Source of the DNA: an uncultured Gemmatimonadaceae bacterium
GTDB taxonomy: Bacteria > Gemmatimonadota > Gemmatimonadetes > Gemmatimonadales > Gemmatimonadaceae
DNA length: 64,000 nt
Assembly: GCA_963781585.1 (NCBI GenBank)
Contig: CAWAGQ010000004.1
Location: 800,001 to 864,000 of the forward strand
Reading direction: 5' to 3'
Shown here: positions 1 to 64,000 of the stretch, in pieces
Layout: each line of letters begins with the position of its first letter
Position numbering within the stretch: the first letter of the stretch is position 1
Translations under genes and position numbers: made by a program
The notes under the pieces: model-generated
Databases searched by the model: none
Told to the model about the DNA's origin: nothing
What the model saw: the letters and a program-made list of their open reading frames with translations, nothing else

Positions 1-263
1 TCGCTCGCATCGCGATGGCCGGCCAGCACTTCCTCGGCGACGCCCACGTGACGTTCGCGGAGCCCTTCCACGCCGCGCAACGCCGCGATGAGCTGGCCGT
101 CGGCGGCCTGGTTGGCGAGGGCCAGCAACGCATTGGTGGTTCCCGACAGCGCCGACACCACGACAATCGGCTGCCGGTCGAGGCGGCCGTGCACGATGTC
201 GGCGGCCCGGCAGATCGCCTGCGCATCGCCCACCGACGTTCCGCCGAACTTGACGACGATCAT
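1..263 (-). CDS. lysC: Aspartate kinase, N-terminal part (runs off window)
   Basis: Read manually on the minus strand: MIVVKFGGTSVGD...PIVVVSALSGTTNALL, the amino-acid kinase signature. The ATG overlaps the asd stop (ATGA). Confidence 0.92.
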   Translation of the reverse strand, partial: MIVVKFGGTSVGDAQAICRAADIVHGRLDRQPIVVVSALSGTTNALLALANQAADGQLIAALRGVEGLRERHVGVAEEVLAGHRDAS

Positions 264-1342
264 GCCGTGCCGGCGCCACCCCGCGCCACGAGCAGCTCCG
301 CGTTGAGCACGGACCCGCCCGCCGCGCCCCGGATCGTGTTGTGGCCTAACGCGACCAGCTTTACGTCCATCACCGGGTCGGGGCGGATGCGACCGACGGT
401 CACGGTCATTCCCCCTCCGGCGTTCACGTCACGACGCGTCTGCGGTCGATCCGGTTCGGAGGTCACCACCAGCGGGCGCTCCGGCGCGCTGGGCAGGCCC
501 ATCGCGTCCGCGTGCCCGCGCCACGTGCGCAGCGCCCGCTCCACGTCGCCCGCCGACGCCTTGCGGTCGAGGGCCACCGACAGACACACCAGGTGACCGT
601 GTTCGGTGGGAACACGGTTGGCGTGCGCGCTGACCGCGATCTTCCCGAGGTGCAGTTCCGCCCCCGAAATCGTGCCGAAGATCTTCCCGATCTCCCGCTG
701 AATCTTCGGTTCTTCGTCACCGATGAACGGAATCACGTTGGCCAGGATGTCGAGCGACGCCACGCCGGGATATCCCGCCCCCGAAATCGATTGCATCGTG
801 AAGACCACCGCCTGCCGCACGCCGAAGGCCTCCTCCAGCGGCGCCAGGGCCATCGCCGCCACCGTGGTCGCACAATTCGGATTGGTCACGATCCCGCCGG
901 TCCACCCGCGACCGCGCCGCTGCTCGTCGAGCAGCGTCCGGTGCGGCGCGTTGATCTCGGGTATGATCAACGGCACGTCGGCGTCCATCCGGTGATTCCT
1001 GGCGTTGCTCAGCACCAGCACGCCGGCACGCGCGAACGCCTGCTCCACTTCCCCGGCCACCGTGGCGTCGAGCGCCGAGAAGACGATGCGCGATCGAATG
1101 GCCGAGGGCTCGCACGGCACAACGACCTTTCCGGCGGTGTCCTCGGGCATCGTCCCTTCGAGCCAGTGGCACGCCTCGCGGTAGCGCTGCCCCACCGAAC
1201 GCTCGGACGCACCCAGCTCCGCAATCGTGAACCACGGGTGGCCGGTCAGCCGCCGGATGAATGTCTGTCCCACAGCCCCGGTCGCGCCAAGGATCGCGAC
1301 CGGAATCGGGCGCGGGGGCGCGCCGGCTGCAGCCGCGCTCAT
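260..1342 (-). CDS. asd: Aspartate-semialdehyde dehydrogenase
   Basis: GATGAVG NAD-binding motif, NPNC catalytic Cys, SGAG and HNTIRGAAG motifs. Confidence 0.96.
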   Translation of the reverse strand: MSAAAAGAPPRPIPVAILGATGAVGQTFIRRLTGHPWFTIAELGASERSVGQRYREACHWLEGTMPEDTAGKVVVPCEPSAIRSRIVFSALDATVAGEVEQAFARAGVLVLSNARNHRMDADVPLIIPEINAPHRTLLDEQRRGRGWTGGIVTNPNCATTVAAMALAPLEEAFGVRQAVVFTMQSISGAGYPGVASLDILANVIPFIGDEEPKIQREIGKIFGTISGAELHLGKIAVSAHANRVPTEHGHLVCLSVALDRKASAGDVERALRTWRGHADAMGLPSAPERPLVVTSEPDRPQTRRDVNAGGGMTVTVGRIRPDPVMDVKLVALGHNTIRGAAGGSVLNAELLVARGGAGTA

Positions 1343-2334
1343 GCGCTCAGCACCGCGCGCACCATTCTCTCGTACGCGTCCACCGCGGCGCGCAATTCAT
1401 CCACCGCCACGAATTCATCCGGCGTATGCGCGACGTGGATCGACCCGGGGCCGAACAGCAGCGGCGTTCCCCAGCGATCGAGCAGGGGGATGTCCGATGT
1501 GAACGCGACGGGCGCCGTCTCGAATCCTGGAATGGTGTGGAAGTACTGCAGCGGGATGTGCGACCCATAGGTGATTTCGGCGCGGCCCGCGACCCACGAT
1601 TCCACCATCCGCTTCACCACGTCCACGTCTCCCACCAGCCGGAACATCAACTCCACCTCGCACGATCCCGGAATGATGTTGGCTTCGGTGCCACCACGGA
1701 TGACCCCGATGTTCACCGTGCTCTGCCCCAGTCGCGGATCGGAGGGGAGTTCCAGGGTCTTGAGCGACGGTAGCAACTCGAGCATCGGCTCGATGGCCGA
1801 CTTGCCCAGTTGCGGATAGGCCGAGTGCGCCTCGACGCCCCGCGTGCGCAGCGTGACGCGGAGGGATCCCTTCGCGCCAACCGCCAGTTTGCTCTCGGTG
1901 GGTTCGCCGTTGATGAGAAAGCGACTCGTACACGGCAGGCGATTGGCCGCGCGGGCGCCGTCAGACGCCTTCTCCTCTCCGACCACGAAGAGCAGATCGA
2001 CGCGATTCTCACCCGAGTCGGCCAGGCGGTCTCCTGCCACCAGCATTGCCGCGGCGATTCCCTTGGCATCGCACGCGCCCCGACCATAGAGACGGTCACC
2101 AGCGAGTCGCGCCGGCACGTACGGCGGGACGGTGTCGAGGTGGGTGGACAGCGTCACGCCGCCACCCTCACGCGAGGCCCAGACGTTCCCCCGTCCTGGC
2201 GTGACTTCCTGCACCGTGACGTTCCAGCCTCTGCCGACCAGCCATCGGGATACGAAATCGACGATCCGGCTCTCCGACCCGGACGGCGACTCGATGGCAA
2301 GCAGCTCGGCAGCAAGCGCGACAACATCGACCAT
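1339..2334 (-). CDS. M20 family metallopeptidase/deacylase (ArgE/DapE-like)
   Basis: THLDTVP, GRGACDAKG, VGEE, GEPT and AHS motifs. Start re-assigned to MVDVVALAAELL (ATG 2334). Coupled to asd. Confidence 0.88.
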   Translation of the reverse strand: MVDVVALAAELLAIESPSGSESRIVDFVSRWLVGRGWNVTVQEVTPGRGNVWASREGGGVTLSTHLDTVPPYVPARLAGDRLYGRGACDAKGIAAAMLVAGDRLADSGENRVDLLFVVGEEKASDGARAANRLPCTSRFLINGEPTESKLAVGAKGSLRVTLRTRGVEAHSAYPQLGKSAIEPMLELLPSLKTLELPSDPRLGQSTVNIGVIRGGTEANIIPGSCEVELMFRLVGDVDVVKRMVESWVAGRAEITYGSHIPLQYFHTIPGFETAPVAFTSDIPLLDRWGTPLLFGPGSIHVAHTPDEFVAVDELRAAVDAYERMVRAVLSA

Positions 2335-2499
2335 GGCGTCAATTGTAGCGGCGCTCCCACAACGTTGACAGGTGAATGCGCGCGGCGTGCTGTCCGCGTG
2401 ACGGCTTTCGAGTAACTTCTCTGTCGGCTGAAGGGTCGCTCCCCCGTTCACGCCGCACCCGAGCTCCGCCGCAACCCTGACGATCTCCGTTTTCGTGCA

Positions 2500-4836
2500 A
2501 TGCCGCTCGCCGACACCGCGCAGCTGACGGCTGTGATCATCGGAACGGACACGCTGCTCGCGGCGCGTCCGGCCACCGCGATCCAGCTCGCGCGGGCCTG
2601 CATGCGTGCGGGATACGATTTCGTGGCGCCGGTGAGCTGGGGCGAAGAGCTGCTGGCCACTCAGGTGATCGACCAGGTGCGCCGCACCGCGGTCCCCGCG
2701 TCGGTGATCGTGAACTGCCCGTTCGTCGCCGAAGCGCTGCGCGGCGAGACTGCCGCGCTTCCGACGTGCTGGCGAAGCGTGTCGCCTCCGGTGGCGACGG
2801 CGCGCTATCTGCGTTCGGCCTTCCATCCGCACCGCCTTCACATCACGTATGCAGGACGTTGCCCGGGTGCCACGGCGCCCGACATCGATGCCTGCGTGCT
2901 GCCGGACGTGTTCCTCGGGCACCTGCTGGAAGCGGGCTTTGCCCCCGAAGACCAGCCACGGTACTTCGAGGAAATGGTGCCTCCTGATCGGGCACGGTAT
3001 TCGTCGCTGCCCGGCGGCGTACCGGAACCCGCGGCCCTGCGTCTGCACGGCGGCGCCCGGCTGCGCGAGGCCGCGCCGGCCACCGTTGGCACGGTGGCCC
3101 TCTCGTTCGAGTCGCCGGAACCGGTGGTGATCGATCTCGAGTCCGCGTGCGGCTGCATCTGCGCGCGCGATCGCTTCGCCGCGGCCCAGATGGAGCCGCC
3201 GCGCGCCTCGGCGCCCGTGGTGTCAGCCGAAGTGATCGTGGATCTCGCTCCGCACCGTGAGGAGCGGGTGGCCGCCGCGCCATTCCTGACGCGCCGCGCT
3301 GAGGTGCCGGAAGAAGGCGCTGAGGTGCGGACCGGGTCGTCGGCACCGGACCTGGAAGCGGATCTGCCGCCGGATCGACCTGAGCCCCCACTCGAAGCGC
3401 CCATGAGTCACTGGGCCGAGCCTTCGATAACGCGGATGGAATATCAAACGGAATCCTCCGAAGTGCCTGTGGAATCCGGCGAGGACCCGCCCACGAGGCA
3501 GCGGGAGCACGAGGCGGACGGTTCGGACACTGAAGACATCGAGACGGAGACGGCCGTCTCCGAGACGGTCGACTGGTTCCTCGAGTCCCGTGCTGCGGTC
3601 ACGGAGGCGCCCGGTCGCGCGCGCGAAACACCGCCCCACGAGGAAACGCCGTCGGAGTTTCCGTCCGTTCCCACGTTCCCGGACTTCGCGGAGTTCGATG
3701 CCGCCTGGAGCCGGTTGACGGCGGCGATGGCGGACGCCGGCCTTGCGGCGCCCGTTGCGACTGCGAGGAACCGTGGACTTCGGACGGAGCGCACGGATGT
3801 GGAGCGAGTGCTCGCGGTGTCCTCGGAGTCACAGCCGGCGCGGAGCGAGGCCACGGGTGCGTGGAAGACCCCGGTCGATCCCGCTCTCACCGTATCGATC
3901 GAGCCATGGATCGCGCCTCGCCGGGCGCGCCCGGTCGTCACGCCTATCGGTGCGTTGAGCGCAGTCCATGTTGCGCCGCCGCCGGCTCCGACCTTTGCTG
4001 ACTCCGAGGTACCGCGCGTCCCGCAGCGCGCCGACGTGGGTGAAGAGCCTCACTCCCCAGACGAATCCGGCGTCGGGGAGGGCGAAGAAGAGTGGTTGGA
4101 AGCAATGTCCGCCGCAGGCGATTCCGCCGCGGTCGATGAATCCGCGCAAGCATCTGTCGACGCCCCGCAGGTGGTGGAGCGTCCGCGGATCGTCTCACGT
4201 GCGGAGGCAATGCCCGCGGCTCCGTCCATAGTCCCAGACGTCGTTGCCGCTCCCGACGTAGAAGGCGAGCCGGGTGAAGTCGCGTCGACGGTTGTGGGCA
4301 GTGAGGCGCCGGAGCCGAGGGTGCTGGTCAAGTGGACTCCGGAACACGGCATCGCGGCGAATCTCGAGCGGATGGCTGACGAGACAACGGAGCCAGGGCT
4401 CGAAGCAGCTTCGGGGCGCGCGACTGAAGTCACGTCGCCCGAGACGCTCACGCCGCAGTACGCCGCGGCCTCGACCGCGTCCGCCGACGTGTTGCCGCGC
4501 GCCGCCCCCTTCGCCCGCGGACCGAGACGGACTCCCGTCTACGCACCTCTCCGTGCCGCACTGGGCGCCATGGAGCGCGAGGAGAAGCGCGCGCGCCGGG
4601 TCACCTACTTTCGACGAGCCGTCATGATCGTCGGGATCACCGTGCTGGTCGTGGTTGCTTCTGTCTTCGCCGCATCGCTCCTGTCCTCGCACCGCCGCGA
4701 CGCATCGAACTCCGCGCAGGTCGAACCACCGCGACTGGCCCCGGCCCGGGTCGCCCCCGTCTCGGTGGATACCACGGCTCGTCCGGACACGGGCTCGGCG
4801 GCCGGCGCGATGCCGCGCGACACCACTGGGTCCTAG
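2500..4836 (+). CDS. Hypothetical membrane-anchored protein: N-terminal [FeFe]-hydrogenase/Nar1-like Cys domain, long acidic Pro/Glu linker, C-terminal TM helix
   Basis: Cys motifs IVNCPFV, VSPPVATARYLR, YAGRCP, RYSSLPGG and ESACGCIC. Low-complexity middle region. Hydrophobic AVMIVGITVLVVVASVFAASLL follows a basic stretch. Confidence 0.7.
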   Translation: MPLADTAQLTAVIIGTDTLLAARPATAIQLARACMRAGYDFVAPVSWGEELLATQVIDQVRRTAVPASVIVNCPFVAEALRGETAALPTCWRSVSPPVATARYLRSAFHPHRLHITYAGRCPGATAPDIDACVLPDVFLGHLLEAGFAPEDQPRYFEEMVPPDRARYSSLPGGVPEPAALRLHGGARLREAAPATVGTVALSFESPEPVVIDLESACGCICARDRFAAAQMEPPRASAPVVSAEVIVDLAPHREERVAAAPFLTRRAEVPEEGAEVRTGSSAPDLEADLPPDRPEPPLEAPMSHWAEPSITRMEYQTESSEVPVESGEDPPTRQREHEADGSDTEDIETETAVSETVDWFLESRAAVTEAPGRARETPPHEETPSEFPSVPTFPDFAEFDAAWSRLTAAMADAGLAAPVATARNRGLRTERTDVERVLAVSSESQPARSEATGAWKTPVDPALTVSIEPWIAPRRARPVVTPIGALSAVHVAPPPAPTFADSEVPRVPQRADVGEEPHSPDESGVGEGEEEWLEAMSAAGDSAAVDESAQASVDAPQVVERPRIVSRAEAMPAAPSIVPDVVAAPDVEGEPGEVASTVVGSEAPEPRVLVKWTPEHGIAANLERMADETTEPGLEAASGRATEVTSPETLTPQYAAASTASADVLPRAAPFARGPRRTPVYAPLRAALGAMEREEKRARRVTYFRRAVMIVGITVLVVVASVFAASLLSSHRRDASNSAQVEPPRLAPARVAPVSVDTTARPDTGSAAGAMPRDTTGS

Positions 4837-4917
4837 AATCTGCTCGAAGTGATCGTGCCAACCTGTTCTGCGCGACTCGGTCGCGCCCTCCCCCATCATT
4901 CGACCTGGAGACGCCGT

Positions 4918-6534
4918 ATGCGAAGCTCAGCCATCGCCTGGCGGTCTGTGTTCGCGGCGATGCTCGTCACCGCCGCGCCGGCCGTCGCGCAGCGAACCGC
5001 TGCCCCCGCCGCCGATCCGCGACTGGAGCGGCTGAAGGCCGAGGCGTTGACCAGGGTCGAAGGGCGCGCCACGCTGGTCCAGCAGATCGTCGATCAGATC
5101 TTCTCGTTCGGCGAGCTCGGGATGCAGGAGTTCGAGACGTCGAAGTACCTGATGGGGTTGCTGCGGCAGAACGGTTTCACGGTGGACAGCGGTTTCGCGG
5201 GGATCCCGACCGCGTGGGTGGCCACCTGGGGCTCCGGGAAGCCGGTCATCGCGTTAGGCTCGGACATCGACGACATCCCGCAGGCGAACCAGAAGCCGGG
5301 GGTGGCCTGGCATGACCCGATCATTTCGGGGGCACCGGGACACGGCGAGGGGCACAACTCGGGTCAGGCGGTGAACATCGCGGCCGCCCTCGTCGTGAAG
5401 GAGATCATGGAGCGGGACCACATCCCGGGCACGCTCAAGATCTGGCCCGGGGTGGCTGAGGAGCAGGTGGCGTCGAAGGCGTATTTCGTGCGCGCGGGCC
5501 TGTTCAAGGACGTGGATGTCTGTCTCTTCACCCACGTCGGCAACAACCTCGGCGTCTCCTGGGGGCAGTCGGGGTCGAACGCGCTGCTGTCGGTACTGTT
5601 CAAGTTCCGCGGGCAGACGGCGCACGCGGCGGGGGCGCCGTGGCGCGGCAAGTCGGCGCTCGACGCGGTGATGCTGATGGCGCAGGCGTGGGAGTTCCAC
5701 CGGGAGCACATGGAGATCCCGCAGCGATCGCACTACGTGATTCCCGACGGCGGTGATCAGCCTAACGTGGTGCCGGCCACGGCGTCCGTCTGGTTCTACT
5801 TCCGCGAGCGCGACTACGAGCACACGATGGCGATGTTCGAGGCCGCGAAGAACATGGCCAGGGGGGCCGAGCTGATGACCGGCGCCACGCTCGACAGCAC
5901 CATCATCCTCGGCTCGGCGTGGTCGGGGCACTTCAACAAGACCATCGCCGAGGTGACTTACCGGAACATCCAGCGGGTGGGGCTGCCCAGGTGGGACGAT
6001 GCCGACATCACGCTGGCCAGGGGGATCCAGCACGAGCTGGGGCAGCGCGAGGAGGGACTGGCTACGCACATCGACTCGATCGGCGGGCCGGTGGACATGG
6101 CGCGCTTCACCGGCGGCGGGTCGGACGACATCGGCGACGTGTCGTGGAACGTGCCGACCGTGACGCTGCGCTTTCCGTCGAACATCCCGGGGCTGCCGGG
6201 GCACAACTGGGCGAACGGGATCTCGATGGCGACGCCGCTGGCGCACAAGGGGGCGCTGGCGGGGGCGAAGGTACAGGCGCTGACGCTGCTCGACCTGTTG
6301 CTCACGCCCAGGGACATCGCCGACGCCTGGGACTACTTCAACACCGTGCAGACCAGGGAGCACAAGTACACGCCGTTCATCGGGCCTGACGACAAGCCGG
6401 CCATCTGGCTCAACGCGGACATCATGGCGAAGTACCGGCCCGAGATGCGGAAGTACTATTACGATCCCACGAAGTACAAGTCGTATCTGGAGCAGCTGGG
6501 GATCAAGTATCCGACGGTGAAGGTGATCCAGTAG
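4918..6534 (+). CDS. Secreted M20 amidohydrolase (AbgB-like)
   Basis: Signal peptide ending APAVA-Q; GHGEGHN, AEE, AHAAGAPW and GGGSDD motifs. Confidence 0.88.
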   Translation: MRSSAIAWRSVFAAMLVTAAPAVAQRTAAPAADPRLERLKAEALTRVEGRATLVQQIVDQIFSFGELGMQEFETSKYLMGLLRQNGFTVDSGFAGIPTAWVATWGSGKPVIALGSDIDDIPQANQKPGVAWHDPIISGAPGHGEGHNSGQAVNIAAALVVKEIMERDHIPGTLKIWPGVAEEQVASKAYFVRAGLFKDVDVCLFTHVGNNLGVSWGQSGSNALLSVLFKFRGQTAHAAGAPWRGKSALDAVMLMAQAWEFHREHMEIPQRSHYVIPDGGDQPNVVPATASVWFYFRERDYEHTMAMFEAAKNMARGAELMTGATLDSTIILGSAWSGHFNKTIAEVTYRNIQRVGLPRWDDADITLARGIQHELGQREEGLATHIDSIGGPVDMARFTGGGSDDIGDVSWNVPTVTLRFPSNIPGLPGHNWANGISMATPLAHKGALAGAKVQALTLLDLLLTPRDIADAWDYFNTVQTREHKYTPFIGPDDKPAIWLNADIMAKYRPEMRKYYYDPTKYKSYLEQLGIKYPTVKVIQ

Positions 6535-6646
6535 CCGGGGTGTCGCGACCGAATCCATTCGGTTCAGGAGAGGGGCTCGAACCGGGGCGAGGTGCGTGCA
6601 CCTTTCAGGCATCGATCTTCTGCCTTTGGCTCTGTCGGATTCTCGA

Positions 6647-6997
6647 CTATCCTCTGCAGGCGTTGCCGCGCGCGGACCAGCTTACGATGCGGCTGCTCTG
6701 AGCTGCGACCATGGTCACCTGGCACCAGTACGTAACAGAGCCGGCAGTGACCATGTTCCATACGGCGTTGTAGTTCGCTGTCACCACGGTGTTACCGACC
6801 CACAGCCACGTGTACATCCGCGAGCCGTTCGGCATTTCGAAAGACTGTCCCGGCGGTCCCCATGCCGTCATTAGCCGGTTAACGTCTTGATTCAGCCATG
6901 TATTCATCTTGGACCTGAAGCCGCCAGTTGTTGCGCACGCGAGAAGGGATGTCGCGATGGCAGCGAGACTGGTCAGGAAGCGGAGTGCTCTGGGCAT
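6647..6997 (-). CDS. Small lipoprotein of unknown function
   Basis: AGGAGGAG RBS before ATG 6997, lipobox LLAC, WGPP...PNGSRMYTW and two C-terminal Cys. Lies in a lower-GC stretch. Confidence 0.7.
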   Translation of the reverse strand: MPRALRFLTSLAAIATSLLACATTGGFRSKMNTWLNQDVNRLMTAWGPPGQSFEMPNGSRMYTWLWVGNTVVTANYNAVWNMVTAGSVTYWCQVTMVAAQSSRIVSWSARGNACRG

Positions 6998-7434
6998 CGC
7001 TCCTCCTACGGTCGCCGCTCTTACCTTAGGTGACGGGTGGACTTGATGTAATGCGTCTTTGGATTGCGAAAGCCACCTGGATGCCAAGTCCCGCCGAGAG
7101 CGAATTCGCATGTGTTGCTCCCCTTTGCGCAGAGCCGGTCGCTGCCTTGGCGCGCCCTTTCATCTTGACAGTGGCTCAGCGTTACCGCCGTCGACACGGA
7201 TCGGACGACGGACCTTTAGATCGCTTCAGAGGATTGTAGCGCGCATCCCTCGTGGGGCGCCGCTCGGTGATTTGTTTTTCCCTACTCGACTTCGAGGCTG
7301 GCGTCTGTGGAATGAGTCGGAGGTCCACTGGCCGCTGTCCGAGCCGAACGGGTACAGTTCGGGCACAAGTCAGATTTGCTCTGCGTGCTTGCATGACTTC
7401 CGTTGAAGGTCGCGAACCCTTGTGGCGCAACCGA

Positions 7435-7517
7435 TGCGGAGGCCGGGACTCGAACCCGGATGGCCTTGCGGCCAGGGGATTTTAAGTCCCCTGCGTCTAC
7501 CATTTCGCCACCCCCGC
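7435..7517 (-). tRNA. tRNA-Leu (TAA)
   Basis: GCGGGGGTGGCGAAATGGTAGACGC-AGGGGA CT TAA AA TCCCCT-long variable arm-GGTTCGAGTCC-GGCCTCCGCA. CCA is not encoded. Confidence 0.96.
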
Positions 7518-7607
7518 AAACACAAAACGGCGGACCGCAATCGATCGAAGCGAAGACACCACGTCGCATCGTCGATCCACCGTCCACCGTTTCCCGTCAC
7601 ACCGAAG

Positions 7608-7680
7608 AGCGGGAAACGGGACTCGAACCCGCGACCCCAACCTTGGCAAGGTTGTGCTCTACCAACTGAGCTATTCCCGC
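7608..7680 (-). tRNA. tRNA-Gly (GCC)
   Basis: GCGGGAATAGCTCAGTTGGTAGAGCACAACCTTGCCAAGGTTGGGGTCGCGGGTTCGAGTCCCGTTTCCCGCT. Confidence 0.97.
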
Positions 7681-7689
7681 GTGCGGCCT

Positions 7690-7719
7690 AGTATAGCGGC
7701 TCCCGCTCCGCGCCGACAA
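7690..7719 (-). promoter_or_regulatory. Sigma70-type promoter of the tRNA-Gly/tRNA-Leu pair
   Basis: TTGTCG-N18-TATACT ending 9 nt upstream of tRNA-Gly. Confidence 0.6.
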
Positions 7720-7812
7720 GCGGAAGGAAGCAGCTACCAGCGATCAGCGGTCAGCTCTCGGGTCGCTGGTCACCCCCCGCCGTTTCTTGTACCGCGCCCT
7801 TCCCACCTGGCC

Positions 7813-9021
7813 TCAGCCCGGCCCTTCATCCGACCGCCACTCCACCCCCGCCCCCGCCGCCGCACCCGTGATCCACCACCGCGCCTCGCGCGCGAACCGC
7901 GCCCGATACTCCTCCTCCAGCTCCCCGGCAGCCTCGCGCAGCCCCTCGCCCGTACCGACCGCGATCGCGCACCCGCCCCACCCCGCCCCGGTCAGACGCG
8001 CCCCTATCACCCCGCGCCGTTCGGCTGCCGCCTCCACGAACCAGTCGAGCTCCGGCGTCGAACACTCGTACAGATCGCGCAACGACCGGTGCGATTCGTA
8101 GAGCAACACCCCCGGCAGGTGCCCGGTTGCCAAGAGCGACACGACCGCCTGCTCCACTCGATGGTTCTCCTCGATGACGTGCTGTGCGCGCTGGAGCAAC
8201 GGTGACGGCAGCCCTGCCTCGTGCACCTGCTCCATGGTGGCGTTTGCCAGCCACCTGAGTTCCGGAAACGCTTTCCGCATCAGTTGCAGCGCGGCCTCGC
8301 ACTCCGCGCGGCGAGCCCCATACGCCGACTCCCGCAGGTCACGCGATACGCCGGTATCGAATACCAGCACGCTCTGCGCGAAGGGGAGGTGCACGGTACG
8401 TCCGGTATCGCACTCGAGGTGCAAGGCGTGCCCCGCGCGCGCCAGCGACACCGCGAACTGGTCCATCACGCCGCACGGCACGCCCACGAACTCGACCTCG
8501 GCGCGATGGGCCGCTCCGGCCAGTGCGGCCGCGTCACACGCCGCCGTTCGGTCGCCCCGCTGCACCAGCGGCGCACCGTGCGCTCCCGCTCCGGAACCGG
8601 CGCCTAACGACTCGGCTGCGAACGCGACCGCCACCTCCAGCGCGGCCGACGACGACAATCCGGCACCGGCCGGGACGTCGCTCTCCACGGCGATGTCCAC
8701 CTCGGGCACCGCCATCCCCACGTCTGCCAGCATCGCCAGCGGGCCCGCCACGTAATCAATCCAGGTTCCTGTTCTGGCCGACGCGCCCACGGAGAACCCC
8801 GGCGCGTCGGGCCACTGCGCCGAGACGGCGCGGGACTGCCGGCCGCCCGCCGGGCCCATCGCCACCCACGTCCGCGCTTCGATGGCGATGGGCAGGACGG
8901 CGCCGCCGTTGTAGTCGGTGTGCTCGCCGATCAGGTTCACCCGCCCCGGCGCCGACGCGATGACCGCGGGAGGGCGACCGAACGTCCGCGCGAACGTCGC
9001 GCGGACGCGTTCCACCGTCAC
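7813..9021 (-). CDS. galK: Galactokinase
   Basis: APGRVNLIGEHTDYNGG, PAGAGLSSSAA, CGVMDQ and GARLTGAGWGG motifs. GTG start overlaps the upstream stop. Confidence 0.93.
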   Translation of the reverse strand: MTVERVRATFARTFGRPPAVIASAPGRVNLIGEHTDYNGGAVLPIAIEARTWVAMGPAGGRQSRAVSAQWPDAPGFSVGASARTGTWIDYVAGPLAMLADVGMAVPEVDIAVESDVPAGAGLSSSAALEVAVAFAAESLGAGSGAGAHGAPLVQRGDRTAACDAAALAGAAHRAEVEFVGVPCGVMDQFAVSLARAGHALHLECDTGRTVHLPFAQSVLVFDTGVSRDLRESAYGARRAECEAALQLMRKAFPELRWLANATMEQVHEAGLPSPLLQRAQHVIEENHRVEQAVVSLLATGHLPGVLLYESHRSLRDLYECSTPELDWFVEAAAERRGVIGARLTGAGWGGCAIAVGTGEGLREAAGELEEEYRARFAREARWWITGAAAGAGVEWRSDEGPG

Positions 9022-10805
9022 GGGGTCACGCCTAACGCGTGGACCGCATACCAGACCGAGTAGGCCAGCAGTCCGGCCAGCGACGCGTCGGTGCCATTCC
9101 CGGCGGCCCGCCCGTCGGCGTCCACCTCCTCGGCCGCCATCCCCTGGTGGAGCGGCGCCCGCCGCAACCACTCCATCACCGTCCGCGCGTCCGGACCCAT
9201 CAGCCGCGCGCACTGCTGCACCAGATACCGCGGCGACAGGTCCAGCCCCCGTACGGTGCGCCGGTACGCCGAGTCGGAGCGGTCGACCATGTCGTACAGC
9301 GGGAGCCAGAGCACCGACACCAGCGGATCATCGTCGGCTACCGCCTCGCCCGCGAGATTGATGGCCGAGAGAAAGATCTCCTTGCCGTCGCGATCCTTGG
9401 AGAAGTGGCGGCGCAACGCGGCCCGCACCGCCTCGGGGTCCTGCACGTCGCGGGCGGTCTCCTCGTCCAGCGTCCGGCGAAAGACCTCGAGCGCCTGCGC
9501 CACCACGGCGTTGCCGTGCAGTGTGTACGGGAAGGCCGCGGGCCGCCCCGACGGCGTCACCTCCGTGGAGTACAGCGGAATCTGCTCGTTGCGACGCGCG
9601 GTGATGTCTTCCTTCGAGAGATAGAGCGTATCGGCAAGTACCGGCTCTTCGACGATCTGATCGTCTCCGGTCTCGCGGATGTAGCGATCGGTGGCCAGCG
9701 CGTAGGCCGCCGCCCCCTCGATGCAGAAGCCGGGCTCGAACAGCGCCCCGTCGAAATAGCGGACGCCGCTCCCCGGCGCGTAGCCGTGCAGTTCGCACGC
9801 CCGCAGCAACAGCTCGCGCGCCAGCGGCGGGTCTGCCAGCTGGACCGCGGGAATCGTCCAGTTCAGCGCCTCCCACTCGCGCACCGTCACCCCGCGACCG
9901 TGCCACGGCGCGCGCGTGCGCACCACGTAGAAGTGGGCGTCGTCCAGCGCGCGCGCCACGCTGAAGAAGTAGGCCAGCAGCAGATTGCGGTTGATCAGCC
10001 CGTCCAGCGAGTCCTGGCCGCTGCTCTGCTCGAGCGCACGCAGTGCCTCACGAGTGGCCGCGAGCAGGCTCCGCCATCCGCGACGCCGCATGACCGATAC
10101 GGTCGACTCGGCACCGTCACCCTCGGGGCCCACCGCAAGATAGAACGCCGTTTCCGCGCGGCCCCCCGCCCCCGCGCGCATCTGTCGTCGGATGGCGAAC
10201 CGCGGCGGCGCATCCTCGTCCACCGTGATGGTGGAGTCCCCGTCGCTGCCGATCGCGAGCGCCACCAGTCCGGGAAGGGCGCCACCCCGGAGGATCACCG
10301 CGTCCGATTCACCCCGCTGCACGATGTGGGCATCCCCGAACGGACGCGAGGTGCGAACGCGTAGCTGCCGATGGCCGAGCCGCCCCTCGAGGCCGATGGT
10401 CAGCTGGACCTCGCTCGCACCGCGGTTCTCGACCGAGATCGCGTAGACTGCGCCCGCCGTGTCCGCGTCGCGACCGTACGGGGCAAAAACGGTGGCGCGG
10501 ATCGTGAGCGCTCCCACGTTGCACACGAAGGCGGGTATCCATCCCACCACCCGCTCCCATGCCAGTTGCGCCCCGGCCAGAACGATCGGCGTGCCGTCCA
10601 CTTCGATGACCGGACGCGCGAGGGGCGCACCCTTCCCGCTCACGAACTCCGCGTCGCCGGCGAACTCCACCGCCGAACGCGAGCCGCGGTGCAGCACGCC
10701 CACGGCATGGATGGCGCCGTCAGCGGGATGAATGCACGGCAGCGCAATCCAGTGATTGCCGGTGATCTGCCACGGTACGGCCGGTATCGGCGAGGTGGTG
10801 TGCAT
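9018..10805 (-). CDS. GH125-like (six-hairpin glycosidase-like) protein with N-terminal extension
   Basis: C-terminal half resembles GH125 motifs: PSGRPAAFPYTLHGNAVV, DDDPLVSVLWLPLY..VDRSDSAYRRT, MAAEEVD. Coupled to galK. Confidence 0.6.
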   Translation of the reverse strand: MHTTSPIPAVPWQITGNHWIALPCIHPADGAIHAVGVLHRGSRSAVEFAGDAEFVSGKGAPLARPVIEVDGTPIVLAGAQLAWERVVGWIPAFVCNVGALTIRATVFAPYGRDADTAGAVYAISVENRGASEVQLTIGLEGRLGHRQLRVRTSRPFGDAHIVQRGESDAVILRGGALPGLVALAIGSDGDSTITVDEDAPPRFAIRRQMRAGAGGRAETAFYLAVGPEGDGAESTVSVMRRRGWRSLLAATREALRALEQSSGQDSLDGLINRNLLLAYFFSVARALDDAHFYVVRTRAPWHGRGVTVREWEALNWTIPAVQLADPPLARELLLRACELHGYAPGSGVRYFDGALFEPGFCIEGAAAYALATDRYIRETGDDQIVEEPVLADTLYLSKEDITARRNEQIPLYSTEVTPSGRPAAFPYTLHGNAVVAQALEVFRRTLDEETARDVQDPEAVRAALRRHFSKDRDGKEIFLSAINLAGEAVADDDPLVSVLWLPLYDMVDRSDSAYRRTVRGLDLSPRYLVQQCARLMGPDARTVMEWLRRAPLHQGMAAEEVDADGRAAGNGTDASLAGLLAYSVWYAVHALGVTP

Positions 10806-10903
10806 GCCGTTACTTTCCCAGACGCCCTGTCGGCCGCGGCCGCATGCTGCCGCCATCGCGCGGGCGACGTCGCTACCATCAGCTCGAATCTCCGCAACTT
10901 ACC

Positions 10904-12664
10904 GTGTTGCCGTCGAAGTACAACGGACGACGGCCGAGCCTGCAGGCGCTCCTCGCGCCCGCCTCTCTCGTCTTCCTCTGCGTCGTCGTTGCCCCCGCCC
11001 CCGCACGTGCGCAGTGGGTCCTGGGGCCGTGGGACGACGCCTCGGTGGCGCCGCGCGGCACGCTGCGCGCGGGCATCTCCACCTCGTGGACCCACGCCAA
11101 CGAACGCTTCCGGCGGTCGGGCACCAATGTCGAGACGCTCGGCGCGGACTTCACCCGCGACAGCCTGGGGCCCGCCGCGATTCCGCTGCTCGGCAGCCTG
11201 CGGACCCCGCTCCAGTCGCTGACCGGGCTTGCCAACCCGCCGCTCTCGCTCGGCCGGTTGCACGTGGACCTCGAGGCCACGGCCTACGTCACGCCCATCA
11301 CTCTGGAGTACGGAGTGACCAGCCGGTTGTCGCTGGGCGTCGTGGTGCCGTACGTCAAGACGCGCGCCGAGATCCTGGCCAATATGAATCCCAACGGTCC
11401 GGAGGGCACGCTGGGGCTCAACCCTGCCTACGCGGTCGTCGGCGCGAGGACCACCAACAGCCAGGTGGTGACGCAGCTCCAGGCGGCGGCGATGCAGGTG
11501 GAGAGCGAGCTGGCGCGGTGCCTGAACGACACCTCGGCGTCGTGCATGGCGATCAACGCGGATCGTCAGGCGGCCGCCGACCTGGCGACGACCGCCACGT
11601 CGACGGCCGGCCTGATCGCTGCGATCTACGGGACGGACGTCGCCAAGGGATCGCCGTTCGCTCCGGTCGGCCACACCGTGCTGCAGACGGCGGTCGAGAC
11701 GCGCCTGACGAATATGGATGCGCAGTTCCTGGCACTGCTGGGCGCTCCGACCGGCGGAGGCGCGGCATGGATCGGTGCGCGGCCGGTTGGCGCGCCGCCA
11801 TTGGCGTACGCCGGCCTGCAGCACATGCTCACCGATTCGGCGGTGGGCATCGCGGGTGTGCCGTTGACCGATATCGAGCGGAGCCACATCGGGGACATCG
11901 AGGTCGGGGGGAAGCTGGTTCTGTTCGACACCTTCGGGTCGGCGTCGGTCGGCGCGCCGCCGCGGGGCCTTGGCGCGCGCGCTGCGATCGCCGCCTCGGT
12001 TCGTCTGGCGACCGCGCAGCACGACACCCCCAACGATTTCGCGGACATCGGGACCGGCGATCGTCAGAACGACGTGGAGGTGCGCGGCTACCTCGACCTG
12101 CTGGCGGGGCACCGGTGGTGGGCGTCGCTGATCGGACGATATGGGGTGCAGCGCCCGGATCGCCTCACGCTGCGGGTACCGGCGGTGGTGGGTGAGCCGT
12201 TCCCGCCGCTCGCGAGCGAGCGCGAGGTGGGTCGCGACCTGGGCGACTACATGGAGGTGGAGGTCGCGCCACGCTGGGCGCCCAACGACGCGCTGTCATT
12301 CAGCGCCGACTACCGGTATCGCAGCAAACAGGCCGACCGCTATACGGGCGCCCCGTTCGACATTCCCGATCTCGCCGGCGGTTCGATCACGCTCCTTCCG
12401 GCGCTGCTCGGCCAGTTCACGGCCCAGAAGGAGCAGCGGGTGGGGGTGGCCCTCACCTTCTCCACCGTGCGGCAATACGAGCTGCACCGGGCGCCCTGGC
12501 CGCTGGAGGTGTCGCTCTTCCACACCCAGGTCCTGGCCGGCCAGGGCGTACCCAAGACCTTCGCGACCGCGGTGTCGCTGCGGCTGTATCATTCCCTGTT
12601 CGGGAGCGACCGGCGCGCGCCTGCACGTCGGGGCGCCGTCGGACTCGCGTCAGGCGGACGCTAG
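10904..12664 (+). CDS. Exported protein, probable outer-membrane beta-barrel (start uncertain)
   Basis: Signal peptide ending APARA-Q; alternating beta-strand segments (TLEYGVTSRLSLGVVVPYV, GDIEVGGKLVL, LSFSADYRY). Confidence 0.6.
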   Translation: MLPSKYNGRRPSLQALLAPASLVFLCVVVAPAPARAQWVLGPWDDASVAPRGTLRAGISTSWTHANERFRRSGTNVETLGADFTRDSLGPAAIPLLGSLRTPLQSLTGLANPPLSLGRLHVDLEATAYVTPITLEYGVTSRLSLGVVVPYVKTRAEILANMNPNGPEGTLGLNPAYAVVGARTTNSQVVTQLQAAAMQVESELARCLNDTSASCMAINADRQAAADLATTATSTAGLIAAIYGTDVAKGSPFAPVGHTVLQTAVETRLTNMDAQFLALLGAPTGGGAAWIGARPVGAPPLAYAGLQHMLTDSAVGIAGVPLTDIERSHIGDIEVGGKLVLFDTFGSASVGAPPRGLGARAAIAASVRLATAQHDTPNDFADIGTGDRQNDVEVRGYLDLLAGHRWWASLIGRYGVQRPDRLTLRVPAVVGEPFPPLASEREVGRDLGDYMEVEVAPRWAPNDALSFSADYRYRSKQADRYTGAPFDIPDLAGGSITLLPALLGQFTAQKEQRVGVALTFSTVRQYELHRAPWPLEVSLFHTQVLAGQGVPKTFATAVSLRLYHSLFGSDRRAPARRGAVGLASGGR

Positions 12665-12721
12665 GCATTCGTCAGGCTGGCGTTAGGCAGTCGTGAGGCG
12701 CTCGTCAGGCGCTCGTCAGGC
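12648..12721 (+). repeat. Seven-copy array of CGTYAGGC-like octamers with exact 11-bp period
   Basis: Units start at 12648, 12659, 12670, 12681, 12692, 12703 and 12714. Confidence 0.9.
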
Positions 12722-12800
12722 GGCGCATCCCGCTGGCCGCCGAGGCGGGGTACCCGCAATCCCGGGGGGCTCCCGCCCGGCGAGAACCGGGCGACCGGGC

Positions 12801-14540
12801 TCAGGCGCGGCGCCTGCGCGGACCGCCCGCCGGCCGCGCCCGACCCGGAGCCGGCGGCGGTGCGGGCGTGCGGGGCGCCGACGCGGCATCGAGCAGCTCG
12901 CGCGCGTGCGCCCGGCTCACCGGGCTCCCCGGATCGCCGTCGAGCATTCGTGCCAGTTCCCCGACTCGCGCATCGCCCGACACCACCGCCACGTCGGCCG
13001 CGGTGACCCCCTCCCGCGCCCCCTTCGTCACCGCGATCTGATGGTGCGCGCGGGCCGCGATCTGCGCCAGGTGCGTGATCACCACGACCTGATGGTGCGC
13101 CGACACGTCGCGCAGCGCGCTTCCGACCTGGAGCGCCACCGCGCCCCCGATCCCGGCATCGACTTCGTCGAACACCAGCGTCGGGACCCGGTCCAGCCGC
13201 GCCAGGATCGTCTTGAGCGCCAGCATCACGCGCGACAGCTCGCCACCCGACGCCACCCGCGCCAACGGCCGCTCCTCGTGCCCCACGTTGAGCGCCACGC
13301 GAAACTCCACATCCTCGGCCCCGGTAGACGCAATGGACCCGCGCGGGGAGAGCACCACCGTGAACCGGCCGTCGGGGAGCCCGAGATCGGGGAGCAAGGC
13401 CGTGACCTCGGCCGCCAGACGCGAGGCCCCGGCCGCCCTCCGCCGCGTCAGCTCGGCGGCCGCGTCGCGCAGCGTCCGCTCGGCCTCCTCCTGCCGGGCG
13501 CCTAACGTGCGGAGGTCCAGATCGGCCGTGTCGAGGACATCCAGTTCCGCGCGCGCCTCGGCCAGTGTCTGGAGTACCGCCGCCACCGACCCTCCGTACT
13601 TCCGGGTGACGCGCTGGATGATGTCTCGTCGATCCTCGATCTGTGCCAGGCGATCGGGATCGGCGTCGAGCGACGCCTCGTAGGTGCCAAGTTCCCGCAC
13701 CAGGTCCTCCAGCGACACGAAGGCGCCGTCGAGCCCCTCCTGCAGCCGGAAGAGCGTCGGATCGAGTCGCTGGGCAGTCGCCAGCGACCTGCGCGCCACG
13801 GCCAGACGGGCCAGGACCGACCAGTCCCCGCTCTCCACCGCCCCGCGGATCTCTCCCACCGCGGCGCGCAGATCCTCCACGTGCGCCAGTCGCTGTCCCT
13901 CGTCGGCCAGCCGCTCCGCCTCACCTTCCACCAGCCTGGCGTCGGCGATCTCGCGCGCGACGTGCCGCAGATAATCCGCCCGGCGGTCCGCGGTCTCGCG
14001 CCGCGCGGTGAGCGACACGATCTCGGTGCGGATGGCCGATGCCTGGGCGAACGCATCCAGAACGCGCCGCGAAAGATCCGCGCCGTCGGCAAACGCGTCC
14101 ACCACGGCGCGCTGAGCGTCCGAGTGCAACAACGTCTGCGACTCGTGCTGGCCATGGAGATTCGCGAGCATCCGGCCGGCTTCGGCGAGCACCGCCGTCG
14201 TCACCGCCGACCCGTTGATCCAGGCCCTGCTCCGGCCCCCCGCGGCCACCTCCCGCCGGAGCACGACCAGCCCGTCCTCCACGTCCAGCCCATGGTCGTC
14301 CAGGGTGGTCACCACCTCGGGTACGTCGCGCGCGTCGAACACGCCTTCCACCACCGCCCGGTCGGCGCCGGTGCGCACCACGTCCGCGTTCGCGCGCTCG
14401 CCCAGCAGCAGCCCCAGGGCGCCGACGATAATGGACTTGCCCGCTCCGGTCTCGCCCGACAGCACGTTGAACCCGGATTCCAGCGGAAGCGTCAGCGACT
14501 CGATGATCGCCAGGTTCCGAATCCGCAGTTCCCGCAGCAT
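12801..14540 (-). CDS. recN: DNA repair protein RecN
   Basis: MLRELRIRNLAII, GETGAGKS Walker A, ASGGELSR signature, FDEVDAGIGG, ITHLAQIAA. Confidence 0.96.
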   Translation of the reverse strand: MLRELRIRNLAIIESLTLPLESGFNVLSGETGAGKSIIVGALGLLLGERANADVVRTGADRAVVEGVFDARDVPEVVTTLDDHGLDVEDGLVVLRREVAAGGRSRAWINGSAVTTAVLAEAGRMLANLHGQHESQTLLHSDAQRAVVDAFADGADLSRRVLDAFAQASAIRTEIVSLTARRETADRRADYLRHVAREIADARLVEGEAERLADEGQRLAHVEDLRAAVGEIRGAVESGDWSVLARLAVARRSLATAQRLDPTLFRLQEGLDGAFVSLEDLVRELGTYEASLDADPDRLAQIEDRRDIIQRVTRKYGGSVAAVLQTLAEARAELDVLDTADLDLRTLGARQEEAERTLRDAAAELTRRRAAGASRLAAEVTALLPDLGLPDGRFTVVLSPRGSIASTGAEDVEFRVALNVGHEERPLARVASGGELSRVMLALKTILARLDRVPTLVFDEVDAGIGGAVALQVGSALRDVSAHHQVVVITHLAQIAARAHHQIAVTKGAREGVTAADVAVVSGDARVGELARMLDGDPGSPVSRAHARELLDAASAPRTPAPPPAPGRARPAGGPRRRRA

Positions 14541-15391
14541 CAGTCGCGCACGTCGTCGCCGATGGTCCCCCAGCCCAGCTTGCGCCGCATTCGCGAGAAG
14601 AACGTCACCTCGGGGAAGCGCACCAGCAGTACCGGCCGCGCCGCCTTGCGCACCGTGAGCGATTCGGCTCCGCCTAACGTGGTGCCGACCTGGCCGTCGA
14701 CGGTGACCAGCGAGTCGCTGTCCTCGCCGGCGTGCACCACCACCGTGGCCTGGGGGCCGAGCACCAGCGGGCGGACGGCCAGCGCATGCGCCGAGATCGG
14801 GGTGACGATGATGGAGTCGTGCCCCGGCACCACGATCGGACCGCCTGCCGAGAGGCTGTAGGCGGTGGACCCGGTGGGAGTGGAGAGCACGATCCCGTCG
14901 GCCGCGAATGTCGCGATCGTCTCGCCATCGATCTCCAGCCGCGTGTGCATCACGCGCGCCTTGCCGCCCTTGTGCAGCACCACGTCGTTCAGCGCGTACC
15001 AGCAGCGGGCGGCCTGGGCCACGGACGGAAAGGCCTCGAGCGCCATCCGGGTGTCGGCGCGAAAGTCCCCCGCCACGAAGCGGCGCAGGCCGGTCTCCAT
15101 TTCGTCGCCGCCACAGGAAGTGAGGAATCCCAGCCGGCCGAGATTGATGCCGAGGATGGGGACGCTGCGTCCCGCGAGCAGACGTGCGCCGCGCAGCAGC
15201 GTCCCGTCGCCGCCCAGGGTCATCAGGAGATCGACCTGGTCGGCGTCGAGCAGGGGAGTCGTGGACGTCCCCTGCAGATCGGTCTCGAACGACAGGTTCG
15301 CCCCCACCGCCGGCGCCACGCGCTGCAGCCGGTCGAGGATGGCCGGCAGTCCGGCGTAGTCGCGATTGCCGATGACGCCGATTCGCGTCAC
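14540..15391 (-). CDS. nadK: NAD kinase
   Basis: GGDGT, NLGRLGFL and STPTGSTAYSLSAGGP motifs. Confidence 0.96.
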   Translation of the reverse strand: MTRIGVIGNRDYAGLPAILDRLQRVAPAVGANLSFETDLQGTSTTPLLDADQVDLLMTLGGDGTLLRGARLLAGRSVPILGINLGRLGFLTSCGGDEMETGLRRFVAGDFRADTRMALEAFPSVAQAARCWYALNDVVLHKGGKARVMHTRLEIDGETIATFAADGIVLSTPTGSTAYSLSAGGPIVVPGHDSIIVTPISAHALAVRPLVLGPQATVVVHAGEDSDSLVTVDGQVGTTLGGAESLTVRKAARPVLLVRFPEVTFFSRMRRKLGWGTIGDDVRD

Positions 15392-17268
15392 CCGGTGAGC
15401 GCCTCGCTCTCGCGCAGCGCGCGCACGCGGTCCGCGATGCCGGCGGCATCGAGACCGGTCGCCGCCAGTTGCCGCGCCCGCGGTGCGGCGGGGATGATCC
15501 GGTCGGGGACCCCGTGCGCCACCACGCGGACCGTGTGGTCGAGCCGCTCCACCTCCGCCGCGATCATCGCCCCGAAGCCGTTCACCACCGTCCCCTCCTC
15601 CACCACCAGCAGCGAACGATGATCGGCCACCAGGGCCGCGAGCGTGAGCGTGTCATACGGCTTCAGGAAGCGGCAGTTGACCACAGTGATGTCGAACCCT
15701 TCCCCAGCCAGGGCCGACGCTGCGTCGAGCGACGGCAGCACCATCGTGCCGACGCCGAGGATGGCGATCTCGCTGCCTTTGCGCAGCACCTCCCAGGTCC
15801 CTTCCGGCACGGCCGGGATCTCCGCCATCGCCGGCGGCACGTCGGGCGCCGCCGCGCGAGGATAGCGGAGCGCGAACGGCCCCCCACGGTGGCGGATCGC
15901 GGTCTTCAGAAGCCCGAGCATCTCGGCCGCGTCCTTCGGGGCGGTCACGGTCATATTCGGCACCGCCAGCATGTACGCGATGTCGTAGAGGCCCATGTGG
16001 GTCTCGCCGTCCTCCCCCACCAGGCCCGCGCGATCGAGACAGAACGTCACGGGCAGCCGCTGGATCGCGACATCGTGAATGATGCTGTCGTAGGCGCGTT
16101 GCAGGAACGTCGAATAGATGGCGGCCACCGGCCGCACGCCACGCGTGGCCAGGCCCGCGGCGAACGTCACCGCGTGCGCCTCGGCGATGCCCACGTCGAA
16201 GAAGCGCGTGGGGTGCTTCTCGGCCACGGCGTCGGTGCCGGTGCCACTCGGCATCGCCGCGGTAATGGCGACCACGTCGCGTTCTTCGTTCATCAACTCC
16301 ACCAGCCCGCGACCGAACACCTTCGTGTAGTTGGGATTCGCGGTCGAGGTCTTGCGCTGCTTGCCGGTGGCCGGGTCGTGACCAGGTGGCAGCGCGTGCC
16401 ACTTCTCCACGTGCTCGCCGGCGGGGAATCCCTTCCCCTTCTGCGTCACCACGTGCACCAGGCGCGGTCCGTGCATCGAGCGGACGGCCGAGAAGGTGTC
16501 CAGCAGCTGATCGATGTCGTGTCCGTCGATCGGTCCGAAGTACCGGAAGCCCAGCTCCTCGAACAGCACCCCCGGCGTCAGAAACGACTTGACGCTCTCC
16601 TCCCACTTCCGCACCAGCGTGCTGAGCGCCGGGCGTCCCTGCACCACCTCGCCGATCCTGGCGCGCACCCGGTTGTAGAGCGGGTTCCGCTGCACCGAGT
16701 TCAGGTACTTGGAGATCGCTCCCACGTTAGGCGCGATCGACATCTCGTTGTCGTTCAACACGACGATGATGTCGCGCCCGGAGTGGCCGGCGTTGTTCAG
16801 CCCTTCGTAGGCGAGCCCGCAGGTCAGGGCGCCGTCCCCGACCACCGCCACCACGCGATACGACTCGCCCAGCACGTCGCGTCCGGCCGCCATCCCCAGG
16901 GCCGCCGAGATGGCCGTCCCGGCGTGTCCCGCGCCGAACGCGTCGTACTCGCTCTCGCTGCGCTTGAGGAAGCCGGAGAGCCCGCCTTCCTGACGCAGCG
17001 ATTCCATGCGCTCGTTGCGGCCGGTCAGGACCTTGTGGGGATACCCCTGGTGGCCCACGTCCCACACCAGCTGGTCGCGCGGCGTGTCGAACGCGGTGTG
17101 GAGCGCGATCGTCAGCTCCACCACACCGAGCCCGGCGCCGATGTGTCCGCCGGTGCGCGAGCAGACATCGATCAGTCGCTGCCGGATCTCCGGCGCCAGC
17201 GCCCGCAGCTCCTCGCGCGTCAGCGCGCGCAGGTCGTCGGCTCCGTGAATGCGATCGAGGATGGGCAT
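15388..17268 (-). CDS. dxs: 1-deoxy-D-xylulose-5-phosphate synthase
   Basis: WDVGHQ, GDGA...NDN, DVGIAE, IYSTFLQRAYD and DGETH motifs. Confidence 0.97.
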   Translation of the reverse strand: MPILDRIHGADDLRALTREELRALAPEIRQRLIDVCSRTGGHIGAGLGVVELTIALHTAFDTPRDQLVWDVGHQGYPHKVLTGRNERMESLRQEGGLSGFLKRSESEYDAFGAGHAGTAISAALGMAAGRDVLGESYRVVAVVGDGALTCGLAYEGLNNAGHSGRDIIVVLNDNEMSIAPNVGAISKYLNSVQRNPLYNRVRARIGEVVQGRPALSTLVRKWEESVKSFLTPGVLFEELGFRYFGPIDGHDIDQLLDTFSAVRSMHGPRLVHVVTQKGKGFPAGEHVEKWHALPPGHDPATGKQRKTSTANPNYTKVFGRGLVELMNEERDVVAITAAMPSGTGTDAVAEKHPTRFFDVGIAEAHAVTFAAGLATRGVRPVAAIYSTFLQRAYDSIIHDVAIQRLPVTFCLDRAGLVGEDGETHMGLYDIAYMLAVPNMTVTAPKDAAEMLGLLKTAIRHRGGPFALRYPRAAAPDVPPAMAEIPAVPEGTWEVLRKGSEIAILGVGTMVLPSLDAASALAGEGFDITVVNCRFLKPYDTLTLAALVADHRSLLVVEEGTVVNGFGAMIAAEVERLDHTVRVVAHGVPDRIIPAAPRARQLAATGLDAAGIADRVRALRESEALTG

Positions 17269-17313
17269 GGCGGGATGCGAGCGGGGTGCCGTACGAGGGG
17301 CAATCTAGCGGAA

Positions 17314-18210
17314 TTACGAGGTGCGTTCGACGACGTACGAGGCCAGCGCGTCCAGCGCGGGGGTGGAGCGGCCGCCCTGGCGGAGGAAGGCGCAGGCCTC
17401 GCTGGCCAGCGATCGGGCGCGCGCCAGCGCTCCCTCCACCCCGAGCAGCACCGGATAGGTGCTCTTGCGCAGGGCGGCGTCGTGCCCCGCGGTCTTGCCC
17501 AGCTGGTCGGTGGTCGCCGTGACGTCGAGGATGTCGTCGGCGATCTGGAAAGCCAGTCCGAGCGCCTCTCCGTAGCGGGTGAGCACCGCCAGCGTGACAG
17601 CGTCCGCCCCGGCCGCCAATGCCCCAATCCTCGCCGACGCCGTGATGAGCATGCCGGTCTTGGCCCGGTGAACGCGTTCCAGCTCCTCCATCTCCAGGCG
17701 CCGTCCCTCGGCCTCGAGATCGAGCAGCTGGCCGCCGATCATCCCCCCAGCCCCGGCCGCCCGCATCAACTCCGCCACGATCTCCCCCGACCGCTGCGGC
17801 GACAGTCCCAGCGCGCGCCCCGCCTGGTACGCCGCGCGGGCCGCGAGCGGCACCATCGCCACGCCGGCCGCGGTAGCGGTGGGGACGCCGAACACGCGGT
17901 GCACCGTGGGCCGGCCGCGACGGACGCTGTCGTTGTCCATGCACGGGAGGTCGTCGTGGACCAGGGAGTACGCGTGCACGACCTCCACCGCCGCCGCCAG
18001 CCCGCTCGCATCGGCCAGTCCGCCGCCCGCACGGTAGCTCTCGATGACCAGCAGACCGCGCAGCCGCTTTCCCTCGCCGAGCAGGCTGTAGCGGATGGCA
18101 TCGGCCACGTGGGGCGCGGTGCCGCTGAGGTCGCGCGCGCACATGGTCTGCAGGGCGGCGTCGACCAGATCGCGGTCGGCGCCGAGCAGATCCAGTGCCG
18201 CGTCAGGCAT
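17314..18210 (-). CDS. ispA: Farnesyl/geranylgeranyl diphosphate synthase
   Basis: GKRLR, SLVHDDLPCMDND, KTG and FQIADDILD motifs. Confidence 0.93.
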   Translation of the reverse strand: MPDAALDLLGADRDLVDAALQTMCARDLSGTAPHVADAIRYSLLGEGKRLRGLLVIESYRAGGGLADASGLAAAVEVVHAYSLVHDDLPCMDNDSVRRGRPTVHRVFGVPTATAAGVAMVPLAARAAYQAGRALGLSPQRSGEIVAELMRAAGAGGMIGGQLLDLEAEGRRLEMEELERVHRAKTGMLITASARIGALAAGADAVTLAVLTRYGEALGLAFQIADDILDVTATTDQLGKTAGHDAALRKSTYPVLLGVEGALARARSLASEACAFLRQGGRSTPALDALASYVVERTS

Positions 18211-18415
18211 TCAGGTCGCGCACCTCGAACACGCCGTCGGCTCGCTCGCGCAGCACCTTCACGGTGGTTTCGGCAGCCGCCAGCGCGGCCGTGGCTTCGC
18301 GAAGGCGTGTCACTCCTTCCTCGAACAGCGCGAGCGCCCGGTCGAGCGCGAGGTCGTCCTCCTCCAGCGACTGCACGATCTCTTCCAGCCGCCGCAGGCT
18401 CGCTTCGAAGCTCAT
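18203..18415 (-). CDS. xseB: Exodeoxyribonuclease VII small subunit
   Basis: [18 protein letters not shown]...LALFEEG; lies between xseA and ispA. Confidence 0.93.
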   Translation of the reverse strand: MSFEASLRRLEEIVQSLEEDDLALDRALALFEEGVTRLREATAALAAAETTVKVLRERADGVFEVRDLNA

Positions 18416-19737
18416 GATGATGCTCCCGGCCCCGGCCCCGCCGGCGTGTCGGTTTCGACCCGCTCCGCGCGCGCCGCCACGCGGCCGTCGCGGAGCATCA
18501 CCCCGAAGCGATCGCCGGCGGCCAGCGCGTGCGCCGACGTTACCGTGGCTCCGGTCTCGGAGCTGATTACGGCGAACCCCCGTGCCAGCGTCGCCAGGGG
18601 ACTCAGTACGTGAAGCCGACCGGTGGTGGCCTCGAGTGACGTGCGGCGCCGCTCCACGAAGCGCTCGGCCCCCGACGCGAGCGCCGTCGTCACCGACGAC
18701 AGCGCTCGCGTCGCGTGCGTGATCACCTCGGTTCCGGCCGCCGACAAGGCGCGCCCCGCCGCCGAGACGCGCACCCGCACGTCCTCGAGTTCCGGCACCG
18801 CGGTCTCGGCCGCCGCCGACGGGGTCGGGGCGCGGACATCGGCCACGAGATCGCACAGCGTAATGTCGATCTCGTGACCGATGGCCGCGATGGTAGGCAC
18901 CGGACACGCGGCCAGGGCGCGCGCCACGCGCTCATCGTTGAACGCCCAGAGATCCTCGCGGCCGCCCCCGCCGCGCCCGACGATCACCACGTCACCTCCG
19001 CCCCAGCGCGCGATCTTCTTCAGCGCCGCGAGCAGTGACCTCGGCGCCGATTCTCCCTGCACCGTTGCCGGAACAGCAACGATCTCCACCAGCCGATAGC
19101 GTCGTCGAACCACGGCAATGATGTCCTGCAGCGCGGCGCCGTCGATGCTGGTGACCACGGCGATGCGCTGGGGAAACGCCGGAAGCTTTCGTTTGCGCTC
19201 GGGACGCAACAGGCCGTCGGCTGCGAGACGGGCACGCGTCTCCTCGAATGCCTTGCGCTGGAGTCCGTCGCCCACCCCCTGGAGCGCGACCACGCGGAGC
19301 TGCACGTCGGACTTCGCCACGTAGACCGTGAGCTGTCCGCGGACCAGCACCGCCATGCCCTCGTCCGGCGCAGTCAGCAACCTCCGCACATCGGTGGCCC
19401 ACACCACGCACCGGACCTGCGCCGCGTCATCCTTCAGCGTGAAATACCAGTGGCCGCTGCGGTGACGCTTGAACCCGATGACTTCACCGCGCACCCACAC
19501 CGGTGGGAACGAGCCCTCGATGACGTCCCGGGTGGCTGCGGCCAGCGTACCCACCGAGATGGCGGTGGCCGGCCGTTCGCCGGGCGCGGGAATCATGACG
19601 GGGGCCGTGTCGGACGGGGCGCCGCGCCGCGGGTCCTCCATCTGATCCGGGAAGAGCGACGGCGCGGCTGAGCCCGCGCGCTCCTCGCGCGCGGGTGAGG
19701 CCGCGCGCTCCTCGCGCGCGGGCCGGCGCGAGGTCAC
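18412..19737 (-). CDS. xseA: Exodeoxyribonuclease VII large subunit
   Basis: [30 protein letters not shown] and APTPSAAAE motifs. Confidence 0.95.
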
Positions 19738-20630
19738 GCACCCGCCTGGCGCGCGGCCCGCACCGTGTTCTTCAGCAGCATGGCGATCGTCATCGGGCCT
19801 ACCCCGCCCGGGACCGGTGTCAGCAGCGATGCGACGCGGCGCGCGCTCTCGAAGTGCACGTCGCCCACGAGCCGATAGCCCTTCGGCGCCGCGGCATCAG
19901 TGACCCGGTTGATGCCCACGTCGATGACGACCGCACCGGGGGAGATCATGTCGCCGGTGATGGCCTCCGGCTTCCCGATCGCCGCGATGAGGATGTCGGC
20001 GCGGGACGTGTGGAATTGGAGGTCGCGGGTGCGGCTGTGGCAGACGGTCACCGTGCAATTTCCTCCCTTGCCACTCTGGATCAGCAGCGCGGCCATGGGC
20101 TTCCCCACGATGTTGCTGCGTCCAACGATCACGGCCTCCTTACCCGAGGTGTCCACGCCATAGCGCAACAGCAGTTCCTGCACTCCGGCGGGCGTACAGG
20201 GGGCGAACCCGTCCTTCTCGCCGATCAGCAGCTTGCCGACGTTCACCGGGTGGAAGCCATCCACGTCCTTGTGGGGCGCGATGCGCCTGACGACGGTATT
20301 CGCGTCCATGTGTCGCGGCAGCGGAGCCTGCACCAGAATGCCGTGTACGCTGGCGTCGGCGTTCAGCCGGTCCACCAGCGCCTCCAGCTCGTCCTGCGGC
20401 ACGGTCGCGGGCAGCCGGATCGTCTCGCCCTTCATGCCGGCTTCGATGCTCGCCTTCTCCTTTGACCGCACGTAGCTCTGGCTGGCCGGATCCTCTCCGA
20501 CGATCACCACCGTCAGGCCGGGCGTGATGCCGTGCGCCTTCAGCTCGGCGGTTTCGCGCGCGACGTCGGCGCGGACTGCCCGCGCCACGGCCACGCCGTC
20601 GATCAGCCGGGCGCCATCCGACGGCGCCAT
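19734..20630 (-). CDS. folD: Methylenetetrahydrofolate dehydrogenase/cyclohydrolase
   Basis: [21 protein letters not shown] and [11 protein letters not shown] motifs. Confidence 0.97.
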
Positions 20631-20634
20631 CGTG

Positions 20635-22227
20635 TCAGCGCGCAAATTCCACCGCCCTCGTCTCGCGGATGACGACGATCTTGATCTGACCTGGGTATTG
20701 CAGCTCGCCCTCGATGCGGCGCGCGATCTCGTCGGATAGTGACGTCATCCGGGCGTCATCGACGACCTCGGGGGTCACGATCACCCGCACTTCGCGCCCT
20801 GCCTGGATCGCGTAGACCTTCTCGACTCCGCGATACGCCGACGCGATCCGCTCGATTCCCTCCAGACGCTTCACGTAGGTCTCGAACGCTTCGCGGCGCG
20901 CTCCGGGGCGCGAACCCGAGATCGCGTCCGCCGCCTGCACCAGAACCGACAGCTCGCTCTCGTGCGGGACGTCGCCGTGATGCGCCGCTATGCAGTTCAC
21001 CACCAGCGGGTGCTCGCCATACCTGGTGGCGACTTCCACCCCGAGCTGCACGTGGGTGCCCTCGTGCTCGTGGGTGAGCACCTTGCCGATGTCGTGCAGC
21101 AGCGCGCCGCGCTTGGCCATCGGCACGTCGAGCCCCAGTTCGGCCGCCATGATGCCGGTGAGCCAGGCGACTTCCTTGGAGTGGTCGAGGATGTTCTGCC
21201 CGTAGCTCGTGCGCCACTTCATGCGGCCCACGAGTTTGGTCAGTTCCGCGTGCAGTCCGTGGATGCCGGTCTCGTAGGCCGCCTGCTCGCCGAGCTCCAC
21301 GATCTGCTGGTCCACTTCCTTGCGCGCCTTGGCGACGACCTCCTCGATGCGTCCCGGGTGAATCCGGCCGTCGGTGACGAGCTTCTCCAGCGCCAGACGC
21401 GCCACCTCGCGGCGCACCGGATCGAATGTCGAGACGACCACCGTGTCGGGAGTGTCGTCGATGATGACGTCGACTCCGGTGGCCAGCTCGAATGCCCGGA
21501 TGTTCCGCCCTTCCCGGCCGATGATCCGTCCCTTCATCTCGTCGTTAGGCAGGGACACCGCCGAGACCGTGATCTCGGCCGTGTGCTCGGCGGCCACGCG
21601 CTGCACGGCGAGCGACACGATCTTTCTGGCCTCCCGTTCGGCGTCTCGCTTGGCGCTCTCCCGGATCTCGCGAAGGCGATTGGCCGCGTCCGCCTCCGCT
21701 TCCTTTTCCAGCCGCTGCATCAGCTCCTGCTTGGCCTGTTCCGCCGAGAGCCCCGCCAGCGCCTCCAGCCGCCGGCGTTCATCGGCGATCATGTGGTCGA
21801 GCTCCTGTTCCCGCTCGGCGACCGACTTTTCACGCCGACCGAGATCGCTGGCGCGCTTGCCCAGTTCGCGTTCCCGTTGATCGAGGAGGTCGAACTTCTT
21901 GTCGAGCTGGCCTTCGCGCTCATCGGCGCGGCGCTCCTCGCGCTCGACTTCATCGCGGCGGTGGCGGGCCTCCACCTCCCACGCCTCCCGGAGCTTGATC
22001 AGCTCTTCCTTCCCGGCAATGACGGCGCTCTTGCGCAGTCCTTCAGCCTCGCGCTCGGCATCTCCGACAATGCGGCGGGAGGTCTCTTCGGCGGTGGACT
22101 TGGTGGCGGCCTGGCGCGCGATCTCGGCAGTTCGACCGGCGCGGCGGCCCAGAACAAAGAAAGCCGCGGAGGCGCCGACCGCGAGCGCGCCGAGAACCGC
22201 GGCTACGAGAGTAGCGTTGAGACCCAT
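20635..22227 (-). CDS. rny: Ribonuclease Y
   Basis: N-terminal TM, coiled coil, KH domain ([13 protein letters not shown]) and HD domain (LLHDIGK). Confidence 0.97.
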
Positions 22228-22259
22228 CTATGCTCCAACGCGGCCGGAGGCCGCCAAGC

Positions 22260-22387
22260 CGAGGGGATGCCACGGCGGCGAACGGGTCCTCAGTCGCCAG
22301 CAACGCGTCGGGCCGGCACCGACGAAGGGCGCGAGCCGGGCTGCGCTAACTCAAGCGATCGCTTGGACCTACGCCGCTGCGCAGGAT
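22260..22387 (-). ncRNA. Candidate 6S RNA (or structured rny leader)
   Basis: Lies directly downstream of zapA, has its own promoter, and shows long rod-like pairing (GCGGCG/CGCCGC, GGTCC/GGACC, TCGC/GCGA, CCGGC/GCCGG). Confidence 0.5.
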
Positions 22388-22392
22388 TCGTG

Positions 22393-22421
22393 AAGGTACG
22401 TCAGCGCGGCAAAAAAGGCAA
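22393..22421 (-). promoter_or_regulatory. Sigma70-type promoter
   Basis: TTGCCT-N17-TACCTT immediately after the zapA stop. Confidence 0.6.
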
Positions 22422-22739
22422 TCAGCCGGAGCTCGGCTCCACAGGCTCCCCGCGCTTCGCCGGCGGCAGCCAGTGTCGTACCTCGGCACCGAGGTCACGA
22501 ATGGAGTCGCCGATCTGCTGCACGGCGGCGCGTTCCCGGAACAGCTCATCGGTGATCTGCAGGGCGGCGAGAATGGCGGCCTTTCCGGGCTCGATACGCG
22601 CCTGTGCATCGAGGACGCCGCGGATATTCTGGTCCAGATATTCGGCGACCGCCCGCGTGTGTTCGGGCGAGACATCGCTCCGAATCGTGTATTCGTCGCC
22701 GACGATGGTGACTTTCACCACGTGTCGCTTCTCGCTCAT
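22422..22739 (-). CDS. zapA: Cell division protein ZapA
   Basis: VKVTIVGDEYTI...VAEYLD...AILAALQITDEL. Confidence 0.9.
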   Translation of the reverse strand: MSEKRHVVKVTIVGDEYTIRSDVSPEHTRAVAEYLDQNIRGVLDAQARIEPGKAAILAALQITDELFRERAAVQQIGDSIRDLGAEVRHWLPPAKRGEPVEPSSG

Positions 22740-23050
22740 CGTTCGCTCCCGGCGCCGGTGGGGACCTGCGCGGCCTGCTGCCGGAGGAAGCGCACCTGTT
22801 CCAGCGCCGCCCTGGCCCGTTGCGTGGCGAAGGTCAGGCGGGCGCGGAGGTCCACGTTTTCGCGCTCAAGCAGGGCGGCGCGCTGTTCGGCGAACAGGTC
22901 GCCCGACTTGGCGGCGGCGTCGTACGTTCGCAGGCGGGCCTCCGCCTGCAACGCGCGGCGACGGAACATCGCGAGCTCCTCGCCCAGGTGCCTGACGAGT
23001 TGCTCGAGCTGTCGCAGCGCCTGGACTTCAGGCCGTTCGGGGTCGGACAC
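22736..23050 (-). CDS. Small coiled-coil protein (ZapB-like position)
   Basis: Heptad-rich sequence between pheT and zapA. Confidence 0.7.
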   Translation of the reverse strand: MSDPERPEVQALRQLEQLVRHLGEELAMFRRRALQAEARLRTYDAAAKSGDLFAEQRAALLERENVDLRARLTFATQRARAALEQVRFLRQQAAQVPTGAGSER

Positions 23051-25472
23051 CCAGTTCGCTCTCGAGATTCCTGAGGATTTTCTGCCGCCGCCCTTCGATT
23101 TCCTTCTCGCGTAGAGTGCGTGCCGGATCGCGGAACGTCAACGTCCAGGCCAGGCTGCGATAGCCGGCCGGCAGTTCGTCGCCGCGGTATTCGTCGAACA
23201 GCATCAGGCGCTCCAGCAGGTCGCCGGCCGCGGCCCGGACCACCCGCTCCACATCCGCGGCGCGGATGCCGGCCGGCAGCAGCAGGGCCAGATCGATCTC
23301 GGCCGGGGGCGTGGTGGGAAGCGGCCGGAATGGTGCGGAGCGGCCGCGCGGGATGCGTTCCGGCCCCGGGCGGTGGGCGTGCGCGCCGGGGCCGGCGACG
23401 AACGCGTTAGGCATCACTCCGAGCGTGACCTCCACGCCGAACGCCGGAGACGCCCACGGCGGACTGTCCAGCACCATCCGCTGCACGCGTCCCAGGGGCC
23501 GCCCATCGGGCCGGCCGGCGATCGTCCACAGGGCGTCGTCGGCGCTCTCGACCAGCTCCGCGCCGCCGGGATGGGCGAGCGCCGCCAGGCGCTCACCCAG
23601 CGCCTTCGCGTCCCACACGTCGAAGGCCGGTGGTGCGGGCTCGGTGAAGTGCGCGGGCCGACGGCTTCCCATGATCAGCGCGCCCACCCGGACCTCCTCG
23701 TGCGGCAGCGCTCCGGCGCCGGGGCGGAACGTCGACCCGATCTCGAAGATGCGCACATTCCCCTGCCTGCGGCTGAGATTGTACTCCGCCCGTCGCGCGA
23801 GGGTCTCGAGCAGCGAGACGCGCAGGTGCGGCTCGTCGTCGGCCAGCGGATTCCGCACCCGCACGTGGGTCCCGTCGCTCCCGCGCACGAATGGCATCGG
23901 GCGCACTTCCACCAGTCCGTCACCGACCAGCGCGTCGCGGATGCGCCGGCCCAGCAGATACAGCGGATGGTCGGGCACGGTGCCGGGGCGGAACGGCTGG
24001 ACCACATCGGACAGCCGGTCGTATCCGCGCAGGCGGGCGACCTCTTCCAGCAGGTCCGCGTCACGAGTGACGTCGTTGCGCCAGCTGGGCGCGTATACTA
24101 CCAGCCGCTCATCGTCCTCGAGCGAGACCTCGAATCCAACCGAGCGCAGGAGCCGCGCCACCTCGTCTCCGCTCACCTGGTCGCCCAGCAACCGCGACAC
24201 GCGGCTGGGCCGCACCACCACCGCCGGCGGGGCGGCCGGCACCGCACCCACGTCGATCGGGGCGCCGTCCACCCGCCCGCCCGCCACCGCCTCCAGCAGT
24301 CGCGCCGCGCTCGCCAGCGCGCCGGGCGGCAGTTCGGGATCGACGCCCCGTTCGAATCGATAGCTCGCATCGGTGGAGATGCCTAACGCCCGCCGCGCGG
24401 CCCGAACGGCGGGCGGCGAGAAACAGGCCACCTCCAGGAACAGGTCGGTGGTCTGCGCGGTCACTTCGCTGTCATGGCCGCCGATGACCCCGGCCACGGC
24501 GATCGCGCGCGCCGCATCCGCTATCACAGTCGTGCGATCGTCGAGCGTGCGCTCCACCCCGTCGAGTGTCACCAGCCGCTCGCCCTGCTGCGCTTTGCGC
24601 ACGATCACCCGCGCCCCCTCGAGCCGACCCAGGTCGAAGGCGTGCATCGGCTGTCCGTATCCGTGCACGAAATAATTGGTCACGTCGACCACGTTGTTGA
24701 TCGACCGCAGACCCACCGATTCGAGGCGCCGCACCAGCCACCCGGGGCTCGGGCCCACCGCGACCCCGCGCAGCACCAGACCCATGTAGCGCGGACATCC
24801 GGCGCGATCGTCCACGCGCACCGTGACGCCGCCGCTCATGCTCTCGCGCTCGTGCAGCACCGGGGCGGGAAGAAGCAACGGCGCCGTGTCTTCCAGCTCG
24901 GGCGGGTCCCGCCGCGGAATCAGCGTCAGCGCCGACAGCTCGCGCGCCATCCCCAGGTGCGAGAGCAGATCGGGGCGATTGGGGAGCACGTCGACATCGA
25001 AGCGCACGTCGCCAACCGCGATCGCCTCCAGGAGCGGCGTACCCGGCGGCACGTCCACCGCCAGCGACATGATCCCGGCGTGGTCCTCTCCCAGCAGCAG
25101 TTCCCGCGCCGAGCACAGCATCCCGTTCGAAACCACGCCGCGGATCTTCCGCTTCTCGATCTTCACGCCGCCGGGAAGCGCGTCGCCCACCCGGGCGAAC
25201 GGATACAGCGCCCCGGCGGTCACGTTCGGCGCCCCGCACACGACTTCGAGCAGGGTCCCGCTTCCGTCATCCACCCGCGTCAGCCAGAGGTGGTCCGACT
25301 GAGGGTGCCGCGCGGCTTCGACCACGCGCGCCACCACCACCGCCGCCAGGTCCTGCCGCAGCCGGTCCATGCGATCCACCGTGGCGACGTGCGCCGAGAG
25401 GAGGTCGCGGACCGCCTCGGGAGAGAGGTCGTGGGGAACGAACGCGCGCAGCCACTCGTGTGAAACGAGCAT
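23028..25472 (-). CDS. pheT: Phenylalanine-tRNA ligase beta subunit
   Basis: MLVSHEWL, VCGAPNV, SNGMLCS, PNRPD, RFERGVD and a C-terminal FDX-ACB domain. Confidence 0.97.
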   Translation of the reverse strand: MLVSHEWLRAFVPHDLSPEAVRDLLSAHVATVDRMDRLRQDLAAVVVARVVEAARHPQSDHLWLTRVDDGSGTLLEVVCGAPNVTAGALYPFARVGDALPGGVKIEKRKIRGVVSNGMLCSARELLLGEDHAGIMSLAVDVPPGTPLLEAIAVGDVRFDVDVLPNRPDLLSHLGMARELSALTLIPRRDPPELEDTAPLLLPAPVLHERESMSGGVTVRVDDRAGCPRYMGLVLRGVAVGPSPGWLVRRLESVGLRSINNVVDVTNYFVHGYGQPMHAFDLGRLEGARVIVRKAQQGERLVTLDGVERTLDDRTTVIADAARAIAVAGVIGGHDSEVTAQTTDLFLEVACFSPPAVRAARRALGISTDASYRFERGVDPELPPGALASAARLLEAVAGGRVDGAPIDVGAVPAAPPAVVVRPSRVSRLLGDQVSGDEVARLLRSVGFEVSLEDDERLVVYAPSWRNDVTRDADLLEEVARLRGYDRLSDVVQPFRPGTVPDHPLYLLGRRIRDALVGDGLVEVRPMPFVRGSDGTHVRVRNPLADDEPHLRVSLLETLARRAEYNLSRRQGNVRIFEIGSTFRPGAGALPHEEVRVGALIMGSRRPAHFTEPAPPAFDVWDAKALGERLAALAHPGGAELVESADDALWTIAGRPDGRPLGRVQRMVLDSPPWASPAFGVEVTLGVMPNAFVAGPGAHAHRPGPERIPRGRSAPFRPLPTTPPAEIDLALLLPAGIRAADVERVVRAAAGDLLERLMLFDEYRGDELPAGYRSLAWTLTFRDPARTLREKEIEGRRQKILRNLESELGVRPRTA

Positions 25473-26500
25473 CAGCCGAATTGCGCGAGGAAGCGCAGGT
25501 CGGAGTCGTACAGCAGGCGGATGTCGGGAATCCCGTAGCGCGACATGGCGATCCGGCCGGGCCCCATGCCGAACGCCCACCCCGAATAGCGCTCGCTGTC
25601 GAGGCCCGCGTTTTCGAGCACCGCCGGGTGGACGAGTCCACACCCCAGGATCTCCATCCACCGCGGGCCGGCTCCGTCGCCAAGGTCCACCTCCACTTCC
25701 ATCTGGGCCGAAGGCTCGGTGAACGGGAAATACGACGGGCCGAATCGCGTCCGCGTCCCCGGCCCGTAGAACCGCCGGGCGAACAGCGTCAGCATCGCCT
25801 TCAGGTCGGCGAACGAGATCCCCTCGTCGATCGCCAGTCCCTCCAGCTGCGAGAACACCGGCGCGTGGGTGGCGTCGAAGAAGTCGCGCCGGTACACGTT
25901 GCCCGGAGCGAGGATCCGGATCGGCGGCGCGTACGTCTGCATGGTGCGCATCTGCACCGGCGATGTATGCGTGCGCAGCAGCGTGTCATCGCCGAGGTAG
26001 AGGGTGTCGTGCATGTCCATCGCCGGGTGATCGGCCGGGAAGTTGAGTCCGCCGAAGTTGTACCACTCGTGCTCGGCCTCCGGGCCTAACGCGACGGTGA
26101 AGCCGAGCTCCCGGAACATGTCGCAGATCTCGTCGATCACGATCGAGATCGGGTGCAGCGACCCGCGCCAGGTGGCGCGTCCCGGCATCGTGGGGTCGAT
26201 CTCGTCGCCCGAGGCGGCGCTCGCCAGCAGGCGTGACCGTGCTCCCTCATACGCCGCCTCGAGCGCGGTCCTCACCTGGTTGAAGCGCTGCCCGGCCTCG
26301 CGCCGGTCCGCGGGCGGCAGGCTTCCCAGCTTCGCGCCCAGGTGCGTCAGCGCCCCGCTCGCCCTGCCGAGCAGGGCGACCCGCGCCTCCTCGAGCGCGT
26401 CCAGCGACCCGGCCGCCGGGAAAAGCGCGGTCCCCCGCGACTCGATCTGCTCGAGCGCGTCGGCGAACGCGGGCAGGTTGTGGAGAGGAGCGTCGGTCAC
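25472..26500 (-). CDS. pheS: Phenylalanine-tRNA ligase alpha subunit
   Basis: HPA.DMHDT, LRTHTSPVQ, YFPFTEPS and GWAFGMG motifs. Confidence 0.97.
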   Translation of the reverse strand: MTDAPLHNLPAFADALEQIESRGTALFPAAGSLDALEEARVALLGRASGALTHLGAKLGSLPPADRREAGQRFNQVRTALEAAYEGARSRLLASAASGDEIDPTMPGRATWRGSLHPISIVIDEICDMFRELGFTVALGPEAEHEWYNFGGLNFPADHPAMDMHDTLYLGDDTLLRTHTSPVQMRTMQTYAPPIRILAPGNVYRRDFFDATHAPVFSQLEGLAIDEGISFADLKAMLTLFARRFYGPGTRTRFGPSYFPFTEPSAQMEVEVDLGDGAGPRWMEILGCGLVHPAVLENAGLDSERYSGWAFGMGPGRIAMSRYGIPDIRLLYDSDLRFLAQFG

Positions 26501-26538
26501 GGCAGCGGATGACGGCAGGAGAGGCGACGGCGTGGTGG

Positions 26539-26590
26539 AAAAACGAGACGGCGGCGGTCACGACCGGAGGTCGCGCCGCCGCCGGCCTCG
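26539..26590 (-). terminator. Intrinsic terminator after rplT
   Basis: Long GC hairpin (CGAG..CGGCGGCGG..CGACC TCC GGTCG..CCGCCGCCG..CTCG) followed by TTTTT on the minus strand. Confidence 0.65.
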
Positions 26591-26634
26591 CCGAACGAAA
26601 ACGGGCGCGCGCAGGGTGATGTCGCCGGGCCCGC

Positions 26635-26991
26635 CTACTGCAGCGCGGCGCGCGCCTTGACCGTCAACTCCGTAAATGCGTCGGCGTCGCGCACCGCCAG
26701 GTCGGCCAGCATCTTCCGGTCGATATCGATTCCGGCCTTGCGTAACCCGTTCATGAAGACGCTGTAGCTCATGTCGTTCTGGTGCGCCGCGGCGTTGATG
26801 CGGGTGATCCAGAGACGGCGGAAGTCGCGCTTCTTGTTGCGCCGATCGCGGTACGCGTAGCGCCACCCGCGCTCGACGGTCTCCTTGGCGGGGCGCCAGA
26901 GCTTGCTCCGGGCGCCGAAGGCGCCGCGGGCGAGCTTCATCACCTGCTTCTTGCGCTTGAGGCGTACGACGTTCGACTTGACGCGTGGCAT
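26635..26991 (-). CDS. rplT: 50S ribosomal protein L20
   Basis: MPRVK...[25 protein letters not shown]. Confidence 0.98.
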
Positions 26992-27001
26992 GGTTCGGTC
27001 C

Positions 27002-27199
27002 TCAGCCCTGAAGAAGCCGCTTGATCATGCGAATCTCGCCGTTCGTGGCGACGATCGTCGACCGGCGCAGGTGCCGCTTCCGCTTGGCGTCCTTCTTGGT
27101 GAGGATGTGGCTCTTGTTCGCCTTGAGCCTCCGGAGCTTCCCGGTCCCGGTCACGGTGAAGCGCTTCCTCGCCCCTCTGTGCGATTTCATTTTCGGCAT
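27002..27199 (-). CDS. rpmI: 50S ribosomal protein L35
   Basis: [21 protein letters not shown]...HILTKK. Confidence 0.97.
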
Positions 27200-27210
27200 C
27201 GTCGGTCCGC

Positions 27211-27726
27211 CTATTTCGGCGACAGTATCATCGTCAGTTGTTTGCCTTCCATTTTCGCGGCGCTCTCGATCTTGGCCACGTCCGCGAGCTCCGAGGCGAC
27301 CCGCTCCACCACCGCGTGTCCGAGCTCGGGATGCGCGATCTGCCGGCCGCGGAACATCAGGGTCACCTTCACCTTGTTCTTCTCCTCCAGGAATCGTCGC
27401 GCGTGCCGCGTCTTCGTCACGAAGTCGTGGTCCTCGATTCCCGGTCGATACTTCACCTCCTTCAGGTGAATCACGTGCTGCTTCTTCTTCGCGAGGCGGG
27501 CCTGCTTCGCCTGCTCGAACTTGAACTTGCCGAAGTCCATGATGCGGACCACAGGCGGTCTTGCGGTTGGTGCGACCTCCACCAGATCCAGGCCGTGCTC
27601 GACAGCGAGCGCGAGAGCCCGATCGACTTCCATGATTCCGAGTTGTCCCCCGTCGTGGCCGATGACCCGAACGGGACTGATGCGGATTTGTCGATTGACC
27701 CGAATCCGCTTGGTGGCGTCCTGAAT
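27211..27726 (-). CDS. infC: Translation initiation factor IF-3 (ATT start)
   Basis: [22 protein letters not shown] and [11 protein letters not shown] motifs. AGGAG lies 9 nt upstream of an in-frame ATT at 27726. Confidence 0.95.
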
Positions 27727-27744
27727 AGCTGTCGCTCCTGAGAA

Positions 27745-27936
27745 AGGGGATATCGCCGGTCCACCAGACCCGTGATGCGCCAAATAGAAACGCGGGCTTC
27801 ACCCGGAGCCCGCGATGCACGTCACGCCGCCGTCGACACCCGGCGCGCAACTTCGCGTGAACTCCTACAGCACCGATCGCCGCACGGCGAGGGGCCGGAG
27901 GGTGAGAGCGAATTCGCTCTGCTTGACCTGATTGAG
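27745..27936 (-). ncRNA. Candidate L20-binding leader of infC-rpmI-rplT
   Basis: AAGCAGAGCGAATTCGCTCTCACCC hairpin plus distal GGGTGAAG...TTTCTATTT, resembling Firmicutes L20 leaders. Confidence 0.5.
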
Positions 27937-27942
27937 GGTAAG

Positions 27943-27971
27943 AAGCTAAGAGGCTTGAAGTTAGAACACAA
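27943..27971 (-). promoter_or_regulatory. Promoter of the infC operon
   Basis: TTGTGT-N17-TAGCTT in an AT-rich patch. Confidence 0.6.
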
Positions 27972-28013
27972 GCGCCCGGCGCCAGCTGGTGGCGCCTCGA
28001 GACGCCACCCTGG

Positions 28014-28892
28014 CTATTCCGGCCGCCATCCATAGCCCTTGCTGTCCCGCACCACCCGCGCCCATGCCACCTCGGCATCGTGTTCGAAGATGATGAGCCA
28101 CTCCTCGTCCGCCGCGCGCTGCAACACCGACCGTTTCGTCTCGAGCGTGACCAGCGGCTGTACGTCATATCCCATGATCCACGGGAGCGGAATGTGGGCC
28201 GTGGTGGGAATCAGATCGGCGGCGAACAGCGCCCGCTCTCCCTCGGACTCGATGAGAACACTCTGGTGGTGCGGCGTGTGGCCGGGCGTGGGCAGCAGAC
28301 GAAGTCCCGGCAGGATTTCGGTCTCACCATCGACGAGGTCGAACAGCCCTGCTCTGGCGATCGGCTCGATGTTGCGCGGAAAATAGCTGGGCGCGGTACG
28401 CTCGTTCGTGTGGGTGGCAAACTCGTACTCGCCCTTCTGCACCACGTAACGAGCGCGCGAAAACGTCGGACGTACCACGCCATCGCCCTCGACCCGGGTG
28501 TTGCCCCCGGCGTGGTCGAAGTGGAGGTGGGTGTCGATCATGAGCGCGACGTCGTCGGTGGTGTATCCGAGCGCGCCGAGGGCATCTTCGAGTTGCGTGC
28601 GTCCATCTGCGCCTGCGTTCCGCACGTCATAGATGTCGTGAAACTTCTCGTTCTCCTTGTTCCCCGCGCCGTTGTCCACCAGCACCAGGCCGGCATCGTG
28701 TTCGATCAGCAGGCATCGCATTCCGAGCTGGATGCGGTTCCGCTCGTCGGGCGAGATGCGCCGCTCCCAGAGCGGCTTCGGCACCACTCCGAACATCGCG
28801 CCACCGTCCAGCCGCAGCGCGCCGGCGTGGAGCGCGTGGACCCGGATGCGGCCTATTCGCCGTTCGGCAACGTTCGGCGCGGGAACCGTCAT
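28014..28892 (-). CDS. MBL-fold metallohydrolase (YtnP-like)
   Basis: [33 protein letters not shown] and FEHD motifs. Confidence 0.9.
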
Positions 28893-29824
28893 GCCGGGAA
28901 GTCTCCATCGGCGAAGCCGGGGAGTGCCGAGCGACGCCGGCGCCGTCGCGGCCGCCCGGTGGTGAGCATCCGGAGATCCTCGAGCGTGGCGCAGCCACGC
29001 GACTCGGCCTCGTTCAGCAGACGCAACAGGATCTGGGCCGTGGCTACAGCGTCGCCGCCCGCCCGGTGGCGTGCTGTGTTGTTCACACCGTAGTAGCGTG
29101 CCAGGGAGTCGAGCGATCGCCGGCGCAGCTGCGGCAGAAGCGCCCGGGCCAGCCGCACCGTGCAGAGTCGCTCGCCCAGCAGGCGCGCGCCGCTCGCCCG
29201 CTGGAGCTCGGCAGCCAGGAAGCGCCAATCGAACGCCGCATTGTGCGCCACGAACAGATGCCCATCCAGCATGTCCGACACTTCCGCGGCGATGGTCCGG
29301 AATGGCGGCGCGTGCTTCACCATGCTCCACGAGATCCTGGTCAGCGCCGTAATGAATCTCGGGATGCTCCGTTCCGGATTCACCAGCGACTCATAGACGC
29401 TCGCGATCTCGCCGTTCCGAACAGTGACGGCCGCGACCTCCGTGATACGATCCCCGCCGAAGGGCCGTGTGCCGGTGGTCTCGACGTCGACCACCACGTA
29501 CGACAGCGACCCGAGCGCGGGCGGCCGCGCCGGGACCGGAATTCCCCGCCACTCGTGCCCGCCCTGCTGCGCGTTGCGATCGGGAATCCCGCGTCCGCCT
29601 GCCAGGGACCATCGGCCTTCGGAGTCTCGCGCGAAGTCCTTCGACCGCTCGAACAACGCAACCGCCATGTGCTCGGCGACCATGCGCGGCGGGCCCGGAA
29701 GCTGGCAGACGTACGCAATCAGCGCAGTGGCGGGCGCGGGACCGGCGGCCAGGAATGTGCGCGCACGGGCCACGAGCGCCGAATCCGGTACTTCCGTCCG
29801 CACGCCGAGCGGGAGCTCGGTCAT
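28889..29824 (-). CDS. DEDDh 3'-5' exonuclease (DnaQ-like) with N-terminal extension
   Basis: VVDVETTG, AHNAAFD and HRAGGDA motifs. Confidence 0.88.
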   Translation of the reverse strand: MTELPLGVRTEVPDSALVARARTFLAAGPAPATALIAYVCQLPGPPRMVAEHMAVALFERSKDFARDSEGRWSLAGGRGIPDRNAQQGGHEWRGIPVPARPPALGSLSYVVVDVETTGTRPFGGDRITEVAAVTVRNGEIASVYESLVNPERSIPRFITALTRISWSMVKHAPPFRTIAAEVSDMLDGHLFVAHNAAFDWRFLAAELQRASGARLLGERLCTVRLARALLPQLRRRSLDSLARYYGVNNTARHRAGGDAVATAQILLRLLNEAESRGCATLEDLRMLTTGRPRRRRRRSALPGFADGDFPA

Positions 29825-29847
29825 TGGTCGATCGGTTCGTGCGATGG

Positions 29848-31083
29848 TCACGTCCACGGATCGTCGCGCTCCACCGGGCAGGTCATGCAGCGCGGTCCAC
29901 CGCCTCCGCGTACCAGTTCGCTCCCCACCACCGTGATTGCAGCGCGGGTTCCTTCGTCGATCTCGTCCTGGGCCGACAGAAAAACGTTGGCGGGGATCAC
30001 TCGAAAGCCCACGCGCTCCAGCTCACGGAGCGTCTCCTCGTTGCGGGAATAGGAGATCACGACGCCGGGCCGCACGGCGACGAAGTTGCATCCCGAGGCC
30101 CACTGTTCGCGCTCCTGGACGATCCGTCGCGTCCCGCCGCAGAAGACCGGCTCCATCGTCAGACCGCACTCCTGCAGCGCGGCGAACACGTTGGGCATCT
30201 CCCGAAGCTGCGATTCTCCCTTGCTCCAGAGCAGGATCGGCAGGCGTTCGGGCCCGATGAAGTGGGGAGGATACACGACGCACAATTCGCGATCGATCTG
30301 CGTGAAGATCATGTCGAGGTGGATCGCGGAGTTCTCCTTCGGCATCACGACCACGATGACCTTCTCGATTGCCGTGTGCGCGAAGAGGAGTCGCGCGAGG
30401 TTGTCGATCGCCGCCGGACTCGATCGCTCGCTGAAGCCGATCATGATCGTGTCGCGACGCAGCGGGTGCACGTCTCCACCCTCGAGCGTATACGACAGCC
30501 GGCGCTCGGCGGAGCCGTCGTACAGCACGCCGCAGTTGCGGAGGATCGGGTGGAACATGAACAGGGCCTTCATGATGAGCTCTTCGCTCCAACGCACCCC
30601 GTAACGCATCGAGCCAATCATGACGTGCTCGTTGATGCCCATCGCCACGTCGCGGGTGAAATACAGATTGGGAAGCGGCGGGAGCTGAAAACCCGTCTCG
30701 TTGAGCGTGGCGCCCAGCGGGCCGGGCGATTCCTCTCGGCCCTCGATGAGGTAGTTGACCAGCGTTTTGGCCGGGAGTTCGTTCAACTCGCGGGCGAGGG
30801 GCTCCGAGGGCACGACGTCCATCGTTTCGCGGATCAGCAGCTCCCGTACCTCGGCGTTCCCCAGCACCTCGGCCAGGAGCGACGGTACGAAGTGGACGTC
30901 GGTGAAACGCTGGAGGACTGCCACGAAGCGGCGGTGCTCGCGACGAGCGGATTCGACGTCGATGATGTCGTCGTAGAGGTAGTCCTCGCGGGTGTCCGGG
31001 GTGACGGCCAGCAGTTCGCGGCCCGGGCTGTGGACGAGCACGGACCGAAGGCGGCCGATCTCGGAGGAGACACTGACGGGCAT
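29848..31083 (-). CDS. arcA: Arginine deiminase
   Basis: SEIGRL, PNLYFTRD, LEGGD, HLD and GGGPRCMTCP motifs. Confidence 0.95.
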   Translation of the reverse strand: MPVSVSSEIGRLRSVLVHSPGRELLAVTPDTREDYLYDDIIDVESARREHRRFVAVLQRFTDVHFVPSLLAEVLGNAEVRELLIRETMDVVPSEPLARELNELPAKTLVNYLIEGREESPGPLGATLNETGFQLPPLPNLYFTRDVAMGINEHVMIGSMRYGVRWSEELIMKALFMFHPILRNCGVLYDGSAERRLSYTLEGGDVHPLRRDTIMIGFSERSSPAAIDNLARLLFAHTAIEKVIVVVMPKENSAIHLDMIFTQIDRELCVVYPPHFIGPERLPILLWSKGESQLREMPNVFAALQECGLTMEPVFCGGTRRIVQEREQWASGCNFVAVRPGVVISYSRNEETLRELERVGFRVIPANVFLSAQDEIDEGTRAAITVVGSELVRGGGGPRCMTCPVERDDPWT

Positions 31084-31101
31084 GGTGGCAATCTATGGGA
31101 A

Positions 31102-31192
31102 GGGCCCAGGCCAGAGATCATAGGCCAAAGGTCGTAGGCCAAAGGTGATAGGGCGAAGGGCATGGGCCAACGGTGACAGGCCAAAGGTCATG
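31102..31192. repeat. Degenerate heptamer tandem array (13 units, GGCCAAA/GGTCATA, 14-bp super-period)
   Basis: gggccca ggccaga gatcata ggccaaa ggtcgta ggccaaa ggtgata gggcgaa gggcatg ggccaac ggtgaca ggccaaa ggtcatg. Confidence 0.85.
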
Positions 31193-31239
31193 GCAGGCCT
31201 GTCCACCATGGGCTTCCCCCTCGGACCCGCTGAGCTAAC

Positions 31240-31257
31240 TTGTGAATGAATTCACAA
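31240..31257. promoter_or_regulatory. Rex operator (ROP)
   Basis: TTGTGAA-TGAA-TTCACAA, a perfect match to the Rex consensus TTGTGAAnnnnTTCACAA, directly upstream of rex. Confidence 0.92.
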
Positions 31258-31269
31258 GCTCGGCCTGCC

Positions 31270-31896
31270 GTGAAGCGTATTGCAGACAGTACGGTGCGCC
31301 GCCTTTCGGCGTACCTCCGTTTCCTCGAGGAAACGGGGCAACGGAACATCCCGACCATTTCCAGCGAAGAGCTGGCCAGACGTGGCGGGACTACGTCCGC
31401 CCAGGTGCGGAAGGACCTCTCCTTCTTCGGGTCCTTTGGGAAACGCGGCCTGGGCTATTCCGTTGCCGAACTCACCGGGAGCCTGCGCGGAATCCTCGGA
31501 CTGCATCGCGAGTGGAACGTGATCATCGTGGGCGCCGGCAAGATCGGCACCGCGCTCGCCCAGTACCATGGATTCGCCCAACGCGGGTTTCGCGTATCAG
31601 CCGCGTACGACACCGATCCGCGCAAGATCGGGTCGCAGTGGGACTCGGTCATTGTCCGCGACGCTGCCGACGTGGAGCGCGACGTCGCGCGGGAGAAGCC
31701 CGACATCGCCGTGCTGGCCGTACCCCCCGACCAGGCGCAGGCGGCCGCCGAGCGTCTGGTGCGTGCCGGCATCAAGGCTATCCTCAATTTCGCCCCAACC
31801 AGCATCCAGGTGCCTAACGACGTCAGCGTGCGCACGGTCAACATGGCCATGGAGCTGGAAGGTCTGAGCTTTACGCTCACCAACCGCGACCGCTGA
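31270..31896 (+). CDS. rex: Redox-sensing transcriptional repressor Rex (GTG 31270; alternative ATG 31246)
   Basis: TVRRLSAYLR, QVRKDLSFFGSFGKRGLGY, GAGKIG and ILNFAP motifs. Confidence 0.97.
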   Translation: MKRIADSTVRRLSAYLRFLEETGQRNIPTISSEELARRGGTTSAQVRKDLSFFGSFGKRGLGYSVAELTGSLRGILGLHREWNVIIVGAGKIGTALAQYHGFAQRGFRVSAAYDTDPRKIGSQWDSVIVRDAADVERDVAREKPDIAVLAVPPDQAQAAAERLVRAGIKAILNFAPTSIQVPNDVSVRTVNMAMELEGLSFTLTNRDR

Positions 31897-32004
31897 CGAG
31901 TGCCAGCGCCGCCGGGGCGCGTACGCGCGCGCCGGCCGGGGGCCCCTGCGCCTTCCTTCCCCGGGCCATGTCGAGTAGCGTGGTTCCCCGGGACGACTGG
32001 GTCT

Positions 32005-32841
32005 TCAGCCGCGAGCCGGCGGCCGCCCCCCGATCTCGACCGCCTGAAACAGCTCGACGAACTTCCCGGCGGACAGGGTCTCGGCCCGCACCGCCGGATC
32101 CAGTCCGATCGTCGCCAGCACCGCCGCAACCTGCGAGCCGTCCCAGTGCTTGATCGCACGTAACACGCGCTGGAGTTGCTTGCGGCGCATGGCAAATACG
32201 TTCTGCACAAACTCCGAGAAGCGCGGGGCGTCTCCGGGTGACACGAGCGGCGCGGGATGCGGGGTGAGCCTGACGATCGCGGAGTCCACGCCCGGACGAG
32301 GGTGAAAGGCGCTTGCGGCCACGCGCGCGATGATCTCGGCCGACATCCCGATCCGAAGATTCACGGTCAACGCGCCATACTCTTTCCGGCCCTCGTCGGC
32401 GACGATTCGCTGGGCCACCTCCCACTGAACCAGGAAGACCGCTCGTTCGGGCATCGGCCGCTCCAAGGCCTTGAACAGCAGTGGCGTGGTGAGGTTGTAC
32501 GGAAGATTCCCCGCCAGAAGGTATGGCCCTCCGGCCAGCGCATCCCAGGCCATGGCGAGCGCGTCGCCTTCCACCAGCTGGACGTGCGGGCGGTCGGCGT
32601 ACCGGGTTCTCAGGAGGGCGGCCAGGTCCCGGTCGATTTCGATCGCGATCACGCGTCCCGCACGCGCCACAAGCGCGTCGGTCAGCACCCCGCGTCCGGG
32701 CCCTATTTCCACCACCACCGATCCGGCGTCCGGCGCCAGCGCGTCGACGATCCGCTCGAGCGCACGGCGGTCGTGCAGAAAATGCTGCGCGAAGCGCTTG
32801 CGCGGGCGTGGGAGAGCATCCGGCGGCCGCCGCCGGGTCAC
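32005..32841 (-). CDS. rsmA: 16S rRNA m6,2A dimethyltransferase
   Basis: KRFAQHFL, EIGPGRG, GNLPY and FHPRPGVDS motifs. Confidence 0.95.
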   Translation of the reverse strand: MTRRRPPDALPRPRKRFAQHFLHDRRALERIVDALAPDAGSVVVEIGPGRGVLTDALVARAGRVIAIEIDRDLAALLRTRYADRPHVQLVEGDALAMAWDALAGGPYLLAGNLPYNLTTPLLFKALERPMPERAVFLVQWEVAQRIVADEGRKEYGALTVNLRIGMSAEIIARVAASAFHPRPGVDSAIVRLTPHPAPLVSPGDAPRFSEFVQNVFAMRRKQLQRVLRAIKHWDGSQVAAVLATIGLDPAVRAETLSAGKFVELFQAVEIGGRPPARG

Positions 32842-32853
32842 CGGGGCGCCTCG

Positions 32854-34446
32854 TCAGGTGCGGGTGATGACCAGCGTGAGGTCGTCACGCCGCGTGACGT
32901 CTCCCATGTGCTGACGGAGGGCCGTCAGCATCTGCTCCAGAATCATCGCCGGTGGCTCGTTGCGGTGTGTGCGCGCGATGTCGGTGATCCCCGATTCGCC
33001 GAGGCGCTGGTCGAAGCGATTGCGGGCGTCGCTGACCCCGTCGGTGAACAGGAGCAGCAGATCGCCGCCCGGCTTCCACGGACGTCCCACCGTGATCGGC
33101 ATCTGCTCGCTCATTCCGAGCGGTGGCGCGGTGGCCTCGAGCCGCTCCACACAACCGTCCATTGCAACCACGAACGCATGGGGGTGTCCCGCGTTGGCGT
33201 AGCGCATGTGACCGCGCACCGGGTCGAGAATGGCGTAGAACACCGAGACGAACATTTCCGTGCTCTCGAGTTCATCGGTCAGCGTAGCCAGCAGGGCCGA
33301 CAGCACGCGCGAGGGGTCGGACGTGGTCTGCGCGTGAATCGACGTAGCGCTCATCACCAGCGCCATGATCAGCGCGGCGCGATACCCATGGCTCGAGACG
33401 TCGCCGATCATGATTCCGGTGCGCCCCTCGCCAAGGCGGAACAGGTGATAGAAGTCGCCGCCGACGCTCTCCGCGGGAACCACGCGCGCGGCAATCTGCG
33501 CGTCGGGAAGAAAGTGCGATGACTTCGGCAGGAGCTTCATCTGCAGGTCGTGCGCGAGCTGCATCTCCTGCTGCAGGCGTTGCTGGCTGAGCGACGCACG
33601 GACCAGGCGGTTGTTCTGGATCGCCGTGCCGATCTGGGTCGCGATTGCCGCCACCAGCTTCTCGTCGCCGGCGCTGAACGTCTCGGAGGTTCGGCGCTCG
33701 GACAGATTCAGCACGCCGAGCGAGACCGGCGAGCTTCCCGGATTGGTCCAGAGAATGGGTACCGAGAGCAGCGGCCCCAGTCGGTAGAACTCCGCCTCAC
33801 ACTCCATGGCTCCAGGCTCGACGATCATCGAGCGCTGCTCGCGGAACACCTGCGCCGACACGCAGTGCGGGTCCGCGGTCGCGATCGGCGCCGCGTCGGC
33901 GGGATCGAATCCAATGGCGGTTACCACCTGCAACGTGTCGGTTACGCGGTCGTGCACGAGCAGCGCGCCACGCCTCGCGCCGACGGTGTCGGCGATTTCC
34001 TCCAGAATCCGGGCGGCTGCTTCTTCAAGAGAGACTGTGCTGCCGAAGATCTCGCTGGTGGTGTACAGCAGGTTGATCTCCTCGTAGCGCTCCGCCAGCT
34101 CATGCGCGGCGTGCTCGACCTCCAGCTTGGATTGGTACGTGAGACCCACGAGTTCGGAGAGGAAGGCGACCTGCGCCGCCGCCACCGGATTCGGTTCGGG
34201 GAGCGGTCCCACCGCGACCCACGCGCGCTTTGGTCCCGCCACCGCAGCCACGTACAGCACCCCTCGTCCGAGCGCGATCTCCACCGGGGGACCGCCGCGC
34301 GGAATGAGCTCCACTACTGCGGGAGGCCGAATGTCCATGCGGCCGAATTCCACCGTCAGCGGGCCGGCGTCGTTCCTGGTCCAGACGATGGCGTCGCATC
34401 CGGTGGCTTCGCGAAACCGCGTCAGCAGCGAGTCGAGCTCGTTCAC
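32854..34446 (-). CDS. GAF + PP2C (SpoIIE) phosphatase, RsbU-like
   Basis: GAF domain followed by VGGDFY, GDVSSHG, NAGHP, FTDG and DDLT. GTG start overlaps the rsbW-like stop. Confidence 0.92.
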   Translation of the reverse strand: MNELDSLLTRFREATGCDAIVWTRNDAGPLTVEFGRMDIRPPAVVELIPRGGPPVEIALGRGVLYVAAVAGPKRAWVAVGPLPEPNPVAAAQVAFLSELVGLTYQSKLEVEHAAHELAERYEEINLLYTTSEIFGSTVSLEEAAARILEEIADTVGARRGALLVHDRVTDTLQVVTAIGFDPADAAPIATADPHCVSAQVFREQRSMIVEPGAMECEAEFYRLGPLLSVPILWTNPGSSPVSLGVLNLSERRTSETFSAGDEKLVAAIATQIGTAIQNNRLVRASLSQQRLQQEMQLAHDLQMKLLPKSSHFLPDAQIAARVVPAESVGGDFYHLFRLGEGRTGIMIGDVSSHGYRAALIMALVMSATSIHAQTTSDPSRVLSALLATLTDELESTEMFVSVFYAILDPVRGHMRYANAGHPHAFVVAMDGCVERLEATAPPLGMSEQMPITVGRPWKPGGDLLLLFTDGVSDARNRFDQRLGESGITDIARTHRNEPPAMILEQMLTALRQHMGDVTRRDDLTLVITRT

Positions 34447-34904
34447 GCGCGATTCAGCGTAAGGCGCACCACGTTGCCACCACGCTGGAACCGCTCGACG
34501 CGATCCATCAGCTGGCGCATGAGGAAGAGCCCGCGCCCGTCCTCTCGCACCAGGTTCTGATCCAGTGTGGGGTCGGAGGTACAGCCCTCGAGGTCGAAGC
34601 CGGCTCCTTCGTCGCCAACCTCGAGAATCAACGCCTGATCGTCGATCGTGGCCCGAAGGCGCACCGACTTGCCCCGGTCCTGACCGTTGCCGTACAGGAT
34701 TGCGTTCGACAGGGCCTCGGTGAGGGCCACCGGGACGTTCAACCGGCACAGCCGGGCCGGCAGGGACGACTCGGCGCATCGCTGTGCCACGACCCCCACG
34801 AGGCGCTCGATATAGCGCACATCGCTGGGAATCCTCACGTCGATCGGGAACCGCAGGTCCGTCAGGGGCGGACCGGTCGGCACAGCCCGGAAGTCGTCGC
34901 TCAT
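34443..34904 (-). CDS. Anti-sigma factor/Ser kinase (RsbW-like, HATPase_c)
   Basis: EALSNAILYGN, DEGAGFD and GRGLFLMRQLMD motifs. Confidence 0.92.
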   Translation of the reverse strand: MSDDFRAVPTGPPLTDLRFPIDVRIPSDVRYIERLVGVVAQRCAESSLPARLCRLNVPVALTEALSNAILYGNGQDRGKSVRLRATIDDQALILEVGDEGAGFDLEGCTSDPTLDQNLVREDGRGLFLMRQLMDRVERFQRGGNVVRLTLNRA

Positions 34905-35091
34905 CGCTAGGATAACGCGCGCCTGAGGTCCGGGGTCACGTCACGACGCGGTGGGGGGGGGCCGGTGGACCCGACGAGCCTGCCTCCCCGGCACCGCTAA
35001 CCGGTGAATGCACGATGCGCCATGAGCCACGGAGCCATGAATCGGCGGAAGAAATCCGGCCTTCTCCGAACCTGATACTATTCGCTCGACC

Positions 35092-35430
35092 TCAGCCGCC
35101 GGCCCCCTTGGGGCTCTGCGGCCCACTGCCGGAGATCGTGAAGAGCGTATCGAGCTTCGTGAGTTCGAACAGGGTCTTGAGGTCGTCGTTGAGATTGGCC
35201 AGGCGGAGTTCACCGTTGCGTTCGCGGATCCGCTTGGAGAGGGAGACCAGTACCCCGAGCCCCGAGCTGTCGATGTACCCGGTTTGTCTGAAGTCCACCA
35301 GGAACTTCCGCGCTCCGCGATCGAGCTCGTCGAGAATCTTCTGCTTCAGCTCCTGCCGATTGCCCACGATGAGCTGTCCTTCGACCGCCACCACACACAC
35401 ATCGCCGTCCCTGCTGACCGTAAAGCCCAT
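35092..35430 (-). CDS. STAS anti-anti-sigma factor (RsbV-like)
   Basis: YIDSSGLGVLV phospho-Ser motif and LFELTKL. Confidence 0.92.
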   Translation of the reverse strand: MGFTVSRDGDVCVVAVEGQLIVGNRQELKQKILDELDRGARKFLVDFRQTGYIDSSGLGVLVSLSKRIRERNGELRLANLNDDLKTLFELTKLDTLFTISGSGPQSPKGAGG

Positions 35431-35452
35431 GCCGTCCTCCCCGAGCGGAAAG

Positions 35453-36442
35453 TCAGCCGCCGTCGGTTTGCGCCTGGAGCGCGGTGACGGCGGCGGTGTT
35501 GACAATGTCATCGACGGTCGCGCCCCGCGACAGATCGGCGAATGGTCTGGCGAATCCCTGAAGAACCGGGCCAATGGCGGACGCCCCGGCAATACGCTCC
35601 ACGAGTTTATACCCGATGTTGCCCGCGTCCAAACTCGGGAAGATCAGTACATTGGCGGACCCTGCCGCACGGCTCCCCGGTGCCTTGCGAGCGGCAACGC
35701 CGCCGATCAGTGCGGCGTCGGCCTGCAGTTCGCCATCCACACGTAAATCCGGGGCACGGCGTCGCACGAGCTCGACCGCGCGGCGTACCCGGTCCACCGA
35801 TTCGCCGTCGGCGCTCCCTTTCGTGCTGAATGACAGCATCGCCACCACGGGCTCGTCGCCTACCACGCGGCGCCGGTCGCGCGCAGTGGCGATCGCGATA
35901 TCCGCCAGCTGTTCCGCGTCCGGGTACGGCACCACGGCGCAGTCGGCGAACGAGAGCACTTCCGGGCCCGGCGCGCGGAAGGACCCGGTCACCATGTAGA
36001 AGGCGCCCGACACGGTAGTCACGTCCGGCGCCGGCCCTACCATCCAGAGCGCGGCGCGTATCACCTCGGCCGTAGTGGTCACGCACCCGGCGACCGAGCC
36101 ATCGACTTCACCGTGCCGGACCATGTCGGCGGCAAGGAGCAGTGCCCTTCGTGCGAGCGTCGCCGCTTCATCGCGGCCAAGCCCTTTCGGCGCTCTCCTG
36201 GCAAGGAGGTCCTCCTCCACGCGGGCAACCCGGGGATCGGTGCCCGCGTCGAGCACGTCGAATCCTGCCCGACGTGCCTCGTCGATCGATGCGCCCGGAT
36301 CCGCCAGCAACACCGGTTCCGCGATGTGCTCGCGTCTCAGGGTGGTGGCGGCCGCCACGATGCGCGGATCATGGGCTTCCGGGAGCGCGATTCGCGCGCG
36401 GGTGCGGCCGGCGCGCGCGCGCAGGCCCGCGATGAAGTCCAC
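35453..36442 (-). CDS. pta: Phosphate acetyltransferase
   Basis: [31 protein letters not shown] and DLSRG motifs. Confidence 0.93.
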
Positions 36443-36450
36443 CGACCCGC

Positions 36451-36948
36451 CTATCGAGTGGCCACCCGGAAGCGCTGCTCGAGCGCCCGTGCCACCACCG
36501 GGTGGACGAGGTCGTCCAGTCTACCGCCGAATCGCGCGACTTCCCGAACCAGCGATGCGCTGATGTAGGTCGTCTCGAGCGAGGGCACCATGAAGACGGT
36601 CTCCACGCCCGGCGCCAGGTGCCGGTTCATCAACGCCATCTGGTATTCGTACTCGAAGTCGCTCACCGCGCGGAGCCCGCGAATAAACAGGCGCGCGCCG
36701 ACGTCACGCGCGAAATCCACCAGCAGTCCGGTGAATTCGCGCACTTCGATCCGGCCGTCGGTTTCCCCGCGCAACGTCTCGCTGATGAACCCCGTGCGCT
36801 CCTCGATCGCGAAGAGTGGCTCCTTGGCGACGTTGACCGCCACGGCGACGATCAGGCGATCCACGAACTCCAGACTGCGGCGGATGATGTCTTCGTGGCC
36901 GCGTGTGATCGGGTCGAACGTTCCGGCGTAGATGGCGATTCGGGCCAT
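36451..36948 (-). CDS. coaD: Phosphopantetheine adenylyltransferase
   Basis: [12 protein letters not shown] and [12 protein letters not shown] motifs. Confidence 0.96.
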
Positions 36949-37023
36949 GAGGAGGCGGGCGAAGGTATACAACAGTCCTGAATGCGGCCCTCGGAGTCCA
37001 GAGGGCCTGTGGCCGGAGGTCCG

Positions 37024-37575
37024 TCAGGCACCCGGCCCGAGGATGGTCCCTGTGTGCTCACGCATGCCGTAGATCGTAACCGCGGTACCGCCGTAGACGC
37101 GGCGGTCGCCTCCCTCGGGAAGGTTTTCGTGGGCGTCGTGCTCGATGCCCAGAATGCGCGAGAAGCGCCGCTCCAGCCAGAGCTGGGCCACGCGTGGCGC
37201 GATTCCAAGGTTGTATGGCGGGTCGGCGAAAGCCACATCGTAGGCGCCGGGCGCGAGCCGCTGCACGAAGCGCACGGCGTCGGCCCGATGGATGTGCGCC
37301 AGCGCCGTCGCGTCCAGCGTTTGCGCGTTCTCGCGCACGGCCCGCAGGCTGGGTGCGCTCAGCTCCACGAAATCGGCGCTGGATGCCCCCCGCGACAGCG
37401 CTTCGAGGCCGAGCGCGCCTGAGCCCGCGTACAGATCGAGCACGCGGGCGCCCGGCAATTCCCCATGCACGATGCTCATCCAGGCCTCGCGCGCGCGGTC
37501 GCCCGTGGGTCGCACCCGCGCGTCCCGCGGCGCCTTGAGCGTCCGACCGCGCCAGCGCCCGGCGATGATTCGCAC
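37024..37575 (-). CDS. rsmD: 16S rRNA m2G966 methyltransferase
   Basis: MRIIAG, RPT, DLYAGSGALGLEALSRGA and DPPY motifs. Confidence 0.95.
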   Translation of the reverse strand: MRIIAGRWRGRTLKAPRDARVRPTGDRAREAWMSIVHGELPGARVLDLYAGSGALGLEALSRGASSADFVELSAPSLRAVRENAQTLDATALAHIHRADAVRFVQRLAPGAYDVAFADPPYNLGIAPRVAQLWLERRFSRILGIEHDAHENLPEGGDRRVYGGTAVTIYGMREHTGTILGPGA

Positions 37576-37576
37576 C

Positions 37577-39298
37577 CTACCGCCGGACGTCCACCAGATT
37601 CGCGACCGGTCGGGCGATTTCGAGATAGGTATCGCGCTCCAGCCGATACGCGATGTCGACCACTGCCCCGGCCGGAACCTCGCTCGTGCGCTGAGCAGCT
37701 CCCCACCACACCGCCTCCAGGCGGGACGCGCCGGATGCGAGGCGCAGCTTCAATCCGTGCTCGCCGATCACCCGGGGTGGGCCCTCGATCAGCACGCCGC
37801 GTGAAACCAGCAGCGGCGCCGGGTTGCCGATGCCGAACGGCTCGAAGTGCCGCATCAGTCGCTCCATGTCTTCCGTCGCCTGGTCGAGCGGCAGTTCCGC
37901 ATCGACCCGGATTTCCGGCACCAGATCCTCCGGCGAGAGAAGCGCGCTGGCGACCGCATTGAATCGCGAGACGAATTCCTCCATACGAGCAGCGTCGATC
38001 GTAAGGCCCGCGGCGGCCCGGTGGCCGCCGAACCGCAGCAGCACATCGCGACACGCCAGCAGGCCGGCGTGAAGATCGAATCGCGGGATGGACCGCCCCG
38101 ATCCCTTGCCCACACTGCCGTCCAGAGACACAAGGATCACAGGGCGGCAGAACTCCTCCACCAGTCGGGATGCCACGATGCCGATAACGCCCGCGTGCCA
38201 ACGCGGCGACGCCAGGACGATGCCGAAGGTTGCGTCGAGGTCCACCCCCTCCATCAGCTGACGGGCCTCGTCGAGCGTTTCCCGGTCCAGCGCCTGACGA
38301 GTGCGGTTCATTTCCTCGAGTTCGCGGGCGATGAAATTCGCCTCCCCCGCGTCCTGGGCGAGCAGCAGCTCGACCCCCCGCAGCGCGCTTCCGAGGCGTC
38401 CAACGGCGTTCAGCCTGGGCGCGAGTATGAAACCGATTCGCCCGGTGGTGAGCCGTTTGCCCTCCAGGCCGGTGGCCGCGATCAGGGCGCGCAGCCCGAC
38501 GTTGCGCGTCTCTTCCATCAGCCGAAGCCCCAGGCGCGCCAGAACCCGATTCTCTCCGCGCAGTGGGACGACATCGGCAACCGTCGCCAGCGCCACGAGG
38601 TCGAGCATCCCCATCGCGGCGTTGGTGCTCACGCCACGCGCCTCGAGCAGCGCACACGCGAGCTTGAACGCCACGCCCGCGGCGCATAGATCCTTGTCCG
38701 GGTACTCCGAGTCCGGCAGCCGCGGGTTCAGCACCGCCAGGCACTCGGGCGGCGGTTCGCTCGGCAGGTGATGGTCGGTGATGATGACATCGATTCCCCG
38801 GGCCCTCAGCTCTGCCACGGGGCGGTGTGCACTCGTCCCGCAGTCGCAGGTCACCACGACGCGAGCCCCCTCACGCACCGCCGCCTGCACGCCGGCCTCC
38901 GACAGGTCGTATCCGTCGCTCACGCGATGAGGTATGAACGGCACGGCGGTGCCGCCCAGCAACCGGACCGTCTGCACCATGATGGTGGTCGCGCAGATCC
39001 CGTCCACGTCGTAGTCGCCGTGCACGAGAATGGTCTCCCCGCGATCGATGGCCTCCGACAGCCGCCGCACTGCCCTGTCCATTCCCGAGAGCAGCCATGG
39101 CGCATTCAGCTGCTCCAACCGTGGACGCAGGAACGCCTTCGCCCTGGTTGGATCGCCATAGCCGCGTGAAACCAGCAGCGCGCAGACGAGCGGAGGGAGG
39201 CGCAACTCCTCCGTCAGGCGGGTAACCGCGTCGGGATCGGGGAGCTTGGGAGGAATCCAGCGCGGACTCGGACGCGCGCGCGTGGCAGGAGCAGTCAT
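37577..39298 (-). CDS. recJ: Single-stranded DNA exonuclease RecJ
   Basis: GDYDVDG, TDHH, ATVADVVPL, GSGRS and GGH motifs. Confidence 0.96.
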   Translation of the reverse strand: MTAPATRARPSPRWIPPKLPDPDAVTRLTEELRLPPLVCALLVSRGYGDPTRAKAFLRPRLEQLNAPWLLSGMDRAVRRLSEAIDRGETILVHGDYDVDGICATTIMVQTVRLLGGTAVPFIPHRVSDGYDLSEAGVQAAVREGARVVVTCDCGTSAHRPVAELRARGIDVIITDHHLPSEPPPECLAVLNPRLPDSEYPDKDLCAAGVAFKLACALLEARGVSTNAAMGMLDLVALATVADVVPLRGENRVLARLGLRLMEETRNVGLRALIAATGLEGKRLTTGRIGFILAPRLNAVGRLGSALRGVELLLAQDAGEANFIARELEEMNRTRQALDRETLDEARQLMEGVDLDATFGIVLASPRWHAGVIGIVASRLVEEFCRPVILVSLDGSVGKGSGRSIPRFDLHAGLLACRDVLLRFGGHRAAAGLTIDAARMEEFVSRFNAVASALLSPEDLVPEIRVDAELPLDQATEDMERLMRHFEPFGIGNPAPLLVSRGVLIEGPPRVIGEHGLKLRLASGASRLEAVWWGAAQRTSEVPAGAVVDIAYRLERDTYLEIARPVANLVDVRR

Positions 39299-39335
39299 CC
39301 TGGAAACTTACCCCGCCGCTACCCCCACAGCCGTA

Positions 39336-40040
39336 TCAAATCGCCGCGTACAGGAGCACTCCGCACGCCTCGCACACTTCGATCGCTCCCGTATTCGCCA
39401 TCATCTTCCGACGCTGCACAGGAATTGCCGTGTCGCAGGAGCTGCACGCGAGGCCGCTTACCGCGAACACCGCCTGCGCGTGTCGGCGGTTTCGGATGCG
39501 CTCGTATTTCGGAAGGACGTCCGCCGGCACGCCGGCAACGAGATCTCGCCGCCTGGCCTGCGCGACTGCGAGCTCCTCCTCGAGCTGGGCGCGCTCCGCC
39601 ACAATCGTCGACCGCGCGTTCGACTGCTCCTGCTCGAGTTCCTCCAAGCCCTTCTCCTGTCGCCGAATTGCCCCGTGTCCGTCGGCGATCCTGGCAACCA
39701 GTCCCTTGAGATCGTTCTCCTCGTCAAGCAGCACCTTCCGACCGGCCTCGACCTGCGCCATGGCCGCCGTTGCCTCGCGCATCCGCTTCACTGCATCCAG
39801 ATGCGCCAGGTTGCGCTCGTGCCGTTGCCGATGGTCGGAGATGCGTCCCTCGAGCTCTCGTTGTCGATGCTCGTCGGCCTCCACCAGCACCCGGGATTCG
39901 GCAAGGAGTCGGGCCGCATTTTCGCGCGCCGCGTCGAGGGCCGCGAGTCGCGGGGCGAGAGCGTCCACCCGCGCGATAAGTCCGTCCACGACGTCATCCT
40001 GGTCCTGCAACGCCAACAACGAATCGAGCACAGTCGTCAC
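39336..40040 (-). CDS. Coiled-coil protein with C4 zinc ribbon (DUF164/zf-RING_7 type)
   Basis: LLALQDQD start, long coiled coil, YERIR, CSSC...CEAC; GGAGGAG RBS before GTG. Confidence 0.88.
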   Translation of the reverse strand: MTTVLDSLLALQDQDDVVDGLIARVDALAPRLAALDAARENAARLLAESRVLVEADEHRQRELEGRISDHRQRHERNLAHLDAVKRMREATAAMAQVEAGRKVLLDEENDLKGLVARIADGHGAIRRQEKGLEELEQEQSNARSTIVAERAQLEEELAVAQARRRDLVAGVPADVLPKYERIRNRRHAQAVFAVSGLACSSCDTAIPVQRRKMMANTGAIEVCEACGVLLYAAI

Positions 40041-40069
40041 CGCTCCTCCAACACGTGAGGCATCAGGAT

Positions 40070-41890
40070 TCAAGTGGTTGCAACACTTTCAGTAAGGCGC
40101 CTGATCTCATCTGAATTCGCCTGCTTCTCCGCCACCAGCGTGTTCTTCTCATCCGCTCTGGCTGCTCCCAGCAAACGCTGGATCTCCGCGTTCCGCTCCC
40201 GCAACGCCCGCAATTCGAGCCCTGCGAGGCAGTCGTGCACCACTTTTTCGGTGTTCCGCACGGCCTCCGGCTCGGCGAGCAACGCGTCCACTACTTGAGT
40301 GGACTCCGGCGAAAGTGCCCCGGCCACTTCCTCGTTGGTTGCTTCCGGGCCCAGTTGCGAAAGTACCTCGAAGATCTCCCGATATCGCGCGTCACGGAAC
40401 TGGTCCGGCCCGATTCGTTCTCCGATCTGCTCGACGGTCGAGCGCCGCGACAGCATCACGCGCACCAGCTCCCGCTCGGCCGATGTATGCGCCAGCACTC
40501 CGCCGCCCAACGTCGGGCCTCCCAAATGACCGCGGACCGAGACCGAGCGCCGTGCAGGAGGCAAGCCCATCGGTTCCGCCGCGCGCGGCGATTCACGACG
40601 CGCCCGCCCGCGCCCATCGGCTGCCTCCTTGCCGAGCACCGCGCGATCGACGCCCGACGCCTCGGCCGCGCGCCCCAGGTAGAGGTCACGTGTCACCTCA
40701 TCCTCAGTGGCCCGGATGGTAGGCAGAAGCAGGTCGATTGCCCGACGCCGCCGGTGCAGATCGGCAAACCATCCGCTGCGCTGGAGGAGTTGGATCTTGC
40801 GCTCGAAAACATCCATCGACTGCGAGATCTGGCGCTCGAGTGCCTCCGACCCGTGGGTGCGCACGAAGGTGTCCGGGTCTTCGCCTTCAGGGAGCGAGAC
40901 CACGCGAACGGAAGCGCCACTGCGAAGCAGCGCGTCTCCCGCGCGGAACGTCGCCTTCAGGCCGGCGCGATCGCTGTCGTAGAGGAGAAAGACGTTCTTC
41001 GACTGCCGCGCGATCAGGTCCGCCTGCTCGGGCGTCAACGCCGTCCCGAGCGGCGCGACCACTTCCTCGATCCCCGCGGCCGCCAGACGGACGAGATCGA
41101 AATATCCCTCCACCAACAGCACGCGTTCGGCGCGCCGAATCGCGTTCCGCGCCCAGCTCAGGCCATAGAGGAGCTTGCCCTTGGTGAAGGCGACCGTCTC
41201 CGCGGAGTTCAGATACTTCGGCTCCCCCGGTCCGAGGATGCGACCGCCGAATCCGGCCACCCGGCCCGCCGCATCGTAGATGGGGAAAATCAGTCTCCCG
41301 CGAAAGCGCGGCCGGGGTTCGTCAATGTCCTCACGTTTCGTCAGTACGCCCGCTTCCATCTGTCGCTCGTCGCTGAAGCCCAGCGCAGTCAGGTGTCCGC
41401 GAAGGAGCCCGATCTCCCTTGGCGCGAACCCCAGGCCGAACCGTTCCGCAACGGCACGTGACACATCGCGCTGCGCGAGATACTCGCGGGCCGGCGTGCC
41501 CGCCTGATCGTCCCAGAGCGAGCGCGCGAAGAAGGCCTGTGCCGCGGCGTTGACCTCCCAGAGCGGCTCGCGCGGATCGGGCCCATCCCGCCGGACGTTG
41601 ACTTCACGCAAGTCGATCCCGGACTTCGACGCGGCCATCCGAACCGCATCCGGCCAATCCAGGCCCAGTCGCTTCTGCAGAAAGGTGAAGACGTCTCCGC
41701 CCTCGCCGCACACAAAGCAGTGGTAGATCCTGCGGCGCGCCGAGACCGAGAAGTTCCGGTGCGTCCCCTGATGAAAGGGGCACGCTCCGCGGAAGTCGGT
41801 TCCCACGCGTCGCAACGTGACGAACTCCCCGATGATCGCCACGATGTCGGCCGCGTCGCGCACACGCTCGACTTCGTCGTCGGGAATCAC
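40070..41890 (-). CDS. dnaG: DNA primase
   Basis: CPFH zinc finger, FGGR, KYLNS, VEGYFD and YDSDRAG Toprim motifs. Confidence 0.97.
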   Translation of the reverse strand: MIPDDEVERVRDAADIVAIIGEFVTLRRVGTDFRGACPFHQGTHRNFSVSARRRIYHCFVCGEGGDVFTFLQKRLGLDWPDAVRMAASKSGIDLREVNVRRDGPDPREPLWEVNAAAQAFFARSLWDDQAGTPAREYLAQRDVSRAVAERFGLGFAPREIGLLRGHLTALGFSDERQMEAGVLTKREDIDEPRPRFRGRLIFPIYDAAGRVAGFGGRILGPGEPKYLNSAETVAFTKGKLLYGLSWARNAIRRAERVLLVEGYFDLVRLAAAGIEEVVAPLGTALTPEQADLIARQSKNVFLLYDSDRAGLKATFRAGDALLRSGASVRVVSLPEGEDPDTFVRTHGSEALERQISQSMDVFERKIQLLQRSGWFADLHRRRRAIDLLLPTIRATEDEVTRDLYLGRAAEASGVDRAVLGKEAADGRGRARRESPRAAEPMGLPPARRSVSVRGHLGGPTLGGGVLAHTSAERELVRVMLSRRSTVEQIGERIGPDQFRDARYREIFEVLSQLGPEATNEEVAGALSPESTQVVDALLAEPEAVRNTEKVVHDCLAGLELRALRERNAEIQRLLGAARADEKNTLVAEKQANSDEIRRLTESVATT

Positions 41891-44275
41891 AGATCCGCTA
41901 CCGTCACGCCGGCTCCACCTTCATTCCAGGCCCCGAGTCGAAAACTACGAACGCGCGTGTCCTTGCGGAGCAGTTCGGCCACGCGCTCGCGGAGGGCACC
42001 GGTGCCCTTGCCGTGAATGATGCGCAACGAGGGAAGGTCTGCGCGAATCGCGGCGTCGAGGGCCTGCAGCACCACCTCATCCAGCTCCGCCGCCCTCATG
42101 CCCCGCACGTCAATCTCGGTGACGGCATGCGCATCGGGGAGGTCGTGCCACGACCCGGTTGTGGTGACGCGCCCGGAATCCGGAGCGGCGGCTCGCGTCA
42201 GGTCCGGGCGCCCGAACGACATCTTCACGTCACCGACGGCCACGACGTAGGAGTCGTCGCGCACCTCCACCACGCGTCCCTGACGACCGCCGAGCGGGGC
42301 GACGTGCACCAGGTCTCCGGGCAGCGGATCACCGGGAATCGCGGTGCTCGGGGGGCCGGCGCCCGTCGCGTCGTCGAGGCTCCGCAGTGCGGCGCGCTCC
42401 GCCTCAGCGAGCTGCTCCACGTGCTGGCGCGCCGCGCGCGCCGCGTCGTCCAGGCCGGCTTGCTCCACCGCCCTTCCCTTGAGCTCACGGATGGTGCGCT
42501 CCACCTCGCTGCGCGCGTCCAGCAGGAAGCGTCGCGCCTCCTGTCGGCTCTCCCGCTCGATGGCGCGTTCACGCTCCCGCACCCGGGACTCGCGGCCGGC
42601 GATGCGATGTGCCCGCTCCTGGGTGCTCGCGAGCGCCTCGCGCGCTTCCGCTTCGCGCGCAGCGAGCGCTTCTTCGCGCTGCTCGAGTCGAGGCCAACAG
42701 CGCGTTCACGTCGCGCTCCAGCTGCGGCACGCGCTCTTCGGCGCGATCCAGTACGGTCTCGGGAAGGCCGAGGCGCCGGGCGATGCTGATGCCGTAGGAG
42801 CGTCCGGGAATACCCTTGATGAGGAAGAACGTGGGCGCCAACGCCTCGGAGTCGAACTGCAGCGAGGCGTTGACGATACCTGGTACCTCGGAAGCCAGTT
42901 CCTTCAGAGCTCCGAGGTGGGTGGTTGCCACCGTCATGGCGCCACGCCCGGTCAGCGCCTCGAGGACCGCGCCACCCAGCGCCGCCCCCTCCATGGGGTC
43001 CGTTCCCGAGCCGAGTTCGTCGAGCAACACCAACGACCGATCGGTGGCAGATCGCAGAATCTCCCCGATGTTCCGCATATGGGCGCTGAAGGTGGAGAGA
43101 CTCGCTTCGATCGATTGCTCATCCCCCACGTCCGCGAACACATCATCGTATGCAACGATCACGCTTCCCGCATCCACCGGCACCGGAAGCCCCGCCTGCG
43201 ACATCAGTGAGAGCAGCCCGAGCGTCTTGAGGAGGACCGTCTTGCCGCCGGTGTTCGGTCCGGACACCAGAAGCGTCCGCTCGCCGGCTGTCATCTCCAG
43301 GTTGAAGGGAACGACATCCACACCCTGGTCGACGAGCAGCGGGTGTCTCGCTCCGGTGATGCGAAACCCGTGACCCGGGGCCGCGCGCTGCGCTGAGCCA
43401 CAGCGGAAGTCGCGCGCGAAGCGGGCGCGGGCATAGAGTGAATCCAGCTCCGCCAGCGCGTCCGCGGCGGCGGCGAGGCCGGACCGAAGAGGGCGCACCC
43501 GCTCGGTCAGTTCGCTCAGGAGCCGGTCCACTTCGCGTGCCTCGTCGGCCTCGAGCTCCCGGATGGCGTTGCACGCTTCGATCGCCGCCGGAGGTTCGAC
43601 GAACAACGTGGCGCCTGACGAGGACGTGTCGTGAACCAGTCCGCCGACGGTCGCCTTGCCCTCGCGACGGATCGGAATCACATAGCGGCCGTTACGCACC
43701 GTGACCGAGCCGTCGGCTACCCGGTATCGCGCATCGAGCTGCTGGACGATCCGCTCCAGCAGCGCGATCAGGTTGCCCTCGGCGCCGCGCAGCTCGCGCC
43801 GCACGCGTCGCAGTACGGGTGACGCGCCGTCCTGTACCGATCCGTCGTCGCCAACCACGCGCTCGATCGCGGCTTCGGCGCCCGTGTCGGCGACCAGCAC
43901 GGCGCGGTACGGCGCCAGCACCGCCAGGGCCACCGACGGCGCCTTGTCCGAGGACAGAGCCGCTCTCGTGAGGCGCGACGAGCGAAGCAGCGTGAGGACC
44001 TTCAGCAGGTCCGGCGCGCCAAGCGACGCCCCGGTCGGGCGCAACCGCGCCAGCTGGGTCGTCAGCTCGGGAATCGGATGCGCGTCCCAGCCGACGTCCG
44101 ATTCCACCAGCGCCCGCATCGCGGCCACGCAGGCGTGAGCCGCCTCCACCGCGGCGATATCATGCGAGGGGGCGAGGGCCCGTACGCGCGCACCGCCGGC
44201 GTCGCTCGATGCCCGCGACGCCACCAGTTCGAGCACACGGGGAAATTCGAGAACCCCCAGCGCGTGTGCGTTCAT
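41887..44275 (-). pseudogene. mutS2: Endonuclease MutS2, interrupted by a +1 frameshift near 42688-42691 (or a sequencing error)
   Basis: GPNTGGKT, SLSTFS and LLDELGSGTDP lie in one frame; coiled coil, KOW and Smr (IHGKGTGALR) lie in another. Removing one base gives NALLA-x-LEQREEALAARE. Confidence 0.85.
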
Positions 44276-44285
44276 GCGGCCCACG

Positions 44286-44729
44286 TCACGCGCGCCTGGA
44301 CAACTCCTCGCGCGCGATGCTGTTGATCCTCGCTCCCTCGGCGCGGCCTCGCAGCTTCGGCACGAGCTGACCCATCACGGCACCGAGGGTCGCCGCCCCC
44401 GACCCGATGGCCTCGGCCACCGCCGCACGGATCTCGTCATCGGTCGCCTGCGCCGGAAGATAGTGTTCGAGCATGGTCGCCTCGGCGCGCTCCTTGTCCG
44501 CCAGGTCGGTGCGCCCGGCACGCTCGAAGGCCTCGAGTGCCTCACGACGCTTCTTGAGCGCTCGCCGCAGTACCTCCGCGGTCTCGTCATCCGACGGGTC
44601 GCGCCCGAGCTCAATCGCGCGATTCATGACGTCCGCGATCACCGTCCCGAGCAACAGCGTGCGAGGCTTGTCCTGCGCCTTGCGCGACACCGTGAGATCG
44701 CCTCGCAGGCGCGCCTCCAGCTCGGCCAT
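44286..44729 (-). CDS. GatB/YqeY domain protein
   Basis: KKRREA..F..AGR.DLA.KE, YLP and GAVMG motifs; follows rpsU. Confidence 0.92.
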   Translation of the reverse strand: MAELEARLRGDLTVSRKAQDKPRTLLLGTVIADVMNRAIELGRDPSDDETAEVLRRALKKRREALEAFERAGRTDLADKERAEATMLEHYLPAQATDDEIRAAVAEAIGSGAATLGAVMGQLVPKLRGRAEGARINSIAREELSRRA

Positions 44730-44737
44730 GGGGGTCG

Positions 44738-44926
44738 TCAGACCTGACGCGTTCGCCGACCCTTGCGCCGGGCGGCGTTCATCTTGCGCTTGCGACGCTC
44801 GGACGGCTTCTCGTAATGCCGGTGCTTCCGTAGATCGGACAGGATGCCTGCTTTCTCGCACTTCTTCTTGAACCGTTTCAGCGCGCGCTCAAAACTTTCG
44901 TCGTCATGAATGATGACTTCCGACAA
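44738..44926 (-). CDS. rpsU: 30S ribosomal protein S21 (TTG start)
   Basis: [18 protein letters not shown]...[18 protein letters not shown]. Confidence 0.96.
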
Positions 44927-44973
44927 GCGCTGTAGCCTCCGTGCGGGAGAATCCGGGGTGCGATAAGTTCGGA

Positions 44974-45003
44974 AAAATAGGGCACTTCCGGAAACGACGT
45001 CAA
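44974..45003 (-). promoter_or_regulatory. Promoter of rpsU operon
   Basis: TTGACG-N18-TATTTT. Confidence 0.55.
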
Positions 45004-45014
45004 TGGTGGGAAGA

Positions 45015-45049
45015 GGCCATAGGCCAGAGGCCACGGGCCATAGGTCATT
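45015..45049. repeat. Heptamer tandem array (GGCCAYR, 5 units)
   Basis: ggccata ggccaga ggccacg ggccata ggtcatt. Confidence 0.75.
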
Positions 45050-45169
45050 GGGGTGCGGCCGACGACAGACCAGACTCCGGCACCATGTTCCAGCGAGACC
45101 AACTTCCGCCATCACTCTCCACCGCGGCGTTCGATCGAGCAGAGCCGCGCGAGACCGCGCCACCGTGGC

Positions 45170-45511
45170 CTAACCCGGCGGCCAGTGAAACGACCGTCCG
45201 CCGAGCAGATGCGCGTGGATGTGAAACACCGTCTGACCGGCACCGCGGTTGGTATTCACCACGGTGCGATACCCGTCCTTGACCAGGCCCTCCTGACGGG
45301 CGATGTCGGCTGCCATCAGCATCATCTCCCCGATCAGCCCGGGATCCCGGGCGTCATCAAGCGTCGCCACGTGTTCGCGTGGCACGATCAGCACATGGGT
45401 CGGGGCTTGCGGATTGATGTCCCGAAACGCGATGCAACGCGCATTGGTCGCGACCATCTGGGCCGGGATCTCTCCCGCCACGATCCGGCAGAACAGACAG
45501 TCAGCTGGCAT
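45170..45511 (-). CDS. Histidine triad (HIT) nucleotide-binding protein
   Basis: CLFCRI, FRDINPQAP, GQTVFHIHAH and WPPG motifs. Confidence 0.95.
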   Translation of the reverse strand: MPADCLFCRIVAGEIPAQMVATNARCIAFRDINPQAPTHVLIVPREHVATLDDARDPGLIGEMMLMAADIARQEGLVKDGYRTVVNTNRGAGQTVFHIHAHLLGGRSFHWPPG

Positions 45512-46259
45512 GGGATCCCCCCGATGGAAGGAGAAGCGAAGCGTGCACAATGGCGAGGGCCGAGATGGCCGCGGTCTCGAAGCGAAGAATAGTGGCGCCG
45601 AGCGTCGCGGGCATGAACCCCGCTGCTGTCAGCGCCGCCCGCTCGGTCTTCTCGATTCCTCCCTCCGGGCCGATCGCCAGCGTCAACGGCGCGCGAATGG
45701 CGAGCCCCAACAGTGGTGGCCCCGTTCGGTCCAGGAGGATACGCGATCCGCCGGGCACTGCCGCCAGCGCGCGGTCCAGCGGAGCCTCGGGATACATCGC
45801 GGGAAGGCGCGCCCCGGTACTCTGCTCGAGCGCCGCGATCATCCGGGCGCGCACGCGTGCCGCAAAGGTCGGCCCCTCGCCGCGTGGTTTCACGCTGCGC
45901 GACCGGCGCCACACGATCGGTCGCCAGGTCGCCGCGCCGAGCTCGGTACACTTTTCCGCCAGCCACAGCATCCGGTCGCGCTCGGCCACCGGCACGAGAA
46001 GGTGGACTTCGGGCGGGACCGGCAGCGCCTCGATTGCGGCCACTTCGAGGGTCACGGTATCGCGAACCAGACGGAGCAGCGTGGCCGCGGCGCGGTGGCC
46101 CGCGCCATCCACCAGACGCACCGCCGAGCCGGGCCCGAGTCGCAACACCCGGGCGTGACGCGCAACGCCTTCCCCTAACGAGAGAGTGCTCCCGGCCGAC
46201 AGCGGCTCTTCGCCGGCGTAGAACGTGGCTATCGCGGTGCGATCGTCGCGCTCCACCAT
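45501..46259 (-). CDS. rsmE: 16S rRNA m3U1498 methyltransferase
   Basis: H.RVLRL, EKCTELG, IGPEGG and LG.TILRFETA motifs. Confidence 0.94.
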   Translation of the reverse strand: MVERDDRTAIATFYAGEEPLSAGSTLSLGEGVARHARVLRLGPGSAVRLVDGAGHRAAATLLRLVRDTVTLEVAAIEALPVPPEVHLLVPVAERDRMLWLAEKCTELGAATWRPIVWRRSRSVKPRGEGPTFAARVRARMIAALEQSTGARLPAMYPEAPLDRALAAVPGGSRILLDRTGPPLLGLAIRAPLTLAIGPEGGIEKTERAALTAAGFMPATLGATILRFETAAISALAIVHASLLLPSGGSHAS

Positions 46260-47050
46260 TCTTCCTCGACGTCTTCGCGTTGCACCTCCCAGCCCCCCGT
46301 CTGCAGGAGGCCGAGCATGCCCGCTCGCTCACTCTCGAGGATGCCGGCGATGATCCCGCGGCCGCCGGGCCGGAGCGAAGCACGCATGACCGGCAGCAGG
46401 TCGGCGACGACGCGCGCATTGATGTTGGCGACCACCAGGTTCACGGGACCGAGCAGCGGCAGCAGCACGCGGGCGTCCCCCTCGAACAGGAGCACCGCCG
46501 CCGCGGCGTCGTTGCGGGCGATGTTTTCGGCGGCGTTGCCGAGCGCGTCGGGGTCATCGTCGATCGCGTAGACGCGCTCCGCTCCCAGCCTCGCGGCGGC
46601 GATGGCCAGGACACCGCTCCCGGTCCCCAGATCGGCCACCCGCGGTGTCCGGCGCATGGTGCCCGGCAGAAGCCGCAGCGCGCCGCGCGTGCTGGCATGA
46701 TCGCCGGTGCCGAAGGCCATGCCCGGATCGATGACCACCAGCGACTCGGGACGCAGGCCGTCCGCCAGCCAGGGTGGCGCAACCGTCAGGCTGCCTAACG
46801 AGAACGCGCGCATTTCGCGGCGCCAGGCGACGGTCCAGTCCTGGTCGGCGACCGGCTTCACCTCGGCATGAGCAGCGGGATCGGCCATCAGCGCGTCGCC
46901 CGCGGCGCCACGGGCAACGTCCTCCGACCGAAAGTATGTGAGCAGCGATGCACCGTCTTCCTGCACGCCGGACGCTCCGGCCGCGAACAGTGCCGTCACA
47001 ACCGCGTCGCGCCGACCACCCGGATCGACGCGGAGCGCGAACCAGCTCAC
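46229..47050 (-). CDS. prmA: Ribosomal protein L11 methyltransferase
   Basis: IDPGMAFGTGDH, DLGTGSGVLAI and VANI motifs. Confidence 0.94.
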   Translation of the reverse strand: MSWFALRVDPGGRRDAVVTALFAAGASGVQEDGASLLTYFRSEDVARGAAGDALMADPAAHAEVKPVADQDWTVAWRREMRAFSLGSLTVAPPWLADGLRPESLVVIDPGMAFGTGDHASTRGALRLLPGTMRRTPRVADLGTGSGVLAIAAARLGAERVYAIDDDPDALGNAAENIARNDAAAAVLLFEGDARVLLPLLGPVNLVVANINARVVADLLPVMRASLRPGGRGIIAGILESERAGMLGLLQTGGWEVQREDVEEEWWSATIAPR

Positions 47051-48189
47051 GCGCCGAGCGCTTCGCGCATCTTCGCCCAGAAACTCTTGGCGCGGGACTG
47101 CTGCGGTGGCGCCGCGGTCAGCTCACCCAACCGCTGTACCACCTCGAGCTCCTCGGCCGACATCGTGTCGCGCGCCGGCGTCCACTGCTGCACACTCACG
47201 CGCAGATCGCCCGATCCGCTGCTGTTCACGCGCGGCAAGCCGCGCCCGCGCAGGTGCAGAATCTGTCCGCTCTGGGTCCCGGGCGGCAGCCGCACGCTCA
47301 TCGTCCCGGTCACCGTCGGGACTTCGATGTCCGCCCCCAGTACCAGCTGCGGATACGAGACGAGCACTTCGCAATACAAATCCTCGCCGTCACGCTCGAA
47401 GCGCGGGTCTTCCTGCACCTCGAACACGATCAGGATGTCCCCCCGCGGCCCGCCGCGCGGTCCGGCATTTCCCATTCCGCGCAATGTCATGTACTGCCCC
47501 GTTGCCACGCCGGCCGGAATCTGCACCGGAATGGTGTGTTCGCCGCGCACACGCCCCTCTCCGCGGCACTTCTTGCACGCCGACGTGATGATCACGCCCT
47601 CGCCCGAGCACGTCGGGCACGGCATGACGCTCACGAACTGGCCGAAGAACGACCGCTGCGCGCGACGTACCTCCCCTGTTCCGCCACAGGTCCGACATTG
47701 CTGCGGCTTGCTCCCGGGTTCGGCTCCGCCACCGCCGCACTTGTCGCACGGGTCAAGCAGCTTGACGGTGAAAGTCTTCTCGACGCCGCTCGCCACCTCG
47801 GCCAGGGTCAGCTCCACGCTCAGCTTCACGTCCTGGCCCGCACGCGGCCCCGTGGACCGCGATGCCGCGCCGAACAGGTCACCGAGGCCGGCGAAGCCGC
47901 CGAAATCGCGCATGAAGATGTTGAGCGCCTCGCTCAGATCCACGTGGTGGAATCCGGCTCCAGCACCGCCGCGCAGTCCCGCCTCTCCGTAGCGATCGTA
48001 CATCGCCCGCTTCTGCGGATCGCGGAGTGCGTCGTATGCCTCCGTCGCCGCCTTGAAACGCTCCTCGGCATCCTTCGAACCGTTGTGTCGATCCGGATGC
48101 CACTGCATCGCCGCCTTGCGATACGCCTTCTTGATGTCGTCCTCCGACGCCGTGCGCGGCACGCCGAGGACTTCGTAGAAATCAGCCAT
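47047..48189 (-). CDS. dnaJ: Chaperone DnaJ
   Basis: HPD J-domain, G/F region and four CxxCxGxG repeats. Confidence 0.97.
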   Translation of the reverse strand: MADFYEVLGVPRTASEDDIKKAYRKAAMQWHPDRHNGSKDAEERFKAATEAYDALRDPQKRAMYDRYGEAGLRGGAGAGFHHVDLSEALNIFMRDFGGFAGLGDLFGAASRSTGPRAGQDVKLSVELTLAEVASGVEKTFTVKLLDPCDKCGGGGAEPGSKPQQCRTCGGTGEVRRAQRSFFGQFVSVMPCPTCSGEGVIITSACKKCRGEGRVRGEHTIPVQIPAGVATGQYMTLRGMGNAGPRGGPRGDILIVFEVQEDPRFERDGEDLYCEVLVSYPQLVLGADIEVPTVTGTMSVRLPPGTQSGQILHLRGRGLPRVNSSGSGDLRVSVQQWTPARDTMSAEELEVVQRLGELTAAPPQQSRAKSFWAKMREALGA

Positions 48190-48203
48190 GGTGGATTTGC
48201 GGA

Positions 48204-49235
48204 TCAGTGCAGAAAGTCGGTAACGAGCTGCGAAGTGTGCCGGACCAGCGCAATCACCTTTTCGTACGGCATCCGGGTGGGACCGATGACACCGATGACC
48301 CCGGACAACGCTCCCGTACGATACTCGCTGGTCACCACCGTGAGATGCTCCAGCCGCGGATCCGTGTTCTCGGCCCCGATCGTGATCGTCACGCCCGGGG
48401 CCGCGCTGCGGCGCCGCAGCAGTTCCGCGAGATGTTCCCGCGTGTCCGTGAGCGCGAGCAATTTGCGCAGATTCTCACCACTCGTGAATTCCGGCTGCTC
48501 GGCCAGCACCGACGCCTGACCGAGCATCAGGTCGTCATCGCGGAGTTCGAACAGCGCCTCCCCTTCCTCCAGGAATACGTTGAGCAGCTCTCGCGCTTCC
48601 GGCTGCGTGTTCGAATCGCGCAGGCGGGGGCCCAGTGAGACGCGCACCTCCCGCAGCGACAGCCCGGCCAGGCGCTCGTTGAGCACCACGGTGACCTCGG
48701 CCAGAGCACTCTCGGCGATCTGGCCCGGTACCTCGACGAAGATCGTCCGCACGGCGCCCCCCTCCAGCGTCAGCACCAGCAGGAGCCGCTCGTTGGAAAT
48801 CCGGACAAGTTCCAGGCGCCGCAGAACCGCACGATCCAGCCGCGGTCCGATTGCCACCCCCAGCTCCTGCGCAACCACGGACAGACTCTGCGCGGCCCGT
48901 CGCAGGATGGCCTCGATTGCAGAACCGCCCAGTGAAATCTCTTCAGCCAGCCGCCCGGCCTCCGCTGCCGAGAGCCGGGCCGGGCCAATCAGCGAGTCGA
49001 CGTACAGGCGGTAGGCGATGTCGGTCGGCACGCGCCCGGCCGACGTGTGGGGATGATAGAGGAACCCCTTCTCCTCGAGGTCGCTCATGGTATTGCGAAT
49101 GGTCGCCGGCGACACCCCCAGGCCGAACTTCTTGGAGATCGTTCGCGAGCCAGCCGGCTCCGCCGTCTCGACGTAGCTCTGAATGACGGCCTCGAGCACC
49201 TTGCGCTCGCGTTCGTTCAGCTCTGGGATTGCCAT
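48204..49235 (-). CDS. hrcA: Heat-inducible transcription repressor HrcA
   Basis: SPATIRNTM, PHTSAGRVPT and GVIGPTRMPY motifs. Confidence 0.96.
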   Translation of the reverse strand: MAIPELNERERKVLEAVIQSYVETAEPAGSRTISKKFGLGVSPATIRNTMSDLEEKGFLYHPHTSAGRVPTDIAYRLYVDSLIGPARLSAAEAGRLAEEISLGGSAIEAILRRAAQSLSVVAQELGVAIGPRLDRAVLRRLELVRISNERLLLVLTLEGGAVRTIFVEVPGQIAESALAEVTVVLNERLAGLSLREVRVSLGPRLRDSNTQPEARELLNVFLEEGEALFELRDDDLMLGQASVLAEQPEFTSGENLRKLLALTDTREHLAELLRRRSAAPGVTITIGAENTDPRLEHLTVVTSEYRTGALSGVIGVIGPTRMPYEKVIALVRHTSQLVTDFLH

Positions 49236-49242
49236 AAGTTCA

Positions 49243-49272
49243 AATATACTAACGACTTCTGAGATTGGTCAA
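49243..49272 (-). promoter_or_regulatory. hrcA promoter within the hemW 3' end (probably leaderless)
   Basis: TTGACC-N18-TATATT, 7 nt before the ATG; no SD sequence. Confidence 0.6.
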
Positions 49273-50361
49273 GGCGCGTGTCAAGGCGTCCACCCGGAGC
49301 CACCCGTCGGCGGTCAGCCGGAGTCGATCTCTGTCGACCGTCGCCCACCCCTCGCGACACCACTCCTCGGCCAGGCCTCGATCCGCCCGGTCGATCGGTA
49401 CCCCATATGACGTCCTGAGGCCAAGAAGGGTCTCTTCGATCGCGGTTTGCTCCGTTGAGAGCCGCTCGACTCCCGAGACGGGATCGTCGCCAGCGCGGAG
49501 GCGGTGACCCCAGGCTGCGTACTCTCGCTCGTTCCACCGACGCGTCGATCCGTCGAAGCCGTGCGCCGAGGGGCCGAGGCCCACGTACGGCATGCGGCGC
49601 CAGTAGGCAAGGTTGTGACGCGACTGAAAGCCAGGGCGCGCATAGTTCGAGACCTCGTAGTGTTCGAAGCCGGCAGCGCAAAGGAACTCGTGCGCCTCCA
49701 GGAACTCGTTCGCGAAGCTGCCTTCGCCGGCTTCCCGCATCGCGCCGCGGGCGTGCTCCCGACCCAGCGGCGTATTGGGCTCCACGGTGAGACCGTAACA
49801 GGAGATGTGGGGCGGCTCGAGCGTGAGCGCCAGTTCCAGGTCGCGGCGCCAGTCGCGCTCGAGGTCGTCGGGGATCGCGAAGATGAGGTCGAGCGACCAG
49901 TTGGTGAAGCCGGCGTCGCGGAGCACCGCCGCAGCCGTCCCGATTGCGCGCGCGTCGTGCGTGCGATGCATCCATTGCAGCACCCGGTCGTCGAAGCTCT
50001 GGGCGCCTAACGAAACACGGTTGACGCCCGCGCCACGCCAGCACGTCGCGGCCGCGGGTGTGACGTCTTCCGGGTTCGCCTCGATCGTCACTTCGCCGCC
50101 CCCGAGCAGGAGCCACGAGGCCCGCAGCACCTCGATGACGCGGGCCAGCCCCTCCGCGCCAAGTCGGGATGGCGTCCCTCCGCCGACGTAGATCGTTGTC
50201 ACAGCGTTGCCGCCGGTTGGAAATCGCAGCGCGATCTCACGCTCCAGCAGCGCGGTGAACTCGCCTGCCGGCACGTTGCGCCGCACCGCGATTGCAAAGT
50301 CGCAATACGTGCAGCGACGTGCACAGAACGGCACATGGACGTAGAGATGCGAGGCGGTCAT
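49249..50361 (-). CDS. hemW: Radical SAM heme chaperone HemW (HemN-like)
   Basis: YVHVPFCARRCTYCDF, GGGTPS, YEVSNY and HNLAYW motifs; upstream of hrcA. Confidence 0.92.
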   Translation of the reverse strand: MTASHLYVHVPFCARRCTYCDFAIAVRRNVPAGEFTALLEREIALRFPTGGNAVTTIYVGGGTPSRLGAEGLARVIEVLRASWLLLGGGEVTIEANPEDVTPAAATCWRGAGVNRVSLGAQSFDDRVLQWMHRTHDARAIGTAAAVLRDAGFTNWSLDLIFAIPDDLERDWRRDLELALTLEPPHISCYGLTVEPNTPLGREHARGAMREAGEGSFANEFLEAHEFLCAAGFEHYEVSNYARPGFQSRHNLAYWRRMPYVGLGPSAHGFDGSTRRWNEREYAAWGHRLRAGDDPVSGVERLSTEQTAIEETLLGLRTSYGVPIDRADRGLAEEWCREGWATVDRDRLRLTADGWLRVDALTRALTNLRSR

Positions 50362-50518
50362 CGTTTTGAAGCTACAGCCTCCCGTGGGATTCGGTCGCGA
50401 TCCCCAGACCAGGGGCCCTCCTCCAGTGACCTGGCGCGGCCGCCGCACCTGAGACGGGTGTTCCGGCATCGCCGCCGCCACAAGGCTGTGAAGCCTCCGG
50501 GCCTCGGGCAGCACGACC

Positions 50519-51652
50519 CTAGCGGTTGATCCGCAGATTGCCGGCGTGATCGGTCCAGATGGCGCCAGCCAGTTCGAGCGACACCAGCGCCGCGGCCACG
50601 TGGCGCGCCTCGAAGCCAGTCGTGCGCGATACCGACATCGAGTCCGCGGCTCCCGTGTGAATGGCCTGAAGGACCGCGTTCTCCAGTGGATCCTGTTCTG
50701 CCCCGGGACTGCTCGCGTTCCCGGACGCAGCGAGCGCGAAGGGCCCCGTGGCCGAGGCACGGGAATTCGCCCGCCGGCCCGCCAGACCGGCAGCCAGAAG
50801 CGCATCCTCTTCCGATCCCACGAACGTGGCCCCGTGACGGAGCAGGCCGTTGCTCCCGCCGCATTGCGCCGCGTCCATGGGACCGGGCACGGCACCGACC
50901 GACCGACCCAGCTCCAGCGCGTGGTTGCTCGTGATCAGAGCGCCACTGCGTTCACCGGCTTCCACCACGATCACCAGGCGGCTCAGGGCCGCGATGATGC
51001 GGTTCCGCCTGGGGAACGCGCCAGGAAGGGCTTTCGTGCCTGGCTTTGCCTCCGACAGCACCGCCCCGCGGGCGACAATCTCGTCGTACAGGGCGCGATG
51101 GGCGGCTGGATAGACAACATCGACCCCTCCCCCTAGCACCGCGATCGTCGTTCCGCCGGCGTCGAGCGACCCTCGGTGGGCCGCGGCGTCGATGCCCCGC
51201 GCCATTCCGCTCACCACGCACGCTCCCGCACGCGCCAGTGCGCCTGCTAGCCGTCGTGCCGCGCGGTCGCCGGAGAGTGAGGATTCCCTCGTCCCGACCA
51301 TTGCCACCACAGGCTGCGCCAGACAGGCGAGCGAGCCCCTGGCGAAGAGGATTGACGGCGGGTCACGCAGGTCGAGAAGGGGTGCCGGGTAGTCCGGCTC
51401 ACCCAGGATGAGCACCCGGGCGCGGGCCTTACTGGCGGCCGTCAGAATCTCATCCGCCTGTTCCAGCGCCGATTCGCGGACGCCGGGGGTGACCGGATCC
51501 TCGAATACGCCACACTCGTCCTCGAAGGCGGCGGCGGCGGATCCGAACCGTTCGACGCTCTTCCGGAACGCTACGCATCCGACGTCGGGGAGGCATGCCA
51601 GCGCGACCGCCGCGCGGACCGCTGGGTCACCAGAGCGCAGCGTCTCGTTCAC
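50519..51652 (-). CDS. dprA: DNA processing protein DprA
   Basis: VGTR, VSGMARGID, FPRRNRIIAAL and SGALIT motifs; C-terminal winged helix. Start inferred at GTG. Confidence 0.93.
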   Translation of the reverse strand: MNETLRSGDPAVRAAVALACLPDVGCVAFRKSVERFGSAAAAFEDECGVFEDPVTPGVRESALEQADEILTAASKARARVLILGEPDYPAPLLDLRDPPSILFARGSLACLAQPVVAMVGTRESSLSGDRAARRLAGALARAGACVVSGMARGIDAAAHRGSLDAGGTTIAVLGGGVDVVYPAAHRALYDEIVARGAVLSEAKPGTKALPGAFPRRNRIIAALSRLVIVVEAGERSGALITSNHALELGRSVGAVPGPMDAAQCGGSNGLLRHGATFVGSEEDALLAAGLAGRRANSRASATGPFALAASGNASSPGAEQDPLENAVLQAIHTGAADSMSVSRTTGFEARHVAAALVSLELAGAIWTDHAGNLRINR

Positions 51653-52646
51653 GGCGTTCTGCGTCGGCGCGTTCTGTCTGGAGCGCCGCCCACCAGCCCT
51701 CGAGCATCTCCGGGATGCCGGTCCCTGCCACAGCACTTACCACGAATGATCCGAACGATTCCGGGGCTTCGACCGGCGGGAGCATGACCTCGCCAAGCAG
51801 GTCGACCTTGGTGAAGACGATGCAGTGTGGCTTCGCCGCCAGCTCCGCCGAGTAGGCGGTGAGCTCCCGCCGCAATTGATCGTACTCGGACTGCCAGTCG
51901 AGGGCATCCATCGGAACGAGCAGCGCCAGGACACGCGTGCGCTCGATGTGCCGAAGAAACTGCAGCCCGAGTCCGCGTCCTTCGTGTGCGCCCTCGATGA
52001 TGCCGGGAATGTCCGCCACCACGAAGGTCCGGTGGTCGGAGAGCGGCACCACGCCCAGGTTGGGCGTGAGCGTGGTGAATGGGTACTCGGCGATCTTCGG
52101 ACGGGCGCGGGAGATGACGGACAACATGGTGCTCTTTCCCGCGTTAGGCTGGCCGACCAGGCCCACATCGGCGATGAGCTTGAGCTCGAGTTCCAGGGAG
52201 CGGGCTTCGCCTTCGCGTCCGGGCTCCCACTCGCGAGGTGCCTGGTGTGTAGAGGTCGCAAAGGCGGCATTGCCGCGGCCACCGCGCCCGCCCCGCGCCA
52301 CCACGATCTCCTGGCCGTCCTCGAGGATCTCCCCCACCAGCTCTCCGCTATCGCGATCCCGCACCACCGTCCCCGGCGGTACCGGCAGGACGACCGGTGC
52401 GGCAGAGCGTCCGGTCTTGTTGGAGCCCATCCCGTGCTCGCCGCGCTCCGCCGTCCACGAGTCGCGATACGTGTAGTCGAGCAGCGTCGAGAGGTTGCGG
52501 TCTCCGCGGACCAGCACGTCGCCGCCCCGACCCCCGTCACCGCCGTCGGGGCCGCCCATGGGGACGAACTTCTCCCGGCGGAACGAGGATGCGCCGGATC
52601 CGCCCGTGCCCGCGCGTACCCGCACGACCACCCGGTCAATGAACAT
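51627..52646 (-). CDS. obgE: GTPase Obg
   Basis: FRREKFVP.GGPDGGDGG, GQPNAGKS, YPFTT and DIPG motifs. Confidence 0.97.
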   Translation of the reverse strand: MFIDRVVVRVRAGTGGSGASSFRREKFVPMGGPDGGDGGRGGDVLVRGDRNLSTLLDYTYRDSWTAERGEHGMGSNKTGRSAAPVVLPVPPGTVVRDRDSGELVGEILEDGQEIVVARGGRGGRGNAAFATSTHQAPREWEPGREGEARSLELELKLIADVGLVGQPNAGKSTMLSVISRARPKIAEYPFTTLTPNLGVVPLSDHRTFVVADIPGIIEGAHEGRGLGLQFLRHIERTRVLALLVPMDALDWQSEYDQLRRELTAYSAELAAKPHCIVFTKVDLLGEVMLPPVEAPESFGSFVVSAVAGTGIPEMLEGWWAALQTERADAERRERDAALW

Positions 52647-53316
52647 GCGTCTTCGCGCCTCCCGCCCGCTGGCCGTCCCGCACCCGCGCCCAGAGCAACT
52701 GGTAGCGCGTCCGCTCTGCTTCGTTGAGGAGGTCGCCGATCGCGTCGAGGACCTCGGCCACCGCCTCCGGAAGTGCTCCGGCGTGGAGTGCGCCGTGCAG
52801 ATGCGAGTGCAGCTGACGATCCTGGCGGGCCGCCGCGCACGCCGCGACGATGCAGAGTTCCCGGCGCCGGAGATCCAGTTGCGGGCGGGAGAGCACCTTG
52901 CCGTAGCCCTCGGCGATCATCCAGGCGTCGAGCGCCGGATGGAGCGCTCGGATGTTGCGACGCAGTCGCTCATAGAAGGGGCCGTAGACGGTGGCGCAGG
53001 TCTGCTCGCCGGCGAGTCGCCAGTGGTCGCTCCGCGCATAGTCCTCCCCGGCATCGTCGGGCGGCGCCGCGCGTCCCGAGGCACGCCGCCACTCGCGTGC
53101 CGCATTCAGCGCACGCGGGAACCCGGCGAACAGATACGACTGCAGAATGACCTCCTCGACCCATTCGGGCCGGATCCGTGCGACGGCGCGCGCGACCCCC
53201 GCGCGCACCGCGTGCTCGTTGCCGGCGGTGATGATCGCCGCGAGCCTGACGAGCTCGCGTTCCTCGCCGTCGAGCGCAGGCATGATGGGGGTTGGGGACG
53301 GAGGAAGCGGCATCAT
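52636..53316 (-). CDS. Carboxymuconolactone decarboxylase (AhpD-like) family protein
   Basis: LFAGFPRALNA, YGKVLSRP.LDLRRREL and QLHSHLHGAL motifs. Confidence 0.85.
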   Translation of the reverse strand: MMPLPPSPTPIMPALDGEERELVRLAAIITAGNEHAVRAGVARAVARIRPEWVEEVILQSYLFAGFPRALNAAREWRRASGRAAPPDDAGEDYARSDHWRLAGEQTCATVYGPFYERLRRNIRALHPALDAWMIAEGYGKVLSRPQLDLRRRELCIVAACAAARQDRQLHSHLHGALHAGALPEAVAEVLDAIGDLLNEAERTRYQLLWARVRDGQRAGGAKTHVH

Positions 53317-53364
53317 TCGGGCGCGTACCGGCGCGCCTCATTGCGCGAAAAGGCACACGCCGGA

Positions 53365-53399
53365 GACCAGGGGTCACAGGCCACGGGCCGGAGGCCATG
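53365..53399. repeat. Heptamer tandem array (5 units)
   Basis: gaccagg ggtcaca ggccacg ggccgga ggccatg. Confidence 0.65.
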
Positions 53400-53404
53400 G
53401 CCCC

Positions 53405-54397
53405 TCACACCCCGGATACCCTGACGTCCCCAACCACCTCGCCCCGCGTGTTGTGCACCAGCGGGTGCGCGATGTCCTGCAGGCGAGGCGCCAGGGGGTC
53501 GGGCAGCTCGCCAAGGCGTTGCAGCAGGTACAACAACGCCGGGTACTGCGCGCGCGCCGCGCCGTCCTCCACCTTGATTGCCACGCCGATGCCGCGTTCG
53601 AGCAGTGCCGCGCAGTGTACCCCTTCGGCGCCGATCTTCGGCAGGACGCGCCCCTCGCTCTCCTCGATCAGGGCGGTATCGAACCGATCGCTTCCCCCCA
53701 CCAGGAACGGGCGCGTGCGCATGGCCGACACGACGCGTGCCGCCATCCCGGACCGGCTGCGCCATCCGTGCGCCAACTGCGCGTACGCGCGCGCCATCCC
53801 CTCGAGGGGGATCGTGAACACCACGACTCCGCAGCCATCGATCGAACACGGAATGCCCTTGGCCGGAAGGTCCACCCATCGCGCCACTTCCTCGAGACAC
53901 GCGGTCTGCACGGGGTGGCCCAGACGCTCGTATCCGCGGATGGTCCACTGGGCCAGGTGCGCCGCGCCGAGCATGGCGGCGTGCTTGCCCGAGCAGTTGT
54001 TGTGGAGCCGTGTCGGTGACGCGCCATTCTCGCGCAGCATGCGGACTCCGCGCTTCGACAGGGGTTCGTGCGCTCCGCATGCCAGATCGCCTTCCTCGAG
54101 CCCGATGTCCTTGAGCATGCTCTCGGCGATCGCCACGTGTTCCGGTTCGCCGCCGTGCGAGGCGCAGGCGAGAGCGAGTTCGTCGTCGCCCCAATCGAGC
54201 TCCTCGAACCCGCCGCTCTCGAGCAGCGGCATGACCTGAAACGGCTTGGCACACGACCGCCAGGGAGATTGGAGCGTCGTGTCGCCGGCGCGCGCGACGA
54301 GTCCGTCGCAGGCATCGACCACCGCAGCGTGGACGCGATGTCGTGATTCCACGACATCACCGCGTGTGACGTGAACGTCGAGTTGGTAGATGTCCAT
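53405..54397 (-). CDS. L-asparaginase II (Rhizobium-type)
   Basis: RSCAKPFQ, CASHGGE, NNCSGKH, DGCG and KIGAEG motifs. Confidence 0.92.
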   Translation of the reverse strand: MDIYQLDVHVTRGDVVESRHRVHAAVVDACDGLVARAGDTTLQSPWRSCAKPFQVMPLLESGGFEELDWGDDELALACASHGGEPEHVAIAESMLKDIGLEEGDLACGAHEPLSKRGVRMLRENGASPTRLHNNCSGKHAAMLGAAHLAQWTIRGYERLGHPVQTACLEEVARWVDLPAKGIPCSIDGCGVVVFTIPLEGMARAYAQLAHGWRSRSGMAARVVSAMRTRPFLVGGSDRFDTALIEESEGRVLPKIGAEGVHCAALLERGIGVAIKVEDGAARAQYPALLYLLQRLGELPDPLAPRLQDIAHPLVHNTRGEVVGDVRVSGV

Positions 54398-54512
54398 TCG
54401 CCGGTGCGCACTGCGTGGCCCGCTCACGGAAGATAACCGGGCGGGCACACCAGACGCGCATCGGTGGCGCCCGTTGACCAGTGGCGCGGATCAGGCCTAC
54501 CTTCCCGGCGCC

Positions 54513-55541
54513 ATGGCCCGTGCTGCTCCCTCTTCCCGCGCCCTCATCGGTCGCGCCCGACTGGCCCGGCTGCTCGACGGCATGCGGGGTAAGCGCATCG
54601 TCGTCGTCGGCGATGCGATGCTCGATGTGTATCTGCATGGCGACGTGGAGCGCATTTCGCCGGAGGCTCCGGTGCCGGTGGTGCGGGTTCGCGAGCGTCG
54701 TTATGCGCTGGGGGGGGCTGCCAACGTCGTCCAGAACGTGGCGGCAACCGGTGCCCGGGTCACGCTGGTGGCGACCGTCGGCGACGATGACGCCGGGGGC
54801 CGGCTGCGGGGGATGCTCGCGCGGATCGGAGCCGACGGGGACGCGCTCATCGCCAGCGCGCGGGAAACCACCACCAAGACGCGTCTGGTGGCGCGATCGC
54901 AGCAGGTGGTGCGGGTGGACGAGGAGGACGACGGGGATCTGCCCGCGCACGACGTGCAGCGCCTGCTCGATGCCCTGCTGCCGCTGGTGGCGCGCGCCGA
55001 CGCCGTGGTGCTGGAGGACTACAACAAGGGCGTGCTGGTCCCGGCGGTCATCACGGCAACGATCGACGCGGCGCGGGCGCGGGGCGTGCCGGTGGTCGTC
55101 GATCCCAAGTTCCGCAATTTCTTCTCGTATCAGGGCGCGACGATCTTCAAACCGAACCGGCGCGAGCTCGAGTCCGCGCTCGGCGCCACCGTGCATCTGG
55201 AGGACGATGGCGCCCTGCCGGTGATGGTCCAGCGCCTGGGGGTCGACCATCTGCTGCTCACGTTAGGCGACCGCGGGATGACGCTGGTGTCGGCGGCGGG
55301 CGCGGTGACGCGGATCCCGACGACGGCTCGCGAGGTGTTCGACGTGGTGGGGGCCGGGGACACGGTGATCGCGTATCTGGCGACCGCGCTGGCGGCGGGT
55401 GCGACGGCGGCCGAGGCGGCGGTGATCTCGAACTTCGCAGCGGGGGTGGAGGTGGGGAAACTGGGAGCGGCAACGGTGAGCACGGCAGAGATTCTGGAGG
55501 CGGCGGCGCACCACAGCGGGGGCGGGCGCAAGCGCGGGTGA
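54513..55541 (+). CDS. hldA: D-glycero-beta-D-manno-heptose-7-phosphate kinase (RfaE/HldE domain I)
   Basis: GDAMLD, RISPEAPVPV, DYNKG and DVVGAGDT motifs. Confidence 0.9.
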   Translation: MARAAPSSRALIGRARLARLLDGMRGKRIVVVGDAMLDVYLHGDVERISPEAPVPVVRVRERRYALGGAANVVQNVAATGARVTLVATVGDDDAGGRLRGMLARIGADGDALIASARETTTKTRLVARSQQVVRVDEEDDGDLPAHDVQRLLDALLPLVARADAVVLEDYNKGVLVPAVITATIDAARARGVPVVVDPKFRNFFSYQGATIFKPNRRELESALGATVHLEDDGALPVMVQRLGVDHLLLTLGDRGMTLVSAAGAVTRIPTTAREVFDVVGAGDTVIAYLATALAAGATAAEAAVISNFAAGVEVGKLGAATVSTAEILEAAAHHSGGGRKRG

Positions 55542-55692
55542 GGGACGGGGGACCCCCCGGCCGTGGGTCTCGTGGGTACGCGTCAGGAGCGTGCGATCGG
55601 GTGGGAGCGTCGGTTCTCGATGCGGGTGATTCGCCCGACGCGTGCGCGGTCCGGTTGGCGCGTTTTCCAGCGTGCGCTAACTTCGATCCAGC

Positions 55693-55766
55693 GGGCCCTT
55701 AGCTCAGCTGGTTAGAGCAGCGGACTCATAATCCGACGGTCGCAGGTTCGATCCCTGCAGGGCCCA
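55693..55766 (+). tRNA. tRNA with CAT anticodon, most likely tRNA-Ile2 (lysidine)
   Basis: GGGCCCTTAGCTCAGCTGGTTAGAGCAGCGGACTCATAATCCG...AGGGCCCA. Acceptor and body resemble Ile2; initiator features (C1 mismatch, GGG/CCC anticodon stem) are absent. Confidence 0.9.
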
Positions 55767-55978
55767 TGGGGCACCAGCGCATAGCTCTGAGCTCACAGCT
55801 CGAGGCTCGTGGAGCCCTCGGGACGATGCCAAGCGTGGAGGGCGCGCGTGGCCGGTGTCCGTTGCCCCATTTTCTGACCCGCGACCTGCTCTGCGCCTGA
55901 CCGCGCGAGTGGCTCTGTCTCCTCACGCAGCAAAGGACGAGGAGCCGCCGCAAATACTTGGCGCGTCTGACGGGCGCC

Positions 55979-56116
55979 CTATCGGAACAGCGCCAACGCT
56001 TTCACCGCCACCTGCGCCACGCCCCACAACGCCGGCAGCCCGACCACCAGCCACGACAACGCCACCTTGAGCCGCTCGGACCCGGCGGCATCCTTCGCTG
56101 CGTCAGGCGCGCTCAT
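55979..56116 (-). CDS. Small membrane protein (MFS transporter small-subunit type)
   Basis: MSAPD...LSWLVVGLPALWGVAQVAVKALALFR; ATGA-coupled to the MFS gene. Confidence 0.75.
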   Translation of the reverse strand: MSAPDAAKDAAGSERLKVALSWLVVGLPALWGVAQVAVKALALFR

Positions 56117-57513
56117 GCGGTCCCTCCGTCGGGCAGCGCCGCCAGCTCCTCGGTCGCGCGACCGCGCTGGCCCGCGTAGTGGTATCGCGGATCGACCGGC
56201 CCCACCAGCCAGTTCGCCACGAATCCCGCCACCAGCAGCACCGCCATCAGGTACATCACGATCGAGTATGCGTTCGACTTCGCCACGCCGTGCGTCATCT
56301 GATATTCGCTGATGTAGTTCACCAGCACCGGACCGGCCACGCCGGCGAACGACCACGCGGTCAGCAGACGCCCATGAATCGCGCCCACGTGCATCACGCC
56401 GAAGAGATCGCGCAGATACGCGGGAATGGTCGCGAATCCACCCCCGTACATGCTCATGATCACGCAGTAGAACAGGACGAACAGCACCACACTGCCGATC
56501 CGCCCGGTGGTCGGCACCAGCGCGTACAGCGCGGCGCCGAGCGCAAAGTACACCATGTACGTGCGCCGTCGACCGATGTGATCCGACAGCGACGACCACA
56601 GGAAGCGACCGGCCATGTTCGCCAGGCTGAGCAACCCCACGAATCCTGCCGCCGCCGAGGCGCCAATGACGCCGGTGAACGTATCCTGGATCATCGGCGA
56701 CGCCTGGCCCAGCACGCCGATTCCCGCCGTCACGTTGAGCGCCAGGACGGCCCAGAGCAGCCAGAACTGGCGCGTCCCCAGCGCCCGATCGACGTGCACG
56801 TCCGGACCAGCCGGGACGCTGCGCGACGTCGCCGGACTCCACCCCGCCGGCCGCCATCCTTCCGCTGGCAGCCGCACGGTGAACACGCCGAACATCATGA
56901 ACACGAAATACAGGAGCCCCATCACCACGAACGCCGGCGCGACGCCGGTGGACGTCGGCGAGCGGAAATGCTCCATCAGCCCGACGGCCAGCGGCGACCC
57001 GATCATCGCCCCGCCACCGAACCCCATGATCGCCATTCCGGTCGCCATCCCCGGCCGGTCGGGGAACCACCTGATGAGCGTGGACACCGGCGAGATGTAC
57101 CCGAGTCCAAGCCCGATCCCCCCCAGGACCCCGTAGCCGAGGTACAGCAGCCACACCTGATGCCACACCACGCCTAACGCGGCGACCAGGAATCCGCCAC
57201 CGAAGCAGGCGGCCGAGGCGAACATCGCGCGCCGCGGTCCCGCCTCCTCCAGCCATCTCCCGAACGCGAACGCCGACAGGCCGAGAAAGACGATCGCGAT
57301 GCTGAACACCCACCCGATCGTGGTCCGCTTCCAGTCCCCCGGCGCCGACTCGGTGACGCCCCGCACCATCGTCAGCGGCAGGTTGAAGACGCTGAATGCG
57401 TACACCTGGCCGATCGACAGATGGATCGCGAGTGCTGCCGGCGGCACGCGCCAGCGGCTGAATCCGGGGCCGGCGATACAGCGGTCGCGATCGAGGAAGC
57501 GGAACGTGGACAT
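56113..57513 (-). CDS. OFA family MFS transporter (oxalate/formate/lactate type)
   Basis: About 12 TM segments; WFPDRPGMATGMAIMGFGGG and YGGGFATIPAY motifs. Confidence 0.92.
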   Translation of the reverse strand: MSTFRFLDRDRCIAGPGFSRWRVPPAALAIHLSIGQVYAFSVFNLPLTMVRGVTESAPGDWKRTTIGWVFSIAIVFLGLSAFAFGRWLEEAGPRRAMFASAACFGGGFLVAALGVVWHQVWLLYLGYGVLGGIGLGLGYISPVSTLIRWFPDRPGMATGMAIMGFGGGAMIGSPLAVGLMEHFRSPTSTGVAPAFVVMGLLYFVFMMFGVFTVRLPAEGWRPAGWSPATSRSVPAGPDVHVDRALGTRQFWLLWAVLALNVTAGIGVLGQASPMIQDTFTGVIGASAAAGFVGLLSLANMAGRFLWSSLSDHIGRRRTYMVYFALGAALYALVPTTGRIGSVVLFVLFYCVIMSMYGGGFATIPAYLRDLFGVMHVGAIHGRLLTAWSFAGVAGPVLVNYISEYQMTHGVAKSNAYSIVMYLMAVLLVAGFVANWLVGPVDPRYHYAGQRGRATEELAALPDGGTA

Positions 57514-57683
57514 CTACGCGGCGGAGGAGATGGTCGCGCGCCACGCAGCACCGCGCGCCAATTGGGGTCGAGTGCCAAATCATTGTCCGCGGAACCGGTC
57601 GCCGGAAGAGGAGGCGCACTACCCTCCCCTGAATGGCTCGATTAACCTTCCTCGCCCGACGCCCACGCGGCGCGGGAGCGTAC

Positions 57684-57757
57684 GGTCGCGTAGCTCAGCT
57701 GGTTAGAGCGCTGGTCTCACATACCAGAGGTCCGGGGTTCGAGTCCCTGCGCGACCA
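57684..57757 (+). tRNA. tRNA-Val (CAC)
   Basis: GGTCGCGTAGCTCAGCTGGTTAGAGCGCTGGTCTCACATACCAGAGGTCCGGGGTTCGAGTCCCTGCGCGACCA. Confidence 0.96.
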
Positions 57758-57767
57758 TCTTCGAGGG

Positions 57768-58784
57768 TCAGGGACGGCCCGCCAACCCGGCCTGGGCTTC
57801 GGCCTCCCGGCGCGCCAGATCCAGATCCGCCTCGATCATCATCCGCACGAGATCGCGGAAGCTCGTCTTCGGCGTCCACTTCAGCTGGCGACGAGCCTTC
57901 CCCGCGTCGCCCTGCAGCACATCGACCTCCGCCGGCCGGTAGTACCGCGGATCGATGTCGACATACCGCTTCCAGTCGAGGTCGAGCAACCGCGCGCTCT
58001 CGTCGAGGAAGTCCCGCACCGAATGCGTGACACCGGTCGCGATCACGAAGTCGCCGGGCGACTCCTCCTGCAGCATGAGCCACATCGCGTCGACGTAATC
58101 GCCGGCAAAGCCCCAGTCGCGCCGCGCATCCAGGTTGCCGAGGAACAACTTCGACTGCAGCCCGAGTTTGATCCGCGTCAGGCCCTGCGTGATCTTCCGC
58201 GTCACGAAGTTCTCCCCGCGCCGCGGACTCTCGTGGTTGAACAGGATCCCGCACGACGCGTGCAGTGCGTAGCTCTCGCGGTAGTTCACCACCGCGTGGT
58301 GGGCGAAGACCTTGGCGCACGCGTACGGCGACCGGGGATGAAACGGCGTGCGCTCCGATTGCGGCGTCTCCACCACCCTGCCGAACATCTCGCTCGACGA
58401 GGCCTGATAGAACCGCGGCGTGAGACCGAGGTTGCGGATGGCTTCGAGCAGTCGCAGCGTCCCGACCCCGGTCACCTCCACCGTATACTCGGGGATGTCG
58501 AAGCTGATGCGCACGTGACTCTGCGCGCCCAGATTGTATACCTCGTCCGGCTCCACCTCGGCCAGCACCCGCTGCAGCGACGACGCATCGTTGAGGTCAC
58601 CATAGTGCAGGCGGAGTCCGGTACCCGGGACGTTTTCGTCCAGATAGACGTGCTCGATGCGCTGGGTCGAAAACGAGCTCGAGCGACGCACGATGCCGTG
58701 CACGTCGTATCCCTTCCGCAGCAGCAACTCGGCGAGATACGAACCGTCCTGTCCAGTGATGCCGGTGATGAGAGCCTTGCGCAC
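57768..58784 (-). CDS. gmd: GDP-mannose 4,6-dehydratase
   Basis: [26 protein letters not shown] and FNHESPRRG motifs. Confidence 0.96.
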
Positions 58785-58852
58785 GATGAGCACCTGGGAT
58801 GCTGGTGGCGAACTCCCGCCACGCTTGTTGCCGGTTGCTGATTCCCGATAGC

Positions 58853-60163
58853 TTAACTGTCCTGGTCGCCGTTCGCTCGAATCAGGGCTCCCGCGCGACG
58901 CAACCGCCCAAGGTTCGTGGCGTCGATCCGGGCCAGCAGCACGAGCTCTTCGCCTTCGTTCCGCTGCTCCAGCACCTGCCCGCTCCGGTGGATGTCCGCC
59001 AGCAGCCGGCCGTCCCCCACCCCGATCCGCAGCTCGGCCAGGGGCCGGTGCCGCCGCAGGGCCGCGCGCAGTGCGTCGCGCAACGGCTCGAGCGCGTCGG
59101 GTGCCACCGCACTCACAAGGACGCTCCCGGGCAGCAGCGACGACATCCGGTCGCCGAGTGCCTGGACGTCCGCCTCCCCCAGAAGGTCCGTCTTGTTGAA
59201 AACGTGCAGCACCGGACGATCCCGCGCCCCCAGCTCACCGAGGACCTGCTCGACGACCTCGCGCTGCTCTTCCCACATCGGGTGCGACGCATCGATCACA
59301 TGCAGCAACAGATCGGCCTCGAGCACTTCTTCGAGCGTCGCGCGAAAGGACGCAACCAGGTGGTGAGGCAGCTTGCGGATGAAACCGACCGTGTCGGTCA
59401 CGACCACACGGAGATTGTCGCCCAGATCGGCCTCGCGGGTGAGCGTATCGAGCGTGGCGAACAGCCGGTCCTCGACAAACACGCCTTCGGCGCTGGTCAG
59501 GCCGCGGAGGATCGACGACTTCCCGGCGTTGGTGTAGCCCACCAGCGCCACCCGGAACTCGCCCCGCCTGCCCTGACGTTGCACTTCGCGCGAGCGTTGG
59601 ACCTCTTCCAGACGTGCCTTGAGCACCCGGATCCGCTGGCCGATCAGCCGACGGTCGGTTTCGAGCTGGGTCTCGCCGGGCCCCCGCAGCCCGATGCCAC
59701 CGCGCATCTTCTCCAGGTGCGACCACATCCGCAGCAGCCGCGGCAGCATGTATTCCAGTTGGGCGAGTTCCACCTGCATGCGCGCCTCACGACTGCGCGC
59801 CCGGGTGGCGAAGATGTCGAGAATGAGCTCGGCGCGATCCATCACCCGGCAGCCGGTTGCATCCTCGATGTTCTTCCCCTGCGTGGGGGAAAGCTCGTCG
59901 TCGAACAGCACGAGTGTGACATCGTCGCGCGTGATCCGCTCGCGCAATTCGTCGATCTTCCCCTTGCCCAGGTAGGTCGCGGGGTTGGGCCGATCGAGTT
60001 GCTGGGTCAGGGTGCCGGCGACGATCGCCCCCGCCGTGTCGGCGAGCCGGTCGAGCTCGAGCAGGTGCTCGTCCAGATGGTACTTCGCGTTCGAACGCTT
60101 CAGCGGCGCGCCGACGAGGAGCGCCCGTTCGACAGGTGGAGCGAGATCGATGAGTGCGCGGAT
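58853..60163 (-). CDS. hflX: GTPase HflX (start uncertain; ATC 60163 proposed)
   Basis: [31 protein letters not shown] and NKTD motifs. Confidence 0.95.
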
Positions 60164-60233
60164 GGCCTGGGTGTCCGAGAGCGGAGGGTGGGAAAATGAG
60201 CGGCGGGCGTCGCGAATCTCCAGTGTCCCGTCG

Positions 60234-60704
60234 CTACGGACGGCCCGACAGGGCGTTGAAGCGACCGTGCCCCTCATACGGCCGCGTGAACTGGCCCAGC
60301 GGCGTCGCGACAGTGATGTCCCCGACCACACGGTAGTCGACGCTTCCCATCTGAATGAGCTGCCGGCCCGCGGCGCCGACCCCGGCATAGGTGAAGGAGA
60401 GGGGGAACTCGAGCTTCGTCGTGTCGGCCTTGTTCACCGTGAAACGCGAGTCGTATGACCCGGCACCGAATTTCACCGTGTCCACGAGCACGTTGTACGT
60501 GAGGCGCACCCCGTCGAGGCGGAAGTCGTTCGGGTTGTAGACCGCGAGCTCCACGTTGACGGTGCCTCCCGAGAGACCGAGCCCGGTGATCTGCGCATTG
60601 TTCAGCGTGACCACCGGTTCCCTGAAGGACGCGCGACCCAGCGTGGCACATGCGGCGGCTGCAGAAACCGAGGCCACCAGCAGGAGAGCTGCCGATCTGC
60701 GCAT
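60234..60704 (-). CDS. LEA_2/WHy domain lipoprotein
   Basis: Signal peptide with AAAC lipobox; VYNPNDFRL motif. Confidence 0.85.
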   Translation of the reverse strand: MRRSAALLLVASVSAAAACATLGRASFREPVVTLNNAQITGLGLSGGTVNVELAVYNPNDFRLDGVRLTYNVLVDTVKFGAGSYDSRFTVNKADTTKLEFPLSFTYAGVGAAGRQLIQMGSVDYRVVGDITVATPLGQFTRPYEGHGRFNALSGRP

Positions 60705-60707
60705 TCG

Positions 60708-62081
60708 TCACACCTCGTCAGGGGAGTGTTGAGTGTCCGGCGGCTCGCCGGCCGCCGACTTCCGCTTGAGTTCGTCCCACCAGACCATGCGCCTGGCGAC
60801 GTCGCGTTCGAATCCAAACTGCCCCGGTTCGTAAAACACGGCTTCCTTCAGGGCGTCCGGCAGATAGTTCTGCGGCGCGTAGACCTGCGGGAAGTCGTGC
60901 GCGTACTCGTACCCTTTCCCATATCCCAGTTCCTTCATGAGCCGCGTGGGTGCATTGCGAATGTGCAGCGGTACGGGTTCGGCCGGATGGGACCGGGCCG
61001 CGTCGAGAGCCGCGGACCAGGCGCGGTACACGCGGTTGGACTTGGGCGCGGTCGCCAGATATACAGCGGCTTCTGCCAGCGCCAGCTCGCCCTCGGGCGA
61101 GCCAAGCATGTGATAGGCGTCACGCGCGGCGAGAGCGACCCGCAGCGCCTGCGGATCGGCAAGTCCCACGTCCTCAGACGCGAATCGAATCGAGCGCCGC
61201 GCGATATACAGCGGGTCCTCGCCACCTTCGATCATCCGCGCCAGCCAGTATAGCGCGCCCTGCGGATCGCTTCCCCGAAGCGCTTTGTGATACGCGGAAA
61301 TCAGGTTGTAGTGCTCCTCGCCCGACTTGTCGTAGCGTGCAACGCGACGCTGCATCGCGTCCCGCAGCACTTCCACCGTGAGGGTGGCTCCGCGGGGCGA
61401 CAGGTCCGCCGCGGCCTCGATGGCATTCAGCGCGCGGCGCGCGTCGCCATCCGATTGTTCCGCGAGCCATTGCAGGGCATCCCCCTCCGTCTGCAGGCCG
61501 CGGCCGGCCAGCCCGCGCTCCGCGTCCGCGAGGGCGCGCTGCAGCACCAGCAGCACATCGTCGGTGTGCAGCGGCTCCAGTACGAACACGCGGGTACGCG
61601 AGAGCAGCGCGCCATTCAGCTCGAACGACGGGTTCTCGGTGGTGGCGCCGATGAGGGTGACGGTGCCGGTTTCCACCGCCTGGAGAAAGGCATCCTGCTG
61701 TGCCCGATTGAAGCGGTGGATCTCGTCCACGAACAGGATCGTGCCGCGGCCCATCTCGAGCCGGCCGCGGGCCTCGGCGATGATTTCGCGCACGCGGGGC
61801 ACGCCTTCGGTGACCGCCGAGAACGGGACGAACTCGCGGTCGGTGTAGCGCGCGATCAGAAAGCCGAGCGTGGTCTTGCCGCTCCCCGGCGGCCCCCAGA
61901 AGATCATCGATCCGACGGAGCCGCGCTCGATGGCGTCGCGCAGGGGCTTCCCCGGGCCCAGCAGATGCCGCTGTCCGACGAACTCTTCCAACGCATGTGG
62001 ACGCATCCGCGCCGCGAGCGGGGAGGCGCGTTCGCTGGCGTCAAACAACGACGCGGGCCTGGTCTCGCGACGGGCGGCCAT
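60708..62081 (-). CDS. rarA: Replication-associated recombination protein A
   Basis: PLAARMRP, WGPPGSGKTT, DEIHRF, GATTENP and SEDVGLADP motifs. Confidence 0.96.
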   Translation of the reverse strand: MAARRETRPASLFDASERASPLAARMRPHALEEFVGQRHLLGPGKPLRDAIERGSVGSMIFWGPPGSGKTTLGFLIARYTDREFVPFSAVTEGVPRVREIIAEARGRLEMGRGTILFVDEIHRFNRAQQDAFLQAVETGTVTLIGATTENPSFELNGALLSRTRVFVLEPLHTDDVLLVLQRALADAERGLAGRGLQTEGDALQWLAEQSDGDARRALNAIEAAADLSPRGATLTVEVLRDAMQRRVARYDKSGEEHYNLISAYHKALRGSDPQGALYWLARMIEGGEDPLYIARRSIRFASEDVGLADPQALRVALAARDAYHMLGSPEGELALAEAAVYLATAPKSNRVYRAWSAALDAARSHPAEPVPLHIRNAPTRLMKELGYGKGYEYAHDFPQVYAPQNYLPDALKEAVFYEPGQFGFERDVARRMVWWDELKRKSAAGEPPDTQHSPDEV

Positions 62082-62082
62082 G

Positions 62083-62610
62083 TCAGCCGGCCTCGAGCCC
62101 CAGCCGCTCGACGATCTCCGCCAGTGCGGGTTCCAGAGCCGGAGCCGGTGGAAACTCGTGGCGCGCGAGCCGCCAGCTGCGCAGCGCCAGCGTCCGAAAC
62201 GGCTCGAGCCCCAGGTCGTGCAGGAAATAGAACCAGCGGTCGCTGCGCCCATACACGAATACCTCGAGATGCGGGCTCAGCGTGATCTGATCGTCGTCGT
62301 CATGGAACGCGCACTCCAGTCCCGCATTCGCGACCAGCAGGCTGCGCAGGCGAAGCGCCGCATCGCGCGCCGCAGCGAGGGGCAGGTTTCCCCGACTCCA
62401 GCGCCGGTCCGAACGGACATCCTCGAGCGAGATGCACACGGTGTCGCTCAGACGCTCCGACAGGAGCAGAAAGAGTTCCACCGCCCGGTCGGCGTTGGCC
62501 ACGATCCGTGCCTCGAACAACCCACGATGCTCCGTGACCACGAAGCCTGCGTGCGGCAGGTGGAACCGGCGCCAGACCTCCGCGACCCGCTCGTGCCCCC
62601 GGATGAACAT
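62083..62610 (-). CDS. Hypothetical protein
   Basis: Fills the gap between cca and rarA with tight spacing; no motif recognised. Confidence 0.7.
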   Translation of the reverse strand: MFIRGHERVAEVWRRFHLPHAGFVVTEHRGLFEARIVANADRAVELFLLLSERLSDTVCISLEDVRSDRRWSRGNLPLAAARDAALRLRSLLVANAGLECAFHDDDDQITLSPHLEVFVYGRSDRWFYFLHDLGLEPFRTLALRSWRLARHEFPPAPALEPALAEIVERLGLEAG

Positions 62611-62613
62611 TGC

Positions 62614-63945
62614 CTAACGATCCTCGTCCCCGGGCGCCCCGCCCGCGATCCGGCGGGCCAGGTCCAGCAGCCGGTCGCGGCTGTTGAGTTCCGGGTCCTC
62701 AAGGACGCGATCGAGCAGCCGCCGCAACAGTGTCCCGAGCTCCGGTCCCGCCGCGAAGCCCGCCGCGTGGAGGTCGTCGCCGTCGACAGCCAGGTCGCCC
62801 AGCGACACGGGGTCGCGATAGGCTACCCGAAGCGCCTGTCGGTACACTGTGATCGCGGTCCCGCCGCCGTGCATCGCGCGTTCGCTCCCGCCCGCGCACC
62901 AGCGTGCGTACGTGACGCGCAACAGGTCACGCATCACCGTGCGGCCCGCGCGGGCCGCCCACCGGCGCAGCCATGACTCCGGCACGTGTGCGGCCGCGTC
63001 GAACATTCCTTCCACCTGGTCGCGCAACTGCGCCCACGCCCCAGCCAGGTGGGCGATCCATCGGAGCTCGCGGTTGGAGGCGCGCAATTCGCGCAATGTC
63101 CGACGAACTCCCTCGTCGTCGAGCCCCAGAAAGAGAGTCGCCAGGCGGTTCAGGCGGCGCGCCGAGGCCAGCTCGGCGCGGCTGGTGAGGTCGGGGAGAC
63201 CGATGTGGTCGGCGGCGCGAAACGCATCGTCGGGCTGGACCACCAGCGCTGGGAGGAGCGCGGCCAAGGCGCCCGACTGGCGCCAGAGTGCCATTGCCCG
63301 GCTTGGCCGGCGCACCTGCTCCATGGTCTTCTCCAATTCCTGCCGCACCCGTTCCCGCGAGAGGCGGGTGAGGAAGGGCGCCGACTCGACGATCGCCTGC
63401 CAGGTTTCGGCGGCGATCTCGAAATCGAACCGGGCCGCGAAACGCAGCGCCCGCAGTGCGCGGAGCCGGTCTTCCTTCATGCGCTCCGCGGGCCTGCCAA
63501 CGGCGCGCACGATGCCCCGCCGGAGATCGGCGCGCCCGTCGAACGGGTCGTGCAGTACCTCGCGTTCCGGAGAGTAGGCGATGGCGTTGATCGTGAAGTC
63601 GCGCCGCGCCAGGTCCTCGTCCAGAGACACACCGTACTCGACTTCGGCATGGCGACCATCGGTCCGTACGTCGCGCCGGAACGTGGTCACTTCGTGCAGA
63701 ACGCCGTCGCGATCCAGCACACCGACCGTGCCGTACTCGATTCCCACCGGAAACGTGCGACGGAAGAGCGACCGGACCACCTCGGGTGTGGCCTGGGTGG
63801 CCAGGTCCCAGTCCAGGTGAGTGCGCCCGAGCAGCGCATCCCGCACCGCCCCACCCACGGCCCACGTCTCGTGGCCAGCGGCCTCCAGGGTGCGCGCGAT
63901 CTCACGCACCGTATTCGGTGGATGCAGGCGCCTGGTCTCGTCCAC
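62614..63945 (-). CDS. cca: CCA-adding tRNA nucleotidyltransferase (class II)
   Basis: VGGAVRD..LG...DWD, TFRRDVRTDGRHAEV, EDLARRDFTINA and EDRLRALR motifs. Confidence 0.92.
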   Translation of the reverse strand: MDETRRLHPPNTVREIARTLEAAGHETWAVGGAVRDALLGRTHLDWDLATQATPEVVRSLFRRTFPVGIEYGTVGVLDRDGVLHEVTTFRRDVRTDGRHAEVEYGVSLDEDLARRDFTINAIAYSPEREVLHDPFDGRADLRRGIVRAVGRPAERMKEDRLRALRALRFAARFDFEIAAETWQAIVESAPFLTRLSRERVRQELEKTMEQVRRPSRAMALWRQSGALAALLPALVVQPDDAFRAADHIGLPDLTSRAELASARRLNRLATLFLGLDDEGVRRTLRELRASNRELRWIAHLAGAWAQLRDQVEGMFDAAAHVPESWLRRWAARAGRTVMRDLLRVTYARWCAGGSERAMHGGGTAITVYRQALRVAYRDPVSLGDLAVDGDDLHAAGFAAGPELGTLLRRLLDRVLEDPELNSRDRLLDLARRIAGGAPGDEDR

Positions 63946-64000
63946 AGCCGCGGCGGATTCCTCGTGGCGACGGCGCGTCAGGTCACCAGTTGGCTCAGCC

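Follow-up and report, generated by a model that had tools for sequence, protein, structure and literature searches.

GCCTRACG, an octamer written into the housekeeping genes of a soil-type Gemmatimonadaceae bacterium, as a possible self tag of the DNA-uptake-sequence type

According to the available part of a recent preprint (bioRxiv 10.1101/2025.10.24.684340), the uptake sequences known so far measure 9-10 nt, number hundreds to thousands per genome and have been described in two families only. The same text reports that intragenic copies keep out of frames that would contain a stop and strongly favor particular reading frames, and that about half of all copies lie in terminators, often as inverted pairs. 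The HIP1 octamer of cyanobacteria (GCGATCGC), as covered in the available text of PMC5861425, is intragenic, admits single-base variants, gives way to other octamers in certain lineages and has no known function. In the literature we found no description of the word GCCTRACG, and no paper linking Gemmatimonadota with uptake sequences.

Here we analyze a window, the whole 64-kb stretch of DNA under study, from a soil-type Gemmatimonadaceae bacterium whose housekeeping genes carry GCCTAACG about thirty times above chance. GCCTAACG/CGTTAGGC, the A-form of the word, is present in 20 exact copies, with GCCTAACG 13 times on the + strand and 7 times on the - strand. An earlier note on this DNA had listed these 20 copies, and every coordinate matched; a 7/8 copy it had placed at 46174 exists but occupies 46173-46180 (CCCTAACG). 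Order-0 composition predicts 2.35 copies in the window, in keeping with the note's rough figure of about 2, first- and third-order Markov models predict 0.88 and 0.77, and dinucleotide shuffles (n = 100) gave 0.66 ± 0.77 copies, with a maximum of 3. Inside the 59 gene calls of the window, 18 coding copies compare with 0.62 ± 0.74 (maximum 5) in 500 within-gene synonymous-codon shuffles, an enrichment of ~29-fold, and the word ranks first by observed/expected among all octamers in the window. The over-representation first claimed thus survives a null that holds amino-acid sequence and codon usage constant: it is extreme, and independent of both. A-form density is ~1 per 3.2 kb, and the coding share of 18/20 simply reflects the window's 91% coding fraction. 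The coding copies occupy only two reading frames, as had been proposed.

Frame nCG-TTA-GGC, 12 copies:
344..351, + strand: asd (gene on the - strand), coding strand GCG-TTA-GGC (Ala-Leu-Gly)
5252..5259, - strand: M20 amidohydrolase gene (+ strand), GCG-TTA-GGC
8602..8609, + strand: galK, TCG-TTA-GGC; relatives are gapped in that stretch
9030..9037, + strand: unknown conserved 595-aa protein, near the C-terminus, GCG-TTA-GGC
13500..13507, + strand: recN, ACG-TTA-GGC; Gly in 0/25 relatives
14672..14679, + strand: nadK, ACG-TTA-GGC; common to L044
24381..24388, + strand: pheT, second copy, GCG-TTA-GGC; common to L001
26084..26091, + strand: pheS, conserved ALGP, GCG-TTA-GGC
46784..46800, no single strand: inverted pair in prmA, the only one of the word in the window; G-form (G at position 5) at 46784-46791 (- strand) and A-form at 46793-46800 (+ strand), 1 base between; coding strand TCG-TTA-GGC-AGC-CTG-ACG
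50005..50012, + strand: hemW, TCG-TTA-GGC
55261..55268, - strand: heptose-7-phosphate kinase gene (rfaE domain I; hldE-type), ACG-TTA-GGC
57172..57179, + strand: MFS transporter gene, GCG-TTA-GGC
Frame nnG-CCT-AAC-G, 6 copies:
5760..5767, + strand: M20 amidohydrolase gene, second copy, CAG-CCT-AAC-GTG (Pro-Asn)
16725..16732, - strand: dxs, invariant IAPNV, GCG-CCT-AAC-GTG; of 29 aligned relatives, L001 alone shares it
21543..21550, - strand: rny, CTG-CCT-AAC-GAC
23405..23412, - strand: pheT, variable position, ATG-CCT-AAC-GCG
31812..31819, + strand: rex, GTG-CCT-AAC-GAC
52142..52149, - strand: obg, P-loop GQPNAGK, CAG-CCT-AAC-GCG
Other copies:
62612..62619, + strand: cca stop codon (TAG), as the note had it, CGT-TAG-GC on the - strand
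12648..12724, + strand: tandem array of 7 units, each CGTNAGGC plus 3 bases, 11-bp period

TTA is almost restricted to the word: 12 of the 16 TTA codons in the window's gene calls lie inside it, preceded by nCG and followed by GGC. Taken alone, nCG-TTA-GGC was observed 12 times against 0.15 expected and nnG-CCT-AAC-G 6 times against 0.38, counts that 0/400 shuffles reached in either case. Both orientations are separately enriched, and the signal therefore lies in DNA, not in mRNA or peptide. Its confinement of TTA might suggest instead that the rare pair TTA-GGC slows translation in a programmed way or serves regulation, with decoding by the neighboring tRNA-Leu(UAA) and tRNA-Gly(GCC), and the genes for tRNA-Leu(taa) and tRNA-Gly(gcc) do adjoin at 7433-7680. 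The reverse complement's enrichment in its own frame excludes such a translation-level reading, however, and one copy forms a stop codon while another is intergenic. The tRNA pair is kept in 13 Gemmatimonadota loci, all without the word, so its presence here is a coincidence of synteny; we give this idea almost no credence.

Position 5 of the word is degenerate, taking A in strong preference to G, and GCCTRACG describes it better than a fixed octamer does; its initial description as a non-palindromic octamer was right about the word but too strict, given this A/G degeneracy. Fifteen further copies of the G-form (GCCTGACG) are dispersed through the window.

6384..58183, no single strand: dispersed G-form copies starting at 6384, 11564, 11703, 18201, 20285, 20511, 22990, 32268, 37022, 38292, 39212, 43613, 53244, 56101 and 58176

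Several of these use rare codons (GTC-AGG four times, TCA-GGC twice, CCT-GAC three times), and with both forms counted the 64-kb window holds 40 copies, ~1 per 1.6 kb. One-mismatch neighbors, the G-form excluded, are neither enriched nor depleted (23 observed against 24.4 expected); in Haemophilus, the one-mismatch halo is larger than that around GCCTRACG here.

Three to four other Gemmatimonadaceae genomes are enriched for the word too, again in these two frames (7 copies in 12.4 kb of L001, 5 in 9.1 kb of L003 and 4 in 5.9 kb of L044). Enrichment was not found in 26 other Gemmatimonadota loci or in 50 outgroup loci; the 27 loci classed as other Gemmatimonadota, L015 included, hold 5 copies in 401 kb, and the outgroup loci 8 in 846 kb. 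L008, a sister lineage and the closest dxs relative (79% identity), has just 2 copies in 21.9 kb. Where the proteins of both genomes allow the word, carrier relatives fill 7/22 and the window 6/22 (about 30%), while relatives without the word fill 1 of 169 (0.6%). Between window and carriers, 3 sites are shared and 7 are not, an overlap that does not exceed what independent filling would give (odds ratio 3, p = 0.33, small sample), and in 10 comparisons of window and carrier the partner's residues are incompatible with the word; the NadK TLGGDGT site carries it in L001, L044 and L015 and lacks it in the window. Individual sites thus turn over between lineages, and some, such as that at the recN glycine, required an amino-acid change. 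The trait itself is lineage-specific and labile, which would follow from dependence on a single specificity determinant. No conservation was found in the flanks of the copies, so they do not belong to a longer mobile repeat.

Modification systems are similarly labile between close lineages. GCCTRACG could be recognized by a methyltransferase, or by a modification-dependent nuclease or repair enzyme, with biased mismatch correction ratcheting near-matches into copies that are themselves functionless. The sites of single-chain type IIL and BREX-type adenine methyltransferases, asymmetric, 7-8 bp long and with one purine-degenerate position, do resemble it. Reaching nCG-TTA-GGC from the usual leucine codon CTG or CTC, however, needs two changes toward A/T, and neither intermediate is in excess (GCCCAACG, 4 against 3.4 expected; GCCTAGCG, 0 against 0.26). 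A single-step ratchet should also deplete its substrates, yet the one-mismatch neighbors stand at 23 against 24.4, and the biases of very-short-patch-type repair are far weaker than 29-fold. The window holds no methyltransferase or Vsr-like gene, which, for so small a part of the genome, says little. We consider a modification or repair by-product improbable, although PMC5861425 (available text) cites a methyl-directed ratchet as a proposed source of HIP1.

The copy at 12681-12688, previously noted as intergenic, does lie outside a gene but is not solitary: it is the one A-form unit of the 7-unit array, whose other units are 4 G-forms, 1 C-form and 1 CGCTAGGC. The array sits between a convergent unknown gene (10904-12664) and recN, and its CGCTAGGC unit is the source of the upstream gene's TAG stop. 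It was seen in the window alone among 81 sequences, and these genomes contain many other short tandem arrays, built of unrelated units, so it may be a slippage product. An 11-bp period places the copies on one helix face, as cooperative protein binding favors, and the array would fit cooperative binding by a candidate chromosomal protein at least as well as it would an uptake role. GCCTRACG might thus be an architectural word like HIP1, a site for an abundant chromosomal protein (nucleoid-associated, condensin-loading or segregation) in which selection keeps density along the chromosome and not each individual site. Sites that turn over while density is held at ~30% occupancy per carrier genome agree with this, as do the intergenic heptamer arrays also present in these genomes, which mirror the combination of HIP1 and heptamer repeats in cyanobacteria. 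It is harder to reconcile with the sister lineage L008, which manages without the word, odd for an essential architectural system, and with Pfam and NCBIfam scans of the window, which show no candidate binding protein. The ~29-fold enrichment falls inside HIP1's 15- to 300-fold range, but HIP1 and its reported variants are palindromic and GCCTRACG is not (PMC5861425, available text). On balance, we regard an architectural role as a serious but unlikely alternative.

On the G-rich, presumably leading, strand of the one replichore sampled, the A-form shows a mild excess (24:13) that is compatible with no skew (p = 0.10) and that a 75% skew would also allow (P = 0.11), while skews from 85% upward can be rejected (P = 0.002); the G-form leans the opposite way (11:18), for 35:31 overall. 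Both orientations are used, with no KOPS-like polarity, and the strong replichore polarity that the earlier note had named as a sign of Chi or KOPS is absent from this sample, though a single replichore makes for a weak test. A Chi-like recombination hotspot, recognized by an enzyme of the RecBCD or AddAB type and abundant because it marks self DNA for protection in double-strand-break repair, would account for a mild leading-strand excess. This excess tracks the supply of sites, however (59 x-Leu-Gly against 11 Pro-Asn, in genes nearly all co-directional), and per available site it is the rarer orientation that carries the word more often (6/11 against 12/59 synonymous sites realized). Chi enrichment is few-fold and drawn from common codons; 29-fold on the rarest codon is far beyond it, and an order of magnitude above Chi and KOPS alike. 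GCCTRACG does share with Chi the form of a non-palindromic octamer (PMC5861425, available text), and we judge a Chi-like role very unlikely.

GCCTRACG most resembles a self tag by which DNA is recognized, undescribed in this phylum, and a tag of the DNA-uptake-sequence type is our leading, if tentative, explanation. A candidate sequence-specific protein would read the word on double-stranded DNA, and competent cells would bind and import word-carrying DNA more readily, the reader being a putative member of the transformation apparatus. Recombination of the imported DNA would then spread and restore copies across the core genome, a molecular drive that would retain the word at roughly a third of the positions the encoded protein tolerates and would be strong enough to fix the rarest leucine codon and, at times, an amino-acid change. 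The dprA gene in the window is, as the earlier note allowed, too widespread to be informative. Several observations count against uptake. The A-form leaves two further allowed frames unused (nGC-CTA-ACG, 0/26; nnC-GTT-AGG-C, 0/41), a pattern not readily expected from a drive acting on DNA alone. Across 14.5 kb of consecutive core genes (~31.9-46.3 kb), 0/15 possible sites are filled against 18/55 elsewhere (Fisher p = 0.008, region picked post hoc). The scant one-mismatch halo also counts against it, as do the 18/20 coding copies and the single inverted pair, in prmA, when set against the terminator habit. The shortlist first offered, of uptake, methylation or repair, and nucleoid-protein binding, is still the right one.

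Among known systems, Chi and KOPS or other architecture-imparting octamers are likewise non-palindromic and scattered through genes but are strand-biased, in contrast to the 35:31 seen here (PMC5861425, available text). HIP1 likewise is an enriched octamer found inside and between genes, with variants and lineage-specific replacement or loss; its sites are conserved between genomes beyond expectation, according to the same text, whereas the sharing of GCCTRACG sites fits independent filling. The DUS of Neisseriaceae and USS of Pasteurellaceae ("DUES") differ in sequence, in length (9-10 against 8 bp with one degenerate position) and in phylum. GCCTRACG has almost no one-mismatch halo, shows no preference for inverted pairs or for terminators, where the available part of the preprint places about half of DUES, and forms one tandem array, its 7 units and 11-bp phasing not being a known uptake-sequence feature. 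DUES have ComP or the predicted ComN as receptor; a corresponding receptor for GCCTRACG is hypothetical, as is the competence of its carriers. Like GCCTRACG, DUES are short, non-palindromic and used in both orientations, at ~1 copy per 1.6-3.2 kb. Further traits in common, on the DUES side as given in the available preprint text, are a place within core genes, avoidance of stop-containing frames with a strong frame bias, presence in some related species and absence from others, and a sheer rarity elsewhere that sets own DNA apart from foreign.

The octamer GCCTAACG, the A-form of the word GCCTRACG, occurs 20 times in the 64-kb window when both strands are searched, 13 times on the + strand and seven times on the − strand, and these are exactly the copies that the earlier note had listed by eye. 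The window has a G+C content of 68.6%, and the expected number of copies is 2.35 under an order-0 model, 0.88 under a first-order Markov model and 0.77 under a third-order one; dinucleotide-preserving shuffles (n = 100) gave a mean of 0.66 and a maximum of 3. By observed/expected ratio the A-form ranks first among all octamers of the window. A copy matching at seven of eight positions lies at 46173-46180.

A model of codon usage, trained on the window itself, called 59 genes (54 on the − strand) that cover 91% of it; they were named from NCBIfam and Pfam. Eighteen of the 20 A-form copies are coding. Synonymous-codon shuffling within each gene (n = 500) leaves only 0.62 ± 0.74 coding copies (maximum 5), a fold enrichment of ~29 under this codon-preserving null; neither protein sequence nor codon usage therefore accounts for the enrichment. 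The copies are placed as follows.

Placement of the A-form in the window
nCG-TTA-GGC (x-Leu-Gly frame), 12 copies: asd, M20 amidohydrolase, galK, a 595-aa protein without assignment, recN, nadK, pheT, pheS, prmA, hemW, hldE-type kinase, MFS transporter
nnG-CCT-AAC-G (Pro-Asn frame), 6 copies: amidohydrolase, dxs, rny, pheT, rex, the obg P-loop
cca, one copy, forming its TAG stop codon
Outside any gene, one copy, at 12681, in a tandem array
12648-12724, the tandem array: seven units of CGTNAGGC plus three bases, period 11, including the copy at 12681

TTA is the rarest leucine codon of the window (16 of 2027), and 12 of these 16 codons lie inside the word. The gene calls agree with the earlier note's frame assignments (12 TTA-GGC, six CCT-AAC, one cca stop, one non-genic), and the two comparisons that it had proposed, with a codon-shuffled null and with TTA usage outside the word, both come out in favor of enrichment. 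Each frame is enriched separately: nCG-TTA-GGC is observed 12 times against 0.15 expected and nnG-CCT-AAC-G six times against 0.38, and none of 400 shuffles reaches either count. Because both frames are enriched and are mutually reverse-complementary, the signal lies in double-stranded DNA, not in message or peptide. Among all positions where synonymous codons could spell the A-form, the Pro-Asn frame is filled at 6 of 11 and the x-Leu-Gly frame at 12 of 59; nGC-CTA-ACG (0 of 26) and nnC-GTT-AGG-C (0 of 41) are never used.

Two adjoining tRNA genes, tRNA-Leu(taa) at 7433-7518 and tRNA-Gly(gcc) at 7607-7680, decode the TTA-GGC pair and suggested that the word might be a translational signal; an Rfam scan of the window returned four tRNAs only. 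Two results defeat this reading: the reverse frame is enriched too, and the tRNA pair is kept in 13 Gemmatimonadota loci, all of them without the word. We consider a translational signal extremely improbable and set the adjacency aside as a clue; it is a coincidence of synteny.

Several features of the gene calls deserve mention in their own right. Stop codons in the 58 called genes examined are TGA (41), TAG (15) and TAA (2). GC directly follows the TAG stop in six of 15 cases, including cca, hinT and the gene that ends inside the array; for hinT this is a copy matching the word at seven of eight positions (45168), and of the 15 TAG stops only that of cca has the word in full. MutS2 is read as two overlapping open reading frames on the − strand, 41887-42582 and 42569-44284, of whose products one, of 571 aa, corresponds to positions 3-533 of the MutS2 model and the other, of 231 aa, to positions 561-790; the gene is frameshifted or else naturally split. 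Neither Pfam nor NCBIfam matches any of three long open reading frames, 2500-4836, 9018-10805 and 10904-12664 (778, 595 and 586 aa). The 595-aa and 586-aa frames flank the motif array and have homologues in most Gemmatimonadota loci; the 778-aa frame scores weakly as coding and is perhaps no true gene.

The word tolerates one substitution. Among the 24 one-mismatch neighbors of the A-form, only GCCTGACG, the G-form with G at position 5, is enriched, with 15 coding copies against 4.3 expected (maximum in shuffles, 11); the 21 neighbors with the mismatch elsewhere than at position 5 total 23 copies against 24.4 expected. The G-form also uses rare codons, appearing as GTC-AGG-C four times (0.19 expected; 0 of 400 shuffles reach 4) and as TCA-GGC twice (0.19 expected; 3 of 400 shuffles reach 2). 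At equal codon cost the A-form is clearly preferred, CCT-AAC being filled at 6 of 11 positions versus 2 of 30 for CCT-GAC. There are two frames in which A-form and G-form are synonymous, and there the G-form alone appears. We rejected a longer or gapped motif, since conservation is lacking in the flanks, 25 bases either way, of 36 A-form and 27 G-form copies; the sole flank feature is a deficit of G at the two positions adjoining the word. With flanks unconserved, no larger mobile repeat is built around the word.

We then asked how the word is distributed among 80 loci retrieved with the window's Dxs protein from contigs representing one genome per species, a set that excludes the source genome. 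Gemmatimonadota account for all of the best Dxs matches, which have 61-79% identity. Three of these loci, L001, L003 and L044, carry seven A-form copies in 12.4 kb, five in 9.1 kb and four in 5.9 kb, with an expectation of 0.3-0.4 apiece. A group of 27 other Gemmatimonadota loci holds five copies in 401 kb, and the 50 outgroup loci hold eight in 846 kb. One of the 27, L015 (5 kb), has a single TTA-GGC copy at a site common to L001 and L044 and is probably a carrier as well; neither the 26 other Gemmatimonadota loci nor the 50 outgroup loci show A-form enrichment. The same two frames predominate in the relatives, with one GTT-AGG exception, in L001. Enrichment of the G-form is confined to the sequences enriched for the A-form: it is observed 27 times against 6.3 expected in four carrier sequences, 22 against 24.1 in other Gemmatimonadota and 79 against 77.1 in outgroups.

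In a quick dxs tree the window clusters with L003 and L008 (SH-aLRT 94), the latter its closest dxs relative and nearly free of the word, and L001 clusters with L044 (SH-aLRT 91). The carrier label requires three changes on this tree, in which L015 is not labeled a carrier; the word may have had a single origin, followed by losses. We also looked for dialects of the word in other Gemmatimonadota and rejected them: the top octamers there are mostly local tandem repeats. A de-clustered de novo octamer scan gives p = 1e-4 to 1e-7 in other Gemmatimonadota loci, within the range of the outgroup loci (1e-3 to 5e-8), so no dialects are detected; a 22-kb slice of the window gives p = 2.7e-14 in the de novo scan.

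Individual codons can be followed at orthologous sites. The invariant Dxs motif IAPNV has the word-forming CCT in the window and L001 only, the 28 other sequences using CCG, CCC or CCA, or CCT paired with AAT. At NadK TLGGDGT, L001, L044 and L015 have ACG-TTA-GGC, the window has ACC-CTG-GGC and 25 others have common codons. The glycine of the recN copy occurs in 0 of 25 relatives, and the asd, galK and one of the pheT copies stand at variable residues; some copies thus required a change of amino acid. Occupancy of possible sites is ~30% in carriers versus 0.6% in non-carriers. Against relatives without the word, the window alone is filled at 57 sites, the relative alone at one and both at none. 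Against carriers, 22 aligned sites are possible in both, of which three are filled in both, seven in one only and 12 in neither (odds ratio 3, p = 0.33; relatives at 50-80% protein identity). With relatives this distant, site sharing between carriers is indistinguishable from independent filling, and individual sites appear to have been filled largely independently.

Strand orientation bears on whether the word could be a Chi-like or KOPS-like site. Orientation was counted in the window and four relatives, which represent one syntenic region on a single replichore; across the window GC skew is negative throughout and nearly all genes lie on the − strand. The A-form falls on the G-rich strand 24:13 (two-sided p = 0.10 versus 50%), and the probability of 24 or fewer of 37 is 0.11 at 75% skew, 0.002 at 85% and 3.5e-5 at 90%; with one replichore sampled, neither 50% nor 75% is rejected for the A-form. 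Chi has a marked leading-strand excess, about three quarters. The G-form divides 11:18, and the two forms together place 35 of 66 copies on the G-rich strand, which is incompatible with 75% skew. The A-form excess parallels the supply of sites (59 x-Leu-Gly versus 11 Pro-Asn), and the rarer orientation, Pro-Asn, is the one filled more often per site. Chi-like polarity is unlikely, and we give a Chi-like site little credence. KOPS and architecture-imparting sequences have a strand skew of at least 85%, which the word fails to reach (P = 0.002); KOPS-like polarity is excluded.

The tandem array of the window has one unit, CGCTAGGC, that forms the stop codon of the upstream gene, and a comparable array is found in no other sequence of the set searched. 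It may be a slippage product that captured the word, or a cooperative binding site. Its position, the recN-downstream junction, also holds arrays in L044 and L008. Gemmatimonadota loci commonly contain short tandem arrays between genes, mostly heptamers in 4-10 copies with a different unit in every genome, which resemble the heptamer repeats of cyanobacteria. Certain gene junctions hold them repeatedly (nadK-recN, recN-downstream and galK-downstream). The window itself also has a 14-mer array (×6), with arrays at 31108-31191 and 45014-45048, and relatives have them in L001 (8793-8823), L009 (12882-12956 and 19334-19406), L019 (2456-2564), L022 (120-157), L023 (5369-5431 and 11794-11855) and L044 (3309-3334). 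Directly downstream of recN, L008 has about seven copies of a 55-bp repeat (14587-15000), unrelated in sequence to the window array.

Two further local arrangements were seen. Inside prmA, a G-form and an A-form copy stand one base apart as an inverted pair. Between ~31.9 and 46.3 kb (14.5 kb), 0 of 15 possible A-form sites are filled versus 18 of 55 elsewhere (p = 0.008 for a region chosen post hoc). This segment, an unbroken series of core genes that runs from ksgA to rsmE and contains ksgA, a SpoIIE-type phosphatase gene, pta, coaD, recJ, dnaG, mutS2 and rsmE, does have G-form copies and could be a recent import from a lineage without the word.

These observations require a force that acts on DNA, is specific to eight base pairs, works in both orientations, is confined to a few related genomes and is powerful enough to bring the rarest codon, and now and then an amino-acid change, to fixation. 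To our knowledge, only two phenomena reach such strength inside genes, uptake sequences and HIP1. NCBIfam searches of the 59 window proteins and Pfam searches of 12 unassigned ones revealed no methyltransferase, nuclease, pilin or obvious DNA-binding candidate, and the 64-kb window has no pilin or competence genes beyond dprA. A modification or repair ratchet seems to us improbable, if less so than a Chi-like site.

In the literature searched, we found no description of the word or of an uptake-like motif in Gemmatimonadota. Text searches for the octamer in either orientation returned only primers, oligonucleotides or unrelated sequences among the matches listed; searches on Gemmatimonadota and uptake sequences found none, those combining TTA with over-represented octamers, or the phylum with competence or methylomes, nothing specific, and the survey literature on DUS and USS nothing beyond the two known families. 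Those parts of a 2025 preprint that we drew on place uptake words in two bacterial families only, both Proteobacteria (bioRxiv 10.1101/2025.10.24.684340), and an excerpt of another paper refers to ComEC homologues among soil bacteria at large (PMC7305173).

If the word is an uptake word, the abundant and rarely cultured soil bacteria that carry it would be naturally transformable and would police DNA import, sequence-specific uptake would have evolved repeatedly, and Gemmatimonadota genetics would gain a handle, since word-bearing DNA should transform better. If it is instead a non-palindromic counterpart of HIP1, simple oligonucleotides would suffice to test its binding by a protein. The word is in any case a practical marker that separates carriers from relatives without it, and it could flag recently imported DNA.

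HIP1 is a palindromic octamer, whereas GCCTAACG differs from its own reverse complement, and HIP1 sites are conserved between genomes beyond codon conservation and spaced with periods of 10-90 kb. In the portion of the HIP1 literature consulted, HIP1 is the one other comparably hyper-abundant intragenic octamer, unexplained for more than 20 years, and is over-represented 15- to 300-fold inside and between genes (PMC5861425). The ~29-fold enrichment of the word falls within that range, and an architectural binding site like HIP1 is a lesser possibility that we take seriously, ahead of any ratchet.

DUS and USS are short non-palindromic words with hundreds to thousands of copies per genome; the window has 20 in 64 kb against 0.6-0.9 expected, which by extrapolation would amount to thousands per genome. 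A DUS or USS word, or its dialect, is common to related species, as GCCTRACG is to L001, L003, L044 and probably L015. Uptake sequences run in both orientations free of replichore polarity; on the single replichore sampled here, the G-rich strand has the A-form at 24:13 and the G-form at 11:18. Competent cells favor DNA with their own DUS or USS in both binding and import. DUS is read by a dedicated receptor, the minor pilin ComP, and ComN is predicted to serve in Pasteurellaceae. DUS and USS often form inverted pairs at terminators, whereas here 18 of 20 copies are coding, the one inverted pair lies in prmA and one copy lies in a direct-repeat array; terminator pairs are strong in Neisseriaceae and not required for Haemophilus-type USS. 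Four features sit badly with uptake sequences: the near-restriction of the copies to coding sequence, the lack of a one-mismatch halo, the frames left empty and the phased array. On asymmetry, density, frame behavior and patchy phylogenetic distribution, uptake sequences are nonetheless the best fit, and a word of self-recognition for uptake is our leading, still tentative, reading; what probability remains goes to something not yet named. The word cannot be assigned to DUS/USS, HIP1, Chi or KOPS. GCCTRACG might be a third, independently evolved uptake word, found in a subclade of Gemmatimonadaceae, and would then be the first case of sequence-specific DNA self-recognition outside Proteobacteria.
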